NCBI GenBank assembly: GCA_043807425.1
Contig: JAZDFZ010000019.1
Span: 27,436 to 91,435 of the forward strand
Length of the DNA stretch: 64,000 bases
DNA from: Actinomycetota bacterium
GTDB lineage: Bacteria > Actinomycetota > Geothermincolia > Fen-727 > Anoxymicrobiaceae
Direction: 5' to 3'
Below, one piece after another: positions 1-64,000 of the stretch (within the stretch, counting starts at the first letter, position 1; the number at the start of each line of letters is the position of its first letter). The notes beneath the pieces were generated by a model. It was given only the letters and a program-made list of their open reading frames with translations. It was not told where the DNA came from and did no database searches. The position numbers were made by a program, and so were the translations under genes.

Positions 1-1000
1 GAACGCGGTCTCCGACCTGCTGCTGGTGCAGGATTGGCTGGGCTGGGAGAAGGGCAAGGGAGTGGCCCTGTCCGGCTTCCCGTTCTTCCACGTGGCCGGA
101 CTGTTCTTCAACGAGAACTGCATCTACCTGGGGTGGACCCAGGTCCTCATCCCCAACCCGAGGGACACCGACCACATCTGCAAGGAGCTGGCCAAGTACA
201 GGCCGACCGCGCTGGTCAACGTACCCTCGCTGTTCCAGATGCTCATCGCCAACCCGAAGTTCATGGAGCTCGATCACTCCAACATCGAGGTATGCGTCAC
301 CGCCGCCGCGCCCTTCCCCGAGGAGTCCCAGAAGCAGCTCGAAAGCGTCGTGGGGAAAGGCAAGCTGATGGAGGTCTACGGGATGACCGAGACCTCCCCG
401 CTGACGGCGATGAACCCGTACCGGGGAGTGAAAAAGCTCGGCAGCATCGGCCTGCCGCTGCCCAACACCGACATCAGGCTGATCGACCCCGACACCGGCA
501 GGGAGGCCGCGCTCGGCGAGCCCGGCGAGATATGCGTCAAGGGGCCCATGGTCATGCCGGGGTACTACAACAAGCCCGAGGAGACGGCCCTAGTCTTCGA
601 CTCCGAGGGATACCTTCACACCGGTGATGTGGCGGTACAGGACCCCGAGGGCTATCTCAGGATCGTGGACCGGACCAAGGACATGATCATCGTGAGCGGA
701 TTCAAGGTGTTCTCCAAGAAGGTCGAGGAGGTCCTGGCCGAGCACCCCGCGGTGGACATGGTCGCACTCATCGGCGTTCCCAATCCCGAGCGTCCGGGGT
801 CGGAGCTGGTGAAAGCCCTGGTCACACCCGTTCCCGGGAACAAGTTCCAGGGCGACGACGAGGCCCTTAAAGCGGACATCATGAAGATGGCGAAGGACAA
901 GCTGACCCCCTACGAGGTCCCCAAGACGATCGAGATACGGCAGGAGCTGCCGCTGACCGCCGTCGGTAAGGTCGACAAGAAGGTCCTCAGGAAGGAATAA
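1..1000 (+). CDS. Long-chain fatty-acid--CoA ligase (AMP-binding), 5'-truncated by window edge
   Basis: YGMTETSP, GEICVKGPMVM, LHTGD, RIVDRTKDMI and LPLTAVGKV adenylate-forming motifs; frame is open to the window start. Confidence 0.9.
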   Translation, partial: NAVSDLLLVQDWLGWEKGKGVALSGFPFFHVAGLFFNENCIYLGWTQVLIPNPRDTDHICKELAKYRPTALVNVPSLFQMLIANPKFMELDHSNIEVCVTAAAPFPEESQKQLESVVGKGKLMEVYGMTETSPLTAMNPYRGVKKLGSIGLPLPNTDIRLIDPDTGREAALGEPGEICVKGPMVMPGYYNKPEETALVFDSEGYLHTGDVAVQDPEGYLRIVDRTKDMIIVSGFKVFSKKVEEVLAEHPAVDMVALIGVPNPERPGSELVKALVTPVPGNKFQGDDEALKADIMKMAKDKLTPYEVPKTIEIRQELPLTAVGKVDKKVLRKE

Positions 1001-1148
1001 CGCGGGCGCGGGTCGGATGCCCGCAGAAGGCGGCTCATAGACCGGGAAGACCCGGGGATCATTCCTCGTCGGGGAAACAGGGCTCCGCCGGGCTGCACTC
1101 CCTGTCATGGAACTCGAGGAATATCGACGGTGTCTCCGGGGAGGGGAA

Positions 1149-3053
1149 ATGGACTCAGACAGGATCTCGTACCACGAATCGGTGCGCCGGATATACGCCG
1201 AGCGCATAAAGCCGGACGGCGTCACCAACATCTGGGACCGCTACGAGGCCCAGGGGATCGGCGCGCCGGACAAGCGGTGTCCGTTCTGCATGGCCGGGAC
1301 CCGTTGCGACCTCTGCTCCAACGGGCCCTGCCGCTCCGACGCGGCGAAGGACAAGAGGGGCGTCTGCGGCATCACCGCGGACGGAATGGCCATGCGCATG
1401 ATGCTCTTGCGAAACGTATTGGGGGCCTCCACATACCATTACCACACGGAGCAGACCGTGAGGACCCTGCGCGCCACCGCCCTGGGGGAAGCGCCCTACA
1501 GGATAAGCGAGCCCGACAAGCTGCTGTCGTTCGCGGCGCGGCTCGGCGTTGACATCCGCGGCTCGGGTCCCGACGTCGCGGTGCGCTTCTGCGACCTGGT
1601 GACCGAGGACTTCAACCGTCCGGCGGACCGGCCGAGCCTCATAGTCGAGGCACTGGCCCCTCCCGAGCGCAAGGAACTCTGGAGGGATCTGGACATCTTC
1701 CCGGGGGGCATCTACGGCGAGATGATGAAGTCCACCAGCTCCTGCCTGACCAACGTCGACGGCTACTACCGGAGCCTGGCGCTCAAGGCCATGCGCATGG
1801 GCGTAGCCATGGCCTACCAGAGCCAGATAGTCAACGAGTACGGCATGGACATCCTGTACGGCGTGCCGCGCCCTCACCGGATGAGGGTGGACCTGGGCGT
1901 GCTGGATGCCGACTACGTGAACGCGCTGGTCAACGGGCACGAGCCGTTCCTCGGGTTCGCCATGGTCGAGAGGGCCAGGTCTCCCCACTGGCAGGAGCGG
2001 GCGAGGGCCACCGGGGCGAAGGGCCTGCGGGTGATCGCGAACATCGAGACCGGCCAGGAGATGATACAGCGCTGGGAGATGGACGACGTCTTCTACGGGT
2101 TCACCGGCAACTGGATAATGCAGGAGGCGGTCATGGCCTCGGGATGCGTGGACCTGTTCGCGGCGGACATGAACTGTTCCATGCCTATTGACCCGATCTA
2201 CGCGGAGAAGTATGGGTTCAAGCTGATCCCGGTGAGCGACCTGGTCGCGTTCGAGGGTATATCCGACCGGCTGGACTACGTGCCCGAGGAGGCTGGGGCG
2301 CAGGCCGACCGGCTGCTGGAGATGGCCGTCGAGAACTTCGGAGGGCGTAAGGCCGCCATCCGGCCTTTCACCGGCCAGCCGATGGGCGAAGCCGTGGTCG
2401 GATTCTCCACTGAGAGCATCCTGGAGGCGCTCGGCGGCACGCTCGAGCCGTTGCTCGACGCGATAAAGGAGGGCGGCATCCGGGGCGTGGCCGGGATGGT
2501 GTCCTGCACGAGCCTTCGCGACAACGCGCACGATTCGCACACGGTGGCGGTCGCCCGCGAGCTTATCAAGCGGGACGTCCTCGTGTTATCCATGGGGTGC
2601 GGCAACGGGGCTGTCCAGGTTGCGGGGTTGTGCCTCCCCGAGGCCGCGGAGCAGGCGGGGCCGGGGCTCAAGGCGCTGTGCGCCGGGCTGGGGATCCCAC
2701 CGGTGCTCAGCTACGGCACCTGCACGGACACAGGAAGGGTGGCCGACCTCATCGCCGCCGTCTCGGACGCGCTGGGCGGCGTGCCGGTACCCTACCTGCC
2801 GGTGGTGGCCTGCGCTCCGCAGTACATGGAGCAGAAGGCGACGATCGACGCCGTATTCGCGCTGGCTTTCGGGCTGTACACTTACGTGCACCCGGTGCCA
2901 ACCGTCACCGGCGCACCCAACCTGGTCCGGATGCTGACCGAGGAACTGCCCGGGATCACCGGCGGCGTTCTCCACCTCGAGAACGACGCGGAGGAGGCGG
3001 CGGAGGGTATGCTCGCGCACATAGAGGCCAACAGGGCCAAGCTGGGGCTCTAG
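1149..3053 (+). CDS. cooS: Anaerobic carbon-monoxide dehydrogenase catalytic subunit family (CooS), atypical C-cluster variant
   Basis: CPFC..CDLCSNGPC..GVCG cluster motifs; NGHEP, DMNC, VSC, MGCG, YGTCTD, EQKA; GGAGGG RBS before ATG 1149. Confidence 0.9.
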   Translation: MDSDRISYHESVRRIYAERIKPDGVTNIWDRYEAQGIGAPDKRCPFCMAGTRCDLCSNGPCRSDAAKDKRGVCGITADGMAMRMMLLRNVLGASTYHYHTEQTVRTLRATALGEAPYRISEPDKLLSFAARLGVDIRGSGPDVAVRFCDLVTEDFNRPADRPSLIVEALAPPERKELWRDLDIFPGGIYGEMMKSTSSCLTNVDGYYRSLALKAMRMGVAMAYQSQIVNEYGMDILYGVPRPHRMRVDLGVLDADYVNALVNGHEPFLGFAMVERARSPHWQERARATGAKGLRVIANIETGQEMIQRWEMDDVFYGFTGNWIMQEAVMASGCVDLFAADMNCSMPIDPIYAEKYGFKLIPVSDLVAFEGISDRLDYVPEEAGAQADRLLEMAVENFGGRKAAIRPFTGQPMGEAVVGFSTESILEALGGTLEPLLDAIKEGGIRGVAGMVSCTSLRDNAHDSHTVAVARELIKRDVLVLSMGCGNGAVQVAGLCLPEAAEQAGPGLKALCAGLGIPPVLSYGTCTDTGRVADLIAAVSDALGGVPVPYLPVVACAPQYMEQKATIDAVFALAFGLYTYVHPVPTVTGAPNLVRMLTEELPGITGGVLHLENDAEEAAEGMLAHIEANRAKLGL

Positions 3054-3060
3054 CCCGTGC

Positions 3061-3396
3061 TCAAGGGCGATTCCCTGTTATCCGGTTCAGGAGCGAGCGG
3101 AGGAACTCGACGATTGTAGGGAAAAAGCCTTTCTTCCCGGCCAGCCTGGCGGCCCTTTCCTTCTCGTCCATGTACTGCTGGCACTCGGGGCAGTAGGGCT
3201 TGCCTTTCTTGACCGCGACACCGCATCTCTTGCATGAGCCCCTGGCGCCGGTAACGTCAACGGCTTCCCCGACTCCCCTCCCGGCACTCGGCCGCCGGAT
3301 GGAGCCGCACTTCTCGCAGATCCGGGTGAACCTCTCCATCTCGTGGCCGCAGACATGACAGGTGTACCTGTTCTGTTCCTGCTGCGGATTCTCCAA
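3061..3396 (-). CDS. Double zinc-ribbon small protein
   Basis: Four CxxC pairs (CHVC, CEKC, CKRC, CPEC); GGAGG RBS before TTG. Confidence 0.75.
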   Translation of the reverse strand: MENPQQEQNRYTCHVCGHEMERFTRICEKCGSIRRPSAGRGVGEAVDVTGARGSCKRCGVAVKKGKPYCPECQQYMDEKERAARLAGKKGFFPTIVEFLRSLLNRITGNRP

Positions 3397-3428
3397 GCGG
3401 TCCTCCTGCGGTGTTCGCGCCCGGGCCC

Positions 3429-3767
3429 CTAGAATTGCGGCTTCAGGCGGTTGATCATCTTCAGCAGGTCCTCGTGCGCCGGCATCGCCAGGCCGCCCCT
3501 CTGCGCCGGGAGTTCGATCACCACGATGGGCGACTCCTCGGCGAGGCGCCGTGTCCTCTCGTCGAGCACTTCCAGGAATTCCTCGTTGGCCAGTATCGCC
3601 TTTATGGTCGTGTCGTGAAGGAGCCGCTCGATCTCCCTGGCGCCCTCCTCCACCTTGTCGAAAGCCCTGAGCTCGGTGCCGGACAACAGGAAGCCGTCCG
3701 CGGTCTCACGATCCGTGATGACGACGACGCGCTTCTGCGGCGCCTTTTCTTCCCGCTGTCCTTCCAT
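3429..3767 (-). CDS. V/A-type ATP synthase subunit F family protein (orphan)
   Basis: VVITDRETADGFLLSG N-terminal signature and PIVVIELP C-terminal motif; 112 aa. Confidence 0.75.
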   Translation of the reverse strand: MEGQREEKAPQKRVVVITDRETADGFLLSGTELRAFDKVEEGAREIERLLHDTTIKAILANEEFLEVLDERTRRLAEESPIVVIELPAQRGGLAMPAHEDLLKMINRLKPQF

Positions 3768-3842
3768 CGAGTCGGATCCCCTTTCAGACGACCGGCCGTT
3801 GTCGCCACAGCCGGAGGCTCCCGTTGATACCGTTATTACCTG

Positions 3843-3869
3843 CTATCGGAAGATTCCCGGCCGACTTGA
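3843..3869 (-). promoter_or_regulatory. Candidate sigma28/WhiG-type promoter (TCAA-N15-TCCGATAG)
   Basis: Partial match to TAAA-N15/16-GCCGATAA, upstream of and co-oriented with the subunit F gene. Confidence 0.35.
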
Positions 3870-3938
3870 GGACTCCTCCACACGCGCCTCGAATATACAC
3901 CACGAGGCCGGGCCCCGCGGTGCGGATAGCGCAGGCCG

Positions 3939-4688
3939 TCATTTGACGAGCACGACTATCGCGCTGTCCCTCTTGCGCGCCACGCGGTAGGCCAGCAGCG
4001 ACAGGCGCAGCGGTGTCCTCATGACCGCCGCGGTGTCTACCCTGCTCAGGAGCCTCCGGGTGGGGGCCCTGAACATGCTGGCGACCAGCACGTTGGCGTG
4101 CGGGTATGTCTCGAACGACCTGAAACCCGCGGCCCGCCCGGAGGCAATGATGCGCTCCGGTTCCATGTCGCGCTCGGTGACGCCGTACATGCTGACGGCG
4201 TTCCTGGCCGGGAGGGTCTCGGCGTGTCCCCTGCCCGGCTCGCTGGTCACGCAGACGCCCCCGGTCCTCAGAGACCGGTACGCGCAGGCAAGGGCCGCTC
4301 GCTCGTCGGAGGAGTGGTGGAGGGAATCGTAGAAGACCGCGCAGTCGAACTCCGCGCCGGCGTCGAGGCTCTCGTAGTCCCCGACCGCGAAGCGCAGGTT
4401 GTCGAGCCCCTCGCGCTCCCCGGCCCGCCTGGCCAGCTCGATCATGTCCGGCGCGATATCCACCCCGGTGACGTCGTACCCGCGCCTCGCGAAGAAGACC
4501 GAGGTCCAGCCGGACCCGCAGCCCAGGTCGAGCAGCAGGGCGGGGGGTGGCGGCAGCAGGAGCATGACGGCGCCCATCTCCATGAGGTTGTCCGCGCAGG
4601 AATCGTCAGAGAACGGCTTGGCGGCGGCGTGCCGCGCCCCACCGTCCCCGAGATTCCCGAGGTACTCGATCTCACCCTGCTTGCTCAT
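3939..4688 (-). CDS. Class I SAM-dependent methyltransferase
   Basis: LLDLGCGSG motif I, VTGVDIA, FDCAVFYDSLHH, LRTGG. Confidence 0.9.
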   Translation of the reverse strand: MSKQGEIEYLGNLGDGGARHAAAKPFSDDSCADNLMEMGAVMLLLPPPPALLLDLGCGSGWTSVFFARRGYDVTGVDIAPDMIELARRAGEREGLDNLRFAVGDYESLDAGAEFDCAVFYDSLHHSSDERAALACAYRSLRTGGVCVTSEPGRGHAETLPARNAVSMYGVTERDMEPERIIASGRAAGFRSFETYPHANVLVASMFRAPTRRLLSRVDTAAVMRTPLRLSLLAYRVARKRDSAIVVLVK

Positions 4689-4799
4689 GACACCAATTCT
4701 ACAGAACCGCTATCCTCTTTGCTAAGAGGTATGGAACCGCGCGCGTTTGACCGATAATCTGTGTGTACGGGTAGGACCCCCGGACTTGAGGTGATGAGG

Positions 4800-5909
4800 A
4801 TGTACTGCGAACAGTGCGGCTCGACGGTCCCCGAGGGGAACAGGTTCTGCGAGAGTTGCGGGACCCTTCTCGACGCGGTGGAGGCCGGTGCCGCGGTCCA
4901 GCGCGCCCGCGGCGCTGTCCCGCCGGCCGTTGCTCCTTCAGCGGTCGGGGTCTCCTCCGGCGGCAGGAGGATCCCCACCTGGATGATAGCCCTCGTGACC
5001 GCCCTTTCGGTTCTGGTGGCGGGCGGAGCCGTCGTCGGTCTCGTGCTCGTTGTCGGGGGTGGACCGACCCTCGAGGCGAAGCTGGAGTCCATCGACCTGA
5101 CGAAGGCGAATGACGACGAGCTCGACCTTGACAAGGTCCCGCTGGATGTTGTGCTCAAGCTGACCGTGGCCTACACGGCCAGGTTCCCCGAGGACGGCAA
5201 GGCCAGGCTTTTCGTCAAGGTGGTGGATTCTGAGGGCTCCAACCTCATCAACAAGAGCGTCAAGTGCAAATCGAGCTCCTCGGAACAGGAGTACTCCATC
5301 GAGTATACGATGACTTCCGGCACCGGCAAGCCGCTGGACGTCGAGGCCAGGCTGGAGCTCGAGTCGGGGGAGGACAAGCGGGGTGACTCCGACGAGATGC
5401 AGTACACGGCCGAGGCCGGCGGCGGCAAGGCGGCTGAAGAGGAAGCTGAGGCGGAGGCTGAGAAGCAGCGACAGGTCGAGTGGGACGACGCCTGGCAGCG
5501 CGCTTACGACCGGACCAACGAGGCGGTTGCCGCGGTCGGGGACCTGAACAACAGCGCCATCGACGCCTCGGGGCTGCCCGACTACCTGGACAAGTGCTCG
5601 TTCCTTCTCGAGAACGCGACGAAGATAGAGCAGCTCGTGGGGGAACAGGACTCGGTCGCCTTCTACGCCAACTTCGTCATAGGCGAGTGCAACAACCGCA
5701 AGGCGGCCGCCGCGGCGGCCGCCGCGGCCGAAGAGGCCAGGCGCAACGCGCAGCCCGCGCCCTCTCCGTACCCCACCGATATCTGGGTCGTCTGCGGCAC
5801 CTGCGGCGGTACGGGCGGCTGGTGGATGACCGACGAGATGGGCTGGACCGGCTGGGTGACCTGCCAGGACTGCGGCGGCACCGGCTACGTCCTGGTCCCC
5901 AACGACTGA
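4800..5909 (+). CDS. Single-pass membrane protein with N-terminal zinc ribbon and C-terminal CxxCxGxG pair
   Basis: MYCEQCG..FCESCG, hydrophobic TM segment, poly-Ala linker, CGTCGGTG..CQDCGGTG. Confidence 0.8.
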   Translation: MYCEQCGSTVPEGNRFCESCGTLLDAVEAGAAVQRARGAVPPAVAPSAVGVSSGGRRIPTWMIALVTALSVLVAGGAVVGLVLVVGGGPTLEAKLESIDLTKANDDELDLDKVPLDVVLKLTVAYTARFPEDGKARLFVKVVDSEGSNLINKSVKCKSSSSEQEYSIEYTMTSGTGKPLDVEARLELESGEDKRGDSDEMQYTAEAGGGKAAEEEAEAEAEKQRQVEWDDAWQRAYDRTNEAVAAVGDLNNSAIDASGLPDYLDKCSFLLENATKIEQLVGEQDSVAFYANFVIGECNNRKAAAAAAAAAEEARRNAQPAPSPYPTDIWVVCGTCGGTGGWWMTDEMGWTGWVTCQDCGGTGYVLVPND

Positions 5910-5912
5910 CGA

Positions 5913-6007
5913 TGAGAATTCACCTCAACCATTATTTCTCAACTGAGAAATAATGGTTGAGGTGAATTCTCACTCAGTTGAGAAATAATGGTTGAGGTAA
6001 ATTCTCA
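5913..6007. repeat. AT-rich triple palindromic repeat (ACCTCAACCAT family) between convergent genes
   Basis: TGAGAATTCACCTCAACCATTATTTCTC followed by two reverse-complement copies; related hairpin at 46170-46217. Confidence 0.9.
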
Positions 6008-6826
6008 CTATTGCTTTCTGGCGGGGATGAGCACCTCCGTGCGGTACTCCGCCGGGTCCTGCACCTTGTCCGGGCCCACCAGGTAAACCTCGCGGGCCGG
6101 GCCGGCGGGCTCGTAGCCGTTCTCCTTCATCCAGGTCATCAAGGCCTCGTAAGCTCCGCCTACCTGGTCGTACGGCCCCGCGTGCATGGTGGAGACCGCG
6201 CTGCCGCCCGGGACCACGCGACCCACGACCTCGCCCGCGCCCTCCGTCTCGCCGGACACCGGCACGCAGATCTCCATGTCGATGTCCTCCTCCTTCATCT
6301 CCATGTCGTAGTACAGGGCGAACGGCGGCCCCGCGGGTGGCGTGCCCGTCTGCCCCAGGTACCCGAAGATCTTGCCGAACGCGACGCCGACTGCGTCGCC
6401 TATCCCGGCCATCGAGGTCTTGAACCTGATGGACAGTACCGGCTGGTTGGCGAGGTCCTTTGTCTCCACTTCGCTTCCCATAGCTTCTCCTTTCCTCTCG
6501 GTGAGGTCGTCTATCGATGAGATGATGGCGCGGTACGACTCCAGCCTGCTCTCGAGCTGGTCCCGGTGTCTCTCGAGGAGCTTCGTCCTGGCGCCCGGGG
6601 ACGTCTCCTTGAGGAACTCACGGACCTCCTCCAGCGGCATGTCCAGCGAGCGGAGCAGCCGGACAGTCCTGGCCTCGGGCAGCTGGATACTGCTGTAGTA
6701 CCGGTACCCGGTGGACGGGTCCACGAAACCCGGCTTGAGGATCCCCTCCTCGTCGTAGAGGCGCAGCGCTTTCACCGTCAGCCACGACATCCTGGAGAAC
6801 TCCCCGATACTGAACAGACCGTCCAT
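6008..6826 (-). CDS. MerR family transcriptional regulator with GyrI-like effector domain (BmrR-like)
   Basis: FSIGEFSRM..KALRLYDEEGILKP..TGYRYY HTH; C-terminal HAGPY..AY..GPAREVY. Confidence 0.92.
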   Translation of the reverse strand: MDGLFSIGEFSRMSWLTVKALRLYDEEGILKPGFVDPSTGYRYYSSIQLPEARTVRLLRSLDMPLEEVREFLKETSPGARTKLLERHRDQLESRLESYRAIISSIDDLTERKGEAMGSEVETKDLANQPVLSIRFKTSMAGIGDAVGVAFGKIFGYLGQTGTPPAGPPFALYYDMEMKEEDIDMEICVPVSGETEGAGEVVGRVVPGGSAVSTMHAGPYDQVGGAYEALMTWMKENGYEPAGPAREVYLVGPDKVQDPAEYRTEVLIPARKQ

Positions 6827-6848
6827 CCTCTCACCTCCTTCGCGCTCG

Positions 6849-6879
6849 ATTCTCAGCCCTCCCCCGGGGGGAGAGTCAA
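6849..6879 (-). promoter_or_regulatory. MerR-type promoter/operator: TTGACT-19 bp-GAGAAT with dyad in the spacer
   Basis: -35 TTGACT (6879-6874), 19-bp spacer containing CTCCCCC-N-GGGGGAG, -10 GAGAAT (6854-6849), directly upstream of the MerR gene. Confidence 0.75.
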
Positions 6880-6980
6880 GGGGCTCACGGATTATATCGT
6901 GGCGATTCTACCTCAGCTCCAGGGTCCCGGCCGACGGAGGTGTTGTACGATGTGTCCGTTGCCGAATGGAGGGAAACGGT

Positions 6981-7544
6981 ATGACGCTGTACGAGTTCGA
7001 GGGCCGCAGGCCGCGCGTGGGTAAGACTTCCTTCATCCACGACACCGCGGTGCTGATCGGAAGCGTGACGATCGGGGAGAATTGCCTGGTGTCCGCCGGG
7101 GCCTGCCTGCGCGCCGACTGGGGCGAGCTGATCGTGGGCGACGGCTCCAACATCCAGGAGAACGTGGTCATCCACGCGGGGTTCGGGGCGGTGATGTGCC
7201 TTGCGGCCAGCTCGCACGTCGGGCACGGCGCCATCCTCCACAACTGCACCCTCGAGGAGCACGTGATGGTGGGTATGGGGGCGATCGTCCAGGACCAGGC
7301 GGTCCTGGGCGCGGGGTCGGTGATCGGCGCCGGCGCGGTAGTCCTGCCCCGCACCGTGATACCACCCCGGTCGCTGGTCGTGGGTGTCCCCGCCCGTGTG
7401 ATCAGGGAGGTCGACGACGCGATGGCCGGGTTCACCTGGCATGGGACGCGGCTGTACCAGACGCTGCCCGGCCGCTGCTACGACGGGTTATGCGAGGTCT
7501 CGCTTGCAGAGTGCTTTGTCGAGCCTCCGCCGGACGAGACGTAG
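6981..7544 (+). CDS. Gamma carbonic anhydrase family hexapeptide-repeat protein (PaaY/CaiE-like)
   Basis: LRAD, SNIQENVVIH, VGHGAILHNC, GVPARVIR. Confidence 0.9.
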   Translation: MTLYEFEGRRPRVGKTSFIHDTAVLIGSVTIGENCLVSAGACLRADWGELIVGDGSNIQENVVIHAGFGAVMCLAASSHVGHGAILHNCTLEEHVMVGMGAIVQDQAVLGAGSVIGAGAVVLPRTVIPPRSLVVGVPARVIREVDDAMAGFTWHGTRLYQTLPGRCYDGLCEVSLAECFVEPPPDET

Positions 7545-7694
7545 CAGCAGCCCCGCCGCGAGCATCACGGGAAGCACGGCCAGGAACGGGACGCTGAACA
7601 CCTTCCGAAGCAGAATCTGTCGGGACGTGTAGTCGAGGTCGCGCCAGCCCACCAGGTCTCGCGACAGCTTCACCAGTCGACCGAGCAGGCTCAC
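7488..7694 (-). CDS. Possible small membrane-anchored protein
   Basis: GTG 7 nt after the methyltransferase stop; one hydrophobic helix; overlaps the gamma-CA 3' end by 57 nt. Confidence 0.3.
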   Translation of the reverse strand: MSLLGRLVKLSRDLVGWRDLDYTSRQILLRKVFSVPFLAVLPVMLAAGLLLRLVRRRLDKALCKRDLA

Positions 7695-7701
7695 AGCGGC
7701 A

Positions 7702-8685
7702 TCACGCCTTCCACCCCCAGGCAAAGAACCCGTTGCCGTAGCCGGCCGAGCTCAGGGGAGAGTCCGCCAGCTCGAGCATCCGGAACACCGGCCCGACGAA
7801 CCTCGCGCGTTTGAGCACCCGGTAGAAGAACCCGGGATAGACCTCGTCGAGTATCAGCGTGAACAGCGAGTGGAACGACTCGGTGCCGACGGCCCGCAAG
7901 CCCGCGTCCTCGAGGAGCGCGGCCAGCCCGGCGGGTTCCAGGAACCTGGCCGGGTCGTGTCCCGCCAGGTTGTCCATACCGAGGTTGTAGCGACCCCGCA
8001 GGAGAAGGCGCTCCCACCAGTGCCAGGTCCAGCGGTCGCGCGCCGACGGGGTGTAGATGAGCAGCCTGCCGCCCGGGCGGAGGACCCGGACCGTCTCGGA
8101 GACGAACCTGGCCGGATCGTCCACGTGCTCTATCACGTCGTAGGACACCGTGAGGTCGAAGGCGCCGTCGCGGAACGGCAGGTTCAGGGCGTCCGCCTCG
8201 TGGAAGCCGTGCCCGGAGGTGTTGCAGGCGATAGCGGCCTTGAGGCCCGCGTGTCCCAGGTCGATGCCGACCCCCGTGGTGCCGTAGGCGGCGACCATGG
8301 TGTCCAGGAGGGTACCGAGCCCGCACCCGACATCCAGGACTCTCTCGCCGGGCAGCGGGGCGAGCCGGTCGGCGACCTCTCGGGACTTGACGCCCTTCCA
8401 GTTGGGCGACAGGGCGCCGGAGGCCCGCGTGACCTCCACCGAGCCCTCGTTGTGAGAGCGGACCCGCTCGAGGTCCGAGTAGTCGGGCGGTGCGAGGTCG
8501 GGACGGTTCCCGTCGTAGATGTCCATCTGCCAGCGGGCGAACTCCCCCATCTTATCCGCGGCGACAAAGCTGGCGTGTCCCTCGAACACGGGGTACGAGC
8601 GACCGCAGGAGATGCAGGCGTACGACCCGGCATCGCAGGTGTCGGCCAGCTCTCCGCGACAGGCCGGGCAGACGAGGATGTCCAT
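7702..8685 (-). CDS. SAM-dependent methyltransferase with N-terminal Trm112-like zinc motif
   Basis: LVCPAC..CISCGRSYPV; VLDVGCGLG; LPFRDGAFD; VIEHV; RVLRPGG. Confidence 0.88.
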   Translation of the reverse strand: MDILVCPACRGELADTCDAGSYACISCGRSYPVFEGHASFVAADKMGEFARWQMDIYDGNRPDLAPPDYSDLERVRSHNEGSVEVTRASGALSPNWKGVKSREVADRLAPLPGERVLDVGCGLGTLLDTMVAAYGTTGVGIDLGHAGLKAAIACNTSGHGFHEADALNLPFRDGAFDLTVSYDVIEHVDDPARFVSETVRVLRPGGRLLIYTPSARDRWTWHWWERLLLRGRYNLGMDNLAGHDPARFLEPAGLAALLEDAGLRAVGTESFHSLFTLILDEVYPGFFYRVLKRARFVGPVFRMLELADSPLSSAGYGNGFFAWGWKA

Positions 8686-8692
8686 CCTTCTC

Positions 8693-9820
8693 CTAACCTT
8701 CTTCGCCGCCGGTGGGCATCGTGGCACGTGTATCCGGACCCATGCTGCCCTCCTCCAGGAACGCCATTATCCGTGCATACGGCAGATGATAGAGCATGTC
8801 CACGTGCCCGTAGCCCTTCATCTCGATGAACCATCGGCGCTCCGAGGAGACCCGGTCGATGACCCCGCCCTTCACGTGGAACGGCCTGATGAAGTCCTCG
8901 GTACCCGCGGCGGCGACCAGAGGGGTGGTTATCTCTCCCATGCCGGCGCCGTAGTCGAAGGGCTCGTGGCCCTCGGGCGCGTAGGAGGAGAGTGCCCCGG
9001 TCCTGATGTCCCGCACTGTCTGTGCGACCTCTCGCAGCGCGACGTCGCCACCGGCCCATATCCCGAACAGCCTGCACGCCTCGAACCCCATGTTGCGATA
9101 GACCATGTACAGGTCCAGGAACGGGCTGGACATGATGAGACCGGCCAGCCACGGATGCCGGAACCCGAGCCGGCGCGATAGCCGGCCGATTCCCAGGCCG
9201 GGCCTCGTGGCCGCGCGCCTGTTCAGCCAGTCCTCGAAGCGTCTCAACGCCCTCTTCACGCGCGGAAACCTGCTTATGCGCTCCAGCAGCGGGGGCCGGG
9301 GGTCGTCCACCAGGACCGACATGCTCCCGACGGTCAGCGCGCCCGCGACCATCTGGTTGCGCCGTTCGGCCTCGGCGGCATCACGGTGGACCTTGCGCTC
9401 GGGGTCACCGGGCTCCATCACCGCTCCCTGCAGGTAGACGTAGATGGACATACCTCCGAACGAGTGCCCGATGTAGAAGACCGGCCGCCCCGTCTCCCGG
9501 TACACGTGCTCGATGACCGCGGGCAGGTCGAAGACGCCCAACTCGTCGCCGGCCCCGCCCCACCCTCCGTCGTCGCTGCGCCACGGCGGGTGCCCCGCCC
9601 CGCGGAAGTTCACCAGCCAGACCTCGTACCCCAGGCCGTAGAGCACCCTCGCGATGTTGAACCCGTACAGCGGGAGGTCGAAGGCGTAGGCACTGGAGGC
9701 CAGCCCGTGGCCGCAGACGACCGCCCTGGCGCCGGGCTTCCTGTATCGCCGGCACCGCAGCGTGACCCCGTCCGCGGTCTGGATCTCGACCGTCTCCGGG
9801 TTGGGCATCATTCCGCTCAT
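8693..9820 (-). CDS. Alpha/beta hydrolase (lipase/esterase-like)
   Basis: GHGLAS oxyanion motif, GHSFG nucleophile, AGTED, YGHVD. Confidence 0.88.
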   Translation of the reverse strand: MSGMMPNPETVEIQTADGVTLRCRRYRKPGARAVVCGHGLASSAYAFDLPLYGFNIARVLYGLGYEVWLVNFRGAGHPPWRSDDGGWGGAGDELGVFDLPAVIEHVYRETGRPVFYIGHSFGGMSIYVYLQGAVMEPGDPERKVHRDAAEAERRNQMVAGALTVGSMSVLVDDPRPPLLERISRFPRVKRALRRFEDWLNRRAATRPGLGIGRLSRRLGFRHPWLAGLIMSSPFLDLYMVYRNMGFEACRLFGIWAGGDVALREVAQTVRDIRTGALSSYAPEGHEPFDYGAGMGEITTPLVAAAGTEDFIRPFHVKGGVIDRVSSERRWFIEMKGYGHVDMLYHLPYARIMAFLEEGSMGPDTRATMPTGGEEG

Positions 9821-9843
9821 GCGTAGAAGTCCCGGCTTCCTTT

Positions 9844-9882
9844 CCCCCTCTCCCCTGGAGGGAGAGGGTCGGGGTGAGGGGG
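9844..9882 (-). repeat. REP-like element family B (CCCCTCACCCCGACCCTCTCCC..GGGAGAGGG)
   Basis: Reverse copy of the element at 21937-21973 and 39717-39753. Confidence 0.85.
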
Positions 9883-9884
9883 TC

Positions 9885-12230
9885 TCACGGCACGTACATC
9901 ACGTTGTCCTGCACCCGGGCGCTCGTCCCCAGCCCCTGGACTATCGCGGCCACCTGGTTTATCCAGGAGGTCCCCGCCTCCCCTCCCATGATGGTCGGGC
10001 GGCAGTTGTCTATGTGGACCGGGCGGGACTCGGCCTGCAGGAACCCACGCGAGTCGAGCGATATCCGGGTCAGTATCGTGTAGTGCCCGGCGTCGCTGCC
10101 CGGGTTGAACACGAAGTTGCCCAGCGAGTAGCAGATCAGCCCGCCGTTGTATATCTCCATCCCCTGCACCACGTGCGGGTGATGGCCCAGCACGATGTCC
10201 GCGCCGCAGTCAATTGACAGCCGCGCGAGGTTCGCCTGGCGCGCCGTCGGGGTGTACTCCTTCTCGTTGCCCCAGTGGAAGGAGACCACCACGAAGTCGG
10301 CGTTGAGGCTCGCCGCCTGGACGTCGGCGATGAGCCTGCCCGTGTCGGTCGCGTCGCAGACACCCGGGTAGCCGGCATCCGCGTACCATCCCGCGGTACC
10401 GATGTCGTCGTACGCCATGAAGGCCACGCGCAGTCCCTCGGCGTCGAGGTACGCGGGGACGTGTGCGCTCTCGTAGTCGGCCCCCGCGCCGCAGTGGGCG
10501 ATGCCGAACCCGTCCAGGTAACCCAGGCAGTCGAGAAGCGCCACCGCCCCGTAGTCCCGGGCGTGGTTGTTGGCCTGCGAGACTACGTCCACCCCTGCGT
10601 CACGCATGGCCGGCAGGGCGTTTGGGTCGCCCTCGAAGGTGAACGTCTTCCCGGGGACCGGCGAGCCCTGGTATGACATGGTGCACTCCAGGTTCGCGAA
10701 CCCCAGGGTCGCGTCCGAGATATACGGGCTGACCCCGGTCCACACGTACCCGAAGCCGTTGGCGGCCAGAGTCGGCGACACGTCGCCACCGAGGTTCACG
10801 TCCCCGAGCACGGCCATCGACCATTTCGCCGTGCTGTAGTAGTCGAAGTAGATGGGCCGCTCGGCGATTATCTCCGTGCCGTTGGTCGTGGCGACGGTGG
10901 CGGAGAAGTCGTGGGCCGGGTCGTTGCCCTCCCCCAGCACGTCCTTGACGAAGACGGTCGCCCGGCTGTTGGGGCCGACGTCGAGGGCCTGAGCCCGGCT
11001 CGTCCCGTCGGCGAGCATGTAGGTGACGCTCACGGAGGCGGGCGAGGCTCCCGGGTTCTGGATACACAGGTAGGCGTCGAAGCCTGGGCGGCAAGTGCCC
11101 TCGGCGAACATGAACGACTGGGCCGGAGATGTCGCGCCCACCACGTCGTGGCCCCCGGTCCAGGCCCCCTTGTAGTTGAAGTACATGGGGCGCTCGACGA
11201 TGACCTTGCTCCCGTCGGTCGTCTCCACGCTGGCAGAGAAGTCGTGGGCCGGGTCATCGAACTCGCCCAGCACCTGCTTGACGACGACCGTGGACCGCGA
11301 GTGGGGGCTGATGGCCAGGGACTGGGCCTGGGTAGCGCCGGTGCCCAGCATGTAGGTGATCCTGAGGCGGGAGGTCTTGTCGCTCGGGTTCTGGATGCAG
11401 AGATAAGGATCGAAGCCGGGGCGGCACGTCCCCTCGGCGAAGTGGAACTCGGTCGATGGGGCGGTCGCGCCCACTACGTCGTGCCCGCCGGTCCAGCCGC
11501 CCTTGTAGTTGAAGTACATCGGGCGCTCGGCCACGATAAGCGCGCCGTTGGTCGTCTCCACGTGCGCGGAGAAGTCGTGCGCGGCGTCGTCGCCCTCGCC
11601 CAGCAGGTGCTTTGGGACGACCGTCGAACGGCTGTGCGCACCGACGGTCAGGTTCTCCTCGCGCGTGGTGCCGTCGCCCAGCATGTAGGTGACGAGCACG
11701 GCGGCGTCTCCGGAGCCCGGGTTCTGGATGCACAGGTAGGGGTCGAAGCCAGGGCGGCACGTCCCCTCGGCGAAGAACCACTCCGGCAGGGGTCCGTTGG
11801 TCCCCACCACGTCGTGACCCCCCGTCCAGACACCGTTGTACCGGAAGTACATGGGCCGCTCGGCGACCACCGGGACTGCCGACTCGACCTTCATCGAAAC
11901 GTCGTGCCCGGGCCCCAACTCGAGGTTCACATCCACGGTGGTGCGGCTCGCGGCGCGCAGTTCGTACGTCTTCACTTCGGTGCTGCCGTCCTCGAGCATG
12001 TAAGTGAAGGTCGCGCTGGTATCGTTGCCCGCGGGGTTGTAGAGGCAGACCCACTCGTTGAACCCGGTGCGGGTCGTCCCCTCGGCGAAGTACCAGGTCG
12101 TGGCGGCCTGGGTGCACCCCACCACGTCGTGCCCCCCGGTCCACCCGTTGGAGGCGAGCGCCGACGGAGCCGCCAGCGTGAGTACGATGGCAGCAAGGGC
12201 CAGTGACGCGATTATCCTTCTCTGGAGCAT
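9885..12230 (-). CDS. Secreted CapA-family metallophosphoesterase with four N-terminal WYFAEG (DUF5719-like) repeats
   Basis: Signal peptide; 4 repeats; LGDVNLG, ANLEC, ANNHARDYG, SFHWG, GHHPHVVQ, YSLGNF. Confidence 0.9.
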   Translation of the reverse strand: MLQRRIIASLALAAIVLTLAAPSALASNGWTGGHDVVGCTQAATTWYFAEGTTRTGFNEWVCLYNPAGNDTSATFTYMLEDGSTEVKTYELRAASRTTVDVNLELGPGHDVSMKVESAVPVVAERPMYFRYNGVWTGGHDVVGTNGPLPEWFFAEGTCRPGFDPYLCIQNPGSGDAAVLVTYMLGDGTTREENLTVGAHSRSTVVPKHLLGEGDDAAHDFSAHVETTNGALIVAERPMYFNYKGGWTGGHDVVGATAPSTEFHFAEGTCRPGFDPYLCIQNPSDKTSRLRITYMLGTGATQAQSLAISPHSRSTVVVKQVLGEFDDPAHDFSASVETTDGSKVIVERPMYFNYKGAWTGGHDVVGATSPAQSFMFAEGTCRPGFDAYLCIQNPGASPASVSVTYMLADGTSRAQALDVGPNSRATVFVKDVLGEGNDPAHDFSATVATTNGTEIIAERPIYFDYYSTAKWSMAVLGDVNLGGDVSPTLAANGFGYVWTGVSPYISDATLGFANLECTMSYQGSPVPGKTFTFEGDPNALPAMRDAGVDVVSQANNHARDYGAVALLDCLGYLDGFGIAHCGAGADYESAHVPAYLDAEGLRVAFMAYDDIGTAGWYADAGYPGVCDATDTGRLIADVQAASLNADFVVVSFHWGNEKEYTPTARQANLARLSIDCGADIVLGHHPHVVQGMEIYNGGLICYSLGNFVFNPGSDAGHYTILTRISLDSRGFLQAESRPVHIDNCRPTIMGGEAGTSWINQVAAIVQGLGTSARVQDNVMYVP

Positions 12231-12244
12231 TGATACCCCTGGTC

Positions 12245-12472
12245 TCAAGAAGCGACTGGTTCCGCGATCGCGATGTATTCGGCGAAAGAGCTCGAGTCAG
12301 GAACCGGCTGGCCGTCCTCGATGAGACCTTTGACGTGCAACTCGAGCGCCTCGTGCATATTCTTTTCGGCCTCTTCCCTCGTCTCACCGGTAGCGACACA
12401 ACCGGGCAGATCGGGTGAATATGCCGAATAGTTGCCGTTAGCCTTCTCTATTACTACCAGGAAACGGAACAT
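12245..12472 (-). CDS. hicB: HicB family antitoxin-like protein (no adjacent hicA)
   Basis: YSAYSPDLPGCVATGETREEA..EALELH. Confidence 0.88.
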   Translation of the reverse strand: MFRFLVVIEKANGNYSAYSPDLPGCVATGETREEAEKNMHEALELHVKGLIEDGQPVPDSSSFAEYIAIAEPVAS

Positions 12473-12511
12473 CTTTTAACTCTCCTCTGGATTCCTTATC
12501 TTAGCACGGGG

Positions 12512-13415
12512 TCAGCGGGAAATGAGGAACTCGCTCTCGGGGTCGTGGGTGGCGAGGCGGCGGGCGGCCTGGTCGCGGTCATTCACCGCGTAGCAGTAGG
12601 CGCAGCCGCGGGGGCAGGTGCGGTAGTTGCCGATGTCGCGGCTCTCGAAGCAGCCGCAGTCCTCGCGGTGAGGCTTTCGCCTGGCGTGCACGGTCGCGGG
12701 CTCGATGCCAAGGTGGCGGGCCACGTCCTCCAGCCGCCCAGGGTTTATACATGAGGCGGGTTCGACTCCCTGGACCAGCAGCCCGGGCTGAGCGCAGAGG
12801 CTGAGCCGCATCCCGCGGCCGGAGGCGGTGCTGGAAAGCTCGAGGAGAAGCCGCCGCTTCGCATCGTCGGGCGGGTCCTCCCAGGTGAAGCCGTGCTCGC
12901 GGGCGGCCGCGTCCAGGTTGCGTCTCGTCTTGCGGTAGACCTGCGCGAAGGAGACGATCACCTCGTCGTTTGCGCCCTCCAGCGAAGAGGCCAGGGCTTT
13001 AAAGCGCTCCAGGTGCCACTCCGGAGGGGTGAGCGACGAGAAGACGATGGGATCGTAGCGCCAGACCACGGCCCTCGGTCCGTACTCGTCGCGCAGGAGG
13101 TGCGCGCAGGCGGCGGCGCGCTCAGGGTCGGTGACCTCGCGGTCCAGCGCCTCGGGGGTACGGGATGATGGTGTGCTGAATGACGAACGGGAAACCGTGC
13201 TCGCGGGCGACGACCCGCAGGTTGTCGATGAACGGCTCCGGGTCCCTGGTCCAGAAGACGAACGCATCGACACCTTCCTCCCTTCGCAGGGGCACCCGGT
13301 ACGGCCGCCCGCCGTACGGGTTCACCACCATGCAGAAGCCGGCGGCGAGCCTGTTCATGAACCACTCGCCGTAGTAGGTCGGTATGTCGGTGCGGTAGCT
13401 CGCCGATACGATCAC
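12512..13415 (-). pseudogene. DUF1848 family protein with a +1 frameshift at the G5 run 13154-13158 (pseudogene or sequencing error)
   Basis: N-part IVSASYRTDIP..FWTRDP; C-part WRYDPI, CGCFESRDIG, CPRGCAYCYA in another frame; removing one base gives ..PYP-EALD.. Confidence 0.8.
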
Positions 13416-13458
13416 TCTTCTCTACCTCCGCTCTCCAGTATGACCGTTCAGCGTCGGT

Positions 13459-13491
13459 TTTTCGCATCGGCGTCTGACCCCGATGCGAAAA
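13459..13491. repeat. Hairpin TTTTCGCATCGG-CGTCTGACC-CCGATGCGAAAA (family C)
   Basis: 12-bp perfect arms; identical 29-nt core at 28951-28979. Confidence 0.85.
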
Positions 13492-13509
13492 TCTGATAGG
13501 CTCAGGGGC

Positions 13510-14405
<896 letters not shown>

Positions 14406-14409
<4 letters not shown>

Positions 14410-15203
14410 CGGGCTCACTCATCCTCAAGACTGTGCGCGAGCGCTGGAGGATGGCCGCGATATTCGCCGGCGTCATCGTGGGCTACGCCCTGCTCCTGGC
14501 GGCGATTTATCCCAGCATCGGCAAGGTGAAGGTGGACTACGCGAAGCAGATCCCCAAGGCTTTCGCCAAGTTCTTCGGGGCCAGCACCTTCAACATCACC
14601 ACCTACAACAACTACGTGGCGATACAGTTCCTCACCCTGATGTGGGTGATCCTTGTCGCCGCGTTCGTCATCTCGATGGCGCGCCGGATGGTCGCGGGCG
14701 AGCTCAAGGACGGCACGCTGGAGTTCCTGCTCTCCCAGCCGGTCCAGCGCTGGAGGCTGCTCAGCGTCCAGGCGATGCTCCTGCTGGCGGCCATCGTCGG
14801 GTTCGTGCTGGTGACCGTGGGCAGCCTGGTTGCCTTCGGCGCGGCATTCGGGGTGATGGAGACCTACGCCGGGTATGCCGCCTTCATCCTGCCCGCCATC
14901 GCACTGCTGACGGCTATCGCGGGCTACTCGATACTGTTCTCCGCGTTGTTCAAGGACCCGGGCCGCGCCGCCCTGGCCGCCGCGGGTCTTACCCTGCTCT
15001 TCTATCTCATCAACTTCGCCGCGTCCTACTGGACGCGCATCGAGTTCATCGGCTGGGCCAGCATCTTCAAGTACTACCAGCCGCTCACCGTCCTGCAGAA
15101 GGCGACCGTGTCGCCGCGCGACGTGCTGATACCCGTCGCGTTCGGCCTGGCGTGCTTCGCCGGAGCCCTGTGGGCTTTCCAGCGCCGGGACGTAGCCCCC
15201 TGA
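14406..15203 (+). CDS. ABC-2 type transporter permease
   Basis: About six TM helices; AGELKDGTLEFLLSQPV motif; ATGA overlap with the ATPase. Confidence 0.9.
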
Positions 15204-15211
15204 CTCAAACC

Positions 15212-15261
15212 GGGGTCAGGCGGGATTCAAGTCAAATGACTTGAATCCCGCCTGGCACCCC
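15212..15261. repeat. Long palindrome GGGGTCAGGCGGGATTCAAGTCA-aa-TGACTTGAATCCCGCCTGGCACCCC (family C), possible terminator
   Basis: 18-bp perfect inner arms plus GGGGT/ACCCC ends, just after the permease stop. Confidence 0.8.
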
Positions 15262-15296
15262 TTTATTCGAGCGCGTCCGCGACTTATAGTACCGGT

Positions 15297-16319
15297 ATGG
15301 ACCTCGAGCGGCTCTACCTCCAGATGGCCCGGATGCGCGCCTTCGAGCTGGCGATAGGCGGCTTGTGGAAGCGCGGGCTGATATCCGGCGAGATGCACCT
15401 CGGGACTGGCGAGGAGGCCGTCATCGCCGGGGTCCTGGACCACCTCACCGACGGCGACTCCGTCTCGCTCGACCACCGTTCCACGCCCGCGCTCGTGGGG
15501 CGCAGGGTGGACATGACCCGCATCATCCTCGAACTCCTGGGCGACCCGGAGGGACTGTGCAGCGGCATGGGCGGTCACATGCACCTGTTCTGCCCGGCAC
15601 GGCTGGCCGCATCTTCCGGGATCGTGGGCTCGTCCGTCCCGCTCGGCGCGGGGTTCGCGCTGGCGACCCAGCACCTGCGTCCCGGCAAGGTCGCCGTCGC
15701 ATTCCTGGGTGAGGGTGCGATGAACCAGGGTATGGCCATGGAGGCGCTCAACCTGGCCGCGGTCTGGAAGCTACCGCTGATCGTGGTCTGCAAGGACAAC
15801 CGCTGGTCGATAACCACCCGCTCCGGCTCGGTGACGGCGGGCAACCTGGCGGACCGGGCCCGCTTGCTGGGGGTTCCGGGGGTCAAGGTGAACGGCCTGA
15901 GGGTAGAGAAGGTCTGGGGCGCCTCGGAGGGGCCGGTCGCCCGCGCGCGTGCAGGGGAGGGCCCGTCCTTCATCCACGCCCGCTGCGTGCACCTGGACGG
16001 CCACTTCCTGGGCGACCCCGTGCTGCGCATCTACGAGGACCCGATCGGGCAGGTGAAGCAGATGAGCGGGCCCCTGCTGGGCGCCGCGGTGAAACAGCCC
16101 GGCGCGGGCTGGACCACTCGTGCCGCGAGCCTCGGCGGCATCGGCGCGACCCTGGCCGGGCTCGGCATCGATACATACACGAGGCGCGACCCGGTGGACC
16201 TGGCGGGCAGGCAACTGGAGGTAGAGACCAGGGTCAAGCTCGATGAGGAATCGCGCACGGAGGTCAACGAGGCGGTCGCGAACGCCCTGGAGATGCTGGG
16301 AGCGTGGCCCGATGCCTGA
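15297..16319 (+). CDS. TPP-dependent 2-oxoacid/acetoin dehydrogenase E1 alpha subunit
   Basis: HLGTGEEA, GMGGHMH, GIVG, LGEGAMNQG..KDN TPP motif. Confidence 0.92.
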   Translation: MDLERLYLQMARMRAFELAIGGLWKRGLISGEMHLGTGEEAVIAGVLDHLTDGDSVSLDHRSTPALVGRRVDMTRIILELLGDPEGLCSGMGGHMHLFCPARLAASSGIVGSSVPLGAGFALATQHLRPGKVAVAFLGEGAMNQGMAMEALNLAAVWKLPLIVVCKDNRWSITTRSGSVTAGNLADRARLLGVPGVKVNGLRVEKVWGASEGPVARARAGEGPSFIHARCVHLDGHFLGDPVLRIYEDPIGQVKQMSGPLLGAAVKQPGAGWTTRAASLGGIGATLAGLGIDTYTRRDPVDLAGRQLEVETRVKLDEESRTEVNEAVANALEMLGAWPDA

Positions 16320-17319
16320 GATGACGTTCTCCGCGGCGATAGAGGCGGGGCTCGCGGCCGCGATGGAGGCCGACGAGACGGTCATCGTATTCGGCGAGGA
16401 CGTCGAACTGCTGCGAAACGACCTGCTGGTCCGCTTCGGCGGCAAGCGGGTGCGAAACACCCCCATCAGCGAGTCCGCCTTCCTCGGGGCCGCTGTCGGC
16501 GCGGCGATGATGGGCCTGCGGCCGGTCGTTGAGATCATGCTGGTGGACTTCCTCGGGGTCTGCTTCGACGCGCTGCTGAACCAGGCGGCCAAGATAGAGA
16601 CGTTCTCGGGCGGCGGCTTCAAGGTCCCGATGGTCGTTCGCTCGGCATGCGGCGCGGGGTACGGCGACGGCGGCCAGCACGAGCAGAGCCTCTGGGGGAT
16701 GCTCGCGGGTGTCCCGGGCCTTTCGGTGGTCGTGCCTTCCAACCCGGCGGACGCCGCGGGTTTGATGCTCGCCGCGGTCCAGGAGGACAGCCCGGTAGTC
16801 TACCTGGAGCACAAGATGCTGGCCGATTACTGGCTCGACTACATGGGTATCGGGAACCGCGAGGGTGTTACCTTCGATGTCCCGGCGGCAGGCGCCCGTG
16901 GAGAGGTCCGGCTGCCGGTGGAGCCGGTCCCGCTGGGGAAGGCGGCGACCCTGAGGGGCGGCTCCGATATTGCCTTCGTATCGCTAGGTTTGAGCGTGCA
17001 CAGATGCCTGGAGGCCGCCGCGGCCATGGGCTCGGAGGGCGTCCGGTCCACCGTCGTCGACCTGCGCTCGGTCCGGCCACTGGACACCGCAGCGATTCTG
17101 GAGGCCGCGCGCCGCTGCCGCCGGGTGGTCGTCGTGGACGAGGACTACCGCGCTTTCGGCCTCTCGGGCGAGGTCGCGGCCGTTATCGCGGAGTCCGGTA
17201 CAGACGCCCGCTTCGCCCGCGTCTGCACCGAGGGCACCATCCCCTACGCCCGCCGCCTGGAGGATACGGCCCTCCCCAACGTCGGCCGCATCCTGGAAGC
17301 CGCCCGGGGTATCTTGTGA
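16312..17319 (+). CDS. TPP-dependent dehydrogenase E1 beta subunit
   Basis: FGEDV, NTPISES, GLRPVVEIM, GGQHEQ, VVDLRSVRPLD. Confidence 0.92.
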   Translation: MPEMTFSAAIEAGLAAAMEADETVIVFGEDVELLRNDLLVRFGGKRVRNTPISESAFLGAAVGAAMMGLRPVVEIMLVDFLGVCFDALLNQAAKIETFSGGGFKVPMVVRSACGAGYGDGGQHEQSLWGMLAGVPGLSVVVPSNPADAAGLMLAAVQEDSPVVYLEHKMLADYWLDYMGIGNREGVTFDVPAAGARGEVRLPVEPVPLGKAATLRGGSDIAFVSLGLSVHRCLEAAAAMGSEGVRSTVVDLRSVRPLDTAAILEAARRCRRVVVVDEDYRAFGLSGEVAAVIAESGTDARFARVCTEGTIPYARRLEDTALPNVGRILEAARGIL

Positions 17320-17975
17320 AACGAATCCTTACGGGTGGAAGGCGGTTCCTGAGGTCCTCGGATGATTATGATCGAAGTCGATATCACGTCTTCAGGGATG
17401 CCTTAGACGGTGTGAGCATCGGGGTCGGCATAGAGACCCCGCCTCTCGTAGTCGCAGACCTCGGGGCTCCAAACTCGTTCGTGATGCCTCGCGGAGCAGG
17501 CCTTGCCGTGACACCCCTGCTCCTCATGCAGGACCTTTCGCACCTGGAGGTGGAATCGGTCATGGCTGATGGGGTGGCTAAGATCGTCCTCGAAGCCGAC
17601 AGTAAGAACCCGCTGAGGCCGCGAGGTGCCCCTGACGGCGACCCCATGATACCCACGGAGGTCAGGAAGAAGTACGACCTTCACGATTGGCCATACTCGG
17701 GGCGGACCGATATCGTCGCCGACACCCTGGCGGCAAGAATCACCAGTCAGCCGCTTGCCTTGATTTCGGCGATCAATAAGATCTCGGTGATCCTGGGCGA
17801 GTACAGGGTTACGATCCCCTTTGGACTATCGCCGCCGATGATGTTCGTTCCATTCTCGCTTGCCGGCATCCGGGAGAGGATCGAGAACCTGGAGCGACTG
17901 GAGAGAGGCGTGCGTGAGCCTCACCAAGAGGTGAGAGATGGAAGGCCGACGCTGATGCCCGAGGCCTGGGACTGA
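17316..17975 (+). CDS. HtpX/M48-like protein lacking HExxH (paralog 1, no N-terminal TM)
   Basis: APNSF..LAVTP.LL..L...EVESVMA, ADTLAARIT..P.AL..AI, ERIENL; GTGA overlap with E1 beta. Confidence 0.7.
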   Translation: MKRILTGGRRFLRSSDDYDRSRYHVFRDALDGVSIGVGIETPPLVVADLGAPNSFVMPRGAGLAVTPLLLMQDLSHLEVESVMADGVAKIVLEADSKNPLRPRGAPDGDPMIPTEVRKKYDLHDWPYSGRTDIVADTLAARITSQPLALISAINKISVILGEYRVTIPFGLSPPMMFVPFSLAGIRERIENLERLERGVREPHQEVRDGRPTLMPEAWD

Positions 17976-17980
17976 CTGCT

Positions 17981-18907
17981 TTGACGGAGCATCCGACCGG
18001 AACCCCTTCGGGTGGGGCACGCCTGCCGCGGCCCCCCGCGGCCGACCCGGCGAAGGATGGGGCCCGGTACATCCTCGTGATCTTCAGCCTCATACTGTCC
18101 GTCGCGGGCATCCTGATGCTCTTCTCCACAGCCAAGTCGGCAGGTCGTGGCGGTCCGCAGCCCTCTGCCGTCGTAGGCGTGGCCTGGCTCATCCTGGGGA
18201 TAGCACTGGGTGCTGCAGGTGTGGCTGCGATCACCGTAATGCTCACCCACCGGCTCGCCGTCTCACGGTTCTCAGGTCGGGGGCGCCGGGTCGCCGATAG
18301 CTACAGCACGAAGCGGTGTCACCGGTTCAGGGAGGCATTCGACGCGGTCAGCATCGGGCTTGGGATACAGGCCCCGCCTCTCGAGGTGATGGACCTGCCA
18401 TCGCCCAATGCGTACGTGCTGCCCGGGGGCCGCGGCCTGGCGGTGACCCCGACGCTCCTGGAGCAGGACATGTCCGACCAGCAGGTCGAGGCGGTGATGG
18501 CGGCGATCCTCGCCAGGCTGATCCTCATGCCCAAACCGGCCGTCCCCCTGCAGAGGCGCGGCTCCGTGGAGGAGGGTCCGGTGCTCTCCGACGAGATCAG
18601 GCACAGGTACGCGCTCGGTGCAAACGAGTACATGAATCGTCCGGGAGTCCTCGCCGACACCCTTGCGGCCAGGATCACCGGGAACCCGCGCGCGCTCATC
18701 GAGGCGATAGTCCAGGTCTCGTGGCTTGTGAAAAAGAAAAGGGTGACACCCTTCGGCGTACGACCGGCGATGATGTTCATCCGGCCCTCGATGGCAGGCG
18801 TGCAGGAGAGGGTAGAGAGCCTGGAGGGGCTGGAGAAAGGCATGCGCCGGCCGTACCACGAGGTAAGAGACGGCAGGCCGACCGCGATGCCTGAGGCGTG
18901 GGACTGA
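17981..18907 (+). CDS. HtpX/M48-like membrane protein lacking HExxH (paralog 2)
   Basis: Two N-terminal TMs; SPNAY..LAVTPTLL..QVEAVMA, ADTLAARITGNPRAL; same C-terminus EVRDGRPT.MPEAWD as paralog 1. Confidence 0.75.
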   Translation: MTEHPTGTPSGGARLPRPPAADPAKDGARYILVIFSLILSVAGILMLFSTAKSAGRGGPQPSAVVGVAWLILGIALGAAGVAAITVMLTHRLAVSRFSGRGRRVADSYSTKRCHRFREAFDAVSIGLGIQAPPLEVMDLPSPNAYVLPGGRGLAVTPTLLEQDMSDQQVEAVMAAILARLILMPKPAVPLQRRGSVEEGPVLSDEIRHRYALGANEYMNRPGVLADTLAARITGNPRALIEAIVQVSWLVKKKRVTPFGVRPAMMFIRPSMAGVQERVESLEGLEKGMRRPYHEVRDGRPTAMPEAWD

Positions 18908-18910
18908 TCC

Positions 18911-19079
18911 GGGCCAGGGATTAAGTCCTGTTCGAATCGGACCATTATTCGCGGACTGAAGTCCGCGCCCAAGCCCGACCCGTCAGCGGACTGAAGTCCG
19001 CTCCCAATCAGCAGTGAGGTTGGGCCGGGACTTCAGTCCCGGTAGGCGACGCGTCAGCGGACTGAAGTCCGCGCCCAAG
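18911..19079. repeat. BIME-like cluster of family A REP palindromes
   Basis: GCGGACTGAAGTCCGC at 18951, 18986 and 19057; CCGGGACTTCAGTCCCGG at 19025. Confidence 0.9.
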
Positions 19080-19133
19080 CCTGGATTTGATCGGGATGGA
19101 TCCCGGGCTGAGAGCCCGGGCTCAAGCATAGGC

Positions 19134-21815
19134 TCAAGGTGATACCCCGTAGACCGCGCGTTCGACTGCGATGTCCTGGTTCGAAGTGACCGTGGTCGAG
19201 ACGCTCCACTCACCGGGGCAGGTATCGGCGACGTTCACCGTGCGGCGGGTCCGGGGGCTGAGGACCAGGGTCGGGCCGGTCACCTGGCGGGTGCCGGTCA
19301 TGTACTCGAGGCTCACCGTGGCGTTCTGCGTGCCCGGGTTCTGCACCAGCACCCAGGTCTGGAAGCCCTGGCCCGTGCAGCCCTCGGCTACGTACCAGGT
19401 CTTGCCTCGCGAGGTTACCCCGGCCGAGTCGTGTCCCTCACGCCGCCCGTCCCAGTAGACCGCCCGCTCGGCGATCACCGGCTGGTCGGCGTTGACCTCA
19501 GTCGAAACACTCCAGGCCGCTGGGACCGTGTCCGCTATGTTGACGGTGCGACGCGTGCCCGGGGGCAGGGTCACTAAAGGGCCCGTGACCGGCCCGGCGT
19601 CGGTCATGTACGTAACCTGCGCGTGCGCCTCGACGCTCCCCGGGTTCTGCAGCAGCAGCCAGGTCTCGAACGTGCCCCCGGTGGAGCCCTCGGCCAGGTA
19701 CCAGGTCTTCGAGGCCGACGTCACACCCCCCGAGTCGTGCCCGCCCGCACGCCCGTTCCAGTACATCGCACGCTCGGCGACGACCGGCTCGTCGGACTTG
19801 ACCGTGGTCGAGATATTCCACTCGGCCGGCACCGTGTCCGCGACGTTCACCGTCCTCCGCGAGCGCCCGGGAACGGTCAGCGGCGTGCCCGGGACCAGCC
19901 CCTCCCCCGTCATGTAGGTCAGGGTCACCTGCGCGTCCGCGTCGCCGGGATTCTGCACGAGTACCCAGGTCTCAAATCCGCCGGCGGTACAGCCCTCGGC
20001 CAGGTACCACTCGGTCGCGGTCGAGGTCACCCCGGTCGAGCCGTGGGCCCCGGTCCGGTCGCCCCAGTACATGGCGCGCTCCACAACCACCGGGACGTCG
20101 GAGGTCGCCTTCGCCGAGACCTCCCAGGCCTGTCCCACCGTGTCGGCCGCGTTCACCGTCGCCCTCGAGTCGGGCGGGAGCGTGACGGTCGGCCCGGGCT
20201 TCTCCCCATCGGCGGTCATGTAGATGATATCTACGGTCGCCGCCGTGCTCCCCGGGTTCTGCACCAGCACCCAGGTCTCGAACCCGCCGGCGGTGCAGCC
20301 TTCGGCCAGGTACCAGGTGACCCCCGGCTGGATGACCCCGGGGGCACCGGTCCCCCAGGTCCTGTTTCCTGAGACCGGCTTCGTCGCACCATACTCATAA
20401 GGGCCCATGTCGTACCCCGCGCCGAACGGGCGGGCCCCGCCGTCCAGGTCGATGGCCGGAGCGCCGTCCGACGACCCGGAGTCGATGGCCGGGCTTCCGG
20501 CCTTCAGGTGGTAGTCCCCTGCGGAGCCCCACGCCGGCTGCAGGAACTGCGGGTCCGAGCACAGGACCTCTTCGCCGACCGCCCCGGCCTCCAGCTCTTC
20601 GGCCGTGTATGTCTTTCCGTTGGCCTCCAGCGAGGAGTCGGGATGGTCCGGGCTGTAGAGGATGCAGTGGTCGAGCGTGAGGTCGGCCTCGGGCGCAAAG
20701 TACGGCGCGCCGTGGCCGTCGGCGACAATGTTGTTGCGGAACAGGACGCTTATCTGCGCCGCCCCCCCGTACTCGACGTACATGGGGTACGCCTCCCGCT
20801 CGGGGTTGTCGTGGATGGCACAGTTCTCTATCTCGAAGTCCGCGCCCTCCTGCTCGGTGCCGATGACCAGACCGGCCCAGGGGGAGGCCCCGCCGACACC
20901 GTCGCCTGTGCCGTAGACGAGCGTGTTCTCGACCCGGCTGCCGTCGCCCCACAGCTTGACCCCGTCGCAGGAGTTGTTCGCGACCACGCACTCGTGGATG
21001 TGGGTGTTCTGGCACTTGGAGTCCAACCCGTCGCCCCTGTTATGCTCGGCGACCGTGTCCACGATCTCAATGGGCCCCTCGGAGGGCTCGACCCCGAAGC
21101 CGTCGGGCCGGTCGTAGGGGCTCGGCCCCGGGCCGCCCTGGTAGTAGTGCCCCGAGTAAGAGAGGGTACAGCCGCGCACCTTTACGTTGCGCCATCCTCC
21201 CTGCTGACCCACCGGCCCGCCGAGGCAGCCGAACCCGCAGTACGACATCACGCACCCCTGGATGGTCGCGTCCGACAGGTCCGCGAAGTCCATCGCGCCC
21301 TCGTCTATGTGGTGGATGTAAAGGTCCTCGAGTGTCAGGTGGTCGACCGGCCCGCTGGAGCCGGCGATCCCGCCCCTGAACAGCGCCCCGTTGTCGGAGG
21401 TTATCTCCAGGTTCTCGATCGTGACGTAGCCGGTTCCCCCGATGTCCACCGCGGAGAACAGGTTGTCGCGCCCCGCGAGCACCGGGCGGTTGCCTTCCTC
21501 ACCCTTGATGACTATGGGCGCCGAGGCGGTCCCGGTCGGGGGGGTGATCATGTCGTCGTAGAAGGTGGACAGGATGTACCGCCCGCCCCGGATGACCAGG
21601 GTGTCCCCCGCCTGGAGTTGCTTCGAGGCGTAACCCGGGGTCTTCCATGGCTGGTCGAGCGTCCCCGGATTTGAGTCGAGGCCGGACGGGGACACATAGT
21701 AGGTCTGCGCGTCCCCGCCCGTACTCCCTGCCGCGCACGCGGGCGCCGTCCCCATCGCCACTACGATGACGAGGACGAGTGCGACCCGCGCCACCGCCAC
21801 TGTTCCAGCCTTCAT
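19134..21815 (-). CDS. Secreted right-handed parallel beta-helix protein with four C-terminal WYLAEG repeats
   Basis: Signal peptide; YYVSPSGLDSNPGT..PW, GDTLVIRGG, DYHLKAGSPAIDSG..DMGPYE; 4 repeats. Confidence 0.88.
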   Translation of the reverse strand: MKAGTVAVARVALVLVIVVAMGTAPACAAGSTGGDAQTYYVSPSGLDSNPGTLDQPWKTPGYASKQLQAGDTLVIRGGRYILSTFYDDMITPPTGTASAPIVIKGEEGNRPVLAGRDNLFSAVDIGGTGYVTIENLEITSDNGALFRGGIAGSSGPVDHLTLEDLYIHHIDEGAMDFADLSDATIQGCVMSYCGFGCLGGPVGQQGGWRNVKVRGCTLSYSGHYYQGGPGPSPYDRPDGFGVEPSEGPIEIVDTVAEHNRGDGLDSKCQNTHIHECVVANNSCDGVKLWGDGSRVENTLVYGTGDGVGGASPWAGLVIGTEQEGADFEIENCAIHDNPEREAYPMYVEYGGAAQISVLFRNNIVADGHGAPYFAPEADLTLDHCILYSPDHPDSSLEANGKTYTAEELEAGAVGEEVLCSDPQFLQPAWGSAGDYHLKAGSPAIDSGSSDGAPAIDLDGGARPFGAGYDMGPYEYGATKPVSGNRTWGTGAPGVIQPGVTWYLAEGCTAGGFETWVLVQNPGSTAATVDIIYMTADGEKPGPTVTLPPDSRATVNAADTVGQAWEVSAKATSDVPVVVERAMYWGDRTGAHGSTGVTSTATEWYLAEGCTAGGFETWVLVQNPGDADAQVTLTYMTGEGLVPGTPLTVPGRSRRTVNVADTVPAEWNISTTVKSDEPVVAERAMYWNGRAGGHDSGGVTSASKTWYLAEGSTGGTFETWLLLQNPGSVEAHAQVTYMTDAGPVTGPLVTLPPGTRRTVNIADTVPAAWSVSTEVNADQPVIAERAVYWDGRREGHDSAGVTSRGKTWYVAEGCTGQGFQTWVLVQNPGTQNATVSLEYMTGTRQVTGPTLVLSPRTRRTVNVADTCPGEWSVSTTVTSNQDIAVERAVYGVSP

Positions 21816-21833
21816 TTTCGGCCCTCTACCAGT

Positions 21834-21861
21834 TATTCGGTTCGAGCTGGTGCGTCCTTTA
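21834..21861 (-). promoter_or_regulatory. Candidate sigma28/WhiG-type promoter TAAA-N16-ACCGAATA
   Basis: Ends 18 nt upstream of the beta-helix gene ATG. Confidence 0.45.
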
Positions 21862-21901
21862 ACCGGTAGACGATGCCGGTGCCCGATCCCTTACGAGTGA
21901 A

Positions 21902-21934
21902 TGAATTGAATGGTGCCTGGCACCATTCAATTCA
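21902..21934. repeat. Perfect palindrome TGAATTGAATGGTGCC-T-GGCACCATTCAATTCA (family C)
   Basis: 16-bp arms around the GTGCCTGGCAC core. Confidence 0.88.
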
Positions 21935-21936
21935 GA

Positions 21937-21973
21937 CCCCCTCACCCTGACCCTCTCCCCCCAGGGGAGAGGG
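21937..21973 (+). repeat. REP-like element family B
   Basis: CCCCCTCACCCTGACCCTCTCCCCCCAGGGGAGAGGG. Confidence 0.85.
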
Positions 21974-21988
21974 AATAAGGGAGAGTGG

Positions 21989-24268
21989 TTACGGTTGGGA
22001 GCTCGAAGAACCGCCGATCGTGTCCGTGCCGGCGCCCCTGCACAATGAGGGGTTCACGCTCTCCCTGGGCCAGTACATGGAGCGCTCGACCATCACCGGG
22101 CGGCCGGCTTCCGGGTCGCTGCTGACCATCACCGCCGCGCGGCCGGCGGCCCCGGAGTGAGCCCCCATCTCGTAGGTCCTCCGGGTGTTGGCGGGGATCG
22201 TCTCCGTCTTCGTCACATTTCCCTGCCCGTTGGGCCTGAAGTACGAGACGACCACCTGGACCTCCACCGCGTTCGGGTTCTGGATGAGCGTCCACGTCTC
22301 TATCTGCGGGCTGGAATCCCCGTCCGGCAGGTAGAACACGTAGTCCGGGGCGGGCATGCCGATGGAGTCGTGACAGGTCTCGCCGTACCCGCGGTCCCAG
22401 TACATGGCGCGCTCGGCGATGATGGGCTGCGTGCCGTGGACCCGGGTCGAGAAGTTGGGATCGGGGAGCACCATCTCGGCGTTCACGTTTATGGTCCGCC
22501 TGGTGTTGGGCTCCATCCTGAAGACGGGCATGTCCACGGGCCCCGCGCCGGTCATGTACGTCACGGTGACATCGGTGGCCGTCGCCTGGGGGTTCTGCAC
22601 CAGGATGAAGGACGTGAAACCGTAGGAAGTGCACCCCTCGGCCAGGTAGTAGTCCATCGACGGGTTGATGGTCCCGATGGAGTCGTGGCCCTCGCGCCGG
22701 TTGTAACGGTACATCGCCCTCTCGGGGATCACGGGCAGGTCGGAGTCCACCTTGATCGAGGCGTCCTTCGCGCCGATGTCCACTCCCATGTCGAAGGAGG
22801 CCCTCGAGTTCGCCGGGACAGTATGCTCGATCACCTGCGGCCCCTCGCCCTCTATCATGTAGGTGACGTCGCAGGTCGCCTCCAGTCCGTTGGGGTTCTG
22901 TATGAGGAGCCAGCACTCGAAGCCCCACTTCGAGGACCCCTCGGGGAGGAACCATGTAGTATCGGGGGCGGTGACCCCCACCGAGCTGTGGGACTCCTGG
23001 CAGCCTGCTCCAGGGCCCGTCCACATCATGCGCCTATCGACGGCGATGGTGTAACCCTCCTTGCACTCGACGCGAGTCGAGAAGTCCGTCGACCCGATGT
23101 CTCCCCTGGGGTCGATGGTCACCTGGGACTGCGCGGCGAGCGGCAGGTCCGGGCTCGTCTGCTCGCCGTCCCTGGTCTGGTAGGTCACCTCCGCGGTGAC
23201 CGGGACAGTGTTGGGGTTCTCGATGGTGATGAACGTCTCGAAGCCCCAGTCGGAGGACCCCTCCGCCAGGTACCAGGTGGTCAGCGACTCTCCCCCGTTC
23301 TCGGTCTTGAGGATCGTCCCGTTCGCTCCCACGGCCCAGGCCGTGTCGGCGTCCACGGCGGACACCCCGTACAGGTCGCCGGCCGGGGGGGCGGGCTGCT
23401 TGAACCAGCCGTTCCCCCCGTCCCCCGTCTGGAGGATGAACCCGCCCAGGGTGCTGAAGTCGTTGTACCCGACAGCCCATGCCGTGTTCGTGCCCGCGGC
23501 GCTTATGTCGAAGAGGATGTCGTCGGTCGGGCTGGGCTGCGTCGTCCAGTTGGTCCCGCTGTTGGTGGTCTTGACGACGGTCCCGCCGAACCCGTCCGCC
23601 CAGGCGGTGCTGGAGTTGGTCATCACGACTCCCCGGAGCTTGTTCGTAGTCCCCGGGTCGCGCTCGGACCAGGTGTTACCGCCGTCTATGGTCCGGACCA
23701 CCCTGCCCTCGTCGCCGACCGCGAAGGCGTGGTTCGTGTCGGTGGCATCGATGCTCCAAAGGCTCTTTCCCGCGACGCTCTGGTTGTCCCAATTATTCCC
23801 GCCGTCGGTCGTCTTGAGGATGGTCCCGTCGTAACCCACTATCCACACCGTGGTGGGGCTGAGCACCTTCACGCCCCGCAGGTTCTTCGTGCCGGTCGGC
23901 ACAGGCGCCAGGGGCGGGTTCCAGGCGGTCCCGTTGGTGGTGAGCAGCACGATGCCCCCGTCACCCACGACCCACGCGTTGCTGGAGTCAAGGGCGTCAA
24001 CGCAGGCGAAGTCCTCGCCGATGGTCCCGGAGGCCTGCGCCTGCCAGGTCGAGCCGTTCGTCGTCTTGAGGATGGTGTCGTTGGTGCCGACCGCCCAGGC
24101 CACATCCTGGCTGACCGCGCTCACTGATAGGAGATTATGAGTCACCCCGGATACCTGCTCGACCCACCCCTGTACCACGGGCTGGGCGACCGCCGTAGTG
24201 CCCCACGGCAGCGCCAGGGCGCACACCATCAGCCCGATCATTACCATTCCGGTTCCGCGCATCCTCAT
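21989..24268 (-). CDS. Secreted YCF48/BNR beta-propeller protein with four C-terminal WYLAEG repeats
   Basis: Signal peptide; seven AWAVG..GTILKTTDGG..W-type repeats; 4 repeats. Confidence 0.88.
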   Translation of the reverse strand: MRMRGTGMVMIGLMVCALALPWGTTAVAQPVVQGWVEQVSGVTHNLLSVSAVSQDVAWAVGTNDTILKTTNGSTWQAQASGTIGEDFACVDALDSSNAWVVGDGGIVLLTTNGTAWNPPLAPVPTGTKNLRGVKVLSPTTVWIVGYDGTILKTTDGGNNWDNQSVAGKSLWSIDATDTNHAFAVGDEGRVVRTIDGGNTWSERDPGTTNKLRGVVMTNSSTAWADGFGGTVVKTTNSGTNWTTQPSPTDDILFDISAAGTNTAWAVGYNDFSTLGGFILQTGDGGNGWFKQPAPPAGDLYGVSAVDADTAWAVGANGTILKTENGGESLTTWYLAEGSSDWGFETFITIENPNTVPVTAEVTYQTRDGEQTSPDLPLAAQSQVTIDPRGDIGSTDFSTRVECKEGYTIAVDRRMMWTGPGAGCQESHSSVGVTAPDTTWFLPEGSSKWGFECWLLIQNPNGLEATCDVTYMIEGEGPQVIEHTVPANSRASFDMGVDIGAKDASIKVDSDLPVIPERAMYRYNRREGHDSIGTINPSMDYYLAEGCTSYGFTSFILVQNPQATATDVTVTYMTGAGPVDMPVFRMEPNTRRTINVNAEMVLPDPNFSTRVHGTQPIIAERAMYWDRGYGETCHDSIGMPAPDYVFYLPDGDSSPQIETWTLIQNPNAVEVQVVVSYFRPNGQGNVTKTETIPANTRRTYEMGAHSGAAGRAAVMVSSDPEAGRPVMVERSMYWPRESVNPSLCRGAGTDTIGGSSSSQP

Positions 24269-24437
24269 CGAAGGACCCTCCCGTTTTATCGCAGGCTCGT
24301 TCCTGTTCCAGTATAGCCATTCTACCAGCGAAGCCCATGGTTCATTGCGCCTCGGGGGCCGGTCTTGCGTTGTCCCCCGGGTGAGACGAGAATAGCAGCG
24401 CGATGGATCGGTCAGGAGTCTCTCAGCGGGGAGTGAG

Positions 24438-25976
24438 ATGAAAGACAAGCGAGCGATAGTGGTGGGTGCGGGGCTCGGCGGGCTCTCGGCCGCGGCCTAC
24501 CTCGCAAAGGCCGGCCTCGAGGTGGACGTCTTCGAGCGCAACAGCTACCCGGGCGGCTACGCCTGCAGCTTCGTCCGGGGCCCTTACGAGTTCGAGGCCT
24601 CGCTGCACGAGCTCTCGGGCATCGGCCCGCCCGGCAACCGCGGCTCTTGCTACCGCGTGCTGGAGGGTTGCGACGTCGCCCGCCGGGTGGAGTTCCTCCC
24701 GATAGACGACTTCTACACCTCCATCTTCCCCGACTTCACGGTGAGGGTGCCCCACGGCTGGGAGGCGGCCGAGGAGGCATACTGCGATCAGTTCCCCCTG
24801 GAGAGCAAGGGGATAAGCAGGGTAATGCGGGCCATGCGCAGGATAAACGACGCGTCCGCCGAGGCCTCGAAAATCACGAAGGCGTCCGACGCGCTGACCC
24901 TCCCGTTCAAGGCCGGGGACCTGGTACGCTCCATGGGTATCACCACGGCCCAGGCGCTCGACCGCGAGATGAAGGATCCCGCGCTGAAGGCGCTGTTCAC
25001 CAACATCTGGGGGTACTACGGGCTGCCGCCCTCGCGGCTCTCCTGGATGCTCTTCGCCGTCGCCAACGCCTCCTACATCGAGCACGGCCCCTACCACGTC
25101 AAGGGGACCACCCAGGCGCTCTCCAACGCGTTCGTCGAGTCCATCGAGGACAACGGGGGGAGGGTGCACCTCCGCGACGGGGTCGTCAGCATCGAGGTCG
25201 CCGACGGTCGCGCCACCGGGGTGGTGACCGGGCAGGGCGGCAGGCACAAGGCCGACTTCGTGGTTTGCAGCGCCAATCCCATCACGACCTGCTTCTCGCT
25301 CATCGGGCCGGACAAGGTGCCGGCCGATTACCTCAAGGCCCTCGCGGGTCGCCACATCGCGGTGTCCACCTTCAACGTGTACATGGGCCTCGACCACCCG
25401 GCCGACGACCTGGGGCTCGACGGGCACGAGTTCTTTATCAACGAGGGGTACGACTACGACGATCAGTACATGAGGATGTTCACCACGGACCGGCCGTCGT
25501 ACTGGGCGGTGACCAACTACAACCACGCGGACCCGGAGTTCTCCCCACCCGGCACCTCGGTGGTGGTACTGACCACCCTGGTCGACTACACCCCGTGGGC
25601 GCACCTGCCCGCGGACCGCTACCGCGAGACCAAGGATCGGATTGCCCGCGAGATGATCGAGGCGACCGACCGCCGCTTTCCGGGCTTGAAGGACCACCTC
25701 GCGGTGGTGGAGGTCTCCACCCCCATCACCAACATGCGCTACAGCGGGAACCCGGGAGGCTCCATCCTGGGGTTCGACTACGACCTGGCCGGTAGCCCGC
25801 CGTTCCGCCTGTCGAACCGCGGCCCGCTGGAGCGGCTCTACTTCGCGAACGCGTGGGTGAGGATGGGCGGCGGAATGGAGACCTGTATCACCTCGGGGCT
25901 CTTCGCCTACGGCGAGGTGATGAAGGACCTGCGGGGCACCAGGGGGCTGGCGAAGCTGCTCCCTGCCACCGGGTAG
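24438..25976 (+). CDS. Phytoene desaturase/retinol saturase family FAD-dependent oxidoreductase
   Basis: VVGAGLGGLSAA..FER...PGG Rossmann fold; VSTPIT..YSGNPGGSILG. Confidence 0.85.
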   Translation: MKDKRAIVVGAGLGGLSAAAYLAKAGLEVDVFERNSYPGGYACSFVRGPYEFEASLHELSGIGPPGNRGSCYRVLEGCDVARRVEFLPIDDFYTSIFPDFTVRVPHGWEAAEEAYCDQFPLESKGISRVMRAMRRINDASAEASKITKASDALTLPFKAGDLVRSMGITTAQALDREMKDPALKALFTNIWGYYGLPPSRLSWMLFAVANASYIEHGPYHVKGTTQALSNAFVESIEDNGGRVHLRDGVVSIEVADGRATGVVTGQGGRHKADFVVCSANPITTCFSLIGPDKVPADYLKALAGRHIAVSTFNVYMGLDHPADDLGLDGHEFFINEGYDYDDQYMRMFTTDRPSYWAVTNYNHADPEFSPPGTSVVVLTTLVDYTPWAHLPADRYRETKDRIAREMIEATDRRFPGLKDHLAVVEVSTPITNMRYSGNPGGSILGFDYDLAGSPPFRLSNRGPLERLYFANAWVRMGGGMETCITSGLFAYGEVMKDLRGTRGLAKLLPATG

Positions 25977-25994
25977 ACTCATAAGGAGAATGTG

Positions 25995-27164
25995 ATGGCG
26001 CTGAGGGACCTGGCCGACGGGCTTCACGACGTGGCCTCCATCGGGCTCGTGCTGGGCAAGCGGATGGTGGCCGATTCGCTGGCCGACATCAGGGATGTGG
26101 AGCCGGAGCTCCCCGATGAGCTGGTGGAGCGCCTGCACCCCCGACGCGTGCCCGGCAGGGTCGCAGAGATCATAGAGGAGACGGCCAGCACCAGGACGCT
26201 GCGCCTGGTACCGGTCGGCGAGCCGTTCCCGCCGTTTCGCGCGGGGCAGTTCTTCGCCCTCTTCTGCGAGGTGGGCGGGGTGCGCACCAGCCGCGCCTAC
26301 AGCGTCTCGTCCCCTCCCACTAGGAGCTACCTGGACATCACGGTGCGTAGGATGCCGGAAGGGTTCGTCTCGGTGTACCTCTGCGAAGAGGCCGCGGTGG
26401 GTGACGTCTTCGAGCTCTCGGGCCCCGGGGGCTCCTTCTACCACGAGCCGATGACCGACTCACGCGAGCTGGTGTTCCTGGCCGGGGGCAGCGGCGTGAC
26501 CCCCTTCATGAGCATGGTCCGCTCTTTCGCCGACCTGGACGCCGGGCCGCGCGTCCACCTGGTGTACGGCTCGCGCACCCTCGACGACGTCATCTTCGAG
26601 GACGAGCTGGCCGCCATGGCCCGTACCCACGAGAGCTTCCGGCTGGACCTGGTCATCAGCGAGCCGCCCGAGGAGTTCGGCGGCTGCCGTGGCTTCCTCG
26701 ACGCTCCGATGCTCTCGTCCCTGCTGGACGGGGTGGAGGGCAAGACGTTCTTCATCTGCGGGCCTCACGCGATGTACGGGCTGTGCACCGGGGCGCTGGA
26801 GGGGCTCGGGGTTCCCTCGGCGAGCGTCAAGAAGGAAGCGAGCGGCCCGCCGCCGGACATAACCCTCGTCGAGGGCTGGCCGAAGAAGATCAAGCCCTCG
26901 AAGAAGGCCACAGTCAGTGTGGAGGGTACGCGGTTGAGCTTCGAGGCCCGGTGCGGGGAGCCGCTGCTCAACTCGCTCGAGCGCAACGGTGTCGCTGTCG
27001 AGAACCTCTGCCGCTCCGGGGAGTGCGGGGTCTGCCGCTCCAGCCTTGTGTCCGGCGAGGTGTTCATGCCGGCCTCGGTGGTTCTTCGCAAGGCCGACGT
27101 GGCTTTCGGCTACATCCATCCCTGCATGTCCTACCCCCTCGGCGACCTGACGATCAGGCTATAG
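25995..27164 (+). CDS. FAD/NAD(P)-binding reductase with C-terminal [2Fe-2S] domain (PaaE/Hcr-like)
   Basis: RAYSVSS, GFVS, LAGGSGVTPF, FICGP, CRSGECGVC..C. Confidence 0.9.
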   Translation: MALRDLADGLHDVASIGLVLGKRMVADSLADIRDVEPELPDELVERLHPRRVPGRVAEIIEETASTRTLRLVPVGEPFPPFRAGQFFALFCEVGGVRTSRAYSVSSPPTRSYLDITVRRMPEGFVSVYLCEEAAVGDVFELSGPGGSFYHEPMTDSRELVFLAGGSGVTPFMSMVRSFADLDAGPRVHLVYGSRTLDDVIFEDELAAMARTHESFRLDLVISEPPEEFGGCRGFLDAPMLSSLLDGVEGKTFFICGPHAMYGLCTGALEGLGVPSASVKKEASGPPPDITLVEGWPKKIKPSKKATVSVEGTRLSFEARCGEPLLNSLERNGVAVENLCRSGECGVCRSSLVSGEVFMPASVVLRKADVAFGYIHPCMSYPLGDLTIRL

Positions 27165-27242
27165 GGGTCAGGTCCAAGACGTTTCATTTCGAAACACGGA
27201 GTCAGGTCAGCCAGGTGATCCGGGGAGCGGCGGGGCCCGCCT

Positions 27243-27722
27243 TCAGTCTCTCCCCCACATGAATCCGATGATGGAGATCATCCGGCTCCAGTTATAGACC
27301 AGGATCCCCAGGAGCCAGGCCACGTAGATGATGCTTACCCAGTTGAGCTGGGTGAAGGCGATTATCGGCGTGATTATGAGCAGCGGCATCTCCAGTATCA
27401 GGATGATGCGGCGCGTCCGCACGAAGCTCACGATTATGCACGCCGCCAGCAGGTATCCCAGCGACCAGACCGGCGCCAGGAACCCGCATGCGATGAAGTA
27501 GATGTAACCCGCCAGGTCCAGGACCAGGTCGACGGCGAGGTCGTTGTCGCCGATACGGCTCTGCACGGGGGTTTCCAGGCTGCGGGCGAGCTGCCCGTCC
27601 GCCACGTCGGTGGTCCACCCGATGAGAATCAGCATGAGAACTATGCCGGCCGCCTCGCGACCGAACAGCAGCCCGACCGTGATCACGGCGAGGGCGATCA
27701 CCAGCCTCGAGGCCGTCAACAT
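27243..27722 (-). CDS. CDP-alcohol phosphatidyltransferase family protein (start uncertain)
   Basis: LTASR..TDVADGQLAR......G..DLAVD signature; multiple TMs. Confidence 0.75.
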   Translation of the reverse strand: MLTASRLVIALAVITVGLLFGREAAGIVLMLILIGWTTDVADGQLARSLETPVQSRIGDNDLAVDLVLDLAGYIYFIACGFLAPVWSLGYLLAACIIVSFVRTRRIILILEMPLLIITPIIAFTQLNWVSIIYVAWLLGILVYNWSRMISIIGFMWGRD

Positions 27723-27878
27723 GTCCGCGACGCGCTTCCTGGCCGGTATGGCTTCAGCTGATGATGTTTCCTGCAATCCCGGTCCCGTTTCTCGGCCGTC
27801 CGGCAGCTTTCCGCCGGTAGGACAACTCCGACCATAGTGTACTATAGACCTGCACAAAATCCTGGTTGGAGGCAACCG

Positions 27879-28949
27879 GTGGATTCCCCTCGGAAAGGAA
27901 GCGCGAGCCGGCACTTCAAGCTACTGCTGGACCTTCTGGTGGTGGCACTGGTGGCGTTCGCCCTCTACACGGTGCTGAGCCAGCGGTCCAGCCTGGCCAG
28001 GACCCTGCGGGTCATCCGGGGCGCCGACCTGTGGCTGATCGGGGTCGCCTTCCTGCTGGAGGCGGCGAGCTACCTGGGCTACTCGTACTTCTTCTACCGG
28101 CTGTGCAGGCCAGGCACTCCGCGCTTCACCTTCCCGCGGGCGCTGCACACGCAGGTCACGGCGTACGGCATAGGCAACGTGACGCCGGGGGGCGGGGCCG
28201 GGGGGCTCTACTTCTACTACAGGGGGCTGACCAACAACGGTTGCACGCCCGAGCGCAGCGTCGCCTACGTGGTCATCGCCAACCTGGTCTCGGGCGCGAT
28301 CCTGGCGGTCTTCTTCTGTGTGGGAGCGGTGATGACGACGGTCACGGGCCTGCTGTCTTCGGGCTACGCTGCCGCGGCGCTCGCCGGGGCGGCCCTGTTG
28401 AGCGGTGTGTTCGCGGCCTGCTTCTGGCTGCTGCTGAAGACCGACGTCCTGCTTTCGGGCCTGCGGTGGTTCCGGCCACGGCTGCTGAAGGTATCCCGCG
28501 GCAGAATCAGGCTCAGCGAGAAGGTGGACGAGACCGTGGTGGAGTCGGGGGCGCAGCTGCGATCGTTCCTGGGGAGTCGGGGCCGCCTCGCCGGCGCCAT
28601 GGCCGGATCCCTCGGTTACTGGGCGTTCGACATGCTCTGCCTGGCCGCCTGTTTCCTGGCGTTCTCCCGCGGCGTGAACCTCTGGGTCCTCCTCTTCGGC
28701 TACGGGATCGGGATGGCGATGATGGTGGTGCCGGTGACCCACGGGGGGCTGGGCCTGGTCGAGGGTAGCCTGGTCCTGGTGTACGTGGCCATGGGCATCA
28801 GGCCGGAGGTGGCGATAGCCGGGGTCCTTGCCTACCGCCTCTTCTCCTTCTGGCTGCCGATAGCGGCCGGTCTCATCGGGCTTTCCATGTTCCCCCTGCG
28901 GAAGCGCGCCGAGGAACCCGCCGGGGAGCTGGCCGCCGAGATCCGCTGA
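27879..28949 (+). CDS. Lysylphosphatidylglycerol synthase TM-domain (UPF0104 flippase-like) protein
   Basis: GNVTPGG, VPVTHGGLGLVE, LAYRLFSFWLP. Confidence 0.88.
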   Translation: MDSPRKGSASRHFKLLLDLLVVALVAFALYTVLSQRSSLARTLRVIRGADLWLIGVAFLLEAASYLGYSYFFYRLCRPGTPRFTFPRALHTQVTAYGIGNVTPGGGAGGLYFYYRGLTNNGCTPERSVAYVVIANLVSGAILAVFFCVGAVMTTVTGLLSSGYAAAALAGAALLSGVFAACFWLLLKTDVLLSGLRWFRPRLLKVSRGRIRLSEKVDETVVESGAQLRSFLGSRGRLAGAMAGSLGYWAFDMLCLAACFLAFSRGVNLWVLLFGYGIGMAMMVVPVTHGGLGLVEGSLVLVYVAMGIRPEVAIAGVLAYRLFSFWLPIAAGLIGLSMFPLRKRAEEPAGELAAEIR

Positions 28950-28950
28950 C

Positions 28951-28979
28951 TTTCGCATCGGCGTCTGACCCCGATGCGA
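28951..28979. repeat. Family C hairpin between convergent genes
   Basis: Identical to the core at 13460-13488. Confidence 0.85.
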
Positions 28980-28983
28980 GACC

Positions 28984-31344
28984 TTAGAAGGCGCGGCCGC
29001 TCTTGCGCTTCTTCTCCATGACCCGCAGTATCGCCGGCAGCAGCGTCACCGCGATTATCACCGCCGAGCCGATACCCAGGGCCGCCGCCAGGCCCAGGGA
29101 GGCCAGCCCGCGGTACCGCGCCAGCAACAGCGCGGCGAACGCCGCCACTACGGTCAGGCCCGAGACCAGTATGGCCTTGCCCGTATGGGCGAGCACGGAG
29201 GGGATGGTCTCGCCCTCCAGGAGGTGCTCCTCCTCGTAGCGGTGCAGCACGTAGACGCCGAAGTCCACCCCGATGCCCAGTATCATGGGCGTGACGGCGA
29301 TGTTGACTATGTTGAACTTCATCCCCAGGAGGTTGAACGCCCCGATCATCCAGACCATGGCGAAGGCCAGCGGGAGCAGCGCCAGCAGTGAGGGGAGAAC
29401 CGCCTGGAAGTCGATCACCACCATCAGCATCACCACCACCGCCGAGAGCAGCGTGGTGTCGTTCAGGCCCTTGCGGGTGGACTCCAGCAGGTCCTGCACT
29501 ATCACCGGGAAGCCGATCACGTCCGTGGACACCTGCCGCACCTGGTCCAGGAACTCGTTGACGTTCTTCTCCTCGGACATGCTCTTCCTGGGGTAGACGT
29601 AGGTCGCGTACGTACCGTCGGAGGAGACGTACTTCTGCAGCGCGTCCGCCGGCAGCTTATCAACGGTAAGGGTGTCCGAGCCTATATCGTCCAGCACAGC
29701 CAGCATCTCCGGCGGCACGTAGGAAAGCCAGTCGGGGTTGATGCTCTGGATCTTGGTCTGGATGCGTGACATCAGCACCAGCTTGCTGAGCTGTTCCGAC
29801 GGGATGATGGTCGCCAGGGACTCGACCGCCCGAACGCTGAGCAGCTCCGCCAGCTTCTCGGTCACCTCGCGCATGGCCGGCTCGTTGTTGGACAGCACGA
29901 TGACGAAGTCAGAGCCCATGCCGAACTCCGAGGCCAGCTTCTCCTCGGCCTTCGTCACCTCCATCCCCCGCGGCTCCACCTTGCGGATGTTGCTCTCGTA
30001 CTTGATGAAGCCCGCGCTGGTCCCCAGGCCGATGGTCAGCACCAGCCCAACCCCGATGATCCACCACGGGCGCCTGGCGATGAACGAGCCCTCCCGGCGC
30101 ATCAGCCTGCTGGAGCTCTCGCCTTCCCTGGCCTTGTAGGGGATAAGCTTCTCCTTCATGGTCATAAGGGCGGGCAGCACGAAGAAGGTGGCGAGCAGTG
30201 TGCACAGCACGCCCGTGCCCAGGACCAGGCCCATGTCGTGCATGGCTTTGAACTCGGAGAAGACTATGGCGTAGAAGGCGCCGGCGGTGGTGAGCGCGCC
30301 GGTGATTATCCCCTTGCCGGTGTTTGACAGCGCGGACACGAAGGCCTGCCGGCCGTCGTCGCCCCGGTCCCTCTCCTCCCGGTAACGTGCCAGGAGCGCT
30401 ATGCCGTACTCTATGCCGATGCCCATTAGCACGGCGGCGAAGACCGACGATACCGTGTTCAGGGACTTCACGGTCACCCGCGCGAAGGCCAGCGTCCACA
30501 TCACGCCCACACCCAGCGACGCGATGGCCAGCAGCGGCTCGGTCAGACCCCTGAAGGCGACGGCCAGCACCACCACGATCACCAGGAGGGCTATCAGCCC
30601 CACCACCAGGATGTCGCGGTTGACCACGTTCCTCTGCTCGTACTGGAGCGCGTAGTTGCCCGCCTGCCATACCTTGACGCCCGGGTTCTGCTTCTCCATG
30701 TCGCCGGCGAGCTCGTTCATCTCCCTGCCCAGGGGGCCGGCCTTCGCGCTGTCGTCCGCGTTGAAGGACGGCCGGGCCACCAGCAGCACCGATTTGCCGT
30801 CGTCGCTGGTGAAGTACCCCTGGTCATCTATGGTGATGCCGCCGCCGAACGCCTGCGAGAGCTCCTCGCGCAGCGCCAGGAACGACTGCGCCATCTTCGC
30901 GAGCTCGTCGATGTTCCTCTCGGCCAGCAGCCGGTCCAGCTCGTTCAGCGTGTCCTTGTCAAGAAAAAGGAGCCCGTATCGCTGGAACTGGGTCACGTCC
31001 GCCTTGTACTGGATGTACTTGAACCGGCCGGTCTCGTCCATCTCGGAGGCCATCTCGTCGGCCAGCCCGCGGGCCTGCTCGGCGTCTTTCGCCTCGATGA
31101 GCACGATCATGTAGTCGGTGCCGCCGAACTTCTCGAACGCCTTGAAGTAGTTCTTGACCGCCGCGTGCTCCTGGGGGAGGAGGTCGACGTAGCGCGTGCT
31201 CACCTGCAGCGTCCTAACGGCGAAGAAGCACGGGACCAGCGAAGCGGCGACCAGCAGCAGCACCAGGTACCAGCGCCTGGTCGCGGTGCTCCCTATCCAG
31301 CTCAGTACCCTGGTCCTCAGATCAGGGCCCTTTTTCTTCCTCAG
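28984..31344 (-). CDS. MMPL/RND family transporter (probable CTG start)
   Basis: Two halves with MGIGIEYG..RYREE and LGIGVDFG..RYEEE; frame is open to CTG 31344 with GGAGG upstream. Confidence 0.88.
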   Translation of the reverse strand: MRKKKGPDLRTRVLSWIGSTATRRWYLVLLLVAASLVPCFFAVRTLQVSTRYVDLLPQEHAAVKNYFKAFEKFGGTDYMIVLIEAKDAEQARGLADEMASEMDETGRFKYIQYKADVTQFQRYGLLFLDKDTLNELDRLLAERNIDELAKMAQSFLALREELSQAFGGGITIDDQGYFTSDDGKSVLLVARPSFNADDSAKAGPLGREMNELAGDMEKQNPGVKVWQAGNYALQYEQRNVVNRDILVVGLIALLVIVVVLAVAFRGLTEPLLAIASLGVGVMWTLAFARVTVKSLNTVSSVFAAVLMGIGIEYGIALLARYREERDRGDDGRQAFVSALSNTGKGIITGALTTAGAFYAIVFSEFKAMHDMGLVLGTGVLCTLLATFFVLPALMTMKEKLIPYKAREGESSSRLMRREGSFIARRPWWIIGVGLVLTIGLGTSAGFIKYESNIRKVEPRGMEVTKAEEKLASEFGMGSDFVIVLSNNEPAMREVTEKLAELLSVRAVESLATIIPSEQLSKLVLMSRIQTKIQSINPDWLSYVPPEMLAVLDDIGSDTLTVDKLPADALQKYVSSDGTYATYVYPRKSMSEEKNVNEFLDQVRQVSTDVIGFPVIVQDLLESTRKGLNDTTLLSAVVVMLMVVIDFQAVLPSLLALLPLAFAMVWMIGAFNLLGMKFNIVNIAVTPMILGIGVDFGVYVLHRYEEEHLLEGETIPSVLAHTGKAILVSGLTVVAAFAALLLARYRGLASLGLAAALGIGSAVIIAVTLLPAILRVMEKKRKSGRAF

Positions 31345-32536
31345 CGCCTTTCCCCTCCCCTTCGTCCGGGCCCGCCGCGTCGTGCGTGGTCCTCATGTGC
31401 TCCTTCCTGCGGACAATGAAGCCGCCGAGGAAGAACCCCGCACCGAGCAACAGGAACAGGGTTACCATATAGTCCTGCACGAAACGCATCGGGCCGATAC
31501 GGCTACCCGCGTACTCGGTCGCCTGGGCGGCCTGAGCGTCCGTCCATCCGTAGTCGATGCGGTACAGCTCCTTGGGCTCCAGCAGCCTCTGCTGCTCGAC
31601 CTGGCTCAGGTACTGCAGGACCTGGGGGTCCTCGGCGTGCCTCGCCAGTATCTCGAAGAGCGGCAGGAACGTCCTTACCTCAGTGTTCACGTACACGGAT
31701 CTCCGGCAGCGCCCGATCTTCACGATCGTTCCCGTCACCGGCTCTACGGCCCCTTCCCACTCCAGCTTGACGCTGTACTCCAGCGCGATGGGCCGCGAGT
31801 CGGGGAACTGCGCGAAGGTCTGCCGCTCCTCCGGGGTCAGGTTGCTGGAGGCGGACCGCACCAGAGTGTCGATAGGTATGCCGGCGGCCGCGAGCTCTCC
31901 CTTTATCTCACCGAATGTCGTCTCCGTGGGAAGACCGATGGCCCTGACCTCGTAGTCCACCATGGGCCGGTGGCCGTGGGAACCCTTGAAGAGATACACG
32001 CCGACTCCGTTTATCACGTCCTTCTTCTCGAAGTTGACCGCGAAGGCGGAGGCGACGTCGTTGTCGAACAGGTTGCGGCTGTCCCTGCCCGCGCCGAAGG
32101 GGAAGTTCACGTACCAGGAGCCCGACCGGTCAACCACCTCACCTGAGGACGTCGAAAGGGTGCTGCTCATGTTCTCGCAGCTGCGCCGGTCCATCACGTA
32201 GATGTTGCGCTCGTCGAGGTTCAGCCCGAAGGGAGCCTGCCCGTCGGCCTCGATGACCTCCTCCACCACCGCTATATCGCCGTGGTAGTCTCCGTTCATC
32301 GACGAGAGCCTGCGGTCGAGCGGGACCCGACCCGTCTGAGCGGGAGTTATCCTGAGCAGGCCGTGCTTCTCGGCCAGGCGGGTTACGGTGGCTTCGGCGC
32401 GGAACGAGAGATCGTATCCCCTCGGGAAGACGACGATGCGTTTTATTGCCACGCCCCACCAGAGCACCGCGAAGATGAGCATCGCGACACCGATAAGCAC
32501 GAGCGTGTTCCCTATAGCGTTCCTGGCCCTTGCCAC
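31322..32536 (-). CDS. DUF3068 (PorA-like) membrane protein
   Basis: N- and C-terminal TMs; YVMDRRS, FPFG, VEPVTGTIV motifs. Confidence 0.7.
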   Translation of the reverse strand: MARARNAIGNTLVLIGVAMLIFAVLWWGVAIKRIVVFPRGYDLSFRAEATVTRLAEKHGLLRITPAQTGRVPLDRRLSSMNGDYHGDIAVVEEVIEADGQAPFGLNLDERNIYVMDRRSCENMSSTLSTSSGEVVDRSGSWYVNFPFGAGRDSRNLFDNDVASAFAVNFEKKDVINGVGVYLFKGSHGHRPMVDYEVRAIGLPTETTFGEIKGELAAAGIPIDTLVRSASSNLTPEERQTFAQFPDSRPIALEYSVKLEWEGAVEPVTGTIVKIGRCRRSVYVNTEVRTFLPLFEILARHAEDPQVLQYLSQVEQQRLLEPKELYRIDYGWTDAQAAQATEYAGSRIGPMRFVQDYMVTLFLLLGAGFFLGGFIVRRKEHMRTTHDAAGPDEGEGKGAEEEKGP

Positions 32537-32619
32537 AGCCCTGCTTTCACGTGGAAATCACGGGGATAGTATACGACAGAGCTTGAGCGGGAACCTCAGG
32601 CCAGATAGGCGTTGCTGAC

Positions 32620-32704
32620 GGCGGACTGAAGTCCGCCCCCAATAATCAGGTCTTGGGCCGGGACTTCAGTCCCGGTGGGCACGTCGCTGACGGCTGGAAT
32701 CCGC
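32620..32704. repeat. Family A REP cluster
   Basis: GGCGGACTGAAGTCCGCC at 32620; TTGGGCCGGGACTTCAGTCCCGGT at 32653. Confidence 0.88.
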
Positions 32705-32863
32705 CTAATCCTTCTTCTCCTCGGCCGCCTTGGTCTTGAACACCGGGCACTCCAGGTGGGAGTCCGGTTTTAACCCCTTGCAGAAGTAGACCGGCAGCGG
32801 CTCGGCGACCTCGCCCTTCTCCGGCTCCAGGGTGCAACATTTCTCGACGTAGTTCGGACACAT
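32705..32863 (-). CDS. Small Cys-rich protein (52 aa), absent from the ORF track
   Basis: MCPNYVEKCCTLEPEKGEVAEPLPVYFCKGLKPDSHLECPVFKTKAAEEKKD*; GGAGG 6 nt before ATG; GC-rich third codon positions. Confidence 0.7.
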   Translation of the reverse strand: MCPNYVEKCCTLEPEKGEVAEPLPVYFCKGLKPDSHLECPVFKTKAAEEKKD

Positions 32864-33016
32864 GGTCATCCTCCCGGTAGACGCACAGTGGCTCGAGTCA
32901 ATTAAAGCACTCGAGGCGGGAGGCCGCTATAAAACGGGTCGAGCGGGCGGCGCATGAAGCATGCCGCCCGCTCTTGTCTCCCTTGCGGAGGGGGGCCGGG
33001 TGTGCCCCCAAAGTGA

Positions 33017-34822
33017 TCAGACCAGCGCCGGCTCGGGCTCCTCGGCGTACATCGACTCGATCTGCTCGGCGAACCGGGAAGCGACCTCCTTGCGCTTGAC
33101 CTTCAGCGTCGGGGTGAGGAGGCCGGACTCCTCGGTCATCTCCTCGCCCAGGAGCACGAACTTCATCACCCGCTCGTGGCGGTCGAAGTCGGCCTGCGCC
33201 CCGTCCACGCGCTGCTTCATGAACCGGATGACCCGGGGGTCGGCGACCAGCCTTGCGCTGTCGGTGGTATCGATGCCGTTCTCCCCGGCCCATGCCTCCA
33301 GCACCTCGAACGCCGGCACGATGAGCGCGCTGATGAACCTGCGCCGGTCGCCTATTACCGCCGCCTGCTCGATGTAGCTGTCCAGCTTGAGCGCGTTCTC
33401 CACGTTCTGGGGGGCGACGTTCTTGCCGCCCGCCGTGACGATGAGGTCCTTCTTGCGGTCGGTGATGAACAGGAACCCTTCGGGATCGATGTGGCCGATG
33501 TCGCCGGTGTGGAACCAGCCGTCCGCCAGCGCCTCGGAGCTATCGGCGGGCCTGTTCCAGTAGCCGCGCATGATGTTCGGTCCCCTGGCCAGTATCTCGC
33601 CGTCGGGAGCGATCCTCACCTGTACGCCGGGCAGGGGAGTTCCCACCGAGCCGAACCTCATCGCGTCGGGCCGGTTCACGGTGAGCACCGGCGATGTCTC
33701 GGTGAGGCCGAATCCCTCCAGGATGGTCACGCCCAGGGCGCTGAAGAACTCGGCGATCTCTCGCGCGAGGGGGGCGCCGCCCGAGAAGAAGAACCGGAGC
33801 CGGCCGCCCAGCTTCTCGCTTATCTTGGAGAAGACCAGCTTGCTCGCGATCGCGTACTTTATCTTGAGCCCGAGGGGGAAAGGCCTCCGGTCGACCTTCA
33901 ACTGGCTCGCCTGACGGCCTATGCCCACCGCCCAGTTGAAGATCTTCTGCTTGACGGGCGGCTCGGCCGCGACGTTGGCCTGCACGCCGGCGTAGACCTT
34001 CTCGTACAGCCGGGGGACGCTGACCATCCAGTGCGGCTTTATGTCCGCGATGTCCTCGGCGAGCGTGTCTATGCACTGCGCGTGGGCGATGCTGACGCCT
34101 TTGTAGACGGCCGTATAGTACCCGCTCATGCGCTCGAGCACGTGGCTCAAGGGAAGGAACGAGAGACAGATGTCAGAGTCGTCCACCTCGATCAGGCTCG
34201 AGGCCGCCCGAACGTTCGACATGAAGTTGCGGTGGGTGAGCATCACACCCTTGGGGTTCCCGGTCGTCCCCGATGTGTAGACGATGCTGCAGAGATCGTC
34301 GGGCTTCACCGCCTCCAGACGGTCGCCGAACTCGTCGTCCGTTGCGCCGGTCGCGCCGAACATGCGAAGCTCCTCGAAGCTCATCACCGCCGGGTGATCG
34401 GAGGATGTCTCGCAGATCGTCACGATCTTCTCCAGCGCGGGAAGGTTGTCGCGGACCTCCAGGACCCTGTTCATGTGGTCCTCGCTTCCCACGAAGACCA
34501 TCTTCGAGGCGGAGTCCTCGAGTATGTACTCCGCCTGCTTCGCGGTTATGGTGGCATACAGCGGGACGTTGACCGCCCCGATCGACTGGATGGCCATGTC
34601 CGCCATCTGCCACTCCGGGCAGTTGGGCGAGAAGATCGCCACGCGGTCGCCCGGCTGAACACCCGAGACTATCATCGCGAGGCCCAGCTGACGGACCTTC
34701 TCGCCGAACTCGTTCCAGGAGATGTCGGTCCAGACTCCGGGGCCCTTGTGCTTCATCATCACCCGGTCCCCGTACTTCTCCACGCGATTGAAGAACATGC
34801 CCCCTATCGTGCCGTCTCTCAT
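33017..34822 (-). CDS. Long-chain fatty-acid--CoA ligase (FadD15-like)
   Basis: YTSGTTGNPKG, GFGLTETSP, FHTGDIG, DRKKDLI, LTPTLKVKR. Confidence 0.93.
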   Translation of the reverse strand: MRDGTIGGMFFNRVEKYGDRVMMKHKGPGVWTDISWNEFGEKVRQLGLAMIVSGVQPGDRVAIFSPNCPEWQMADMAIQSIGAVNVPLYATITAKQAEYILEDSASKMVFVGSEDHMNRVLEVRDNLPALEKIVTICETSSDHPAVMSFEELRMFGATGATDDEFGDRLEAVKPDDLCSIVYTSGTTGNPKGVMLTHRNFMSNVRAASSLIEVDDSDICLSFLPLSHVLERMSGYYTAVYKGVSIAHAQCIDTLAEDIADIKPHWMVSVPRLYEKVYAGVQANVAAEPPVKQKIFNWAVGIGRQASQLKVDRRPFPLGLKIKYAIASKLVFSKISEKLGGRLRFFFSGGAPLAREIAEFFSALGVTILEGFGLTETSPVLTVNRPDAMRFGSVGTPLPGVQVRIAPDGEILARGPNIMRGYWNRPADSSEALADGWFHTGDIGHIDPEGFLFITDRKKDLIVTAGGKNVAPQNVENALKLDSYIEQAAVIGDRRRFISALIVPAFEVLEAWAGENGIDTTDSARLVADPRVIRFMKQRVDGAQADFDRHERVMKFVLLGEEMTEESGLLTPTLKVKRKEVASRFAEQIESMYAEEPEPALV

Positions 34823-35125
34823 CGGGGTCTCCTTTCACCGGGGGTTGGAAGTGGCTGGCACCTTCGACCCCTGTCCGTATGCCTGTCATTACGGACGCGC
34901 TCGCTGAATCATGCGCCCGCGCTCCGGCAAATGAGCCAGGTCTCTGCGGCCTTTCACTCGGGTCGCGTTACGTACGGTCCAGTTGTTCGACCTACATTCA
35001 CAGAGCAAAAACCTTAGCGTCGCTGATAGGCCAATAGCATTGAGGCAAATGGTTTCTCCTTCTTCTCCGTAATAGCAGTCAGGCTGACGGCATACGGGCG
35101 CAGCCACGAAATCGAGGAGGGAATC

Positions 35126-35710
35126 ATGACACTTCAGTACGGAACCGACGAGTGGGAGCAGGAGTACCAGGCAGTGGTCGCGGAGAAGAGCAAGAGCCCG
35201 CCACCCTACATCTACTTCACCCCGGAATGGGTCGCGCTGTTCGAGAAGGCGATCCGGATGGACGAGGTCTACAAGGAAGCCGCGAAGGACTGGGAGGGCA
35301 GCGTGGTCCTGCACGTCGAGCCCGACCCGGAGCGCGGCCTCGAGTTCGACCTCTACGTCTTCATGGACCTCTGGCACGGCGAGTGCCGCTCGGTGAGGAT
35401 CGTCCCCGAGAGCGCGGGTCTGGCCGGCGACTTCATCATCAGCGGGTCGCTCGATCGCTGGACGCAGGTCGGCAAGAGGGAGCTGGACGCGGTCAAGGGC
35501 ATGATGCAGGGCAAGCTCAAGCTCGAGGGCGATCTTCCAACTATCGTGCGCGCGGTCCGGGCCGCCCAGAGGCTCACGGACATCAGCGCGGAGGTCGGCG
35601 GCAAGTTTCCCCCCGACCTCCCCTCCGACGAGATCCCGGAGTTCAGGCAGGTCAACAACGAGCTGGCCGAGCGCTTCCTGGGCATCAAGGCGACGACACC
35701 GGCGGTGTAG
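35126..35710 (+). CDS. SCP2 sterol/lipid-binding domain protein
   Basis: LWHGECR..ADFIISG..W..LDAVKGMMQGKLKLEGD. Confidence 0.85.
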   Translation: MTLQYGTDEWEQEYQAVVAEKSKSPPPYIYFTPEWVALFEKAIRMDEVYKEAAKDWEGSVVLHVEPDPERGLEFDLYVFMDLWHGECRSVRIVPESAGLAGDFIISGSLDRWTQVGKRELDAVKGMMQGKLKLEGDLPTIVRAVRAAQRLTDISAEVGGKFPPDLPSDEIPEFRQVNNELAERFLGIKATTPAV

Positions 35711-35773
35711 GTACGAGTGCGTCGTTACGTCCGGCGGGGGCCGCCGCTCAGGTGTTTTAAGAGGAGGTCTTAG

Positions 35774-36937
35774 ATGGAGTACGACAGGGACCTTGCGTTC
35801 GTCTACAGGAACCCCACTCGGATCGTTTTCGGCGAGGGGACCGCTGCCGACGTGGGGATAGAGGTCGGCGAGCTGGGATGCAGCCGCGCGTTCGTGGTCA
35901 CCGACCCGGGGGTGGTCGAGGCCGGTATCTCGCAGCGCATCGAGAAGGCGCTCGGTGGAAAGCACGCGGGCACATTCGACGCGTGCATCCAGGACTCGGG
36001 CATCCACGTCATAAACGAGGCGACGGGGTTCGCCACGGAAGCTGGGGCCGATTGCCTGGTGAGCGTGGGCGGCGGCAGCACCATAGACACCGCCAAGGGC
36101 ATAGCGATCCTGCTCAAGGAGGGGGGGAGGCTCCAGGACTACTCCGGGTTCCAGATGCTCAAGCGCCCCCAGACGCCGCACGTCGTGGTGCCCACCACCG
36201 CCGGGACAGGCAGTGAGGCCACGATGACCGCGGTGGTCAAGGACTGGGACAAGCACCAGAAGTTGCTCTTCTCCGACAACCACATAATCCCCAACGTCGG
36301 CATACTGGACCCCACCATAGTCGAGGGCCTGCCGCCGCTGCTTACCGCGGCGACCGGGATGGACGCGTTCACGCACGCCGTGGAGGCCATTCATACACTG
36401 CAGGCCTCACCGGTAGCCGACGCCATGGCGTTGCACGCGATAAGGCTTATCACGCAATACCTGCCCAGGTGCGTCGCGGACGGCGGCGACCTGGTGGCGC
36501 GCGGTCAGCAGCAGTGCGCCGCGACCATGGCCGGGGTCGCCTTCGACAACGCCCAGGTCGGGCTGCCACATGCCATGGCGCACTCGGTGGGCGACCTCTT
36601 CGGTGTGCCGCACGGGGTGGCCAACAGCATCGTCCTGCCCCACGCCATGAGATTCAACATCGATACATGCCCCGACAGGTACGGGCTGGTCGCGCTCGCG
36701 ATGGGCCTCGACGTGGCCCGGATGAGCGACCGGGAGGCCGCCGAGGCGGCGATTCAGGCGATCTGTGCCCTGACCGGGAGCCTGGGGATAGTTCAGAGAC
36801 TTCGAGACGCGGGGGTCCCCTCCGAGGGCCTGGAGCAGGCCGCGGAGCTGTGCATGTACGACGGCAGCATCGTCTACAACCCCACCCCCATCCTCGAGCC
36901 GGAGCAGGTGCTCGAGGTCTTCGCGCAGGCCTGGTGA
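35774..36937 (+). CDS. Iron-containing alcohol dehydrogenase
   Basis: GGGSTIDTAK, PTTAGTGSE, DAFTHAVE, HAMAH, PHG. Confidence 0.93.
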   Translation: MEYDRDLAFVYRNPTRIVFGEGTAADVGIEVGELGCSRAFVVTDPGVVEAGISQRIEKALGGKHAGTFDACIQDSGIHVINEATGFATEAGADCLVSVGGGSTIDTAKGIAILLKEGGRLQDYSGFQMLKRPQTPHVVVPTTAGTGSEATMTAVVKDWDKHQKLLFSDNHIIPNVGILDPTIVEGLPPLLTAATGMDAFTHAVEAIHTLQASPVADAMALHAIRLITQYLPRCVADGGDLVARGQQQCAATMAGVAFDNAQVGLPHAMAHSVGDLFGVPHGVANSIVLPHAMRFNIDTCPDRYGLVALAMGLDVARMSDREAAEAAIQAICALTGSLGIVQRLRDAGVPSEGLEQAAELCMYDGSIVYNPTPILEPEQVLEVFAQAW

Positions 36938-36938
36938 T

Positions 36939-37430
36939 ATGAGCGCTCCCACGGGGGAGCCGGAAACGGAGGCAGAGATGGAACAGGCGACAACGACCGG
37001 CGGGAACGGCGAGGTGGACATCACCCTCGCACCGGACGTCGGGGACGCGGGAATGGCCGTGATGATGGCGGAGATGATAAGGACCAACCTGAAGGACAAG
37101 CCAGAGAGGGTAAAGGACTTCAACAAGCTCGACGGGTACGTGTGGATCACAGCGGACGACGCGGACACCGAGATGACCATGCTGTTCGACGGCGGAAGCC
37201 TGAAGGTCTACGCGGGCAAGGTGGGATACCCGATGCTGCAGATATCGACCGACTCCACGACCCTCCTGGAGCTGGCGAACATCCAGATCAGGTTCGGGCT
37301 GCCCTACTACTTCGACGAGGTCGGCAGGATGGTGCTCAAGAAGCTGCTCAAGGGCGAGCTCAAGATAAAGGGCATGTTCGCCCACAACCTGGCACTCACC
37401 CACATGACCAAGGTGATATCGGTCAAGTAG
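36939..37430 (+). CDS. SCP2-like domain protein
   Basis: MLFDGGSLKVY..LQISTDS..KLLKGELKIKG. Confidence 0.65.
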   Translation: MSAPTGEPETEAEMEQATTTGGNGEVDITLAPDVGDAGMAVMMAEMIRTNLKDKPERVKDFNKLDGYVWITADDADTEMTMLFDGGSLKVYAGKVGYPMLQISTDSTTLLELANIQIRFGLPYYFDEVGRMVLKKLLKGELKIKGMFAHNLALTHMTKVISVK

Positions 37431-37435
37431 CACTG

Positions 37436-37524
37436 TTGGGCCGGGACTTCCAATCCCGGAACGAGACGGCGGACTGAAGTCCGCCCCCAATCTTCAGGGT
37501 TGGGACCGGGACTTCCAATCCCGG
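37436..37524. repeat. Family A REP cluster inside the putative operon
   Basis: CCGGGACTTCCAATCCCGG x2 flanking GGCGGACTGAAGTCCGCC. Confidence 0.85.
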
Positions 37525-37551
37525 TATGAAGGACAAGTAGCGGAGGTACTC

Positions 37552-39429
37552 ATGTACGCCAACACGGGAAAGGTACTGAAGGTAGACCTCACGGCCGGCA
37601 CAACGGAGACCATCGAGCTCGACGAGGAGACGTACCGTCACTTCATCGGCGGCGCCGGCCTCGCGGCGAAGCTGCTGCTGGACCTCGGCGACCTGGAGGC
37701 CGGGGCGCTCTCACCCGAAGCCGTCCTGGTATTCGCCACCGGCCCCATGGCCATGACCGGGATGCACGGCACCAGCAGGTTCTCCGCGGGCGCGCGCTCG
37801 CCCCTGACGGGCATATGGGGGCAGTCATCCTGCGGCGGCAACTTCGGCCCGGAGCTCAAGAGGTGCGGGTTCGACGCGGTGGTACTGCAGGGACGGGCCG
37901 CGCAGCCGGTCTACCTGATGATCACGGAATGGACCGCCGCGCTGCTCCCGGCCTGGAGGTTGTGGGGCATGGATACCTACGAGACGACCGGGTTCCTGAA
38001 GAAGAGGCACGGCCGCCGCTACAAGGTCCTGGCCATCGGTCCGGCCTCGGAAAACGGGGTCCCGTACGGCAGCATCACCAACGACTGCGCGCACCACTTC
38101 GGCCGCGCGGGGATGGGCACCGTTATGGGCTCCAAGAACCTCAAGGCGATAGTCGCAAGCGGCGGCGGCAGGCCGGAGCTCGCCGATCCCGAGGGGTTCC
38201 GGGAGCTCTGGGACGGTACGCTGCGCCCGCGCATCGAGGAGAGCATCTTCTGCCGGACCATCCAGGCGTTCGGCACCGCCGCCAACATGGAGATGAAGAT
38301 GATGGAAGGCGATGTCCCGACCAGGAACTGGTCGCTGGGGACCTGGATGGAAGCCCCCCGGACCCTGAGCGGCATCGCCATGGCCGACACCATCCGGACC
38401 GGAACGCGGGGGTGTCGAGGCTGCGCGGTAAAGTGCAAGCCCGTGGTCAGGGTCGATGAGGGGCGCTATCGCATGCCTGAGACGCCCGGGCCCGAGTACG
38501 AGACCATCGCCGCCTTCGGCACCATGCTCATGAACCCGAGCCTCGAGGCAGTCGCCGTCGCCAACGACCTGTGCAACCGCCTGGGCATGGACACCATGAC
38601 CTGCGGCTCTTCAATCGCCTGGGCCATGGACTGCTACGAGGCCGGCATCCTCAGGTCCGAGGACTACGAGGGCGCGAAGCTCGAGTGGGGCGGGATAGAC
38701 GAGGTGCTGGAGCTGCTACCGAGGATCGCCACCCGGGAAGGGAAGCTCGCCCGGCTCCTGGCGATGGGGTCCAGGGCGGCGGCGGCCGAGGTCGGCGGGG
38801 GCAGCGAGCGCTTCCTCACCGACAGTAAGGGCCTGGAGGCCCCGATGCACGACCCGCGCTGCAACTGGGGGGACGGGCTCGCCTACGCCGTCTCGGTGCG
38901 CGGTGCCTGCCACGTCTCCAACCTGATGTTCCTGCTCGAGTGGGGAGCGGTGGAGTACCCGGAGCTGGGGCTGGATATGATCCTGAAGGAGCAGTCCACC
39001 GAGCACAAGGCGCTGGGGACGGCGGTCACCAGCGACCTGGGGGCGATATTCAACTCGGCGTGCTGGTGTGAGTTCCCGGCGACCGCCTTGACAGTCCCCC
39101 AGTTGGTGGAGGCGTTCAACACGGTGGCGGGATACGGCTACGACATCGAGACCATGATGGAGGCGGGAGCGCGCATCTGGCACCTTCAGCGCTGCCTCGG
39201 CTTCCACTGGGGCGCCACGGGAGAGGACGACCGGCTCGGCGAGAGGATAATGACCCCGACCGGGGACGGCATGATAGCCGGCTCGGTGCCCGACATGGGG
39301 ACCATGCTCCGCGAGTTCTACGAGCTGAGGGGCCTGCGGCCCGACGGGCGTCCGACGGCTGAAACGCTGGAGAGGTTCGGCCTGGAGTCGGTCGCCGGGC
39401 TGATGCTCGATGGTGCGCGGGGTTCCTGA
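37552..39429 (+). CDS. aor: Aldehyde:ferredoxin oxidoreductase family (W/Mo-pterin)
   Basis: RSPLTG, IGPASEN, GRAGMGTVMGSKNLKAI, CRGCAVKC, GPEYET, CNRLGMDT, RGACH. Confidence 0.93.
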   Translation: MYANTGKVLKVDLTAGTTETIELDEETYRHFIGGAGLAAKLLLDLGDLEAGALSPEAVLVFATGPMAMTGMHGTSRFSAGARSPLTGIWGQSSCGGNFGPELKRCGFDAVVLQGRAAQPVYLMITEWTAALLPAWRLWGMDTYETTGFLKKRHGRRYKVLAIGPASENGVPYGSITNDCAHHFGRAGMGTVMGSKNLKAIVASGGGRPELADPEGFRELWDGTLRPRIEESIFCRTIQAFGTAANMEMKMMEGDVPTRNWSLGTWMEAPRTLSGIAMADTIRTGTRGCRGCAVKCKPVVRVDEGRYRMPETPGPEYETIAAFGTMLMNPSLEAVAVANDLCNRLGMDTMTCGSSIAWAMDCYEAGILRSEDYEGAKLEWGGIDEVLELLPRIATREGKLARLLAMGSRAAAAEVGGGSERFLTDSKGLEAPMHDPRCNWGDGLAYAVSVRGACHVSNLMFLLEWGAVEYPELGLDMILKEQSTEHKALGTAVTSDLGAIFNSACWCEFPATALTVPQLVEAFNTVAGYGYDIETMMEAGARIWHLQRCLGFHWGATGEDDRLGERIMTPTGDGMIAGSVPDMGTMLREFYELRGLRPDGRPTAETLERFGLESVAGLMLDGARGS

Positions 39430-39432
39430 GCC

Positions 39433-39711
39433 ATGACGGTCACAACCCTGTTCACGGGCGTGTTCGGCGTCTATATGGGCGAGCGGGAAGCGGTCTTCGA
39501 GGTCGCCGACGGTTCCACCGCGGGAGACTTGCTCAACCGCCTGGGCCGGGAGCGCTGCTCGCGCCTGCCCTCCGGCTTATGGGACGCGGAAAACGGCCGC
39601 TTTCACAGGAGCATAAGGCTGGCCCGATGCGGCGGGCCGGTGCTTGCAGGGTCGGAGGCGCTGCGCGACGGCGAGGAGCTGCTGGTGATCTTCCCCCTGG
39701 CCGGGGGATAG
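39433..39711 (+). CDS. MoaD/ThiS sulfur-carrier family protein
   Basis: LRDGEELLVIFPLAGG C-terminal GG; 3 nt after aor. Confidence 0.85.
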   Translation: MTVTTLFTGVFGVYMGEREAVFEVADGSTAGDLLNRLGRERCSRLPSGLWDAENGRFHRSIRLARCGGPVLAGSEALRDGEELLVIFPLAGG

Positions 39712-39716
39712 AGAAA

Positions 39717-39823
39717 CCCCCTCACCCCGACCCTCTCCCCCCAGGGGAGAGGGAGGAATGTGGCTTGGGGGCGGACTTCAGTCCGCCGTCGAACGCGCTA
39801 CCGGGACTGAAGTCCCGGCCCAA
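39717..39823. repeat. Family B element plus reverse family A doublet between convergent genes
   Basis: CCCCCTCACCCCGACCCTCTCCCCCCAGGGGAGAGGG; GGCGGACTTCAGTCCGCC; CCGGGACTGAAGTCCCGG. Confidence 0.88.
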
Positions 39824-39835
39824 TCTTCGAAAGAC

Positions 39836-41626
39836 CTACTTGTAGGAAGCCTCGATCTGGTCCTGGAACCCCTCGACCACCGCCCTGCGCTTCAGCTTCA
39901 GGGTCTGGGTGAGCATCCCGTTCTCGAGCGTGAAGTCCTCGGCAAGGAAGACGTACTTCTTGGGGATCTCGTAGCTGCCGTAGGACCCCTTGAGCGCATC
40001 CTTTATCAGGTCCGAGATCATCTGCTGGACCTTCTCGTTGGCGACCAGCGCCGCGGGCTCCTTGGGCAGGCCCTCCTTCTCGGCGTACTTGGCCAGCACC
40101 TCGAAGTCGGGCACGACCAGGCAGATGTTGTACTCCTTGTTCTCACCGTAGATCATGGCGTTGGCGACCATGGGGATTAGCTTGATCTCCTCCTCGATGG
40201 AGCTCGGGAAGACGTACTTGCCGTTGAGTAGCTTGTACTGCTCCTTGATCCTCCCGGTCACCTTGAGGAAGCCGTCCTCGTCCAGCTTGCCCCGGTCGCC
40301 GGTCCGGAAGCCGCCGTCCGGTGTCATCACCTCGGCGGTCGCATCGGGCTTGTTGTGGTAGCCCTTCATCACATTGGGCCCGTAGACGATTATCTCGCCG
40401 TCGTCGGCGCTCCCCTCGACCACCGAGGAATCGATGACGATCCTGACGTTGGGGATGGCCGATCCGACGGTGCCAATCTTGTTCTTCGCCGGGCGGTTCA
40501 TGGTCGCCGCGGGGGAGGTCTCGGTAAGGCCGTAACAGTCGTAGGTCGGGATGCCCAGGTCGGAGAAGAAGAGGGCAATCTCGGGGTTCATCATCGCGCT
40601 GCCGGTGATGGCGCCCTTGAGCTTGCCGCCGAACCGGGCCCTTATCTTCTTGAAGACGATGGCGTCGGCGATCTTGTACTTCAGGTCGACCATCAAGCTG
40701 GACTTGCCCTGGGCCGCCATCTCGCGCTTCTGCTTGGCCGACTCGACCCCCATCACGAACAGCTTGCGGGGCAGGCCGCCCTCCTCGTCCATCTTCGCCC
40801 ACAGCCCGTCGTAGACCCTGTTGAAGATGCGCGGGACCGCGATGAGGAACGTCGGCTGCGCCTTGCCCAGGTCCTCCACGATGGTCTGGACGCTGCCCAT
40901 GAACGCCACGGAGCCCCCGATGTGTATGAAGTTGTAGACATCGGCGGTCTGGCCGTAGGAGTGAGCCCAGGGAAGGATGGAGAGGCTGCGGTCGCCGGGA
41001 CCCAGGTCCGGGAAGCAGCTGCCGGCGTCTATCGTGTTCGAGGTGAAGTTGCCGTGGGAGAGCAGGACGCCCTTGGGCTCGCCGGTGGTCCCCGATGTGT
41101 AGATAAGGACCGCGATGTCCTCCGGGTCCGGCTTCACCGACGGCACGGGCTTCTCGCGGCCGAGCTCCTCCAGCGCCGCCAGGGTGTCCGGGCCCTCCGC
41201 GTCGATCACGTAGATCTGCTCCAGGCAGGTCACGTCCGCCTTGAAGGTCTCCACCTTCTCCAGTATCTCCGGCTTGGAGATGAACAGCACCTTTATTCCG
41301 CTGTCGGAGACAATGTACTTCCAGGTGCTGGTCAGCTCGGCCTCGTACATCGGGATGAACCGGCAACCCAGGCCGAGCGTGGCGAAGGCGATCACGACCC
41401 ACTCGTTCCTGTTGTTCGCGATGAGCCCCACGCAGTCACCCTTGCCGATGCCCCTGGCGGCCATGCCGGCGCGGAGGTCGTCAACCCTGCGGCCGATGTC
41501 GCTGTAGGTGACCCACTCGTACTCACCCGCGGCGTTCTTGGTCCCGAAAAGCTTGTTCGGGCCGTGCTTAGCGACGCTCTGCTCGAACATGTCGACGAGG
41601 TTGGTGGGCCTGTCTTTCTGTGCCAT
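39836..41626 (-). CDS. Long-chain fatty-acid--CoA ligase
   Basis: YTSGTTGEPKG, YGLTETSP, FRTGD, GRIKE, LTQTLKLKR. Confidence 0.93.
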   Translation of the reverse strand: MAQKDRPTNLVDMFEQSVAKHGPNKLFGTKNAAGEYEWVTYSDIGRRVDDLRAGMAARGIGKGDCVGLIANNRNEWVVIAFATLGLGCRFIPMYEAELTSTWKYIVSDSGIKVLFISKPEILEKVETFKADVTCLEQIYVIDAEGPDTLAALEELGREKPVPSVKPDPEDIAVLIYTSGTTGEPKGVLLSHGNFTSNTIDAGSCFPDLGPGDRSLSILPWAHSYGQTADVYNFIHIGGSVAFMGSVQTIVEDLGKAQPTFLIAVPRIFNRVYDGLWAKMDEEGGLPRKLFVMGVESAKQKREMAAQGKSSLMVDLKYKIADAIVFKKIRARFGGKLKGAITGSAMMNPEIALFFSDLGIPTYDCYGLTETSPAATMNRPAKNKIGTVGSAIPNVRIVIDSSVVEGSADDGEIIVYGPNVMKGYHNKPDATAEVMTPDGGFRTGDRGKLDEDGFLKVTGRIKEQYKLLNGKYVFPSSIEEEIKLIPMVANAMIYGENKEYNICLVVPDFEVLAKYAEKEGLPKEPAALVANEKVQQMISDLIKDALKGSYGSYEIPKKYVFLAEDFTLENGMLTQTLKLKRRAVVEGFQDQIEASYK

Positions 41627-41766
41627 TGTCTGCCTCCCCATACCGGCGTGAATACTCCTCCCGGCATGTTCCTTACAATCTTCCTGCCGGGAGCGTTCAG
41701 TATTCTATCACGCCTCGGCCCGGGAGGCAGGAGTCACTCTGATCTGGTCCGCGCGGAGCGGCACCG

Positions 41767-42990
41767 CTAGGCGTAGGCCCGCTCGCCGTGCTCGCTGATA
41801 TCCAGTCCGGCCTCTTCGGCCTCTTCGCTCACACGCAGGCCCATGGTCTTGTCGAGGATCTTCACGATGATGTAGGTCGCGACGAAGGCGAATACCGCCA
41901 CTATGCCCACGGCCGCGGCCTGGATGCCGAGCTGCCCCGGATTGCCGTAGAACAGCCCGTTCGCGCCCGCCTTGTTGACCGCTACGGTGGCGAAGAGGCC
42001 GGTCGCCAGCATCCCCCACGACCCTCCCAGGCCGTGGCAGGCGAACACGTCCAGGGACTCGTCCAGCTTCGTCTTCTGACGGTAACGTATCGCGTAGTAG
42101 CTTATCGGGGCCGCGATCGCCCCAATGATTAGCGCCGCCCAGGGTTTCACGAAACCGGCCGCGGGAGTCGCGGCCACCAGGCCCACCACCGCGCCGGTAA
42201 CTATTCCCAGCACGCTCGGCTTGTCGTCGTGCCAGCTCAGGAACATCCAGACCACCGCCGCGGCCGCGGCTGAGGTGTTGGTCGTTATCAGTGCGTTGAC
42301 CGCCAGGCCGTTGGCGGCGAAGGCCCCGCCGCCGTTGAACCCGAACCACCCGAACCAGAGCAGACCGGCCCCCAGGACGGTGAACGGGATGTTGGAGGCC
42401 TCCATCGGATTCTTGCCGTAGCCCTTGCGCTGGCCGATCACCATGGCGAACGCCAGGGCCGCGAAACCGGCGCTCATGTGCACTACCGTACCGCCGCCGA
42501 AGTCCAGGGTCCCCATGTTGCGCAGGAAGCCACCGACCCCCCAGACCCAGTGAGCCAGCGGATCGTACACCACGGTCGCCCAGACCAGGATGAATACCAG
42601 GAAGGTCTTGAACTTCACCCGTTCCACGAAGGCCCCCGTTATGAGGGCCGGGGTTATTATCGCGAACATCATCTCGTACGCCATGAAGGCCTGGTGCGGG
42701 ATGGTGGGCGCGTAGGCCGCGTTCGGCCCGTACCCCACTCCGGCGAGGCCCGCGAAGTTGAAGCCCCCCACGAGGCCGCCGAGGTTACGCCCGAAGGCGA
42801 GCGTGTAACCGATGAGGATCCACTGAATGCTCACCAGCCCGATCGTTATGAAGCTCAGGTTCAGGGTGGACAGGACGTTCTTCTTGCGGACCATCCCTCC
42901 GTAGAAGAACGCCAGGGCCGGCGTCATCATCAGCACCAGGGCGGCCGACATCAGTACCCAGGCGGTATCACCGGAATCGATATTCGCCAT
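41767..42990 (-). CDS. amt: Ammonium transporter
   Basis: GDTAW..FYGGMVRKKNVL, DFGGGTVVH, WFGWFGFN, DESLDVFACHG, GLDISEHGE. Confidence 0.96.
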   Translation of the reverse strand: MANIDSGDTAWVLMSAALVLMMTPALAFFYGGMVRKKNVLSTLNLSFITIGLVSIQWILIGYTLAFGRNLGGLVGGFNFAGLAGVGYGPNAAYAPTIPHQAFMAYEMMFAIITPALITGAFVERVKFKTFLVFILVWATVVYDPLAHWVWGVGGFLRNMGTLDFGGGTVVHMSAGFAALAFAMVIGQRKGYGKNPMEASNIPFTVLGAGLLWFGWFGFNGGGAFAANGLAVNALITTNTSAAAAAVVWMFLSWHDDKPSVLGIVTGAVVGLVAATPAAGFVKPWAALIIGAIAAPISYYAIRYRQKTKLDESLDVFACHGLGGSWGMLATGLFATVAVNKAGANGLFYGNPGQLGIQAAAVGIVAVFAFVATYIIVKILDKTMGLRVSEEAEEAGLDISEHGERAYA

Positions 42991-43041
42991 GCGCTTGCTC
43001 CTTCCGCGGTTTGTCTCCAGGCGCGAATCTACAAGTCCGAT

Positions 43042-43079
43042 GTTTCGGGGATGTTGCGTGCTTGTTTCCAGGTTGTTAA
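43042..43079 (-). promoter_or_regulatory. Tandem GlnR-type boxes: TTAAC-N6-GAAAC-N6-GCAAC-N6-GAAAC
   Basis: Four half-sites at 11-bp period upstream of amt; match the actinobacterial GlnR a/b-site consensus gTnAc-n6-GaAAc. Confidence 0.75.
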
Positions 43080-43087
43080 ATGCGCGC

Positions 43088-43170
43088 TTGGGCCGGGACT
43101 TCCTGATGATTGGGCCGGGACTTCAGTCCCGGTAAGCGAGGTCGATGGCGGACTGAAGTCCGCCCTCAAT
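43088..43170. repeat. Family A REP cluster
   Basis: TTGGGCCGGGACTTC x2 and GGCGGACTGAAGTCCGCC. Confidence 0.88.
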
Positions 43171-43180
43171 CATCAGAGCG

Positions 43181-44356
43181 TCAGTAGCGGCCGTGAGTGC
43201 GGGCGGCGCGAACCATGGCCTGCACGTTCTCCAGCCGGGCGTTTATCGGGAGCTCGCACCCCGACGACAGGATGAAGCGGCCGTTCGCTCCGACCTCGTC
43301 GATGAGGCGCGCGCAGTAGGCCTCTACCTCGGCGGGCTCGGCGTAGGCGAGCATCCCGGCGTCCACGTCCCCCATGATGACGTAGCGGTCGCCCAGCACC
43401 TCGCGCGCGCGGAAGATGTCGGTGGCCCCGTCGAACTGGAAGCACGAGTTCTCTGGCAGGGTGGTCATGATCTCCAGGTTCGCGTCCCAGTTGCCGTCGC
43501 AGTGCATGGAGAAGGAGATCCCGCGCTCGGCCAGGTAGTCGGCGATGAGCTTGACGCCGGGATAGCAGATCTCGGCGAACTGGCGCGGGGATATGAAGTC
43601 GTTGGAGGTGCGGTGCAGCATCAGCAGGAAGCGGGGGACCCGGGTGAATGTGCAGGCCATCCAGGCTATGAAGGCCATGCCGGAGGCCATCCGGAGGGCG
43701 GCCTCGCGGACCTCGTCGGGGCGCCTCTTGAGGTCGAGGGAGATGTCCGTCACGCCCCGGGCCATGCTGAAGGTGTCGAAGGGGGCCTCGAACCCGAAGC
43801 TCATGAAGAACGGCACCCCGCGCCTCCGCCAGCGTGCCATCTCGGCCAGCCACCGGCCGGCGAGTATCGCGAACGAGGGCAGGAAGCGCCGGGCCAGCAC
43901 GCCGTAGCCGGGCTCCTCGCCGTGGTTGCGGGCAACGAGCCTGACCATGAACTCCAGAAGCGGGCCCGCCGGTCCCGGGGCGTCGCTCTCGATCATCGCG
44001 CGGTAGTCGTCCTCGGCCATCAGGGTCTGCGTCTCCGGGGTCTGGAGCATCGCGGTGGGGTCCTCGGGTCCCGGGGGCATGACGGGCTTGAGCCCGGTGC
44101 CTCCGACGTAGGTCACGTTGAAGTCGGGGTAGTCCATGGATATCGGCAGCGGGTACATGGCGTCGAACGGTCCCGCCTCCCAGAAGCACGCGTCGATGGC
44201 GGAGCGGTAAGCGCTCATGCTGCTGATGAGCTCGTAGGCGCTGATCCCCGCCACGCTGGCCGCGAAGTAGTAGACAAGCGGTATGCAGGGAACCCTGTCC
44301 GGGACGCGGCCCGCCAGTACCGTCGACAGCCGCTGCTCGAAGGTCATCGTCATCAT
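43181..44356 (-). CDS. Uroporphyrinogen decarboxylase/MtaA-CmuA superfamily protein
   Basis: PDRVP, APFD..S..RG, FISP..F, MHCDG, IMGDVD, FILSSGCELP. Confidence 0.85.
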   Translation of the reverse strand: MMTMTFEQRLSTVLAGRVPDRVPCIPLVYYFAASVAGISAYELISSMSAYRSAIDACFWEAGPFDAMYPLPISMDYPDFNVTYVGGTGLKPVMPPGPEDPTAMLQTPETQTLMAEDDYRAMIESDAPGPAGPLLEFMVRLVARNHGEEPGYGVLARRFLPSFAILAGRWLAEMARWRRRGVPFFMSFGFEAPFDTFSMARGVTDISLDLKRRPDEVREAALRMASGMAFIAWMACTFTRVPRFLLMLHRTSNDFISPRQFAEICYPGVKLIADYLAERGISFSMHCDGNWDANLEIMTTLPENSCFQFDGATDIFRAREVLGDRYVIMGDVDAGMLAYAEPAEVEAYCARLIDEVGANGRFILSSGCELPINARLENVQAMVRAARTHGRY

Positions 44357-44472
44357 CGCGTTCCCCCTGTGCCTTTCGAGGTGATTCTACACCCGGGCCG
44401 CTCCCCGGGCGGCTCTTTGTACTATGATATGCCCCATATCGGGAGGTCCACGGAGCCAGCGGGGGTGATGCC

Positions 44473-44745
44473 ATGAGTAGGAAGGGCAGAAAAGAGAAGA
44501 AGAAGTGGAGGTTCTACTGGAAGAACGTCAACGGGTTGGGGCGCCTGCTGCGGATCGCCGCTGGAGCCGCGTTCCTGTATGCCGCCTCGCAGATGAAGGA
44601 CGACCAGACCACCGCGGGCGCGCTGGGGCTTTTCGGCATCTACCTCATCGTGATCGGCGGCCTGTTGCGCTGGTGCTCGCTGCGAGCCCTCCTTCACAAG
44701 CCGACCAAGAGGGCTTACCTGAAGCACTACCCGGAGGGAGCCTGA
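44473..44745 (+). CDS. DUF2892 (YgaP-like) membrane protein
   Basis: KNV...RLLRIAAG..two TMs..GLLRWC. Confidence 0.7.
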   Translation: MSRKGRKEKKKWRFYWKNVNGLGRLLRIAAGAAFLYAASQMKDDQTTAGALGLFGIYLIVIGGLLRWCSLRALLHKPTKRAYLKHYPEGA

Positions 44746-44779
44746 GGGAGGTAGTCGATCGAGTGATCTACGGGCGGGT

Positions 44780-45172
44780 CTATTTGGACCCGCCCTTCTT
44801 CTTTGCGGGCTTCCGCGGCTTCGAGGGTTTCTGAGACTTCGACGCGTGGTAGACGTAGTCGAGCGACTCCTTGAGCAGGTCGGCGTCGGCGCGGAACTCC
44901 TCGGGGTCCGCGTGGCTCACCACAACCCACTCGCGCATCTTGCGTCCCTCCATCGGCTCGAAGAGGGTGTATCCTTCGCCCTCGACCAGCTCGGCCGCCC
45001 GCTCGGCCGGCAGCTTGATGGACACCCCGTCGCCGTACACGCAGGCGAACATCTTACCGTTGACCGAGTAGGAAGGGTACCCGAACGCCTTGCGCGGCTC
45101 GACCTCGGGATCCCCGAGAAGCATGTCGTCCAGGACCTCCTTCACCCGCGCGCTGTAATCGCCCCAGGCCAT
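44780..45172 (-). CDS. TfoX/Sxy-N or MmcQ-like protein
   Basis: RKAFGYPSYSVNGKMFAC, FEPMEGRKMREWV. Confidence 0.75.
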   Translation of the reverse strand: MAWGDYSARVKEVLDDMLLGDPEVEPRKAFGYPSYSVNGKMFACVYGDGVSIKLPAERAAELVEGEGYTLFEPMEGRKMREWVVVSHADPEEFRADADLLKESLDYVYHASKSQKPSKPRKPAKKKGGSK

Positions 45173-45306
45173 CGCCCCTCCCTTATGCAAGATTACCTCT
45201 AACCAAAACTTGCACGAACCCCTTCTAAAGATAGTACTCGATTGTAAAAGAAGCGGTTTGAGGTATCCTTCACGATACTGCAGGAAACGGTTTGAGGTGT
45301 TTTTGC

Positions 45307-46161
45307 ATGAGCCTGATCAACAGGATCGACGACTTCCTCGACAGGCAGAAGCCATGGGCCGTGTTCGCGGTGTGCCTGACGGTCGTGGCCGCGGTGGGGG
45401 TAGTGGACTACTTCAGCGGTACGGAGGTCACCTCTTCACTGTTCTACGTACTGCCCATCCTGGTCGCCGCCTGGTACGTGGGCATTTTCTACGGCCTCAT
45501 CGTCTCGGTTCTCAGCGCGGCGTCCCTGGTGACAACAGACGCCATCTGGGGGTACGCAGCGGGCGACCGCCTCGTACTTGCATGGACCTACCTGGTCCCC
45601 CTCGGGTTCTTCGTCATCTTCGTCATGCTGCTCAACCGGTTGAAGTCGGCGCTCAAGCGCGAGCAGGAGTTGTCGAGGAGGGACACCCTCACGGGCCTGA
45701 ACAACCGCCGCTTCTTCTGCGCCCTGGCCGAGTTCGAGCTGGAGCGCGCCCGGCGCTACGACCACCCGTTCGGGCTCGCCTACCTCGACCTGGACAACTT
45801 CAAGCAGGTCAACGATACCTGCGGGCACGACCAGGGTGACGAGGTGTTGAAGCTCGCGTCGACGCTGATGAAGGAGAGCCTTCGCGCGAACGACATCATC
45901 GGAAGGCTGGGTGGGGACGAGTTCGCGGTGCTGCTGCCGGAGGCGGACCCCACCTCCTGCGCCCTGGTCGCCCACCGCTTGAAGGCATCGATCGTAGACG
46001 CGATGAAGGAGCGGGGCTGGCCGGTGACCGCCAGCATCGGGCTCGTGGCGTTCCTGGAAGCGCCCGTGAGCGTCGACGAGATGCTCAAGGAGGGCGACAG
46101 GCTGATGTATGCGGTCAAGCAGACCGGCAAGAACAGCATCGACATGGAGGTCGTCGGCTAG
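45307..46161 (+). CDS. Membrane-bound diguanylate cyclase (GGDEF)
   Basis: About four TMs; DTLTGLNNRR, DLDNFKQVND..GH..GD, RLGGDEF. Confidence 0.93.
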   Translation: MSLINRIDDFLDRQKPWAVFAVCLTVVAAVGVVDYFSGTEVTSSLFYVLPILVAAWYVGIFYGLIVSVLSAASLVTTDAIWGYAAGDRLVLAWTYLVPLGFFVIFVMLLNRLKSALKREQELSRRDTLTGLNNRRFFCALAEFELERARRYDHPFGLAYLDLDNFKQVNDTCGHDQGDEVLKLASTLMKESLRANDIIGRLGGDEFAVLLPEADPTSCALVAHRLKASIVDAMKERGWPVTASIGLVAFLEAPVSVDEMLKEGDRLMYAVKQTGKNSIDMEVVG

Positions 46162-46169
46162 CGGGAAAA

Positions 46170-46217
46170 CACCTCAACCATCTTTTCCCACCGCCTTGGG
46201 AAAAGATGGTTGAGGTT
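46170..46217. repeat. Hairpin ACCTCAACCATCTTTTCCCA..TGGGAAAAGATGGTTGAGGT (family D), likely bidirectional terminator
   Basis: 20-bp arms between convergent genes; shares its core with 5913-6007. Confidence 0.85.
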
Positions 46218-46226
46218 AATTCCCGG

Positions 46227-49200
46227 TCAGCGGGTGCAGCCCTCGGCGAAGTGCCACTCGGCCAGGGGCGACGCCACTCCGCTGGAGGTGTGGCCGCCCG
46301 CCCAGCGGCCGTGGTAGTTGAAGTAGACCGGTCTCTCGGCCAGGAACTCGCCCGAAGACGACACCCTGATGCTGACGTCCTCACCAGCCCCCACGTCCAG
46401 GTTCACGTCCACCGTGCTCCGCGTGCCGGGCTGCACCGTCACCTCCCTGGACACTGTCCGCCCCGTGCCCGTGAAATAATCGACCGTGATCTGCGCGGGC
46501 TCCGCTCCGGGGTTCGCCAGGCAGAGCCAGGTGTTGAACCCGTCGCGGGTGCAGCCCTCGGCGAAGTACGTCTCGGTTCGCGGAGCCGCCGCTCCCATCG
46601 AGACGTCTCCCCCGTCCACTGCGCCCCGGAAGAGGAAGTAGAGGGGTCTTTCGGCGACTATGGGAACGTCGGAGCGCACGATGGTGGAGACGTCGCGATC
46701 GGGCCCCACCTCGGAGTTGACGTTGACGGTGCCGCGGCTCCCGGGCGCCAGGTCGTAGCTCCTGGACACCGGCTCGCCGGAGTCCAGCAGGTAGGTAACG
46801 TCCGCGCGCGCGGGTGTGTCACCCGGGTTCTGCAGGCACAGCCACTGCTCGAAGTACCCGTCGGTGGGGTTGGACCTCGTGGTCCCCTCGCCGAAGTACC
46901 AGGAGGTAGACGGCGCCTCGACCCCCAGGGAGTCGTGCCCGCCCCTCCAGCCGTGGTAATCGAAGTACATGGGCCGCTCGACTATCACCGGGATCCCCGA
47001 CTCCACCAGGGCCGAGACGTCCTGGCCCGGGCCCACGAAGGCGTTCACGTCGATGGTGGTCCTGCCCGCGGCGCGGGCGTCCACCTCCTGCACGCGCTGG
47101 GAGCCGTCGCCCAGCATGTAGGTGATCTTCAGGTGGGCATCCGCGTCACCGGGGTTCGATACCGTGAGCCACTCCTCGAACCCGTCCCGGGTGCATCCCT
47201 CCGCGAAGTACCAGGAAAGGGCGGGCCCGGCCGCCCCCACCGAGTCGTGCCCCCCGGCCATGCTCCCGTGGTAGTCGAAGTACATCGGCCTCTCCACCAC
47301 CAGCGGCCGGTCGCTCGACACGGTGGCGGAGACGTCCCGGCCGTATCCGACCTCGGAGTTCACGTCCACGGTGCGCCTCGAGTGCGCGGGCACCTCCACG
47401 TCCTTGAGTACCTCGTCACCGTCATCCATGAGGTAGCGGACGCTGGCCGTCGCGGGCGAGTCCCCCGCGTTCTGCAGGCACAGCCACTCGTTGAACTGCG
47501 GCTCTCCCCCGGGCTGCATGCCCCTCGCGCTCATGTACACCATGCCGAAGTTGGCGCTGTTGGTCGCCTCCTTGGTGGCGGTGTAGGACGGCGCATAGTA
47601 CTCGATGTCGGGGTTCGAGCCGGTCTTGAACGCCTCGGCGGCCCTGTCCAGCATCGCCGGGTCGCCCCCGTAGGCTACCGCGTAGGCCAGCGCATCCGCG
47701 GTCAGCAGGTGCCAGTTGCAGACGTTGACCTGCACCTCGTAGTCCTCCCAGCCCCACGGCGTCCCGTCGCGCATCCAGGCGTAGGGAACACCGCGGTTGC
47801 CGCGCTCGTCCACCTTCCACATGTAGCGGGTCTCCTGGTCGGCCATGGCCAGGAGCTGCTCGCGGGCGCCGCTCCCGTCGGTGCGCCCGATCTCGGCGCA
47901 CAGGTCGAGGTACCTTCCCAGCGACGCGGCGAGAAGGTCCCAGACGAACAGCTTGGTGAAGTGGCGGTCACCCGGTACCGGGGCGGTCAGGAACGGGTCC
48001 ACGGCCAGGTGGGAGTTCTGGATAATCCACTCGGCCGTGCCCAGGTAGCGCGCGTCCCCGGTGGCCCGGTACGCCTCGACCATCACCCACAGCCCGTGGG
48101 CGAACGGCCTGCCCGACTCGCAGTCGTTCTCGTAGTCGGGGGCGTTGGCGTAGCCTTCCCCGTTCCCCCGCCCGAAGGAGTTCTCGAACCTGTAGTGGAT
48201 GTTCTCGCTCACCTCGACGGCGGTCTGCCGCATGACCGGATCGCCGGTCATATTGTAGAGAAGGAACAGGCCCGGCGCCCCGAAGACCAGGTCCGGGTGC
48301 GGCATGCCGAAGTTGCGGTTGGGGTTCAGGTTGTTGTCCTCGTCGTGGTAGCAGTGCCCGAAGAAGCCTAGCTCCCACCAGTTGTCCGGGGTCCCGCTCG
48401 TATGTATGACGTCGAGGTCCGCGGTGTGACGGGCGCCCGCCACCGCCAGGTCGAGCCAGCGCGGGTCCCCGCCCCTGGCGAACTGCAGGGCCAGGCCCAG
48501 GGAGAAGTTGTACTTGTCGTTGAACGAGCCGGTTCCCCCGTCCTCGTAGTCGATGGGGACCTCGCCGTAGTCCTGCCACGAGTAGAAGTCGGTGTCCTCG
48601 ATCACCTTGAGAAGGTTGTTGTCCTGCCCGTCCAGGGTGGCGCGGTTCAACTGCTCGTACGCCGCGGCCTCCCCCTCACCGCTGACCGGGGCCACCCTTC
48701 CCAGGGCTCCGGTCGCCAGGTAGTACTCGGGGCTCGCGCAGGCGAACAGGGGCTCCTGGAATGCGAGCGCCCTGTCCCCCATCCCCGAGCTCCACGACGA
48801 GCCGAAGGAGTACAGCACCTCGTGTGTCTTCTGCTCTCCGGGCCTGAACGAGTAATCGCCGCCGTAACGGGCAGGGAACAGGGCGACCTCCAGCAGGCCG
48901 GCCGTGGCCTCCAGGGCCTTCGGGTAGTTCTGCCAGAAGCCGCGAACCGAGGCCGCGACGGCTCCGCCGGCGCCTCCGACTCCCATCCAGGGGCTCGGCC
49001 GGTCACCGCCGGCGACCTGCCCACCGTCCCGGTAGACTCGATACCCTCTGAAGGATACGTAGCTCTGGGGGCGCGGGTTGCTGCCGCGGTGCCTCGCCCA
49101 GGAGTCACCGCCGTTTGAGTCCTGGTAGATCTCCAGGGCACCCGATGACTGGAGCGCGTCCACACCGGAGCCGCCCAGGCGAGAAGGCCCTCCCGCGCCG

Positions 49201-50075
49201 GGGCCGTCCAGGACCAGGAACAGCTCGGAGAACGCCGCGCTGTTTGGGCACCCTATCTCGCAGCAGAGCGGCTGGCCCTCGGAGACCTGGGGGTCCCTGG
49301 GGTTACGGACAGTGAGCTGCACCTTCGCATCGGTTCTGTCCGCGAACAGCGATATCCTGGCGGTGCAATCGAGAAGCTCGCCCGTGGGGCCGTACAGCCC
49401 GCCCCGGACGCGGACCGTCTTGCGCATCGCCCCGTCGGTCTCCAGGGCCACCTCCTCCGGCGCCCCGGCCGCTGACAAGTACCTGCCCCCACCTGGTTCG
49501 ACCGCGACGACCCCGGAGTCGCTTCCGGCGGCCACGAGGGTCGATGACCCCACAGTCACGGTCTCGAACAGGCTGAACCTCTTCTTGCTGAAGGAGAAGC
49601 GCGCCGGACCAGTCGATATCGTGAGAATGTCGGAGTCGTTCCTGGTCACGGCCAGGCTGGTGCCGGGCGTGGCGGCCCCCCCGTCGACAAGGCGGTAGAC
49701 GGCCGAGCCCTGGGCGGCCACGTCGGCCTGGAAGTCCACGAGCACCCACTTGACCGGGAGCGCGGGGTCGTCGGGACCCCCTCCCCAACGGGCTGTGACC
49801 GTGAACTGGGCGGGCAGAACGCTCCCGTCCGGAGCGAGGAGCCTGAGCCTGTCCCCGCCCCGGACGTCGGCGGACCGGGACAGTGGCACGCCGACCGTCA
49901 CGGGCTCGGCGACCCGGGCCGTACCGGCCCTCTCTGTCACGGTGAGCGCGACATCCAGTCCCGCGCCGGACACGTCCGCGCCATGCACGAAAGCGCCCCC
50001 CGCGCCCAGGATGAAGATCGCGAGGACCGCGGCGGCAAGGAGCCGCTTGAATCTGGCACCACCCATCTGAACCAC
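46227..50075 (-). CDS. Large secreted protein, possibly YetA/exo-rhamnogalacturonan-lyase-like, with four C-terminal WYFAEG repeats
   Basis: Signal peptide; EPVTVGVPL..RW..VKWVLVDF, FWQNYPKALE, DYGEVP; 4 repeats. Confidence 0.75.
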   Translation of the reverse strand: MVQMGGARFKRLLAAAVLAIFILGAGGAFVHGADVSGAGLDVALTVTERAGTARVAEPVTVGVPLSRSADVRGGDRLRLLAPDGSVLPAQFTVTARWGGGPDDPALPVKWVLVDFQADVAAQGSAVYRLVDGGAATPGTSLAVTRNDSDILTISTGPARFSFSKKRFSLFETVTVGSSTLVAAGSDSGVVAVEPGGGRYLSAAGAPEEVALETDGAMRKTVRVRGGLYGPTGELLDCTARISLFADRTDAKVQLTVRNPRDPQVSEGQPLCCEIGCPNSAAFSELFLVLDGPGAGGPSRLGGSGVDALQSSGALEIYQDSNGGDSWARHRGSNPRPQSYVSFRGYRVYRDGGQVAGGDRPSPWMGVGGAGGAVAASVRGFWQNYPKALEATAGLLEVALFPARYGGDYSFRPGEQKTHEVLYSFGSSWSSGMGDRALAFQEPLFACASPEYYLATGALGRVAPVSGEGEAAAYEQLNRATLDGQDNNLLKVIEDTDFYSWQDYGEVPIDYEDGGTGSFNDKYNFSLGLALQFARGGDPRWLDLAVAGARHTADLDVIHTSGTPDNWWELGFFGHCYHDEDNNLNPNRNFGMPHPDLVFGAPGLFLLYNMTGDPVMRQTAVEVSENIHYRFENSFGRGNGEGYANAPDYENDCESGRPFAHGLWVMVEAYRATGDARYLGTAEWIIQNSHLAVDPFLTAPVPGDRHFTKLFVWDLLAASLGRYLDLCAEIGRTDGSGAREQLLAMADQETRYMWKVDERGNRGVPYAWMRDGTPWGWEDYEVQVNVCNWHLLTADALAYAVAYGGDPAMLDRAAEAFKTGSNPDIEYYAPSYTATKEATNSANFGMVYMSARGMQPGGEPQFNEWLCLQNAGDSPATASVRYLMDDGDEVLKDVEVPAHSRRTVDVNSEVGYGRDVSATVSSDRPLVVERPMYFDYHGSMAGGHDSVGAAGPALSWYFAEGCTRDGFEEWLTVSNPGDADAHLKITYMLGDGSQRVQEVDARAAGRTTIDVNAFVGPGQDVSALVESGIPVIVERPMYFDYHGWRGGHDSLGVEAPSTSWYFGEGTTRSNPTDGYFEQWLCLQNPGDTPARADVTYLLDSGEPVSRSYDLAPGSRGTVNVNSEVGPDRDVSTIVRSDVPIVAERPLYFLFRGAVDGGDVSMGAAAPRTETYFAEGCTRDGFNTWLCLANPGAEPAQITVDYFTGTGRTVSREVTVQPGTRSTVDVNLDVGAGEDVSIRVSSSGEFLAERPVYFNYHGRWAGGHTSSGVASPLAEWHFAEGCTR

Positions 50076-50110
50076 CCCGGAAAAGTAGCGAAGCCCGTCT
50101 TATACTCCGA

Positions 50111-50138
50111 GTATCGGCAGTAGTAAAGACGCTCGTTA
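50111..50138 (-). promoter_or_regulatory. Candidate sigma28/WhiG-type promoter TAAC-N16-GCCGATAC
   Basis: Ends 35 nt upstream of the large secreted repeat protein start. Confidence 0.5.
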
Positions 50139-50179
50139 AAGCGTTTTACTTACAGGCCTCAAACCGGAGTTCAGACGGA

Positions 50180-50374
50180 CTACCTGAAAACGCGCTTGAG
50201 GAATCCCTCTTTCTTCTTCTCCGAGGTCGCGCCCCGGATGAACATGCCGGGGTTTCTCTGGAACTCGTCCTTGCAGCGAAGAGAGCAGAAGTACAGCGTG
50301 TGCCCCTTGTAAGAGGCGGTAGTGGAAGCGTGCAGGGGATCGAGCTCCTTCCGGCATACCGGGTCTACTGGCAT
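50180..50374 (-). CDS. YHS domain protein
   Basis: DPVC...YKGHTLYFCSLRCKDEF..NP. Confidence 0.88.
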   Translation of the reverse strand: MPVDPVCRKELDPLHASTTASYKGHTLYFCSLRCKDEFQRNPGMFIRGATSEKKKEGFLKRVFR

Positions 50375-50425
50375 ACCAACTCCCCCTTCGGGTGGTGCCG
50401 CGTGAGTCACCAATACAATTATACG

Positions 50426-50530
50426 CTAATACGGTGCCAGGCACATCATCCTGAAAGTATTAGTCCCACAGCCATCTACGGTCACTGAGAACTAATACTT
50501 GGGAGCTAATGTGCCTGGCACCGGTATTAG
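50426..50530. mobile_element. Possible 105-bp MITE/REPIN-like element with nested inverted repeats
   Basis: Ends CTAATACGGTGCCAGGCACAT / ATGTGCCTGGCACCGGTATTAG; inner AAGTATTAGT / ACTAATACTT. Confidence 0.55.
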
Positions 50531-52914
50531 GTGTGCTTTTTTCTGGCGTGCTCGATCCATCCTGTCATACGCCAGATGAACTCGAGCGCCACAACCGCGG
50601 CGCCGGCGATCGCCAGCGTCTCCAGGCCCACCTGCCAGGGGGGCAGGTCGAGGGCGAAGAACTCGCGGGCGAAGGGAACCGCCAGAGCGAGCACCAGGCC
50701 GAGCGACATGGTGATCACCAAGAGAGCCTTCCACCAGTTCAACGGCCGCGCGAGCCTTCCCAGAACCCAGAGCCCGACGATGCAGAGGACCACGGTGGCG
50801 CACGTCCTCGACTCGTCCAGGTGGACCCAGGGATAGATATGAGTCAGGGCTCCGGCGGTGAAGGCGGCGGCGGCCGCGATCAGCCCCGCCGGGATGGTGA
50901 AGGCCAGGACGCGCTTGAGGAACCCGGGCCGGTAGCGCTCCTGGCTGGGGGCGAACGAGAGCACGAAACCGGGAACACCTATGGTGAGCGCGCTCACCAG
51001 CGTGAGCTGCCTCGGCAGGAGTATGAACGCCCAGCCCGCGAGCCCGATCCCGATGGACAGCAGTGTCGCGTACACCGTCTTGGTCAGAAACAGGTTCGCC
51101 ACACGCTCCATGTTAGCGATCACCCTCCGGCCCTCGGCGACCACGCCCGGTAGCGTCGCGAACCTCCCGTCCAGCAGCACCAGCTGCGCCACCCCGCGGG
51201 CGGCCGGGGACCCCGAGCCCATGGCGACACCGATGTCGGCTTTTTTAAGCGCCAGCACGTCGTTGACGCCGTCTCCCGTCATAGCCACGGTGTGCCCCTT
51301 CGACTGGAGGGCCTGCACCATGGCCTGCTTCTGATCCGGCTTGACCCGGCCGAATACGGTCCGGCCCTCCATCACCCGGGCCAGCTCCGAGGCGTCCTGC
51401 GGCAGCGTCCTCGCATCTACCGGTTCTCCCACGTCCGGGACGCCGGTTCGTCCGGCCACCGTCCCCACCGTGGCGGGGTTGTCACCCGAGATGACCTTGA
51501 TCCCGACGCCCTGCGTCGTGAAGTAGGAGAGGGTCTCGGCCGCGTCGGGGCGTATCTTTTCCTCGAAGAGCAGCAGCGCCCGCGGGTCCAGGTGCTCCGG
51601 AAGGGCCTCTCCGCTGAGCGGCATGTCGCTCTCGGCGAGCAGCAGCACGCGCCAACCCTCCTCCGCCAGGGCCGTGACATCCGCCTCGAGCCTGCTGTTC
51701 CCGATCCGCTCGAGGAGCACCTCCGGGGCCCCCAGGACCCAGGTGCCTTTTTCCCGGTAGCTCTGCGCGCTCCACTTCCGCTGCGATGAGAACGGCACCC
51801 TGGCGTCGACGACGTAGTCCGGCGGCGGGGGGAACGCTTCGGCGATAGCGGCCTGGGTGCTGCTGCTGGATGCCGGGTCGGCTCCGAACGCCCCCAGCAC
51901 CTCGGCGACACCCACTTCCCTGCCCACCGGCTCGAGGCGGTTGAAGACCAGCTCACCCTCGGTCAGCGTCCCGGTCTTGTCAAGGCAGATGACGTCGGTC
52001 TTTGCCAGGCCCTCGACGGCGGGAAGCTCCTGGACCAGGACGTTCCTGCGTCCCAGTACGATGACGCTGACGGCGAAAGCGATGCTGGTCAGAAGGACCA
52101 GGCCCTCGGGCACCATTCCCACCAGCCCGGCGACGGTGCCCGGCACCGAATCGGCGAAGGAGCCGTACGCCTTCAGCTGGGCTACCAGCAGGAGCAGTCC
52201 CGCCGGTATCATTATCCAGGTGATGGCGCGCAGTATGGTGTTTATGCCGTCACGCAGGTCGGACTGCGCCAGCTGGAACTTCTTGGCCTCGCTGGCGAGC
52301 CGCCGGGCGTAGGCGTCCGCCCCCACCGCCGTCGCCCTGAACCTCCCCAGGCCCGCGACCACGAAGCTCCCCGACATCACGACGGCTCCGGGCTCCTTGA
52401 CCACGGGGACGGATTCGCCCGTCAGCAACGATTCGTCGAGCTCCAGCGCGTCCGAGGTGAGGACCTCCCCGTCGGCGGCCAGCTGATCGCCTGTACCGAC
52501 CTCCACGACGTCGTCCAGTACGATGTCGCCCACGGGCACCTCCGAGACCGTCCCTTCCCGGACCACCCTGGACCGGGGGGCGCTCAGCAGGGTCAGCCGG
52601 TCCAGGGTCCACTTGGCCCTCACCTCCTGGACGATGCCCACCAGGGAGTTGACCACCAGCACCATGCCGAACAGGGCGTCTTTGGGCGAGCCGAAGACGA
52701 GGATCACCACCAGGAGCGCTCCAAGGATCGCGTTGAAGCGGGTGAAGACGTTGGCCCGGATTATGCTCGAGTACGAGCGGCTGGAGTGCTCCTTGACGGC
52801 GTTGGTCAGGCCGAGGCGGACCCTCTTTTCGACCTCCGCCGCGGAGAGCCCCTCCCCGGCCGACACGGTGGGCCTGGTCTCATCGATTCCCGGCGCTCCA
52901 GCCGTCGTGGCCAT
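50527..52914 (-). CDS. Cation-translocating P-type ATPase (CtpE-like)
   Basis: DESLLTGES, VPEGL, DKTGTLT, ISGD, MTGDGVND. Confidence 0.93.
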   Translation of the reverse strand: MATTAGAPGIDETRPTVSAGEGLSAAEVEKRVRLGLTNAVKEHSSRSYSSIIRANVFTRFNAILGALLVVILVFGSPKDALFGMVLVVNSLVGIVQEVRAKWTLDRLTLLSAPRSRVVREGTVSEVPVGDIVLDDVVEVGTGDQLAADGEVLTSDALELDESLLTGESVPVVKEPGAVVMSGSFVVAGLGRFRATAVGADAYARRLASEAKKFQLAQSDLRDGINTILRAITWIMIPAGLLLLVAQLKAYGSFADSVPGTVAGLVGMVPEGLVLLTSIAFAVSVIVLGRRNVLVQELPAVEGLAKTDVICLDKTGTLTEGELVFNRLEPVGREVGVAEVLGAFGADPASSSSTQAAIAEAFPPPPDYVVDARVPFSSQRKWSAQSYREKGTWVLGAPEVLLERIGNSRLEADVTALAEEGWRVLLLAESDMPLSGEALPEHLDPRALLLFEEKIRPDAAETLSYFTTQGVGIKVISGDNPATVGTVAGRTGVPDVGEPVDARTLPQDASELARVMEGRTVFGRVKPDQKQAMVQALQSKGHTVAMTGDGVNDVLALKKADIGVAMGSGSPAARGVAQLVLLDGRFATLPGVVAEGRRVIANMERVANLFLTKTVYATLLSIGIGLAGWAFILLPRQLTLVSALTIGVPGFVLSFAPSQERYRPGFLKRVLAFTIPAGLIAAAAAFTAGALTHIYPWVHLDESRTCATVVLCIVGLWVLGRLARPLNWWKALLVITMSLGLVLALAVPFAREFFALDLPPWQVGLETLAIAGAAVVALEFIWRMTGWIEHARKKHT

Positions 52915-53123
52915 GGGTCCTTTCGGTCAAGGTAAACGCTAAACCGTAGGCACGCAGAAGTGTATCAGACCTCTGAAATCGGACCGGAATCGAAGAATGG
53001 AAAAAAGTGGCCTCATGAGAGAGGTCTGAGTTTGTTTCTCACAATTCAAGACCTGACCCCGCTCGGGATATACTCGAGACGTAGCGCCGGCATCCTGCCG
53101 GCAATACCTCGTGAAGGAGGAGG

Positions 53124-53768
53124 ATGAAGCCCGCAACACGGCGTTTCGCCCGGATGAGCCCGCCACTCCTCCTGCTGGCGGTGCTCGTGCTCCTCCTCGC
53201 GTCGACAGGCTGCGGGCGGACGGGCACCGGCGGGGGTGCCTCGGTCCCTACCAGTGCCGCCGTGGAGGACCGGCCCGGCCTTTCCACCTCGGTGAGCTTC
53301 GAGTACTACGACGTGACCGGCCGCACGTCCACGGACCTCATCACCGCGATGGAGACCGAAGGCCCCGAGGGATATTGGGCCTACACCCACTGGTACGTGG
53401 ACTACGAGTACGCGGGTGAGAAGACGGCCGCCGGGTACCGGACCGGTCCGGTGGCTGTCGCGGCTGACGTTACCATCATCCTGCCCCGCTGGAACCCGCC
53501 CCCGGGCGCGTCTCCGGAGCTGGTCTCGAGGTGGGAAAGGATGGTTCGAGCCGTGAGGACCCACGAGGAGGGCCACCGCGACATCGGGTTCTCCACCGGG
53601 CAGAGGTTGCTCGACGCCCTGGAGGCCCTGCCTGCTTACTCCTCGAGAGAGGCCCTAGATCTCGCCGTGGGCGACACGGCCGCCTCCATCATCAGCGACG
53701 GGCAGGCGCGCGATGCCTCCTACGACGCGGAAACCGATCACGGGGAGTCGCAGGGTGCCACGCTCTGA
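53124..53768 (+). CDS. DUF922 family Zn-metalloprotease-like lipoprotein
   Basis: Lipobox-like ASTGC; YYDVTG, LPRW, HEEGH, YDAETDHG. Confidence 0.8.
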   Translation: MKPATRRFARMSPPLLLLAVLVLLLASTGCGRTGTGGGASVPTSAAVEDRPGLSTSVSFEYYDVTGRTSTDLITAMETEGPEGYWAYTHWYVDYEYAGEKTAAGYRTGPVAVAADVTIILPRWNPPPGASPELVSRWERMVRAVRTHEEGHRDIGFSTGQRLLDALEALPAYSSREALDLAVGDTAASIISDGQARDASYDAETDHGESQGATL

Positions 53769-53793
53769 GGGGGGCGGCCTTCGGGCCATCGAC

Positions 53794-54339
53794 GTGCCGG
53801 ACGCCATCAACCTGCTGCTGACAGGAAAGCCCGGTTCAGGCAAGACCACCGTCATCCGTTCGGTCCTGGCCTCGCGCGGGGACGCGGGTGGCTTCTTCAC
53901 GGGAGAGGTGAGGGAGACCGGGGTCAGGACCGGCTTCTCCATCACCACGCTGGACGGCCGCCGGGGTGTGCTGGCAAGGAAGGATCTTCGCTCCCCCGTG
54001 AAGGTAGGCCCCTACGGGGTCAACATCGAGGACGTGGAGGGTGTGGCTGCTTCAGCGCTCGAGGATGCCCTGGAGAACGGCTCGGTCAGGCTGCTGGTTG
54101 TAGACGAGATAGCCGCCATGGAGATCGCGAGCGAGCGCTTCCGCCGCGCGGTCATCCGGGCACTGGACGATCCACGCCCCGTGCTGGGCACCATCCAGAT
54201 ACGTTCCAACCAGTTCCTCGACCTGGTCAGGGACCGCGCCGACGTGGGTGTGCTCCACGTGACCTCGGCCAACCGCGACGCGATGCCGGGAGTGGTCGAG
54301 GAATGGCTCCGGAAGGCTGTCTCTGCCGAACCCGAATGA
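53794..54339 (+). CDS. Nucleoside-triphosphatase (THEP1/NTPase_1 family)
   Basis: LTGKPGSGKTT, GGFFTGEVRE.G.RTGF, VVDEIAAME. Confidence 0.88.
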   Translation: MPDAINLLLTGKPGSGKTTVIRSVLASRGDAGGFFTGEVRETGVRTGFSITTLDGRRGVLARKDLRSPVKVGPYGVNIEDVEGVAASALEDALENGSVRLLVVDEIAAMEIASERFRRAVIRALDDPRPVLGTIQIRSNQFLDLVRDRADVGVLHVTSANRDAMPGVVEEWLRKAVSAEPE

Positions 54340-54388
54340 TGTAGCATCCAGGGCAGGGTCCATTCCCGGTTACTCGGGGGTATGAAGA

Positions 54389-54733
54389 ATGGCGTTCCAT
54401 CTCCAGCGCGGCGAAGAGTGTATCGTTGACCACAATGTGCTGCTCGAAGGCGAGCAGGCGTTTGCGCAGGGAGACATCGTGGAGATAATCGAGGTGGACC
54501 CGGACCCTCTGGCCCCCGGACGCAAGTACCTCGTCTTCTCTCCGGCACTGAACAGACAGGTCCGGCTGGTGGGAGCCGTCCTGCGGCGCACCTTCTGTCC
54601 CGAGTGCAGAGATCCGCTTCAGTACCCTTCAAACCAGTGCGTTGCGTGCGGCTGGGACTCCGGGGAGAAGGAACCGGAGAGACCTCCCCCTCCGCGTGAG
54701 ACCGGAGGGCCCGACATCGACCTGATCCTGTGA
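54389..54733 (+). CDS. Hypothetical protein with C-terminal zinc ribbon
   Basis: FCPEC..CVACGW; fills the gap on the coding strand. Confidence 0.65.
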   Translation: MAFHLQRGEECIVDHNVLLEGEQAFAQGDIVEIIEVDPDPLAPGRKYLVFSPALNRQVRLVGAVLRRTFCPECRDPLQYPSNQCVACGWDSGEKEPERPPPPRETGGPDIDLIL

Positions 54734-54758
54734 CCGCTCGACTTGCGGCGGCAGCCGC

Positions 54759-55697
54759 TCAGCCACCCAACCCCATCAGCCTCGCGAACGCGTCACCCAT
54801 GATGATGCGCTTCTCCTCCTCGGTGAACGAGACCTCGGGGCATGACGAGAGGTCGGGGTCCATCACCGCGGCCACCCAGCGGTCCAGCGGGCAGACCACG
54901 TTCAGGTACGGTCCATCGGTGCCGAAGAACACCCTCCAGGGACCCACGTCGTCTATGATGCGCCGCAGCATCCGGTAGAAGTCGGCGGGGTGCTCGTTGA
55001 ACGTTATCTGCCAGGCCGAGAAATCGAAGTAGACGTTCGGCTTCATGCCCGCTACCAGCAGGGCCTCGGTCCACCATGCGCTCCCCACGTGGGCCATGAT
55101 CAGCGGCAGGTCCGGGAAGTCAGCGGCGACGTCGTCCACGTATTCGGGCCGGGCGAAGCGCGACTTCAGCGGAGCCGGCTGGCTCCCGGTGTGGAACAGC
55201 ACAGGGATGCCGTACTCCACGCACGCCTCGTACAGCGGGTAGCACTCCTCCTGGTGGGGGTAGTAGCCGGAACAGGGGTGGAGCTTGAGCCCCTTGAGCC
55301 CCCACTCCTCGATACCCCTGCGGAAGAGCTCGAGCGCGCCCGGCCTCCTCGGGTCGATGGTGAAGAACCCGATGAGCCGATCGGGGAAGCGCGTGGCGGC
55401 CTCGGAGACCTTGATGTTCTGCTCCTCCATGGAGACGCCCGGCTCCCCGGTGAGCAACCCGTAGTCAAGGGCGAAGACGCATGACATCTCCACGCCCGCG
55501 GCATCCATGTTCGCGACCAGCTTCTCCCCGGTGGTGTCGGCCAGCACCGGCAGCAGGTTCTCGACGACCGGAACGGGATCGGCCTTGTCGCCGGTCAGCT
55601 TGGTAGCCCCCGCGAGCACGACGCGCGCCATGCCGATGAAGAAATCGTCGTGGACCCATCCACGGTCCACCAGGTGGAAGTGAGAGTCGATCTTCAT
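54759..55697 (-). CDS. Amidohydrolase 2 family protein
   Basis: IDSHFH, GLKLHP, VLFHTG, IMAHVG, FGTDGP. Confidence 0.92.
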   Translation of the reverse strand: MKIDSHFHLVDRGWVHDDFFIGMARVVLAGATKLTGDKADPVPVVENLLPVLADTTGEKLVANMDAAGVEMSCVFALDYGLLTGEPGVSMEEQNIKVSEAATRFPDRLIGFFTIDPRRPGALELFRRGIEEWGLKGLKLHPCSGYYPHQEECYPLYEACVEYGIPVLFHTGSQPAPLKSRFARPEYVDDVAADFPDLPLIMAHVGSAWWTEALLVAGMKPNVYFDFSAWQITFNEHPADFYRMLRRIIDDVGPWRVFFGTDGPYLNVVCPLDRWVAAVMDPDLSSCPEVSFTEEEKRIIMGDAFARLMGLGG

Positions 55698-55838
55698 AGC
55701 GCCCCTCCCTTGTCCGGATGCCGCCCGCTTCGAGACCCATTCTATCCCCAATCCAGTTACATCTTGACCCTGCATGTAGGTCGACTAAGAGCAGGCCTAT
55801 CATGTGCATCCAAATATGGACGTCTATATGACTTGGCT

Positions 55839-56026
55839 GGGCCGGGGCTTCTCCTTACTTGATTGGGTCCGGGACTTCAGTCCCGGTAAGCGTGTTCAAT
55901 GGCGGACTGAAGTCCGCACCCAAGAATCGGAGAATGGGCCGGGACTTCTCCTTACTTGCTTGGGCCGGGACTTCAGTCCCGGTAAGCGTGTTCAATGGCG
56001 GACTGAAGTCCGCCCCCAAGAATCGG
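55839..56026. repeat. Tandem ~97-bp duplication of a family A REP doublet
   Basis: Two near-identical units of ..GGGACTTCAGTCCCGGTAAGCGTGTTCAATGGCGGACTGAAGTCCGC..CCAAGAATCGG. Confidence 0.92.
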
Positions 56027-56075
56027 TGGCTTGAAACGGGCTGGTATATGATGCCATTCGAGGAAAGGAGACATC

Positions 56076-56906
56076 GTGAAGCAGATCCGAGGCATGCTGG
56101 CCCTGGTAACCGGCGCGGCGAGCGGAATAGGGCGGGCGACGGCCCTGGAGCTCGCGCGGGAAGGGTGCCGCCTGGCCCTGGTGGACGTGAACGCCGAGCG
56201 CCTGGAGGAGGTCCGCCGCGAGGCAGCATCGCTGGGCGCCGAGTGCTCGACACATGTAGTAGACGTCTCGTCCAGGGAGTCTATCGTTGCGCTGGCGAAG
56301 GAGCTGGAGGCCGCGGGCGGGGTCGACATCCTGGCTAACGTCGCCGGGGTGGCAGTCGGTGGGACAGTCGCGGATACGACGCTCGACGACTGGGACTGGA
56401 TAATCGGAATCAACCTCATGGGCCCCATCAACACGATCGGGACGTTCCTGCCCGGGATGGTGCAGCGGGGACGCGGCCACGTGGTGAACGTCTCGTCCCT
56501 CGGCGGGTGCTGCGCTGCACCCGGGCTCGGCGCCTACTGCACTACCAAGTTCGGGCTGGCCGGGCTCTCCGAGACCATGTACATCGAGCTCAAGGGAACC
56601 GGAGTCGGTGTGACGCTGGTCTGTCCGGGAATCACCAACACGCGGCTCCACGAGCAGTTGAGGCTCAGGGGAATCCCCCAGGAGATGGTCGACTGGGCGG
56701 TCGAGCACTTCATGCCCCGCATGTTCTCCGCGGAGAAGACCGGCTACCTGATAGTGAAGGCGATCAAGCGCGACCGCTTCTTCGTGATGACCACGATGTT
56801 CGCGAAGTTCGACTTCTTCCTGAAGCGACTCCAACCCGCGCTGCACATCTGGATGTGGAGGGCGATCTACCGGGCGACCGACGCCCTCAAGAACCGCCGC
56901 TACTGA
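56076..56906 (+). CDS. Short-chain dehydrogenase/reductase
   Basis: TGAASGIG, NVAG, VNVSS, YCTTK. Confidence 0.94.
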   Translation: MKQIRGMLALVTGAASGIGRATALELAREGCRLALVDVNAERLEEVRREAASLGAECSTHVVDVSSRESIVALAKELEAAGGVDILANVAGVAVGGTVADTTLDDWDWIIGINLMGPINTIGTFLPGMVQRGRGHVVNVSSLGGCCAAPGLGAYCTTKFGLAGLSETMYIELKGTGVGVTLVCPGITNTRLHEQLRLRGIPQEMVDWAVEHFMPRMFSAEKTGYLIVKAIKRDRFFVMTTMFAKFDFFLKRLQPALHIWMWRAIYRATDALKNRRY

Positions 56907-56909
56907 CAG

Positions 56910-56937
56910 GGGTTATGAGTGCCTGGCACATAATCCC
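56910..56937. repeat. Family C hairpin (GTGCCTGGCAC core) after SDR stop
   Basis: GGGTTATG-A-GTGCCTGGCA-CATAATCCC. Confidence 0.65.
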
Positions 56938-57011
56938 TTAACTCCGGCACGAGTAACACGAACGGAAGCGAACGACTCGTTCTCATCGATACCTCCGGAT
57001 CGAGGCCGCCG

Positions 57012-58178
57012 TCAGTCGGCCGACCTCCTGAGCGCCCTCACCTTGAGCATGTTACTAAGATCGCGGGCGATCGACCTCGGTAGCTCGAAGGCGAAGCGGC
57101 GGGGCCCGGCCACCTCCGGCACGGCCTCCATGGTTATACTCCCCGGGCCGCAGGATACGGCGCAGAGGCCGCAACCTATGCAGCGCTCACGCAGGTGCCG
57201 GGGGGCGGTCTTCGAGCCCTCGACGCCCTCGAGCGCTTTCATGGGGCACGCCTTGACGCACTTCAGGCAGGTGGTGCAGTCCGCCCCGATGCGCGGCACG
57301 TAGCGGGGGGGAGCAACAAACCCCGGAGTGTTGAACTCCGAGACGGTCCGCAGCGCGCCGCAGCAGCAGCCACAGCAGGAGCATGAGGCGTTGCCCAGGG
57401 CTCCCCCGTCGAAGTTCATCATCCAGGTGACGCTGCCCTCCTTCTCGGCCGCCGCTTTTATCTCGAGCACGTCGGCGAGGGAGGCGCTCTTCGCCCTGCC
57501 CTGCTCGACCAGGTAGGGGGCAAGCCTTCCGATGGTCGTGCAGGTCTCCAGCGCCCTTCCGCAGCCGTCCCCGACCAGCTGCTTGGTCAGCCTGCACTGG
57601 CAGACTCCCACCGCGAACTTGTCATACCTCTCCAGCATCTCGCCCAGCCGATCCGACGGAAGGGCTCTCGAATCGTCGGATATGGACTCCCCGACCGGCA
57701 GGTAGCGCACCGCGTCGAGCGGCCGGGCTTTCACGTAGTCGGTCGTGAACCCCGTCTCGAAGAGCTCCTCGAACAGCTCCGCGAAGCGTCGGTGCCAGGG
57801 TGTCACGCTGTCGGCGGAAGCGCGGATGAGCGCGCTCTCGAAGGTCCCCGGCACGATCGGCAGGAGCAGGAACAGCTCGCGAGGGCCCCAGTCCTTGCCG
57901 TACGCAAGCACCAGGTACTTCTCGTGGGCGATCTCCTTCATCACCTCACCCGCTTCCTCGACGCTGCGCCCCGACACCCTGGCGAGGGATCTCAGGGTCC
58001 TGGGCCTCCACGGCTTGAGGTGCCTGACGACGTCGGCCTGCTCCTCCGTGTACATGTGCTCGACCAGCGCCATCAGCTCGTCGCACACCGGCGGGCCCAT
58101 CAGGAACGGGCTGGAGTAATGCCGTGCTACCTCGGTGTGCGCGCGTGAGACACCCTGGTACACCTCGACCTCGTTCAT
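57012..58178 (-). CDS. Multi-Fe-S protein with C-terminal 2x[4Fe-4S] ferredoxin domain
   Basis: CQCR..C..C, CSCCGCCC, CTTCLKCVKACP, CIGCGLCAVSC. Confidence 0.85.
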   Translation of the reverse strand: MNEVEVYQGVSRAHTEVARHYSSPFLMGPPVCDELMALVEHMYTEEQADVVRHLKPWRPRTLRSLARVSGRSVEEAGEVMKEIAHEKYLVLAYGKDWGPRELFLLLPIVPGTFESALIRASADSVTPWHRRFAELFEELFETGFTTDYVKARPLDAVRYLPVGESISDDSRALPSDRLGEMLERYDKFAVGVCQCRLTKQLVGDGCGRALETCTTIGRLAPYLVEQGRAKSASLADVLEIKAAAEKEGSVTWMMNFDGGALGNASCSCCGCCCGALRTVSEFNTPGFVAPPRYVPRIGADCTTCLKCVKACPMKALEGVEGSKTAPRHLRERCIGCGLCAVSCGPGSITMEAVPEVAGPRRFAFELPRSIARDLSNMLKVRALRRSAD

Positions 58179-58320
58179 ACGACCGTCCTTTCCAGCGTCA
58201 GTACCGATCCCGGCGCGGAGCATCCCGACCATATTAGCCGTTCGGCCCCGCCCGGCGCTATGATTACCGCATAGATGGGGGTCAGGCACCATTCAAGTCA
58301 TGGAAAAGGCTGGGAGCGCC

Positions 58321-59487
58321 ATGGTCTGCGGATACGAGTTCAAGCTTCCGGGCAAGGTCGTCTGCCGGGAGCACGGGGCGGGCGAGCTGGCCAAGCCCGT
58401 CACGCGCATGGGCGGCACGCGCATCCTCCTGGTGACAGATCCCGGCGTGAGGAACGCCGGGCTCCTGGATCCGGTGCTCTCGGTGTCAGGCGAGGGCGGC
58501 CCGGAGGTCGCCGCCATCTTCGACGACGTCGGTCAGGACCCTGACTTCGACACCGTTTCGCGCTGCTCGGAGGCGGCGCGGCGGTCCGGCGCCGACTGCC
58601 TGATCGCGGTGGGCGGGGGCAGCGTCATCGACACCGCCAAGGTCGTTTTGATCGCGCTCCAGGAGGGGGATGATCTCACCCGCTTCCGCTACAGGGAGTA
58701 CTTTTCGAAGGGACCGCTGCTTCCCCTTGTCGCCATTCCGACCACCGCCGGTACCGGGTCGGAGTCAACGCATATAGCTATGATCGTGGACCCCGCCGAG
58801 ACGCTCAAGGTCGTCTTCCACGGCTCCGGCCTCGCCCCCCGCCTGGCGCTCCTCGACCCTTTCATGACCGTGACCCTGCCCCCGCGCCTCACGGCCGCCA
58901 CCGGGATGGACGCCCTGTGCCACGCTGTCGAATCGCTTCACTCCAACGTGGCCGAGCCGGTCACCGACGGCCTCGCCGTCAAGGCGCTCGAGCTCATCGG
59001 CGCGAACATCCTCAGGGCGTTCCACCAGGGGGACGACCTCGAGGCCAGGGCCGGCATGCTGGTCGGCTCCAACATCGCCGGCATGGCGGCGGCCAACGCC
59101 TACGTGGCGCTCATACACTGCCTGGCCCATGCCATGGGGGCCCGCTTCGACGTCCACCACGGGGTCGCGGTCGCGCTCGTGCTCACCCGCGGGATGGAGC
59201 ACAACCTGCGCTTCGAGGGGGTGCCCGCCGCCTACCGGAAGGTCGCCCGGGGGCTCGGGCTCGACGTAGACAGGGACGACGACGATACGGCGGCGCGCAG
59301 GGCCATCGAGCGCATCAGGGAGCTCATCGCGGACCTCGAGCTGCCCCGAACGCTGCGTGAGGTCGGCATCCCCAGGGAGAGCCTCGAGGACCTGGCGGGG
59401 TCCGCCATGCAGGACCGCTCCTTCGCCCTGAACCCGGGCCGAACCAGCCCCGAGGAAGTCCTGGCCCTGCTGGAAAAGGCCTACTGA
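58321..59487 (+). CDS. Iron-containing alcohol dehydrogenase
   Basis: GGGSVIDTAK, PTTAGTGSE, DALCHAVE, HCLAH, HHG. Confidence 0.93.
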   Translation: MVCGYEFKLPGKVVCREHGAGELAKPVTRMGGTRILLVTDPGVRNAGLLDPVLSVSGEGGPEVAAIFDDVGQDPDFDTVSRCSEAARRSGADCLIAVGGGSVIDTAKVVLIALQEGDDLTRFRYREYFSKGPLLPLVAIPTTAGTGSESTHIAMIVDPAETLKVVFHGSGLAPRLALLDPFMTVTLPPRLTAATGMDALCHAVESLHSNVAEPVTDGLAVKALELIGANILRAFHQGDDLEARAGMLVGSNIAGMAAANAYVALIHCLAHAMGARFDVHHGVAVALVLTRGMEHNLRFEGVPAAYRKVARGLGLDVDRDDDDTAARRAIERIRELIADLELPRTLREVGIPRESLEDLAGSAMQDRSFALNPGRTSPEEVLALLEKAY

Positions 59488-59632
59488 GACCTCCTTCTCA
59501 TGCCCCGCGGCGGAGCGTTCATGCCGCCCCGGGCCTCGTTCATGCTTTTGCTCCGCTCGCATGTCAAGCCACGGCGTTCATCCGCCGACCTCAATACTGA
59601 ATGCGTTTTCGACACTGCTGCGAGGGGATGAA

Positions 59633-60130
59633 ATGACCTGTCCGGAATGCGGCTCGTTGATAGGTGACTCCTGTTTGGCCTGCCCCTACTGCGGTGCTCC
59701 CATATCGAGCCCGCGGCAGGCACCGGGCCCGACGTCCACCGGGCCGCTACGCCCGGGTCGACCGATGAAGGGGTCATCGGAAGAGCGCTCACGCAGGTTC
59801 AGATTGGGTGTCTTCATCTCGGTGGGCGCGGTCCTGCTCGCCCTGACCACGATGATATTCGTCTACTTTCTGAACAGCATGAACGCGGACACCAACCGTC
59901 AGATATGCAGGAACAACCAGCGGAGTCTGAACACTTCGATCCAGCAGTACCTGCTGGACAACAACCGTGACCCGACCTCTCTCGAAAACCTGGTCGGTCC
60001 CGGTACAAACGCGCTGAAGTCGATCCCCGAGTGCCCCTCTGGATCGGATTCCTATACCTGGGTCCCAAGCGGCCCTGGGGGGCTGCCAACGGTATCCTGC
60101 CCCAACAGGAAGGACCACCGGCTCCTCTAG
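59633..60130 (+). CDS. Zinc-ribbon plus pilin/ComGC-like membrane protein
   Basis: CPECG..CPYCG, TM, CRNNQRSLNTSIQQY..P..LENLV..IPECPSG..VSCP..H. Confidence 0.65.
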   Translation: MTCPECGSLIGDSCLACPYCGAPISSPRQAPGPTSTGPLRPGRPMKGSSEERSRRFRLGVFISVGAVLLALTTMIFVYFLNSMNADTNRQICRNNQRSLNTSIQQYLLDNNRDPTSLENLVGPGTNALKSIPECPSGSDSYTWVPSGPGGLPTVSCPNRKDHRLL

Positions 60131-60543
60131 GCGTCGCCGGCGGTCGTCGTGCCGGGCGATCCCTCCTCGGGGGCCTCGCCGCGAAGGACCGCCTCCATCT
60201 TGTTCAGCAACTGGATCGGAGAGAACGGTTTCATCAGAAAGCCCTGCGCCTCGCCCTCGAATGTCTCCTCCATGGCCTCCAGGTCCACCCTTCCTGTCAG
60301 GAAGATGATCGGGATCCGGGAAGAGACCGGGTTCTGCCGGATCCACTTGAGGACCTCCGGGCCGTTCATCCCGGGCATCTCCACGTCGAGGATTATCAGG
60401 TCCGGTCGCTCGATCGTCGCCGCGCGGTAGCCCTGCTCGGCGTCGGCGGCCGCGATCACCTCGTAACCCTCCAGCTTCAGGGCGATCATCACCGATTGCC
60501 TTATATCGGGATCGTCATCGATCAAGAGCACCTTCGTCGCCAT
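60127..60543 (-). CDS. Single-domain response regulator
   Basis: VLLIDDD, PDLIILDVEMP, IIFLT, KPF. Confidence 0.92.
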   Translation of the reverse strand: MATKVLLIDDDPDIRQSVMIALKLEGYEVIAAADAEQGYRAATIERPDLIILDVEMPGMNGPEVLKWIRQNPVSSRIPIIFLTGRVDLEAMEETFEGEAQGFLMKPFSPIQLLNKMEAVLRGEAPEEGSPGTTTAGDA

Positions 60544-60607
60544 CCGGCTCCGCCTTCCGTCCGCGTCAGACCTTCCACTCACGCCTAATGTTATCGGCCA
60601 TAGCCTG

Positions 60608-60640
60608 GTGTAGCAAAAGGGTCAGGCACTTTTGCTACAC
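60608..60640. repeat. Family C hairpin GTGTAGCAAAAG-GGTCAGGCA-CTTTTGCTACAC
   Basis: 12-bp perfect arms around the GGTCAGGCA core. Confidence 0.8.
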
Positions 60641-60720
60641 TTCCGCCATGTCAGCCCCGGCTGAACCGACTGCCGGTTAAGTGTAGAATAGAGGTACTCT
60701 TCAAGAGGGGTGGTTGGGTC

Positions 60721-61305
60721 TTGAAAAAAAGCCTCGTTCTCGCGCTCTCGATCTCCCTTTCAGCCTGCGCGGTCTTTGCCGCCGCCGGTTGCGGCGGGGA
60801 CACCGGGACGGCCAGGACCTATATGGAGCAGGCCGACGCCACCTTCGAGGAGGCGAGCGAGGCCGCCGGCAATCTCCAGAAAGCGCAGGAGGGTGCGATC
60901 GGGGCCCTGGTCGGGCAGGACCCCGCGGCGTTCGTGGCCACCGGGGCTTTGCTGCCCGACATCAAGAAGGGCATCGACGACTACGAGAAAAAGCTCCAGG
61001 CCGCCGCGGCCGCTTACCGGAAGATCGACACGCTGGAGGGCGTCGCCCCGTACAAGACCTATGCGAAGAAGATGCTGGAGGTCATCAGCGTCTACCTGGA
61101 GTCGGTCGAGGTCGGCAGGGCGATCGTGGCCGAGGTGGAGAAGGTAATCGCGCAGATCCAGTCGGGCCAGCCGGTCGACATGGCGGCGGCCACCAAGCCC
61201 ATGTTCGACCAGATCAAGCGCGCCCTGGACCTGCGGACCGAGGCTATGAAGCTGGAGAAAGAGGCCGGGGAGTACCAGGCCGCGCAGAAGCTCCTCGCCC
61301 AGTGA
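60721..61305 (+). CDS. Helical lipoprotein of unknown function
   Basis: MKK + hydrophobic stretch + AAGC lipobox; TAGAAT -10 and GAGGGG RBS upstream. Confidence 0.75.
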   Translation: MKKSLVLALSISLSACAVFAAAGCGGDTGTARTYMEQADATFEEASEAAGNLQKAQEGAIGALVGQDPAAFVATGALLPDIKKGIDDYEKKLQAAAAAYRKIDTLEGVAPYKTYAKKMLEVISVYLESVEVGRAIVAEVEKVIAQIQSGQPVDMAAATKPMFDQIKRALDLRTEAMKLEKEAGEYQAAQKLLAQ

Positions 61306-61405
61306 CTCTCACTCGCGGGAGTCGGTCCCGCTAAACCAAACCCGCCCGGTTTGCCGATAGACTGGTGTACCCGCTGGTGCACTTCGATTAACAGGGTGGC
61401 GTTGT

Positions 61406-62935
61406 ATGTCGATCAGAACGAAGCTGTTCCTCGCCTTCTTCTGCGTGGCGTTGATCGCCGGCCTCATCGGATTCCTGGGCGTCTACAACGCGAGGAAGGT
61501 ACAGAACGACTTCGAGGATTCCTCGAAGCGGCACGCCCAGATACTGAAGCTGGAAAACCAGGTCATGAACGACTGGCACCAGGCGGTCTCGAACCTGGAG
61601 CACTACCTGGTCACACTGCAGACGGGCCAGGAGGCATCCGCCCTGAAGGAAAGCTACCTCCAGATGCGCTCCGAGACGGACAGCGGCCTCGAACAGCTCC
61701 ACGCGATGCTCGAGACGGCGGAGGCCCAGGACCTCTCGCGATGGGCGAGCGCGCTCGACGAGGCCGAGGCGGCCGCCGACCGGATGCTGTCGGCCGCAGC
61801 AAACACCGACCCGGCGACGCTGGCACGCCAGATAGAGGACATGGCGGCGAAGACCCGCAACACAGAGGTCGAGTTGCTGGACGTCATGGTTCGCGAAGGA
61901 GCTACCTTCCAGGCGTCCATCACCAGCGTGGAGAAGGCGACCGACAGCACCATAGCGATCACCCTGCTGCTGGTCGGCGTCGCCGTGGTCCTGGCCGGGG
62001 GGCTGGGGTACTTCGTCACGCGCTCCATATCGCGCCCCATCTCCGTGCTGACCGAGGCCACGGCCGAGCTGAGCCGCGGCAACCTGGGCGTGAGGGCGGA
62101 GGTGGAATCAAAGGGCGAGATCGGAGAGTTAGCGGTATCGTTCAACCGGATGTCCGTCGATCTCAAGTCCTCCCAGGACCGGCTGCTGGCGCTGACGGCC
62201 ACGCTGGAGAAGAGGGTCGAAGAGCGCACGAGGGCACTGCAGCGCTCCAACGCCGAGCTCGAGCAGTTCGCCTACGTCGCCTCCCACGACCTGCAGGAGC
62301 CGCTGAGGGCCGTCACCAGCTACGCCGAGCTTCTCGAGATGAAGTACTCCGACGTGCTGGACGAGAGGGCCATGAAGTACCTGGGCCACATGACCGGTGG
62401 CGTGACCAGGATGCAGGCGCTGATAAACGATCTCCTGAGCTACTCGCGCGTGGGCACGCGGGGCAAGGAGCTCGCGCCCGCCGGCATGGACCGGGCGCTG
62501 GACGAGGCACTCCAGAACCTGGAAAAGGCCCTCGAGGAGAGCGGTGCCCGGGTGACCCGCGACCCTCTGCCCGAGGTTGACGCCGACGCCACGCAGGTGC
62601 GACAACTCCTCCAGAACCTCATCGGCAACGCGATAAAGTTCAGGGGGGAGAGGGTCCCGGAGATACACGTGGGCGTCGAGCGGCACAACGGCGATTGGCT
62701 GTTCAGCGTGAAGGACACCGGCATAGGCTTTGACCCGAAGTATAATGACCGCGTGTTCGAGATATTCCAGAGGCTGCACGGCCGGAAAGAGTACGAGGGC
62801 ACCGGGATCGGCCTGGCGCTCTGCAGGCGGATAGTCGAGCGGCACGGGGGGCGGATCTGGGTCGAGTCGGAGCCGGGCGTCGGAACGACTTTCTTCTTTA
62901 CCATGCCGAAGAGAGAGGATGATGGGGATGAGTGA
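61406..62935 (+). CDS. Membrane sensor histidine kinase (HAMP, Cph1-type kinase core)
   Basis: Two TMs, [39 protein letters not shown]. Confidence 0.94.
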
Positions 62936-63380
62936 CGAGGGTATCGAGATGAGGCCCGTGGAGATACTGCTGGTCGAGGACAGCCCCACGGACATCGACC
63001 TGACGAGGGAAGGGCTGGAGATGGGCAAGCTGGCCAACAACCTCTCCGTAGTCGAGAACGGGGACGACGCGCTCGCGTTCCTGCGCCGTCAGGGCGACTA
63101 CTCCGGCTCGAAGCGGCCGGACCTCGTCCTGCTGGACCTCAACCTGCCGGGTAAGGACGGGCGCGAGGTCCTCGAGGAGATAAAGACGGACGAGGATCTC
63201 ATGACGATTCCCGTGGTCGTGCTCACCTCCTCCAAGGCCGAGGAGGACATAGCCCGCAGCTACAAGCTGCACGCCAACTGCTACATCGCCAAGCCGGTCA
63301 ACTTCTCGAGGTTCGTAGAGGTGGTGAAAGGGATCGAGGACTTCTGGTTCTCGATCGTCAAGCTGCCCGATCCCGACTGA
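62928..63380 (+). CDS. Response regulator (Rcp1-like)
   Basis: [34 protein letters not shown]. Confidence 0.94.
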
Positions 63381-64000
63381 TGGAAAAAGAGATAAAGATA
63401 CTGCTCATAGAGGACAACCCCGCCGACGCGGACCTCCTGCAGGAGTACCTCGGGGAGGTGGAGGAGACCGCGTTCTCGATCACCCACGCGGAGACCCTGG
63501 CAGAGGGCCTGGAGCACCTTTCCCTGAGAGAGGCGGACGTGGTTCTGCTGGACCTCTCACTGCCGGACAGCAGGGGCTTCGAGACCTTCACCACCGCGCA
63601 CGCCAGGGCGCCCAGGACGCCGATCATAGTACTCTCCGGGCTCAGCGACGAGCAGCTGGCGGTCCGGGCGGTCCAGGAGGGCGCACAGGACTACCTGGTC
63701 AAGGGGCGGGTGGACAGTGACCTGCTGGTGCGCGCCATACACTACGGCATCGAGAGGCAGCGCATGCTGGTCGAGCTCGACGGCTTCGCCCACACCGTCT
63801 CCCACGACCTCAAGGGCCCCCTGACCGCCATCAAGGTGGCCAGCGACACGCTGCTCCGGCTCACCTCCCGGCCAACGACGGAGACCGCCTGCATGGATAT
63901 CGACGAGATTGCCGTGTTGATCTCAAGGAACGTTGACAAGGCAAGCGCCCTGATAAAGGACATCCTCAGCCTTGCCGAGGCCGGCCAGGTGCCCAAGGAG
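63380..64000 (+). CDS. Hybrid receiver-histidine kinase, 3'-truncated by window edge
   Basis: ILLIEDN, LLDLSLPD, GAQDYLVK, FAHTVSHDLKGPL; ATG overlaps the previous TGA. Confidence 0.9.
   Translation, partial: MEKEIKILLIEDNPADADLLQEYLGEVEETAFSITHAETLAEGLEHLSLREADVVLLDLSLPDSRGFETFTTAHARAPRTPIIVLSGLSDEQLAVRAVQEGAQDYLVKGRVDSDLLVRAIHYGIERQRMLVELDGFAHTVSHDLKGPLTAIKVASDTLLRLTSRPTTETACMDIDEIAVLISRNVDKASALIKDILSLAEAGQVPKE

Follow-up and report, generated by a model that had tools for sequence, protein, structure and literature searches.

The module in four exported proteins

What is the module that recurs in four otherwise different exported proteins encoded within one 64-kb window (the whole stretch of DNA analysed here), why does it consist of exactly four repeats of about 105 aa, and how can it begin at different points of the repeat in different proteins? 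The host belongs to the uncultured class Candidatus Geothermincolia. The pattern itself is real and chance is excluded as its source: a profile made from all 16 repeats matches each of the four proteins exactly four times, with per-repeat E values from 1e-28 to 1e-42, and it detects no fifth module protein in the 64-kb window. The repeat numbers and phases given in the first-pass annotation of this DNA are matched by both the profile and the translations, and the module coordinates reported there agree with the recomputed ones to within a few codons.

All four genes lie on the minus strand. The secreted PGA_cap (CapA-like) protein, a translation of 787 aa (9885..12248), carries its module at the N-terminal end, with the Pfam PGA_cap domain at residues 478-715 (E=5.8e-70). 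This module (10839..12143, phase A) opens with a GGHD segment (WTGGHDVVGCTQA, 12105..12143), closes its last unit at ERPIYFDY, and on a six-fold concatenated profile runs from state 91 over about 4.1 units, a weak tail included. The secreted right-handed beta-helix protein (893 aa, 19134..21815; Pfam Beta_helix) has a choice-of-anchor Q domain (NCBIfam choice_anch_Q, residues 429-475) followed by a C-terminal four-unit module, also of phase A (19137..20366), which starts with a degenerate GHD-like segment, ends ...VERAVYGVSP* and covers 3.94 units from state 93 to state 86. The secreted BNR/Ycf48-like propeller protein (819 aa for the ORF as listed, 21989..24448; Pfam PSII_BNR) ends in a module of the canonical phase B (21992..23284), which extends from TWYLAEG to the GHD-equivalent GAGTDTIGG, the C-terminus of the protein being ...GAGTDTIGGSSSSQP*. 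The C-terminal module of the secreted PcRGLX-like (lyase-like) protein (P0004; 1282 aa, 46227..50075; Pfam PcRGLX_2nd) shows phase C (46230..47495): strand 1 is missing from unit 1, and an additional copy of it stands at the protein end, so that the module begins at FNEWLC, closes at ...EWHFAEGCTR* and spans 4.01 units from state 12 to state 12. The orphan C-terminal strand (LAEWHFAEGCTR, 46230..46265) is modelled into the sandwich of unit 1.

By eye, all four N-termini look like signal peptides. The genes that flank the four have unrelated metabolic and transport functions, no conserved neighbour partner was found in the window, and there is no glycosyltransferase or WhiB family member among 20 neighbouring ORFs.

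The repeat unit

The repeat is a beta-sandwich of the ASRT/TM1070 type, an ASRAH domain, which Pfam models in part as DUF5719. A likeness to DUF5719 (PF18986) had been noticed from the letters alone, and the Pfam model does score above its gathering cut-off of 26.2 bits in all of the window proteins, with 69 bits in the CapA-like, 72 in the beta-helix, 37.9 in the propeller and 71.8 in the lyase-like protein; the last also matches the ASRT model (29 bits, cut-off 25). When the modelled lyase-like module was compared with 48,161 chains by VIA-align, 1nc7 (TM1070) and ASRT were the sole ones with Z of at least 8, the former at Z 16.2 (rmsd 3.4, 111 aligned) and Z 17.1 (rmsd 1.8, 105 aligned), the latter at Z 11.7-13.0. 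Foldseek returned a probability of 1.00 with TMt 0.78-0.82, phmmer against 1nc7 gave E=1.2e-3, and PF07100 annotation is precomputed on many homologues. No solved structure covering more than one unit was matched, the longest meaningful alignments being 105-111 residues.

Two hallmarks of ASRAH domains have been described, a Trp that opens strand 1 and a near-invariant Asn that closes strand 2 (PMC2739507). In the window repeats, whose consensus reads xxxWYxAEG...FExWLxxQNP, the Asn that ends strand 2 is invariant (16/16), and the position of the strand-1 Trp is occupied by W, F, Y, V or T.

A fixed count of four

A strong mode at four had been predicted for homologues of the module, and this was borne out, with eight as the only common alternative. 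In the host genome, 76 of the 95 matching ORFs have four units and one has eight, and the two halves of a gene split by a stop sum to four; the genome also encodes three complete proteins of one unit and one of two. Among the best 150 of 9124 representative clusters, a list that is ranked by score and biased to proteins with at least four units, 138 span four unit-equivalents and 7 span eight. Altogether 338 of 375 modules, drawn from 360 proteins, measure 3.6-4.4 units, whatever their start phase. Rare forms with one, two, three or five units mean that four is not absolute. Three units were counted in the inserted modules P0240, P0241 and P0234, the last of which has two near-identical full units and could be an assembly collapse, and five in the inserted module P0201. 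The closest relative of a repeat is found at the equivalent place of a different protein in 182 of 304 cases and within its own protein in 61 of 304, which argues that the tetrad as such is the evolutionary unit.

The 76 four-unit proteins make up 3.6% of the host's DNA. This expansion spans the whole of Candidatus Geothermincolia, with about 80 exported module proteins per genome, as against one or two profile matches in each of 21 sampled Actinomycetota genomes outside the class, five of which are unpublished (G031, G075, G113, G142 and G168). A crude rule assigns signal-peptide-like N-termini to 71 of the 76 host module proteins and to 71 of 300 control long ORFs. Where a host protein has a single module (74 proteins), the module is C-terminal in 65, N-terminal in 7 and internal in 2, and the nine cases away from the C-terminus uphold the earlier statement that it is not a C-terminal sorting signal. 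Sequence comparison establishes what the repeat is, how often and in which phases it occurs, how far it has expanded and which domains it is joined to.

The fixed count is not new. The first-pass annotation had considered it undescribed, but amidase-linked tetrads are in print: De Souza, Iyer and Aravind reported in 2009 that ASRAH domains linked to amidases come in tetrads without exception, and deduced structures for them that resemble tetramers (PMC2739507). Among the papers searched, no description was found of permutation at the level of the ring or of the expansion in this class.

Circular permutation of the module

The phases are most simply discussed together with the arrangement that would explain them. 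Four tandem ASRT/TM1070-type sandwiches would fold head-to-tail into one closed pseudo-tetrameric ring, the covalent counterpart of the homotetramers into which solo ASRT and TM1070 assemble. In a closed ring the chain could enter and leave anywhere, and this would account for the five kinds of form that are seen. The canonical form runs from the W-strand through the GGHD strand. In the CapA-like and beta-helix proteins the last strand is shifted to the front, and in the lyase-like protein strand 1 is shifted to the end. The further forms are those broken within a domain and inserted in a loop of another domain, and double (4+4) forms.

Unit length and phase were measured with the six-fold concatenated profile and apparent exceptions were checked singly, most of them turning out to be over-extension into an adjacent domain. 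Counting strand-1 and GHD segments with a PSSM had been tried and was given up in favour of this profile, as it produced false matches (YMxGDG, and the 'GGFTV' that ends Ig domains). At least five break points occur across the modules, two of them within a domain, and start and end phases differ on average by -2 to -3 profile states (SD 5-6 of 105). Modules that start after strand 1 always end after strand 1 (6/6 in the host genome, 5/5 in the best 150), starts and ends at the state 64 break are likewise paired (2/2 and 7/7, respectively), as are those at state 77 (2/2), and single units follow the same rule. Five further host-genome proteins whose unit 1 starts at state 9-14 end in ...WYFAEGxTx*. 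Canonical copies have a strongly conserved C-terminal end, G(Y/F)SD*, and some modules have GHD-like segments at both ends. The proposal that the modules are circularly permuted, with the C-terminal end completing repeat 1, is supported by a length of 4.0 units over at least five phases, and the lyase-like model agrees with it. For the CapA-like protein, the phase statistics suggest that the N-terminal GGHD segment gives unit 4 its last strand.

Tandem beta-sandwich spacers are frequent in surface proteins, and TIG or Big domains precede many of the modules, so the repeats might be thought of as independent Ig-like beads on a string that number four by accident of descent. That reading is already contradicted by the phase, insertion and model results and can be given hardly any credence: the length stays at 4.0 units in any phase, opposite half-domains are always complementary, and the predictions described below place one module in the loop of a barrel and a C-terminal strand in the sandwich of unit 1.

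Predicted structure of the ring

Two forms were modelled, the lyase-like module and one inserted form. Alignment A3 was discarded for folding when canonical modules proved to be mis-registered in it against the inserted form, and orthologues (A4) took its place. Ring closure was judged indirectly, by pTM, by DSSP, by the ranges that aligned and by the interfaces listed for a four-copy prediction. AlphaFold gives the lyase-like module a pLDDT of 90.8 and a pTM of 0.90. Its orphan C-terminal strand is a strand by DSSP (model residues 436-441), and the last three 10-residue blocks, in which it lies (model residues 421-447), have mean pLDDT values of 80, 97 and 87. Compact single domains align 60-78 residues over a range from model residues 14-28 to 442-447 in 37/50 and 33/50 rows. 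An alternative description of this protein, as four full units and one cut short, was rejected as the main reading: the degenerate strand-1-like 'VYMSARG' upstream of FNEWLC is disordered in the AlphaFold model (pLDDT <50), and the C-terminal strand sits with unit 1. The structure expected in the first-pass annotation is thereby supported for the one window module of the four that was modelled, the lyase-like one, which is predicted to be rigid and to have its unit 1 completed by the C-terminal strand.

In the inserted form, a permuted module lies in a loop of a GH39-like barrel. The full-length model (pLDDT 93.1, pTM 0.88) has a GH39/PslG-like barrel (Z 27, 282-306 aligned) running from model residues 39-62 to 801-802, around an insert of 420 aa. 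A natural single-unit domain was also predicted in four copies, as a head-to-tail ring of four. It scored 0.94, while the best of three controls scored 0.21; the already solved tetramers of TM1070 and ASRT may have prompted this outcome. Of the proteins solved as pairs of one chain, 20 of 30 attain that mark, as does 1 of 23 solved single chains. Contact agreement across the runs was at least 83%, with partner pLDDT of at least 87. Each copy meets its two neighbours via different faces and the diagonal copy only via GGHD residues.

Together, sequence statistics and predictions support the view that the four repeats form one closed unit, whose ring arrangement and completed strands are predicted features. 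The most conserved motifs (YxAEG, QNP, SRxT and ER) would lie at the unit-unit interfaces and the GGHD segments would converge on the ring centre. A metal site made of four His/Asp residues at that centre is speculation, and terminal GHD-equivalents are often without His (xxDTIGG).

What the ring may do

The module most likely holds exported proteins at the cell wall, as comparative evidence suggests. The beta-helix passenger has orthologues in other phyla, at 53-69% identity, that carry three CWB2 repeats (P0366), a T9SS sorting domain or a dockerin in the slot of the ring. In the host genome LysM was not found, though this counts for little in a genome that is 78% complete, and SLH occurs in a single protein, which also carries the ring, so that the ring is not the sole possible anchor there. 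Among 40 partners scanned, 10 act on peptidoglycan (Amidase_3 twice, SpoIID twice, YkuD twice, M23, NlpC/P60, an M99-like domain and a polysaccharide deacetylase), the remainder being proteases, glycosidases, propellers and nucleotidases. Subtilases, L,D-transpeptidases, a 5'-nucleotidase and DUF362 are among the partners. In the explanation that is favoured here, and that we hold to be rather better than an even bet, a closed pseudo-tetrameric ASRAH ring serves Candidatus Geothermincolia as a general module for retention at the cell envelope. The ring would most likely bind peptidoglycan or a wall glycopolymer in clefts at its four interfaces and so keep Sec-exported enzymes on the cell surface. 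A more specific version is put forward tentatively, with the balance tipped somewhat against it: the ring would be the class's main surface-anchoring system, its interface clefts would bind a class-specific wall polymer and, being closed, it would be permuted as a whole ring and could sit within a passenger or at its N- or C-terminus.

The ring could instead be a carbohydrate-binding module that steers enzymes to external polysaccharides and not to the cell's own wall. A sugar-binding role has been predicted for ASRAH domains (PMC2739507), there are several glycosidase or lyase-like partners (GH17, GH114, GH123, the GH39-like barrel, PcRGLX-like and beta-helix proteins), one ring is inserted within a glycosidase barrel, and the weak fold matches, at Z 5.6-6.6, include CBMs. 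We nevertheless consider this unlikely. Subtilases, amidases, M23, NlpC/P60, 5'-nucleotidase, DUF362 and propellers cannot share one external polysaccharide, L,D-transpeptidases work on the cell's own wall, and it is true anchors that fill the ring slot in the beta-helix orthologues.

A second possibility, and a distinctly improbable one, is that contacts between rings build an S-layer-like lattice or oligomerise exported proteins with no wall ligand. Ring-only proteins with a signal peptide do exist (C54_1751_3193, a 481-aa ORF, and C31_26642_28051, a 470-aa ORF), as do double-ring proteins (P0009-P0012), and the share of the host genome given over to the module would suit a structural role. 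Most copies, however, are joined to unrelated kinds of enzyme, and in the models the conserved residues fall on contacts within the ring.

That the ring is recognised by a dedicated secretion or sorting machine, after the manner of the T9SS C-terminal domain, seems very improbable. It does stand in place of T9SS sorting domains in orthologues, and both the preponderance of C-terminal modules and their conserved end would fit such a role. Against this are the N-terminal copies and those within other domains, the ordinary signal peptides, and a size of 430 aa that is far above that of known sorting signals; moreover, partner machinery was not found, the genome having one sortase and the module proteins no LPXTG-type end.

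Relation to known systems

Solo ASRT and TM1070 are tetramers (PMC2739507, PMC8660804), and their units (PF07100) share with those of the module the fold, the strand-1 Trp and the strand-2 Asn. They differ in being cytoplasmic, single-domain proteins of four chains, whereas the module is one exported chain fused to enzymes, and the module repeats do not conserve the His and Cys with which strand 2 of TM1070 touches its ligand (PMC2739507).

The ASRT tetramer is planar with C4 symmetry. The ASRAH tetrads that accompany amidases in Chloroflexi (family 2) are also close to the module: they are likewise secreted and have four units, and binding of peptidoglycan elements has been proposed for them (PMC2739507); the host genome itself has two Amidase_3 fusions (L070 and L084), and by Pfam an amidase domain is absent from all four window proteins. 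As described, the Chloroflexi tetrads have amidase as their only partner and show no permutation, whereas in the host's class the partner types run to dozens, the chain enters in five or more phases, insertion into other domains occurs and there are about 80 copies per genome. Actinobacterial DUF5719 lipoproteins, by the same account (PMC2739507), have two ASRAH units and are linked to a glycosyltransferase and WhiB. They come from the same phylum and match the same Pfam model as the window proteins, and the one or two profile matches per genome in the other Actinomycetota sampled are dyads of this sort, but the window genes encode tetrads amid unrelated neighbours.

SLH and CWB2 triplets are closed pseudo-trimeric modules that bind the cell wall in Gram-positive bacteria. 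They resemble the module in that one unit with a fixed tandem count is fused to many exported enzymes, and the ring would act as they do. They have three repeats and not four, another fold and no sequence kinship, and neither SLH nor CW_binding_2 profiles match the four window proteins at E up to 0.01. Beta-propellers with velcro closure and permuted CBMs are also closed, tolerate a shifted chain start and use a terminal strand to complete the first unit. The ring units, unlike propeller blades of four strands, are whole 105-aa sandwiches, and breaks also occur within a domain. As the fold of the module is not that of a propeller, 'velcro closure' is an analogy only, and the propeller of P0003 is a separate N-terminal domain outside its module.

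If the anchoring role is correct, the ring would join SLH, CWB2 and choline-binding repeats as a new, fourth type of wall-binding module with a set number of repeats, and if whole-ring permutation is correct it would be a clear natural example of permutation over a multi-domain ring. As each genome has about 80 exported proteins with this one module, it would flag most of the surface proteome of the class and offer a handle on its wall ligand. Hundreds of paralogues, with at least five break points and an insertion in a TIM barrel, amount to natural data on how far a multi-domain ring tolerates permutation, and a compact ring whose chain ends may lie nearly anywhere would be an attractive display scaffold for engineering. 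For annotation, the repeat accounts for thousands of proteins now listed as 'DUF5719 family' or 'hypothetical' (9124 representative clusters match the profile) and ties them to the ASRT fold. As a lead, clusters of the protein atlas with DUF5719 or ASRT are commonest in Acidobacteriota, Actinomycetota and Chloroflexota.

Four-Unit Modules in Exported Proteins

Four exported proteins encoded on the minus strand of the window share the repeat, each joined to a passenger domain recognized by Pfam: a PGA_cap/CapA-like protein (9885-12248), a right-handed beta-helix protein (19134-21815), a BNR/Ycf48-like propeller protein (21989-24448), and a PcRGLX-like, lyase-like protein (46227-50075). All four score above the Pfam cut-off for DUF5719 (PF18986), and the lyase-like protein also matches ASRT (PF07100). 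A profile built from the 16 aligned repeats, whose mean column identity is 45%, finds exactly four units in every protein, with per-unit E-values of 1e-28 to 1e-42. The consensus reads xxxWYxAEGxTxxGFExWLxxQNPG...TYM...SRxTV...DVSxxV...ERPMYF...GGHDSxGV, in which G, N, Y, and R are invariant. The four-repeat modules described in the first-pass annotation are thereby confirmed by profile search and alignment, and both the placement of the repeats and the three phases in which the chains begin had been read correctly.

Kinship with TM1070 and the ASRAH Superfamily

A phmmer search with the lyase module retrieved TM1070 (1nc7, E = 1.2e-3) and the sensory rhodopsin transducer from Anabaena (ASRT), and the predicted structure of the module confirms this link. 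The 1nc7 chain superposes on it with Z scores of 16.2 (rmsd 3.4, 111 residues) and 17.1 (rmsd 1.8, 105 residues), and ASRT with Z scores of 11.7-13; these were the only two chains to reach Z of at least 8 among 48,161 representatives, and Foldseek gave TMt values of 0.78-0.82. The TM1070 chain starts just ahead of the Trp strand and ends at the close of the GGHD segment, and the canonical unit is therefore the stretch that runs from the W-strand through ERxMY to the GGHD strand, which is the phase of the propeller protein.

The repeat belongs to the ASRAH superfamily of De Souza, Iyer and Aravind 2009 (PMC2739507). There, the solo members are described as tetramers; four is the constant unit number in a secreted Chloroflexi family fused to an amidase, and two the number in a family of actinobacterial lipoproteins. 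From these, homo- or hetero-tetrameric assemblies are inferred, as is binding of sugar or peptidoglycan. The first-pass annotation had taken the fixed count of four to be undescribed, but the Chloroflexi tetrads were already stated there and the count is therefore not new. Both the domain (ASRAH in 2009, DUF5719 in Pfam) and its four-unit count are already known. Literature searches found no published account of three features: permutation of whole rings, among them rings broken within a domain or inserted into a barrel; a class-wide expansion that reaches about 80 proteins in each genome; and the deployment of the ring in the anchor slot across many passengers that are unrelated to one another.

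Unit Number and Family Size

The host genome as searched comprises 3.07 Mb in 90 contigs and is 78% complete. The unit profile matches 95 of its 18,079 open frames of at least 80 aa, and a six-fold concatenated profile assigns four units to 76 of these, 70 lying inside contigs and six touching a contig end. A 4+4 architecture occurs in one protein. A score of five was given to four frames, three of them four-unit modules with over-extended alignments and the fourth four units plus one permuted single unit. Complete proteins with one unit number three and with two units one, the remaining matches being fragments. All told, modules occupy 36,895 residues, or 3.6% of the genome, and among 74 single-module proteins they lie at the C-terminus in 65, at the N-terminus in seven, and inside another domain in two.

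Several individual genes deserve separate mention. A four-unit gene at C71:16680-19952 is cut by a single in-frame stop (C71:19407-19409) into two adjacent frames of about two units each, four in sum, and may be a pseudogene or reflect a sequencing error. A giant frame of more than 5200 aa (C33_3_15683, minus strand, touching the contig end) has its four-unit module near the N-terminus, at frame residues 75-488. The one two-unit protein that is complete (C31_19271_21829) carries a WD40-like propeller ahead of the units, and may pair into a four-unit ring as a dimer.

The expansion extends across the class, named in the sources as Candidatus Geothermincolia / Anoxymicrobiaceae. Each of the 31 same-class genomes searched (the host and 30 relatives) yielded from 83 to more than 150 unit matches. 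In a phylum sample of 151 genomes, 11 class members had 126-401 candidate matches each; 21 other genomes, five of them unpublished, had one or two, and 119 had zero.

Among 1.84 billion representative proteins, 9124 clusters match the unit profile at E ≤ 1e-3. The best 150 show four profile matches in 132 cases, eight in seven, and an apparent five in seven, and each of the latter proved to be three full units with the C-terminal part of a unit ahead of them and its N-terminal complement behind. Counted by coverage, 138 of the 150 have four units and seven have eight, though a list ranked by score cannot show how common one to three units are. The first-pass annotation had expected a strong mode at four, and this is indeed seen in both the 76 of 95 host frames and the score-ranked representatives.

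Circular Permutation and Phase Closure

A pool of 360 proteins (95 from the host, the 150 representatives, and, for one inserted form, 115 homologues) contains 375 modules, of which 338 measure 3.6-4.4 units. Wherever a module starts within the unit, its end phase tracks the start: the excess over whole units averages -2 to -3 states of the 105-state unit profile, with a standard deviation of 5-6. Phase classes were counted for modules of about four units, 77 in the host genome and 155 in the top 150. The canonical class, beginning at the W-strand or in a linker and ending in a linker or at GHD, accounts for 51 of 77 and 117 of 155. Class A begins with GHD and ends at ERxMY (eight in the genome, 11 in the top 150). 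Modules that start after strand 1 (class C) also end after strand 1 in six of six and five of five cases, and those broken near state 64 (class D) close in two of two and seven of seven; a break near state 77 (class D') is absent from the genome set and closes in both examples among the top 150. Read singly, most exceptions come from alignments that run on into the final strand of an Ig domain ahead of the module, and in a few modules a GHD-like segment truly stands at each end, one of the two being surplus.

Whenever one end has a half sandwich, the other supplies the half that is missing, a pattern difficult to account for if the ends do not meet. Single-unit proteins obey the same rule, two of three running from W to GGHD and the third placing GHD first and stopping after ERAVY. 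Single units can also be permuted, since C17_34419_39419, a host-genome frame (residues 944-1042), and the protein P0025 (residues 9-114) each have, upstream of a normal four-unit module, one unit broken near state 77, with its C-terminal part first and states 2-77 following. Other counts do occur among GH39-like barrels homologous to L061, a barrel protein with a permuted module in a barrel loop: P0234, P0240, and P0241 have three units in the insert and P0201 has five. In P0234, the one of the four whose sequence was examined, the two full units hardly differ from each other, and the repeat may have collapsed in assembly.

Canonical C-terminal modules end in ...DTIGG(Y/F)SD*, almost always four residues past the GHD-equivalent (e.g. 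C26_36951_39587 and C54_5275_8190, both host-genome frames). That nothing extends beyond this motif suggests a constraint on the C-terminus itself.

Predicted Structures

The lyase module (447 aa) was modelled with AlphaFold from an alignment with 63 paralogous modules, giving a mean pLDDT of 90.8 and a pTM of 0.90; in the prediction it is a single rigid body and not a row of independent beads. The degenerate 'VYMSARG' upstream is left disordered in the model, and a strand is predicted with confidence for the final residues. In two comparisons, lone compact sandwich domains aligned over 60-78 residues to a range running from residues 14-28 of the model to residues 442-447 (37 of 50 and 33 of 50 rows), and the targets spanning both ends include isolated FN3 domains of 93-115 residues. 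In the model, one sandwich would therefore contain both unit 1 and the strand at the very C-terminus. This predicted ring geometry is read indirectly, from pTM, DSSP strands, and aligned ranges.

An inserted form, modelled at its full length of 810 aa from an alignment with 71 orthologues, reached a pLDDT of 93.1 and a pTM of 0.88. GH39/PslG-type barrels align to it over 282-306 residues (Z 27), from residues 39-62 to residues 801-802, and thus one predicted barrel spans the 420-aa insert. The half-units at the two ends of the insert have pLDDT values of 95-98.

Four copies of a natural single-unit domain were predicted to assemble with a score of 0.94, against 0.21 for the best of three controls, though the predictor may have remembered the solved TM1070/ASRT tetramers; of proteins solved as pairs of one chain, 20 of 30 reached that mark, and of those solved as single chains, one of 23 did. 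Contact agreement among the runs was at least 83% and partner pLDDT at least 87. Each copy in the model presents its YLAEG face to one neighbour and its QNP / SRxT / ER face to the other, diagonal copies touch only through the G-HDS of the GGHD motif, and the interfaces hold six of the 11 most conserved columns of the single-unit alignment. This prediction shows a likeness to the TM1070/ASRT tetramers and is not a proof. Taken with the sequence statistics, the predictions leave the closed ring proposed in the first-pass annotation well supported.

Evolution of the Cassette

Units of different proteins are more alike when they occupy the same position (39.7%) than when they do not (35.1%), and of 304 units, 182 have their closest relative at the matching position of a different protein and 61 have it within their own. 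The entity that has been copied and shuffled is the four-unit cassette, not the single unit. Tandem 4+4 proteins exist among the top representatives, and duplication followed by trimming at both ends would be an obvious route to the permuted forms. Four ring proteins of phase C lie close together at C71:40926-54312, fused to FG-GAP, SpoIID, SLH plus NlpC/P60, and Amidase_3; given this clustering on one contig, the phase classes count few events, not many.

Export, Partners, and a Putative Anchoring Role

A crude rule assigns a signal-peptide-like N-terminus to 71 of the 76 module proteins whose 5' end is complete, and to 71 of 300 long frames taken as controls. Peptidoglycan-acting families occur in 10 of 40 partner regions scanned: Amidase_3, SpoIID, and YkuD L,D-transpeptidase (two each), M23, NlpC/P60, M99-like, and polysaccharide deacetylase. 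Other partners are subtilases (three), Vgb_lyase-like propellers (four), GH17, GH114, GH123, TIG, Kelch, FG-GAP, PQQ_2, beta-helix, 5'-nucleotidase, DUF362, and DUF11, and six of the 40 regions match no family. Elsewhere among bacteria, wall enzymes of these kinds usually bear LysM, SH3, PG-binding, or SLH modules. No LysM was found in the 78% complete host genome, which has one sortase and a single SLH protein, the ring-bearing member of the phase-C cluster.

The beta-helix passenger has close orthologues in many phyla (53-69% identity). Among 120 listed, DUF5719 occurs in 20, a T9SS sorting domain in at least seven, three CWB2 repeats in one, and a dockerin in one; the T9SS, CWB2, and dockerin domains are all C-terminal, and many orthologues have no extra domain. 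In the beta-helix protein of the window (P0002) an NCBIfam 'choice-of-anchor Q' domain (residues 429-475, E = 6.5e-12) stands immediately ahead of the ring, its name denoting domains that precede different anchors in different lineages. From the partners, the scarcity of other anchors, and the anchors of the orthologues, the ring is therefore read as the chosen anchor of this class, a role that the sequences make plausible. Most likely the ring would bind peptidoglycan or a wall glycopolymer at its four interface clefts. Binding of a peptidoglycan element is proposed for the amidase-fused ASRAH family in PMC2739507. The His and Cys that contact ligand in TM1070 are, however, not conserved in the repeats of the window.

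A scan of the open reading frames flanking the four window genes gave no functional clue. Elsewhere in the window, an MMPL-family transporter (28984-31263) adjoins a protein matching Pfam 'Porin PorA' (PF11271, E = 7e-24; 31322-32536), both on the minus strand, a pairing that may be relevant to what type of envelope this uncultured class has.
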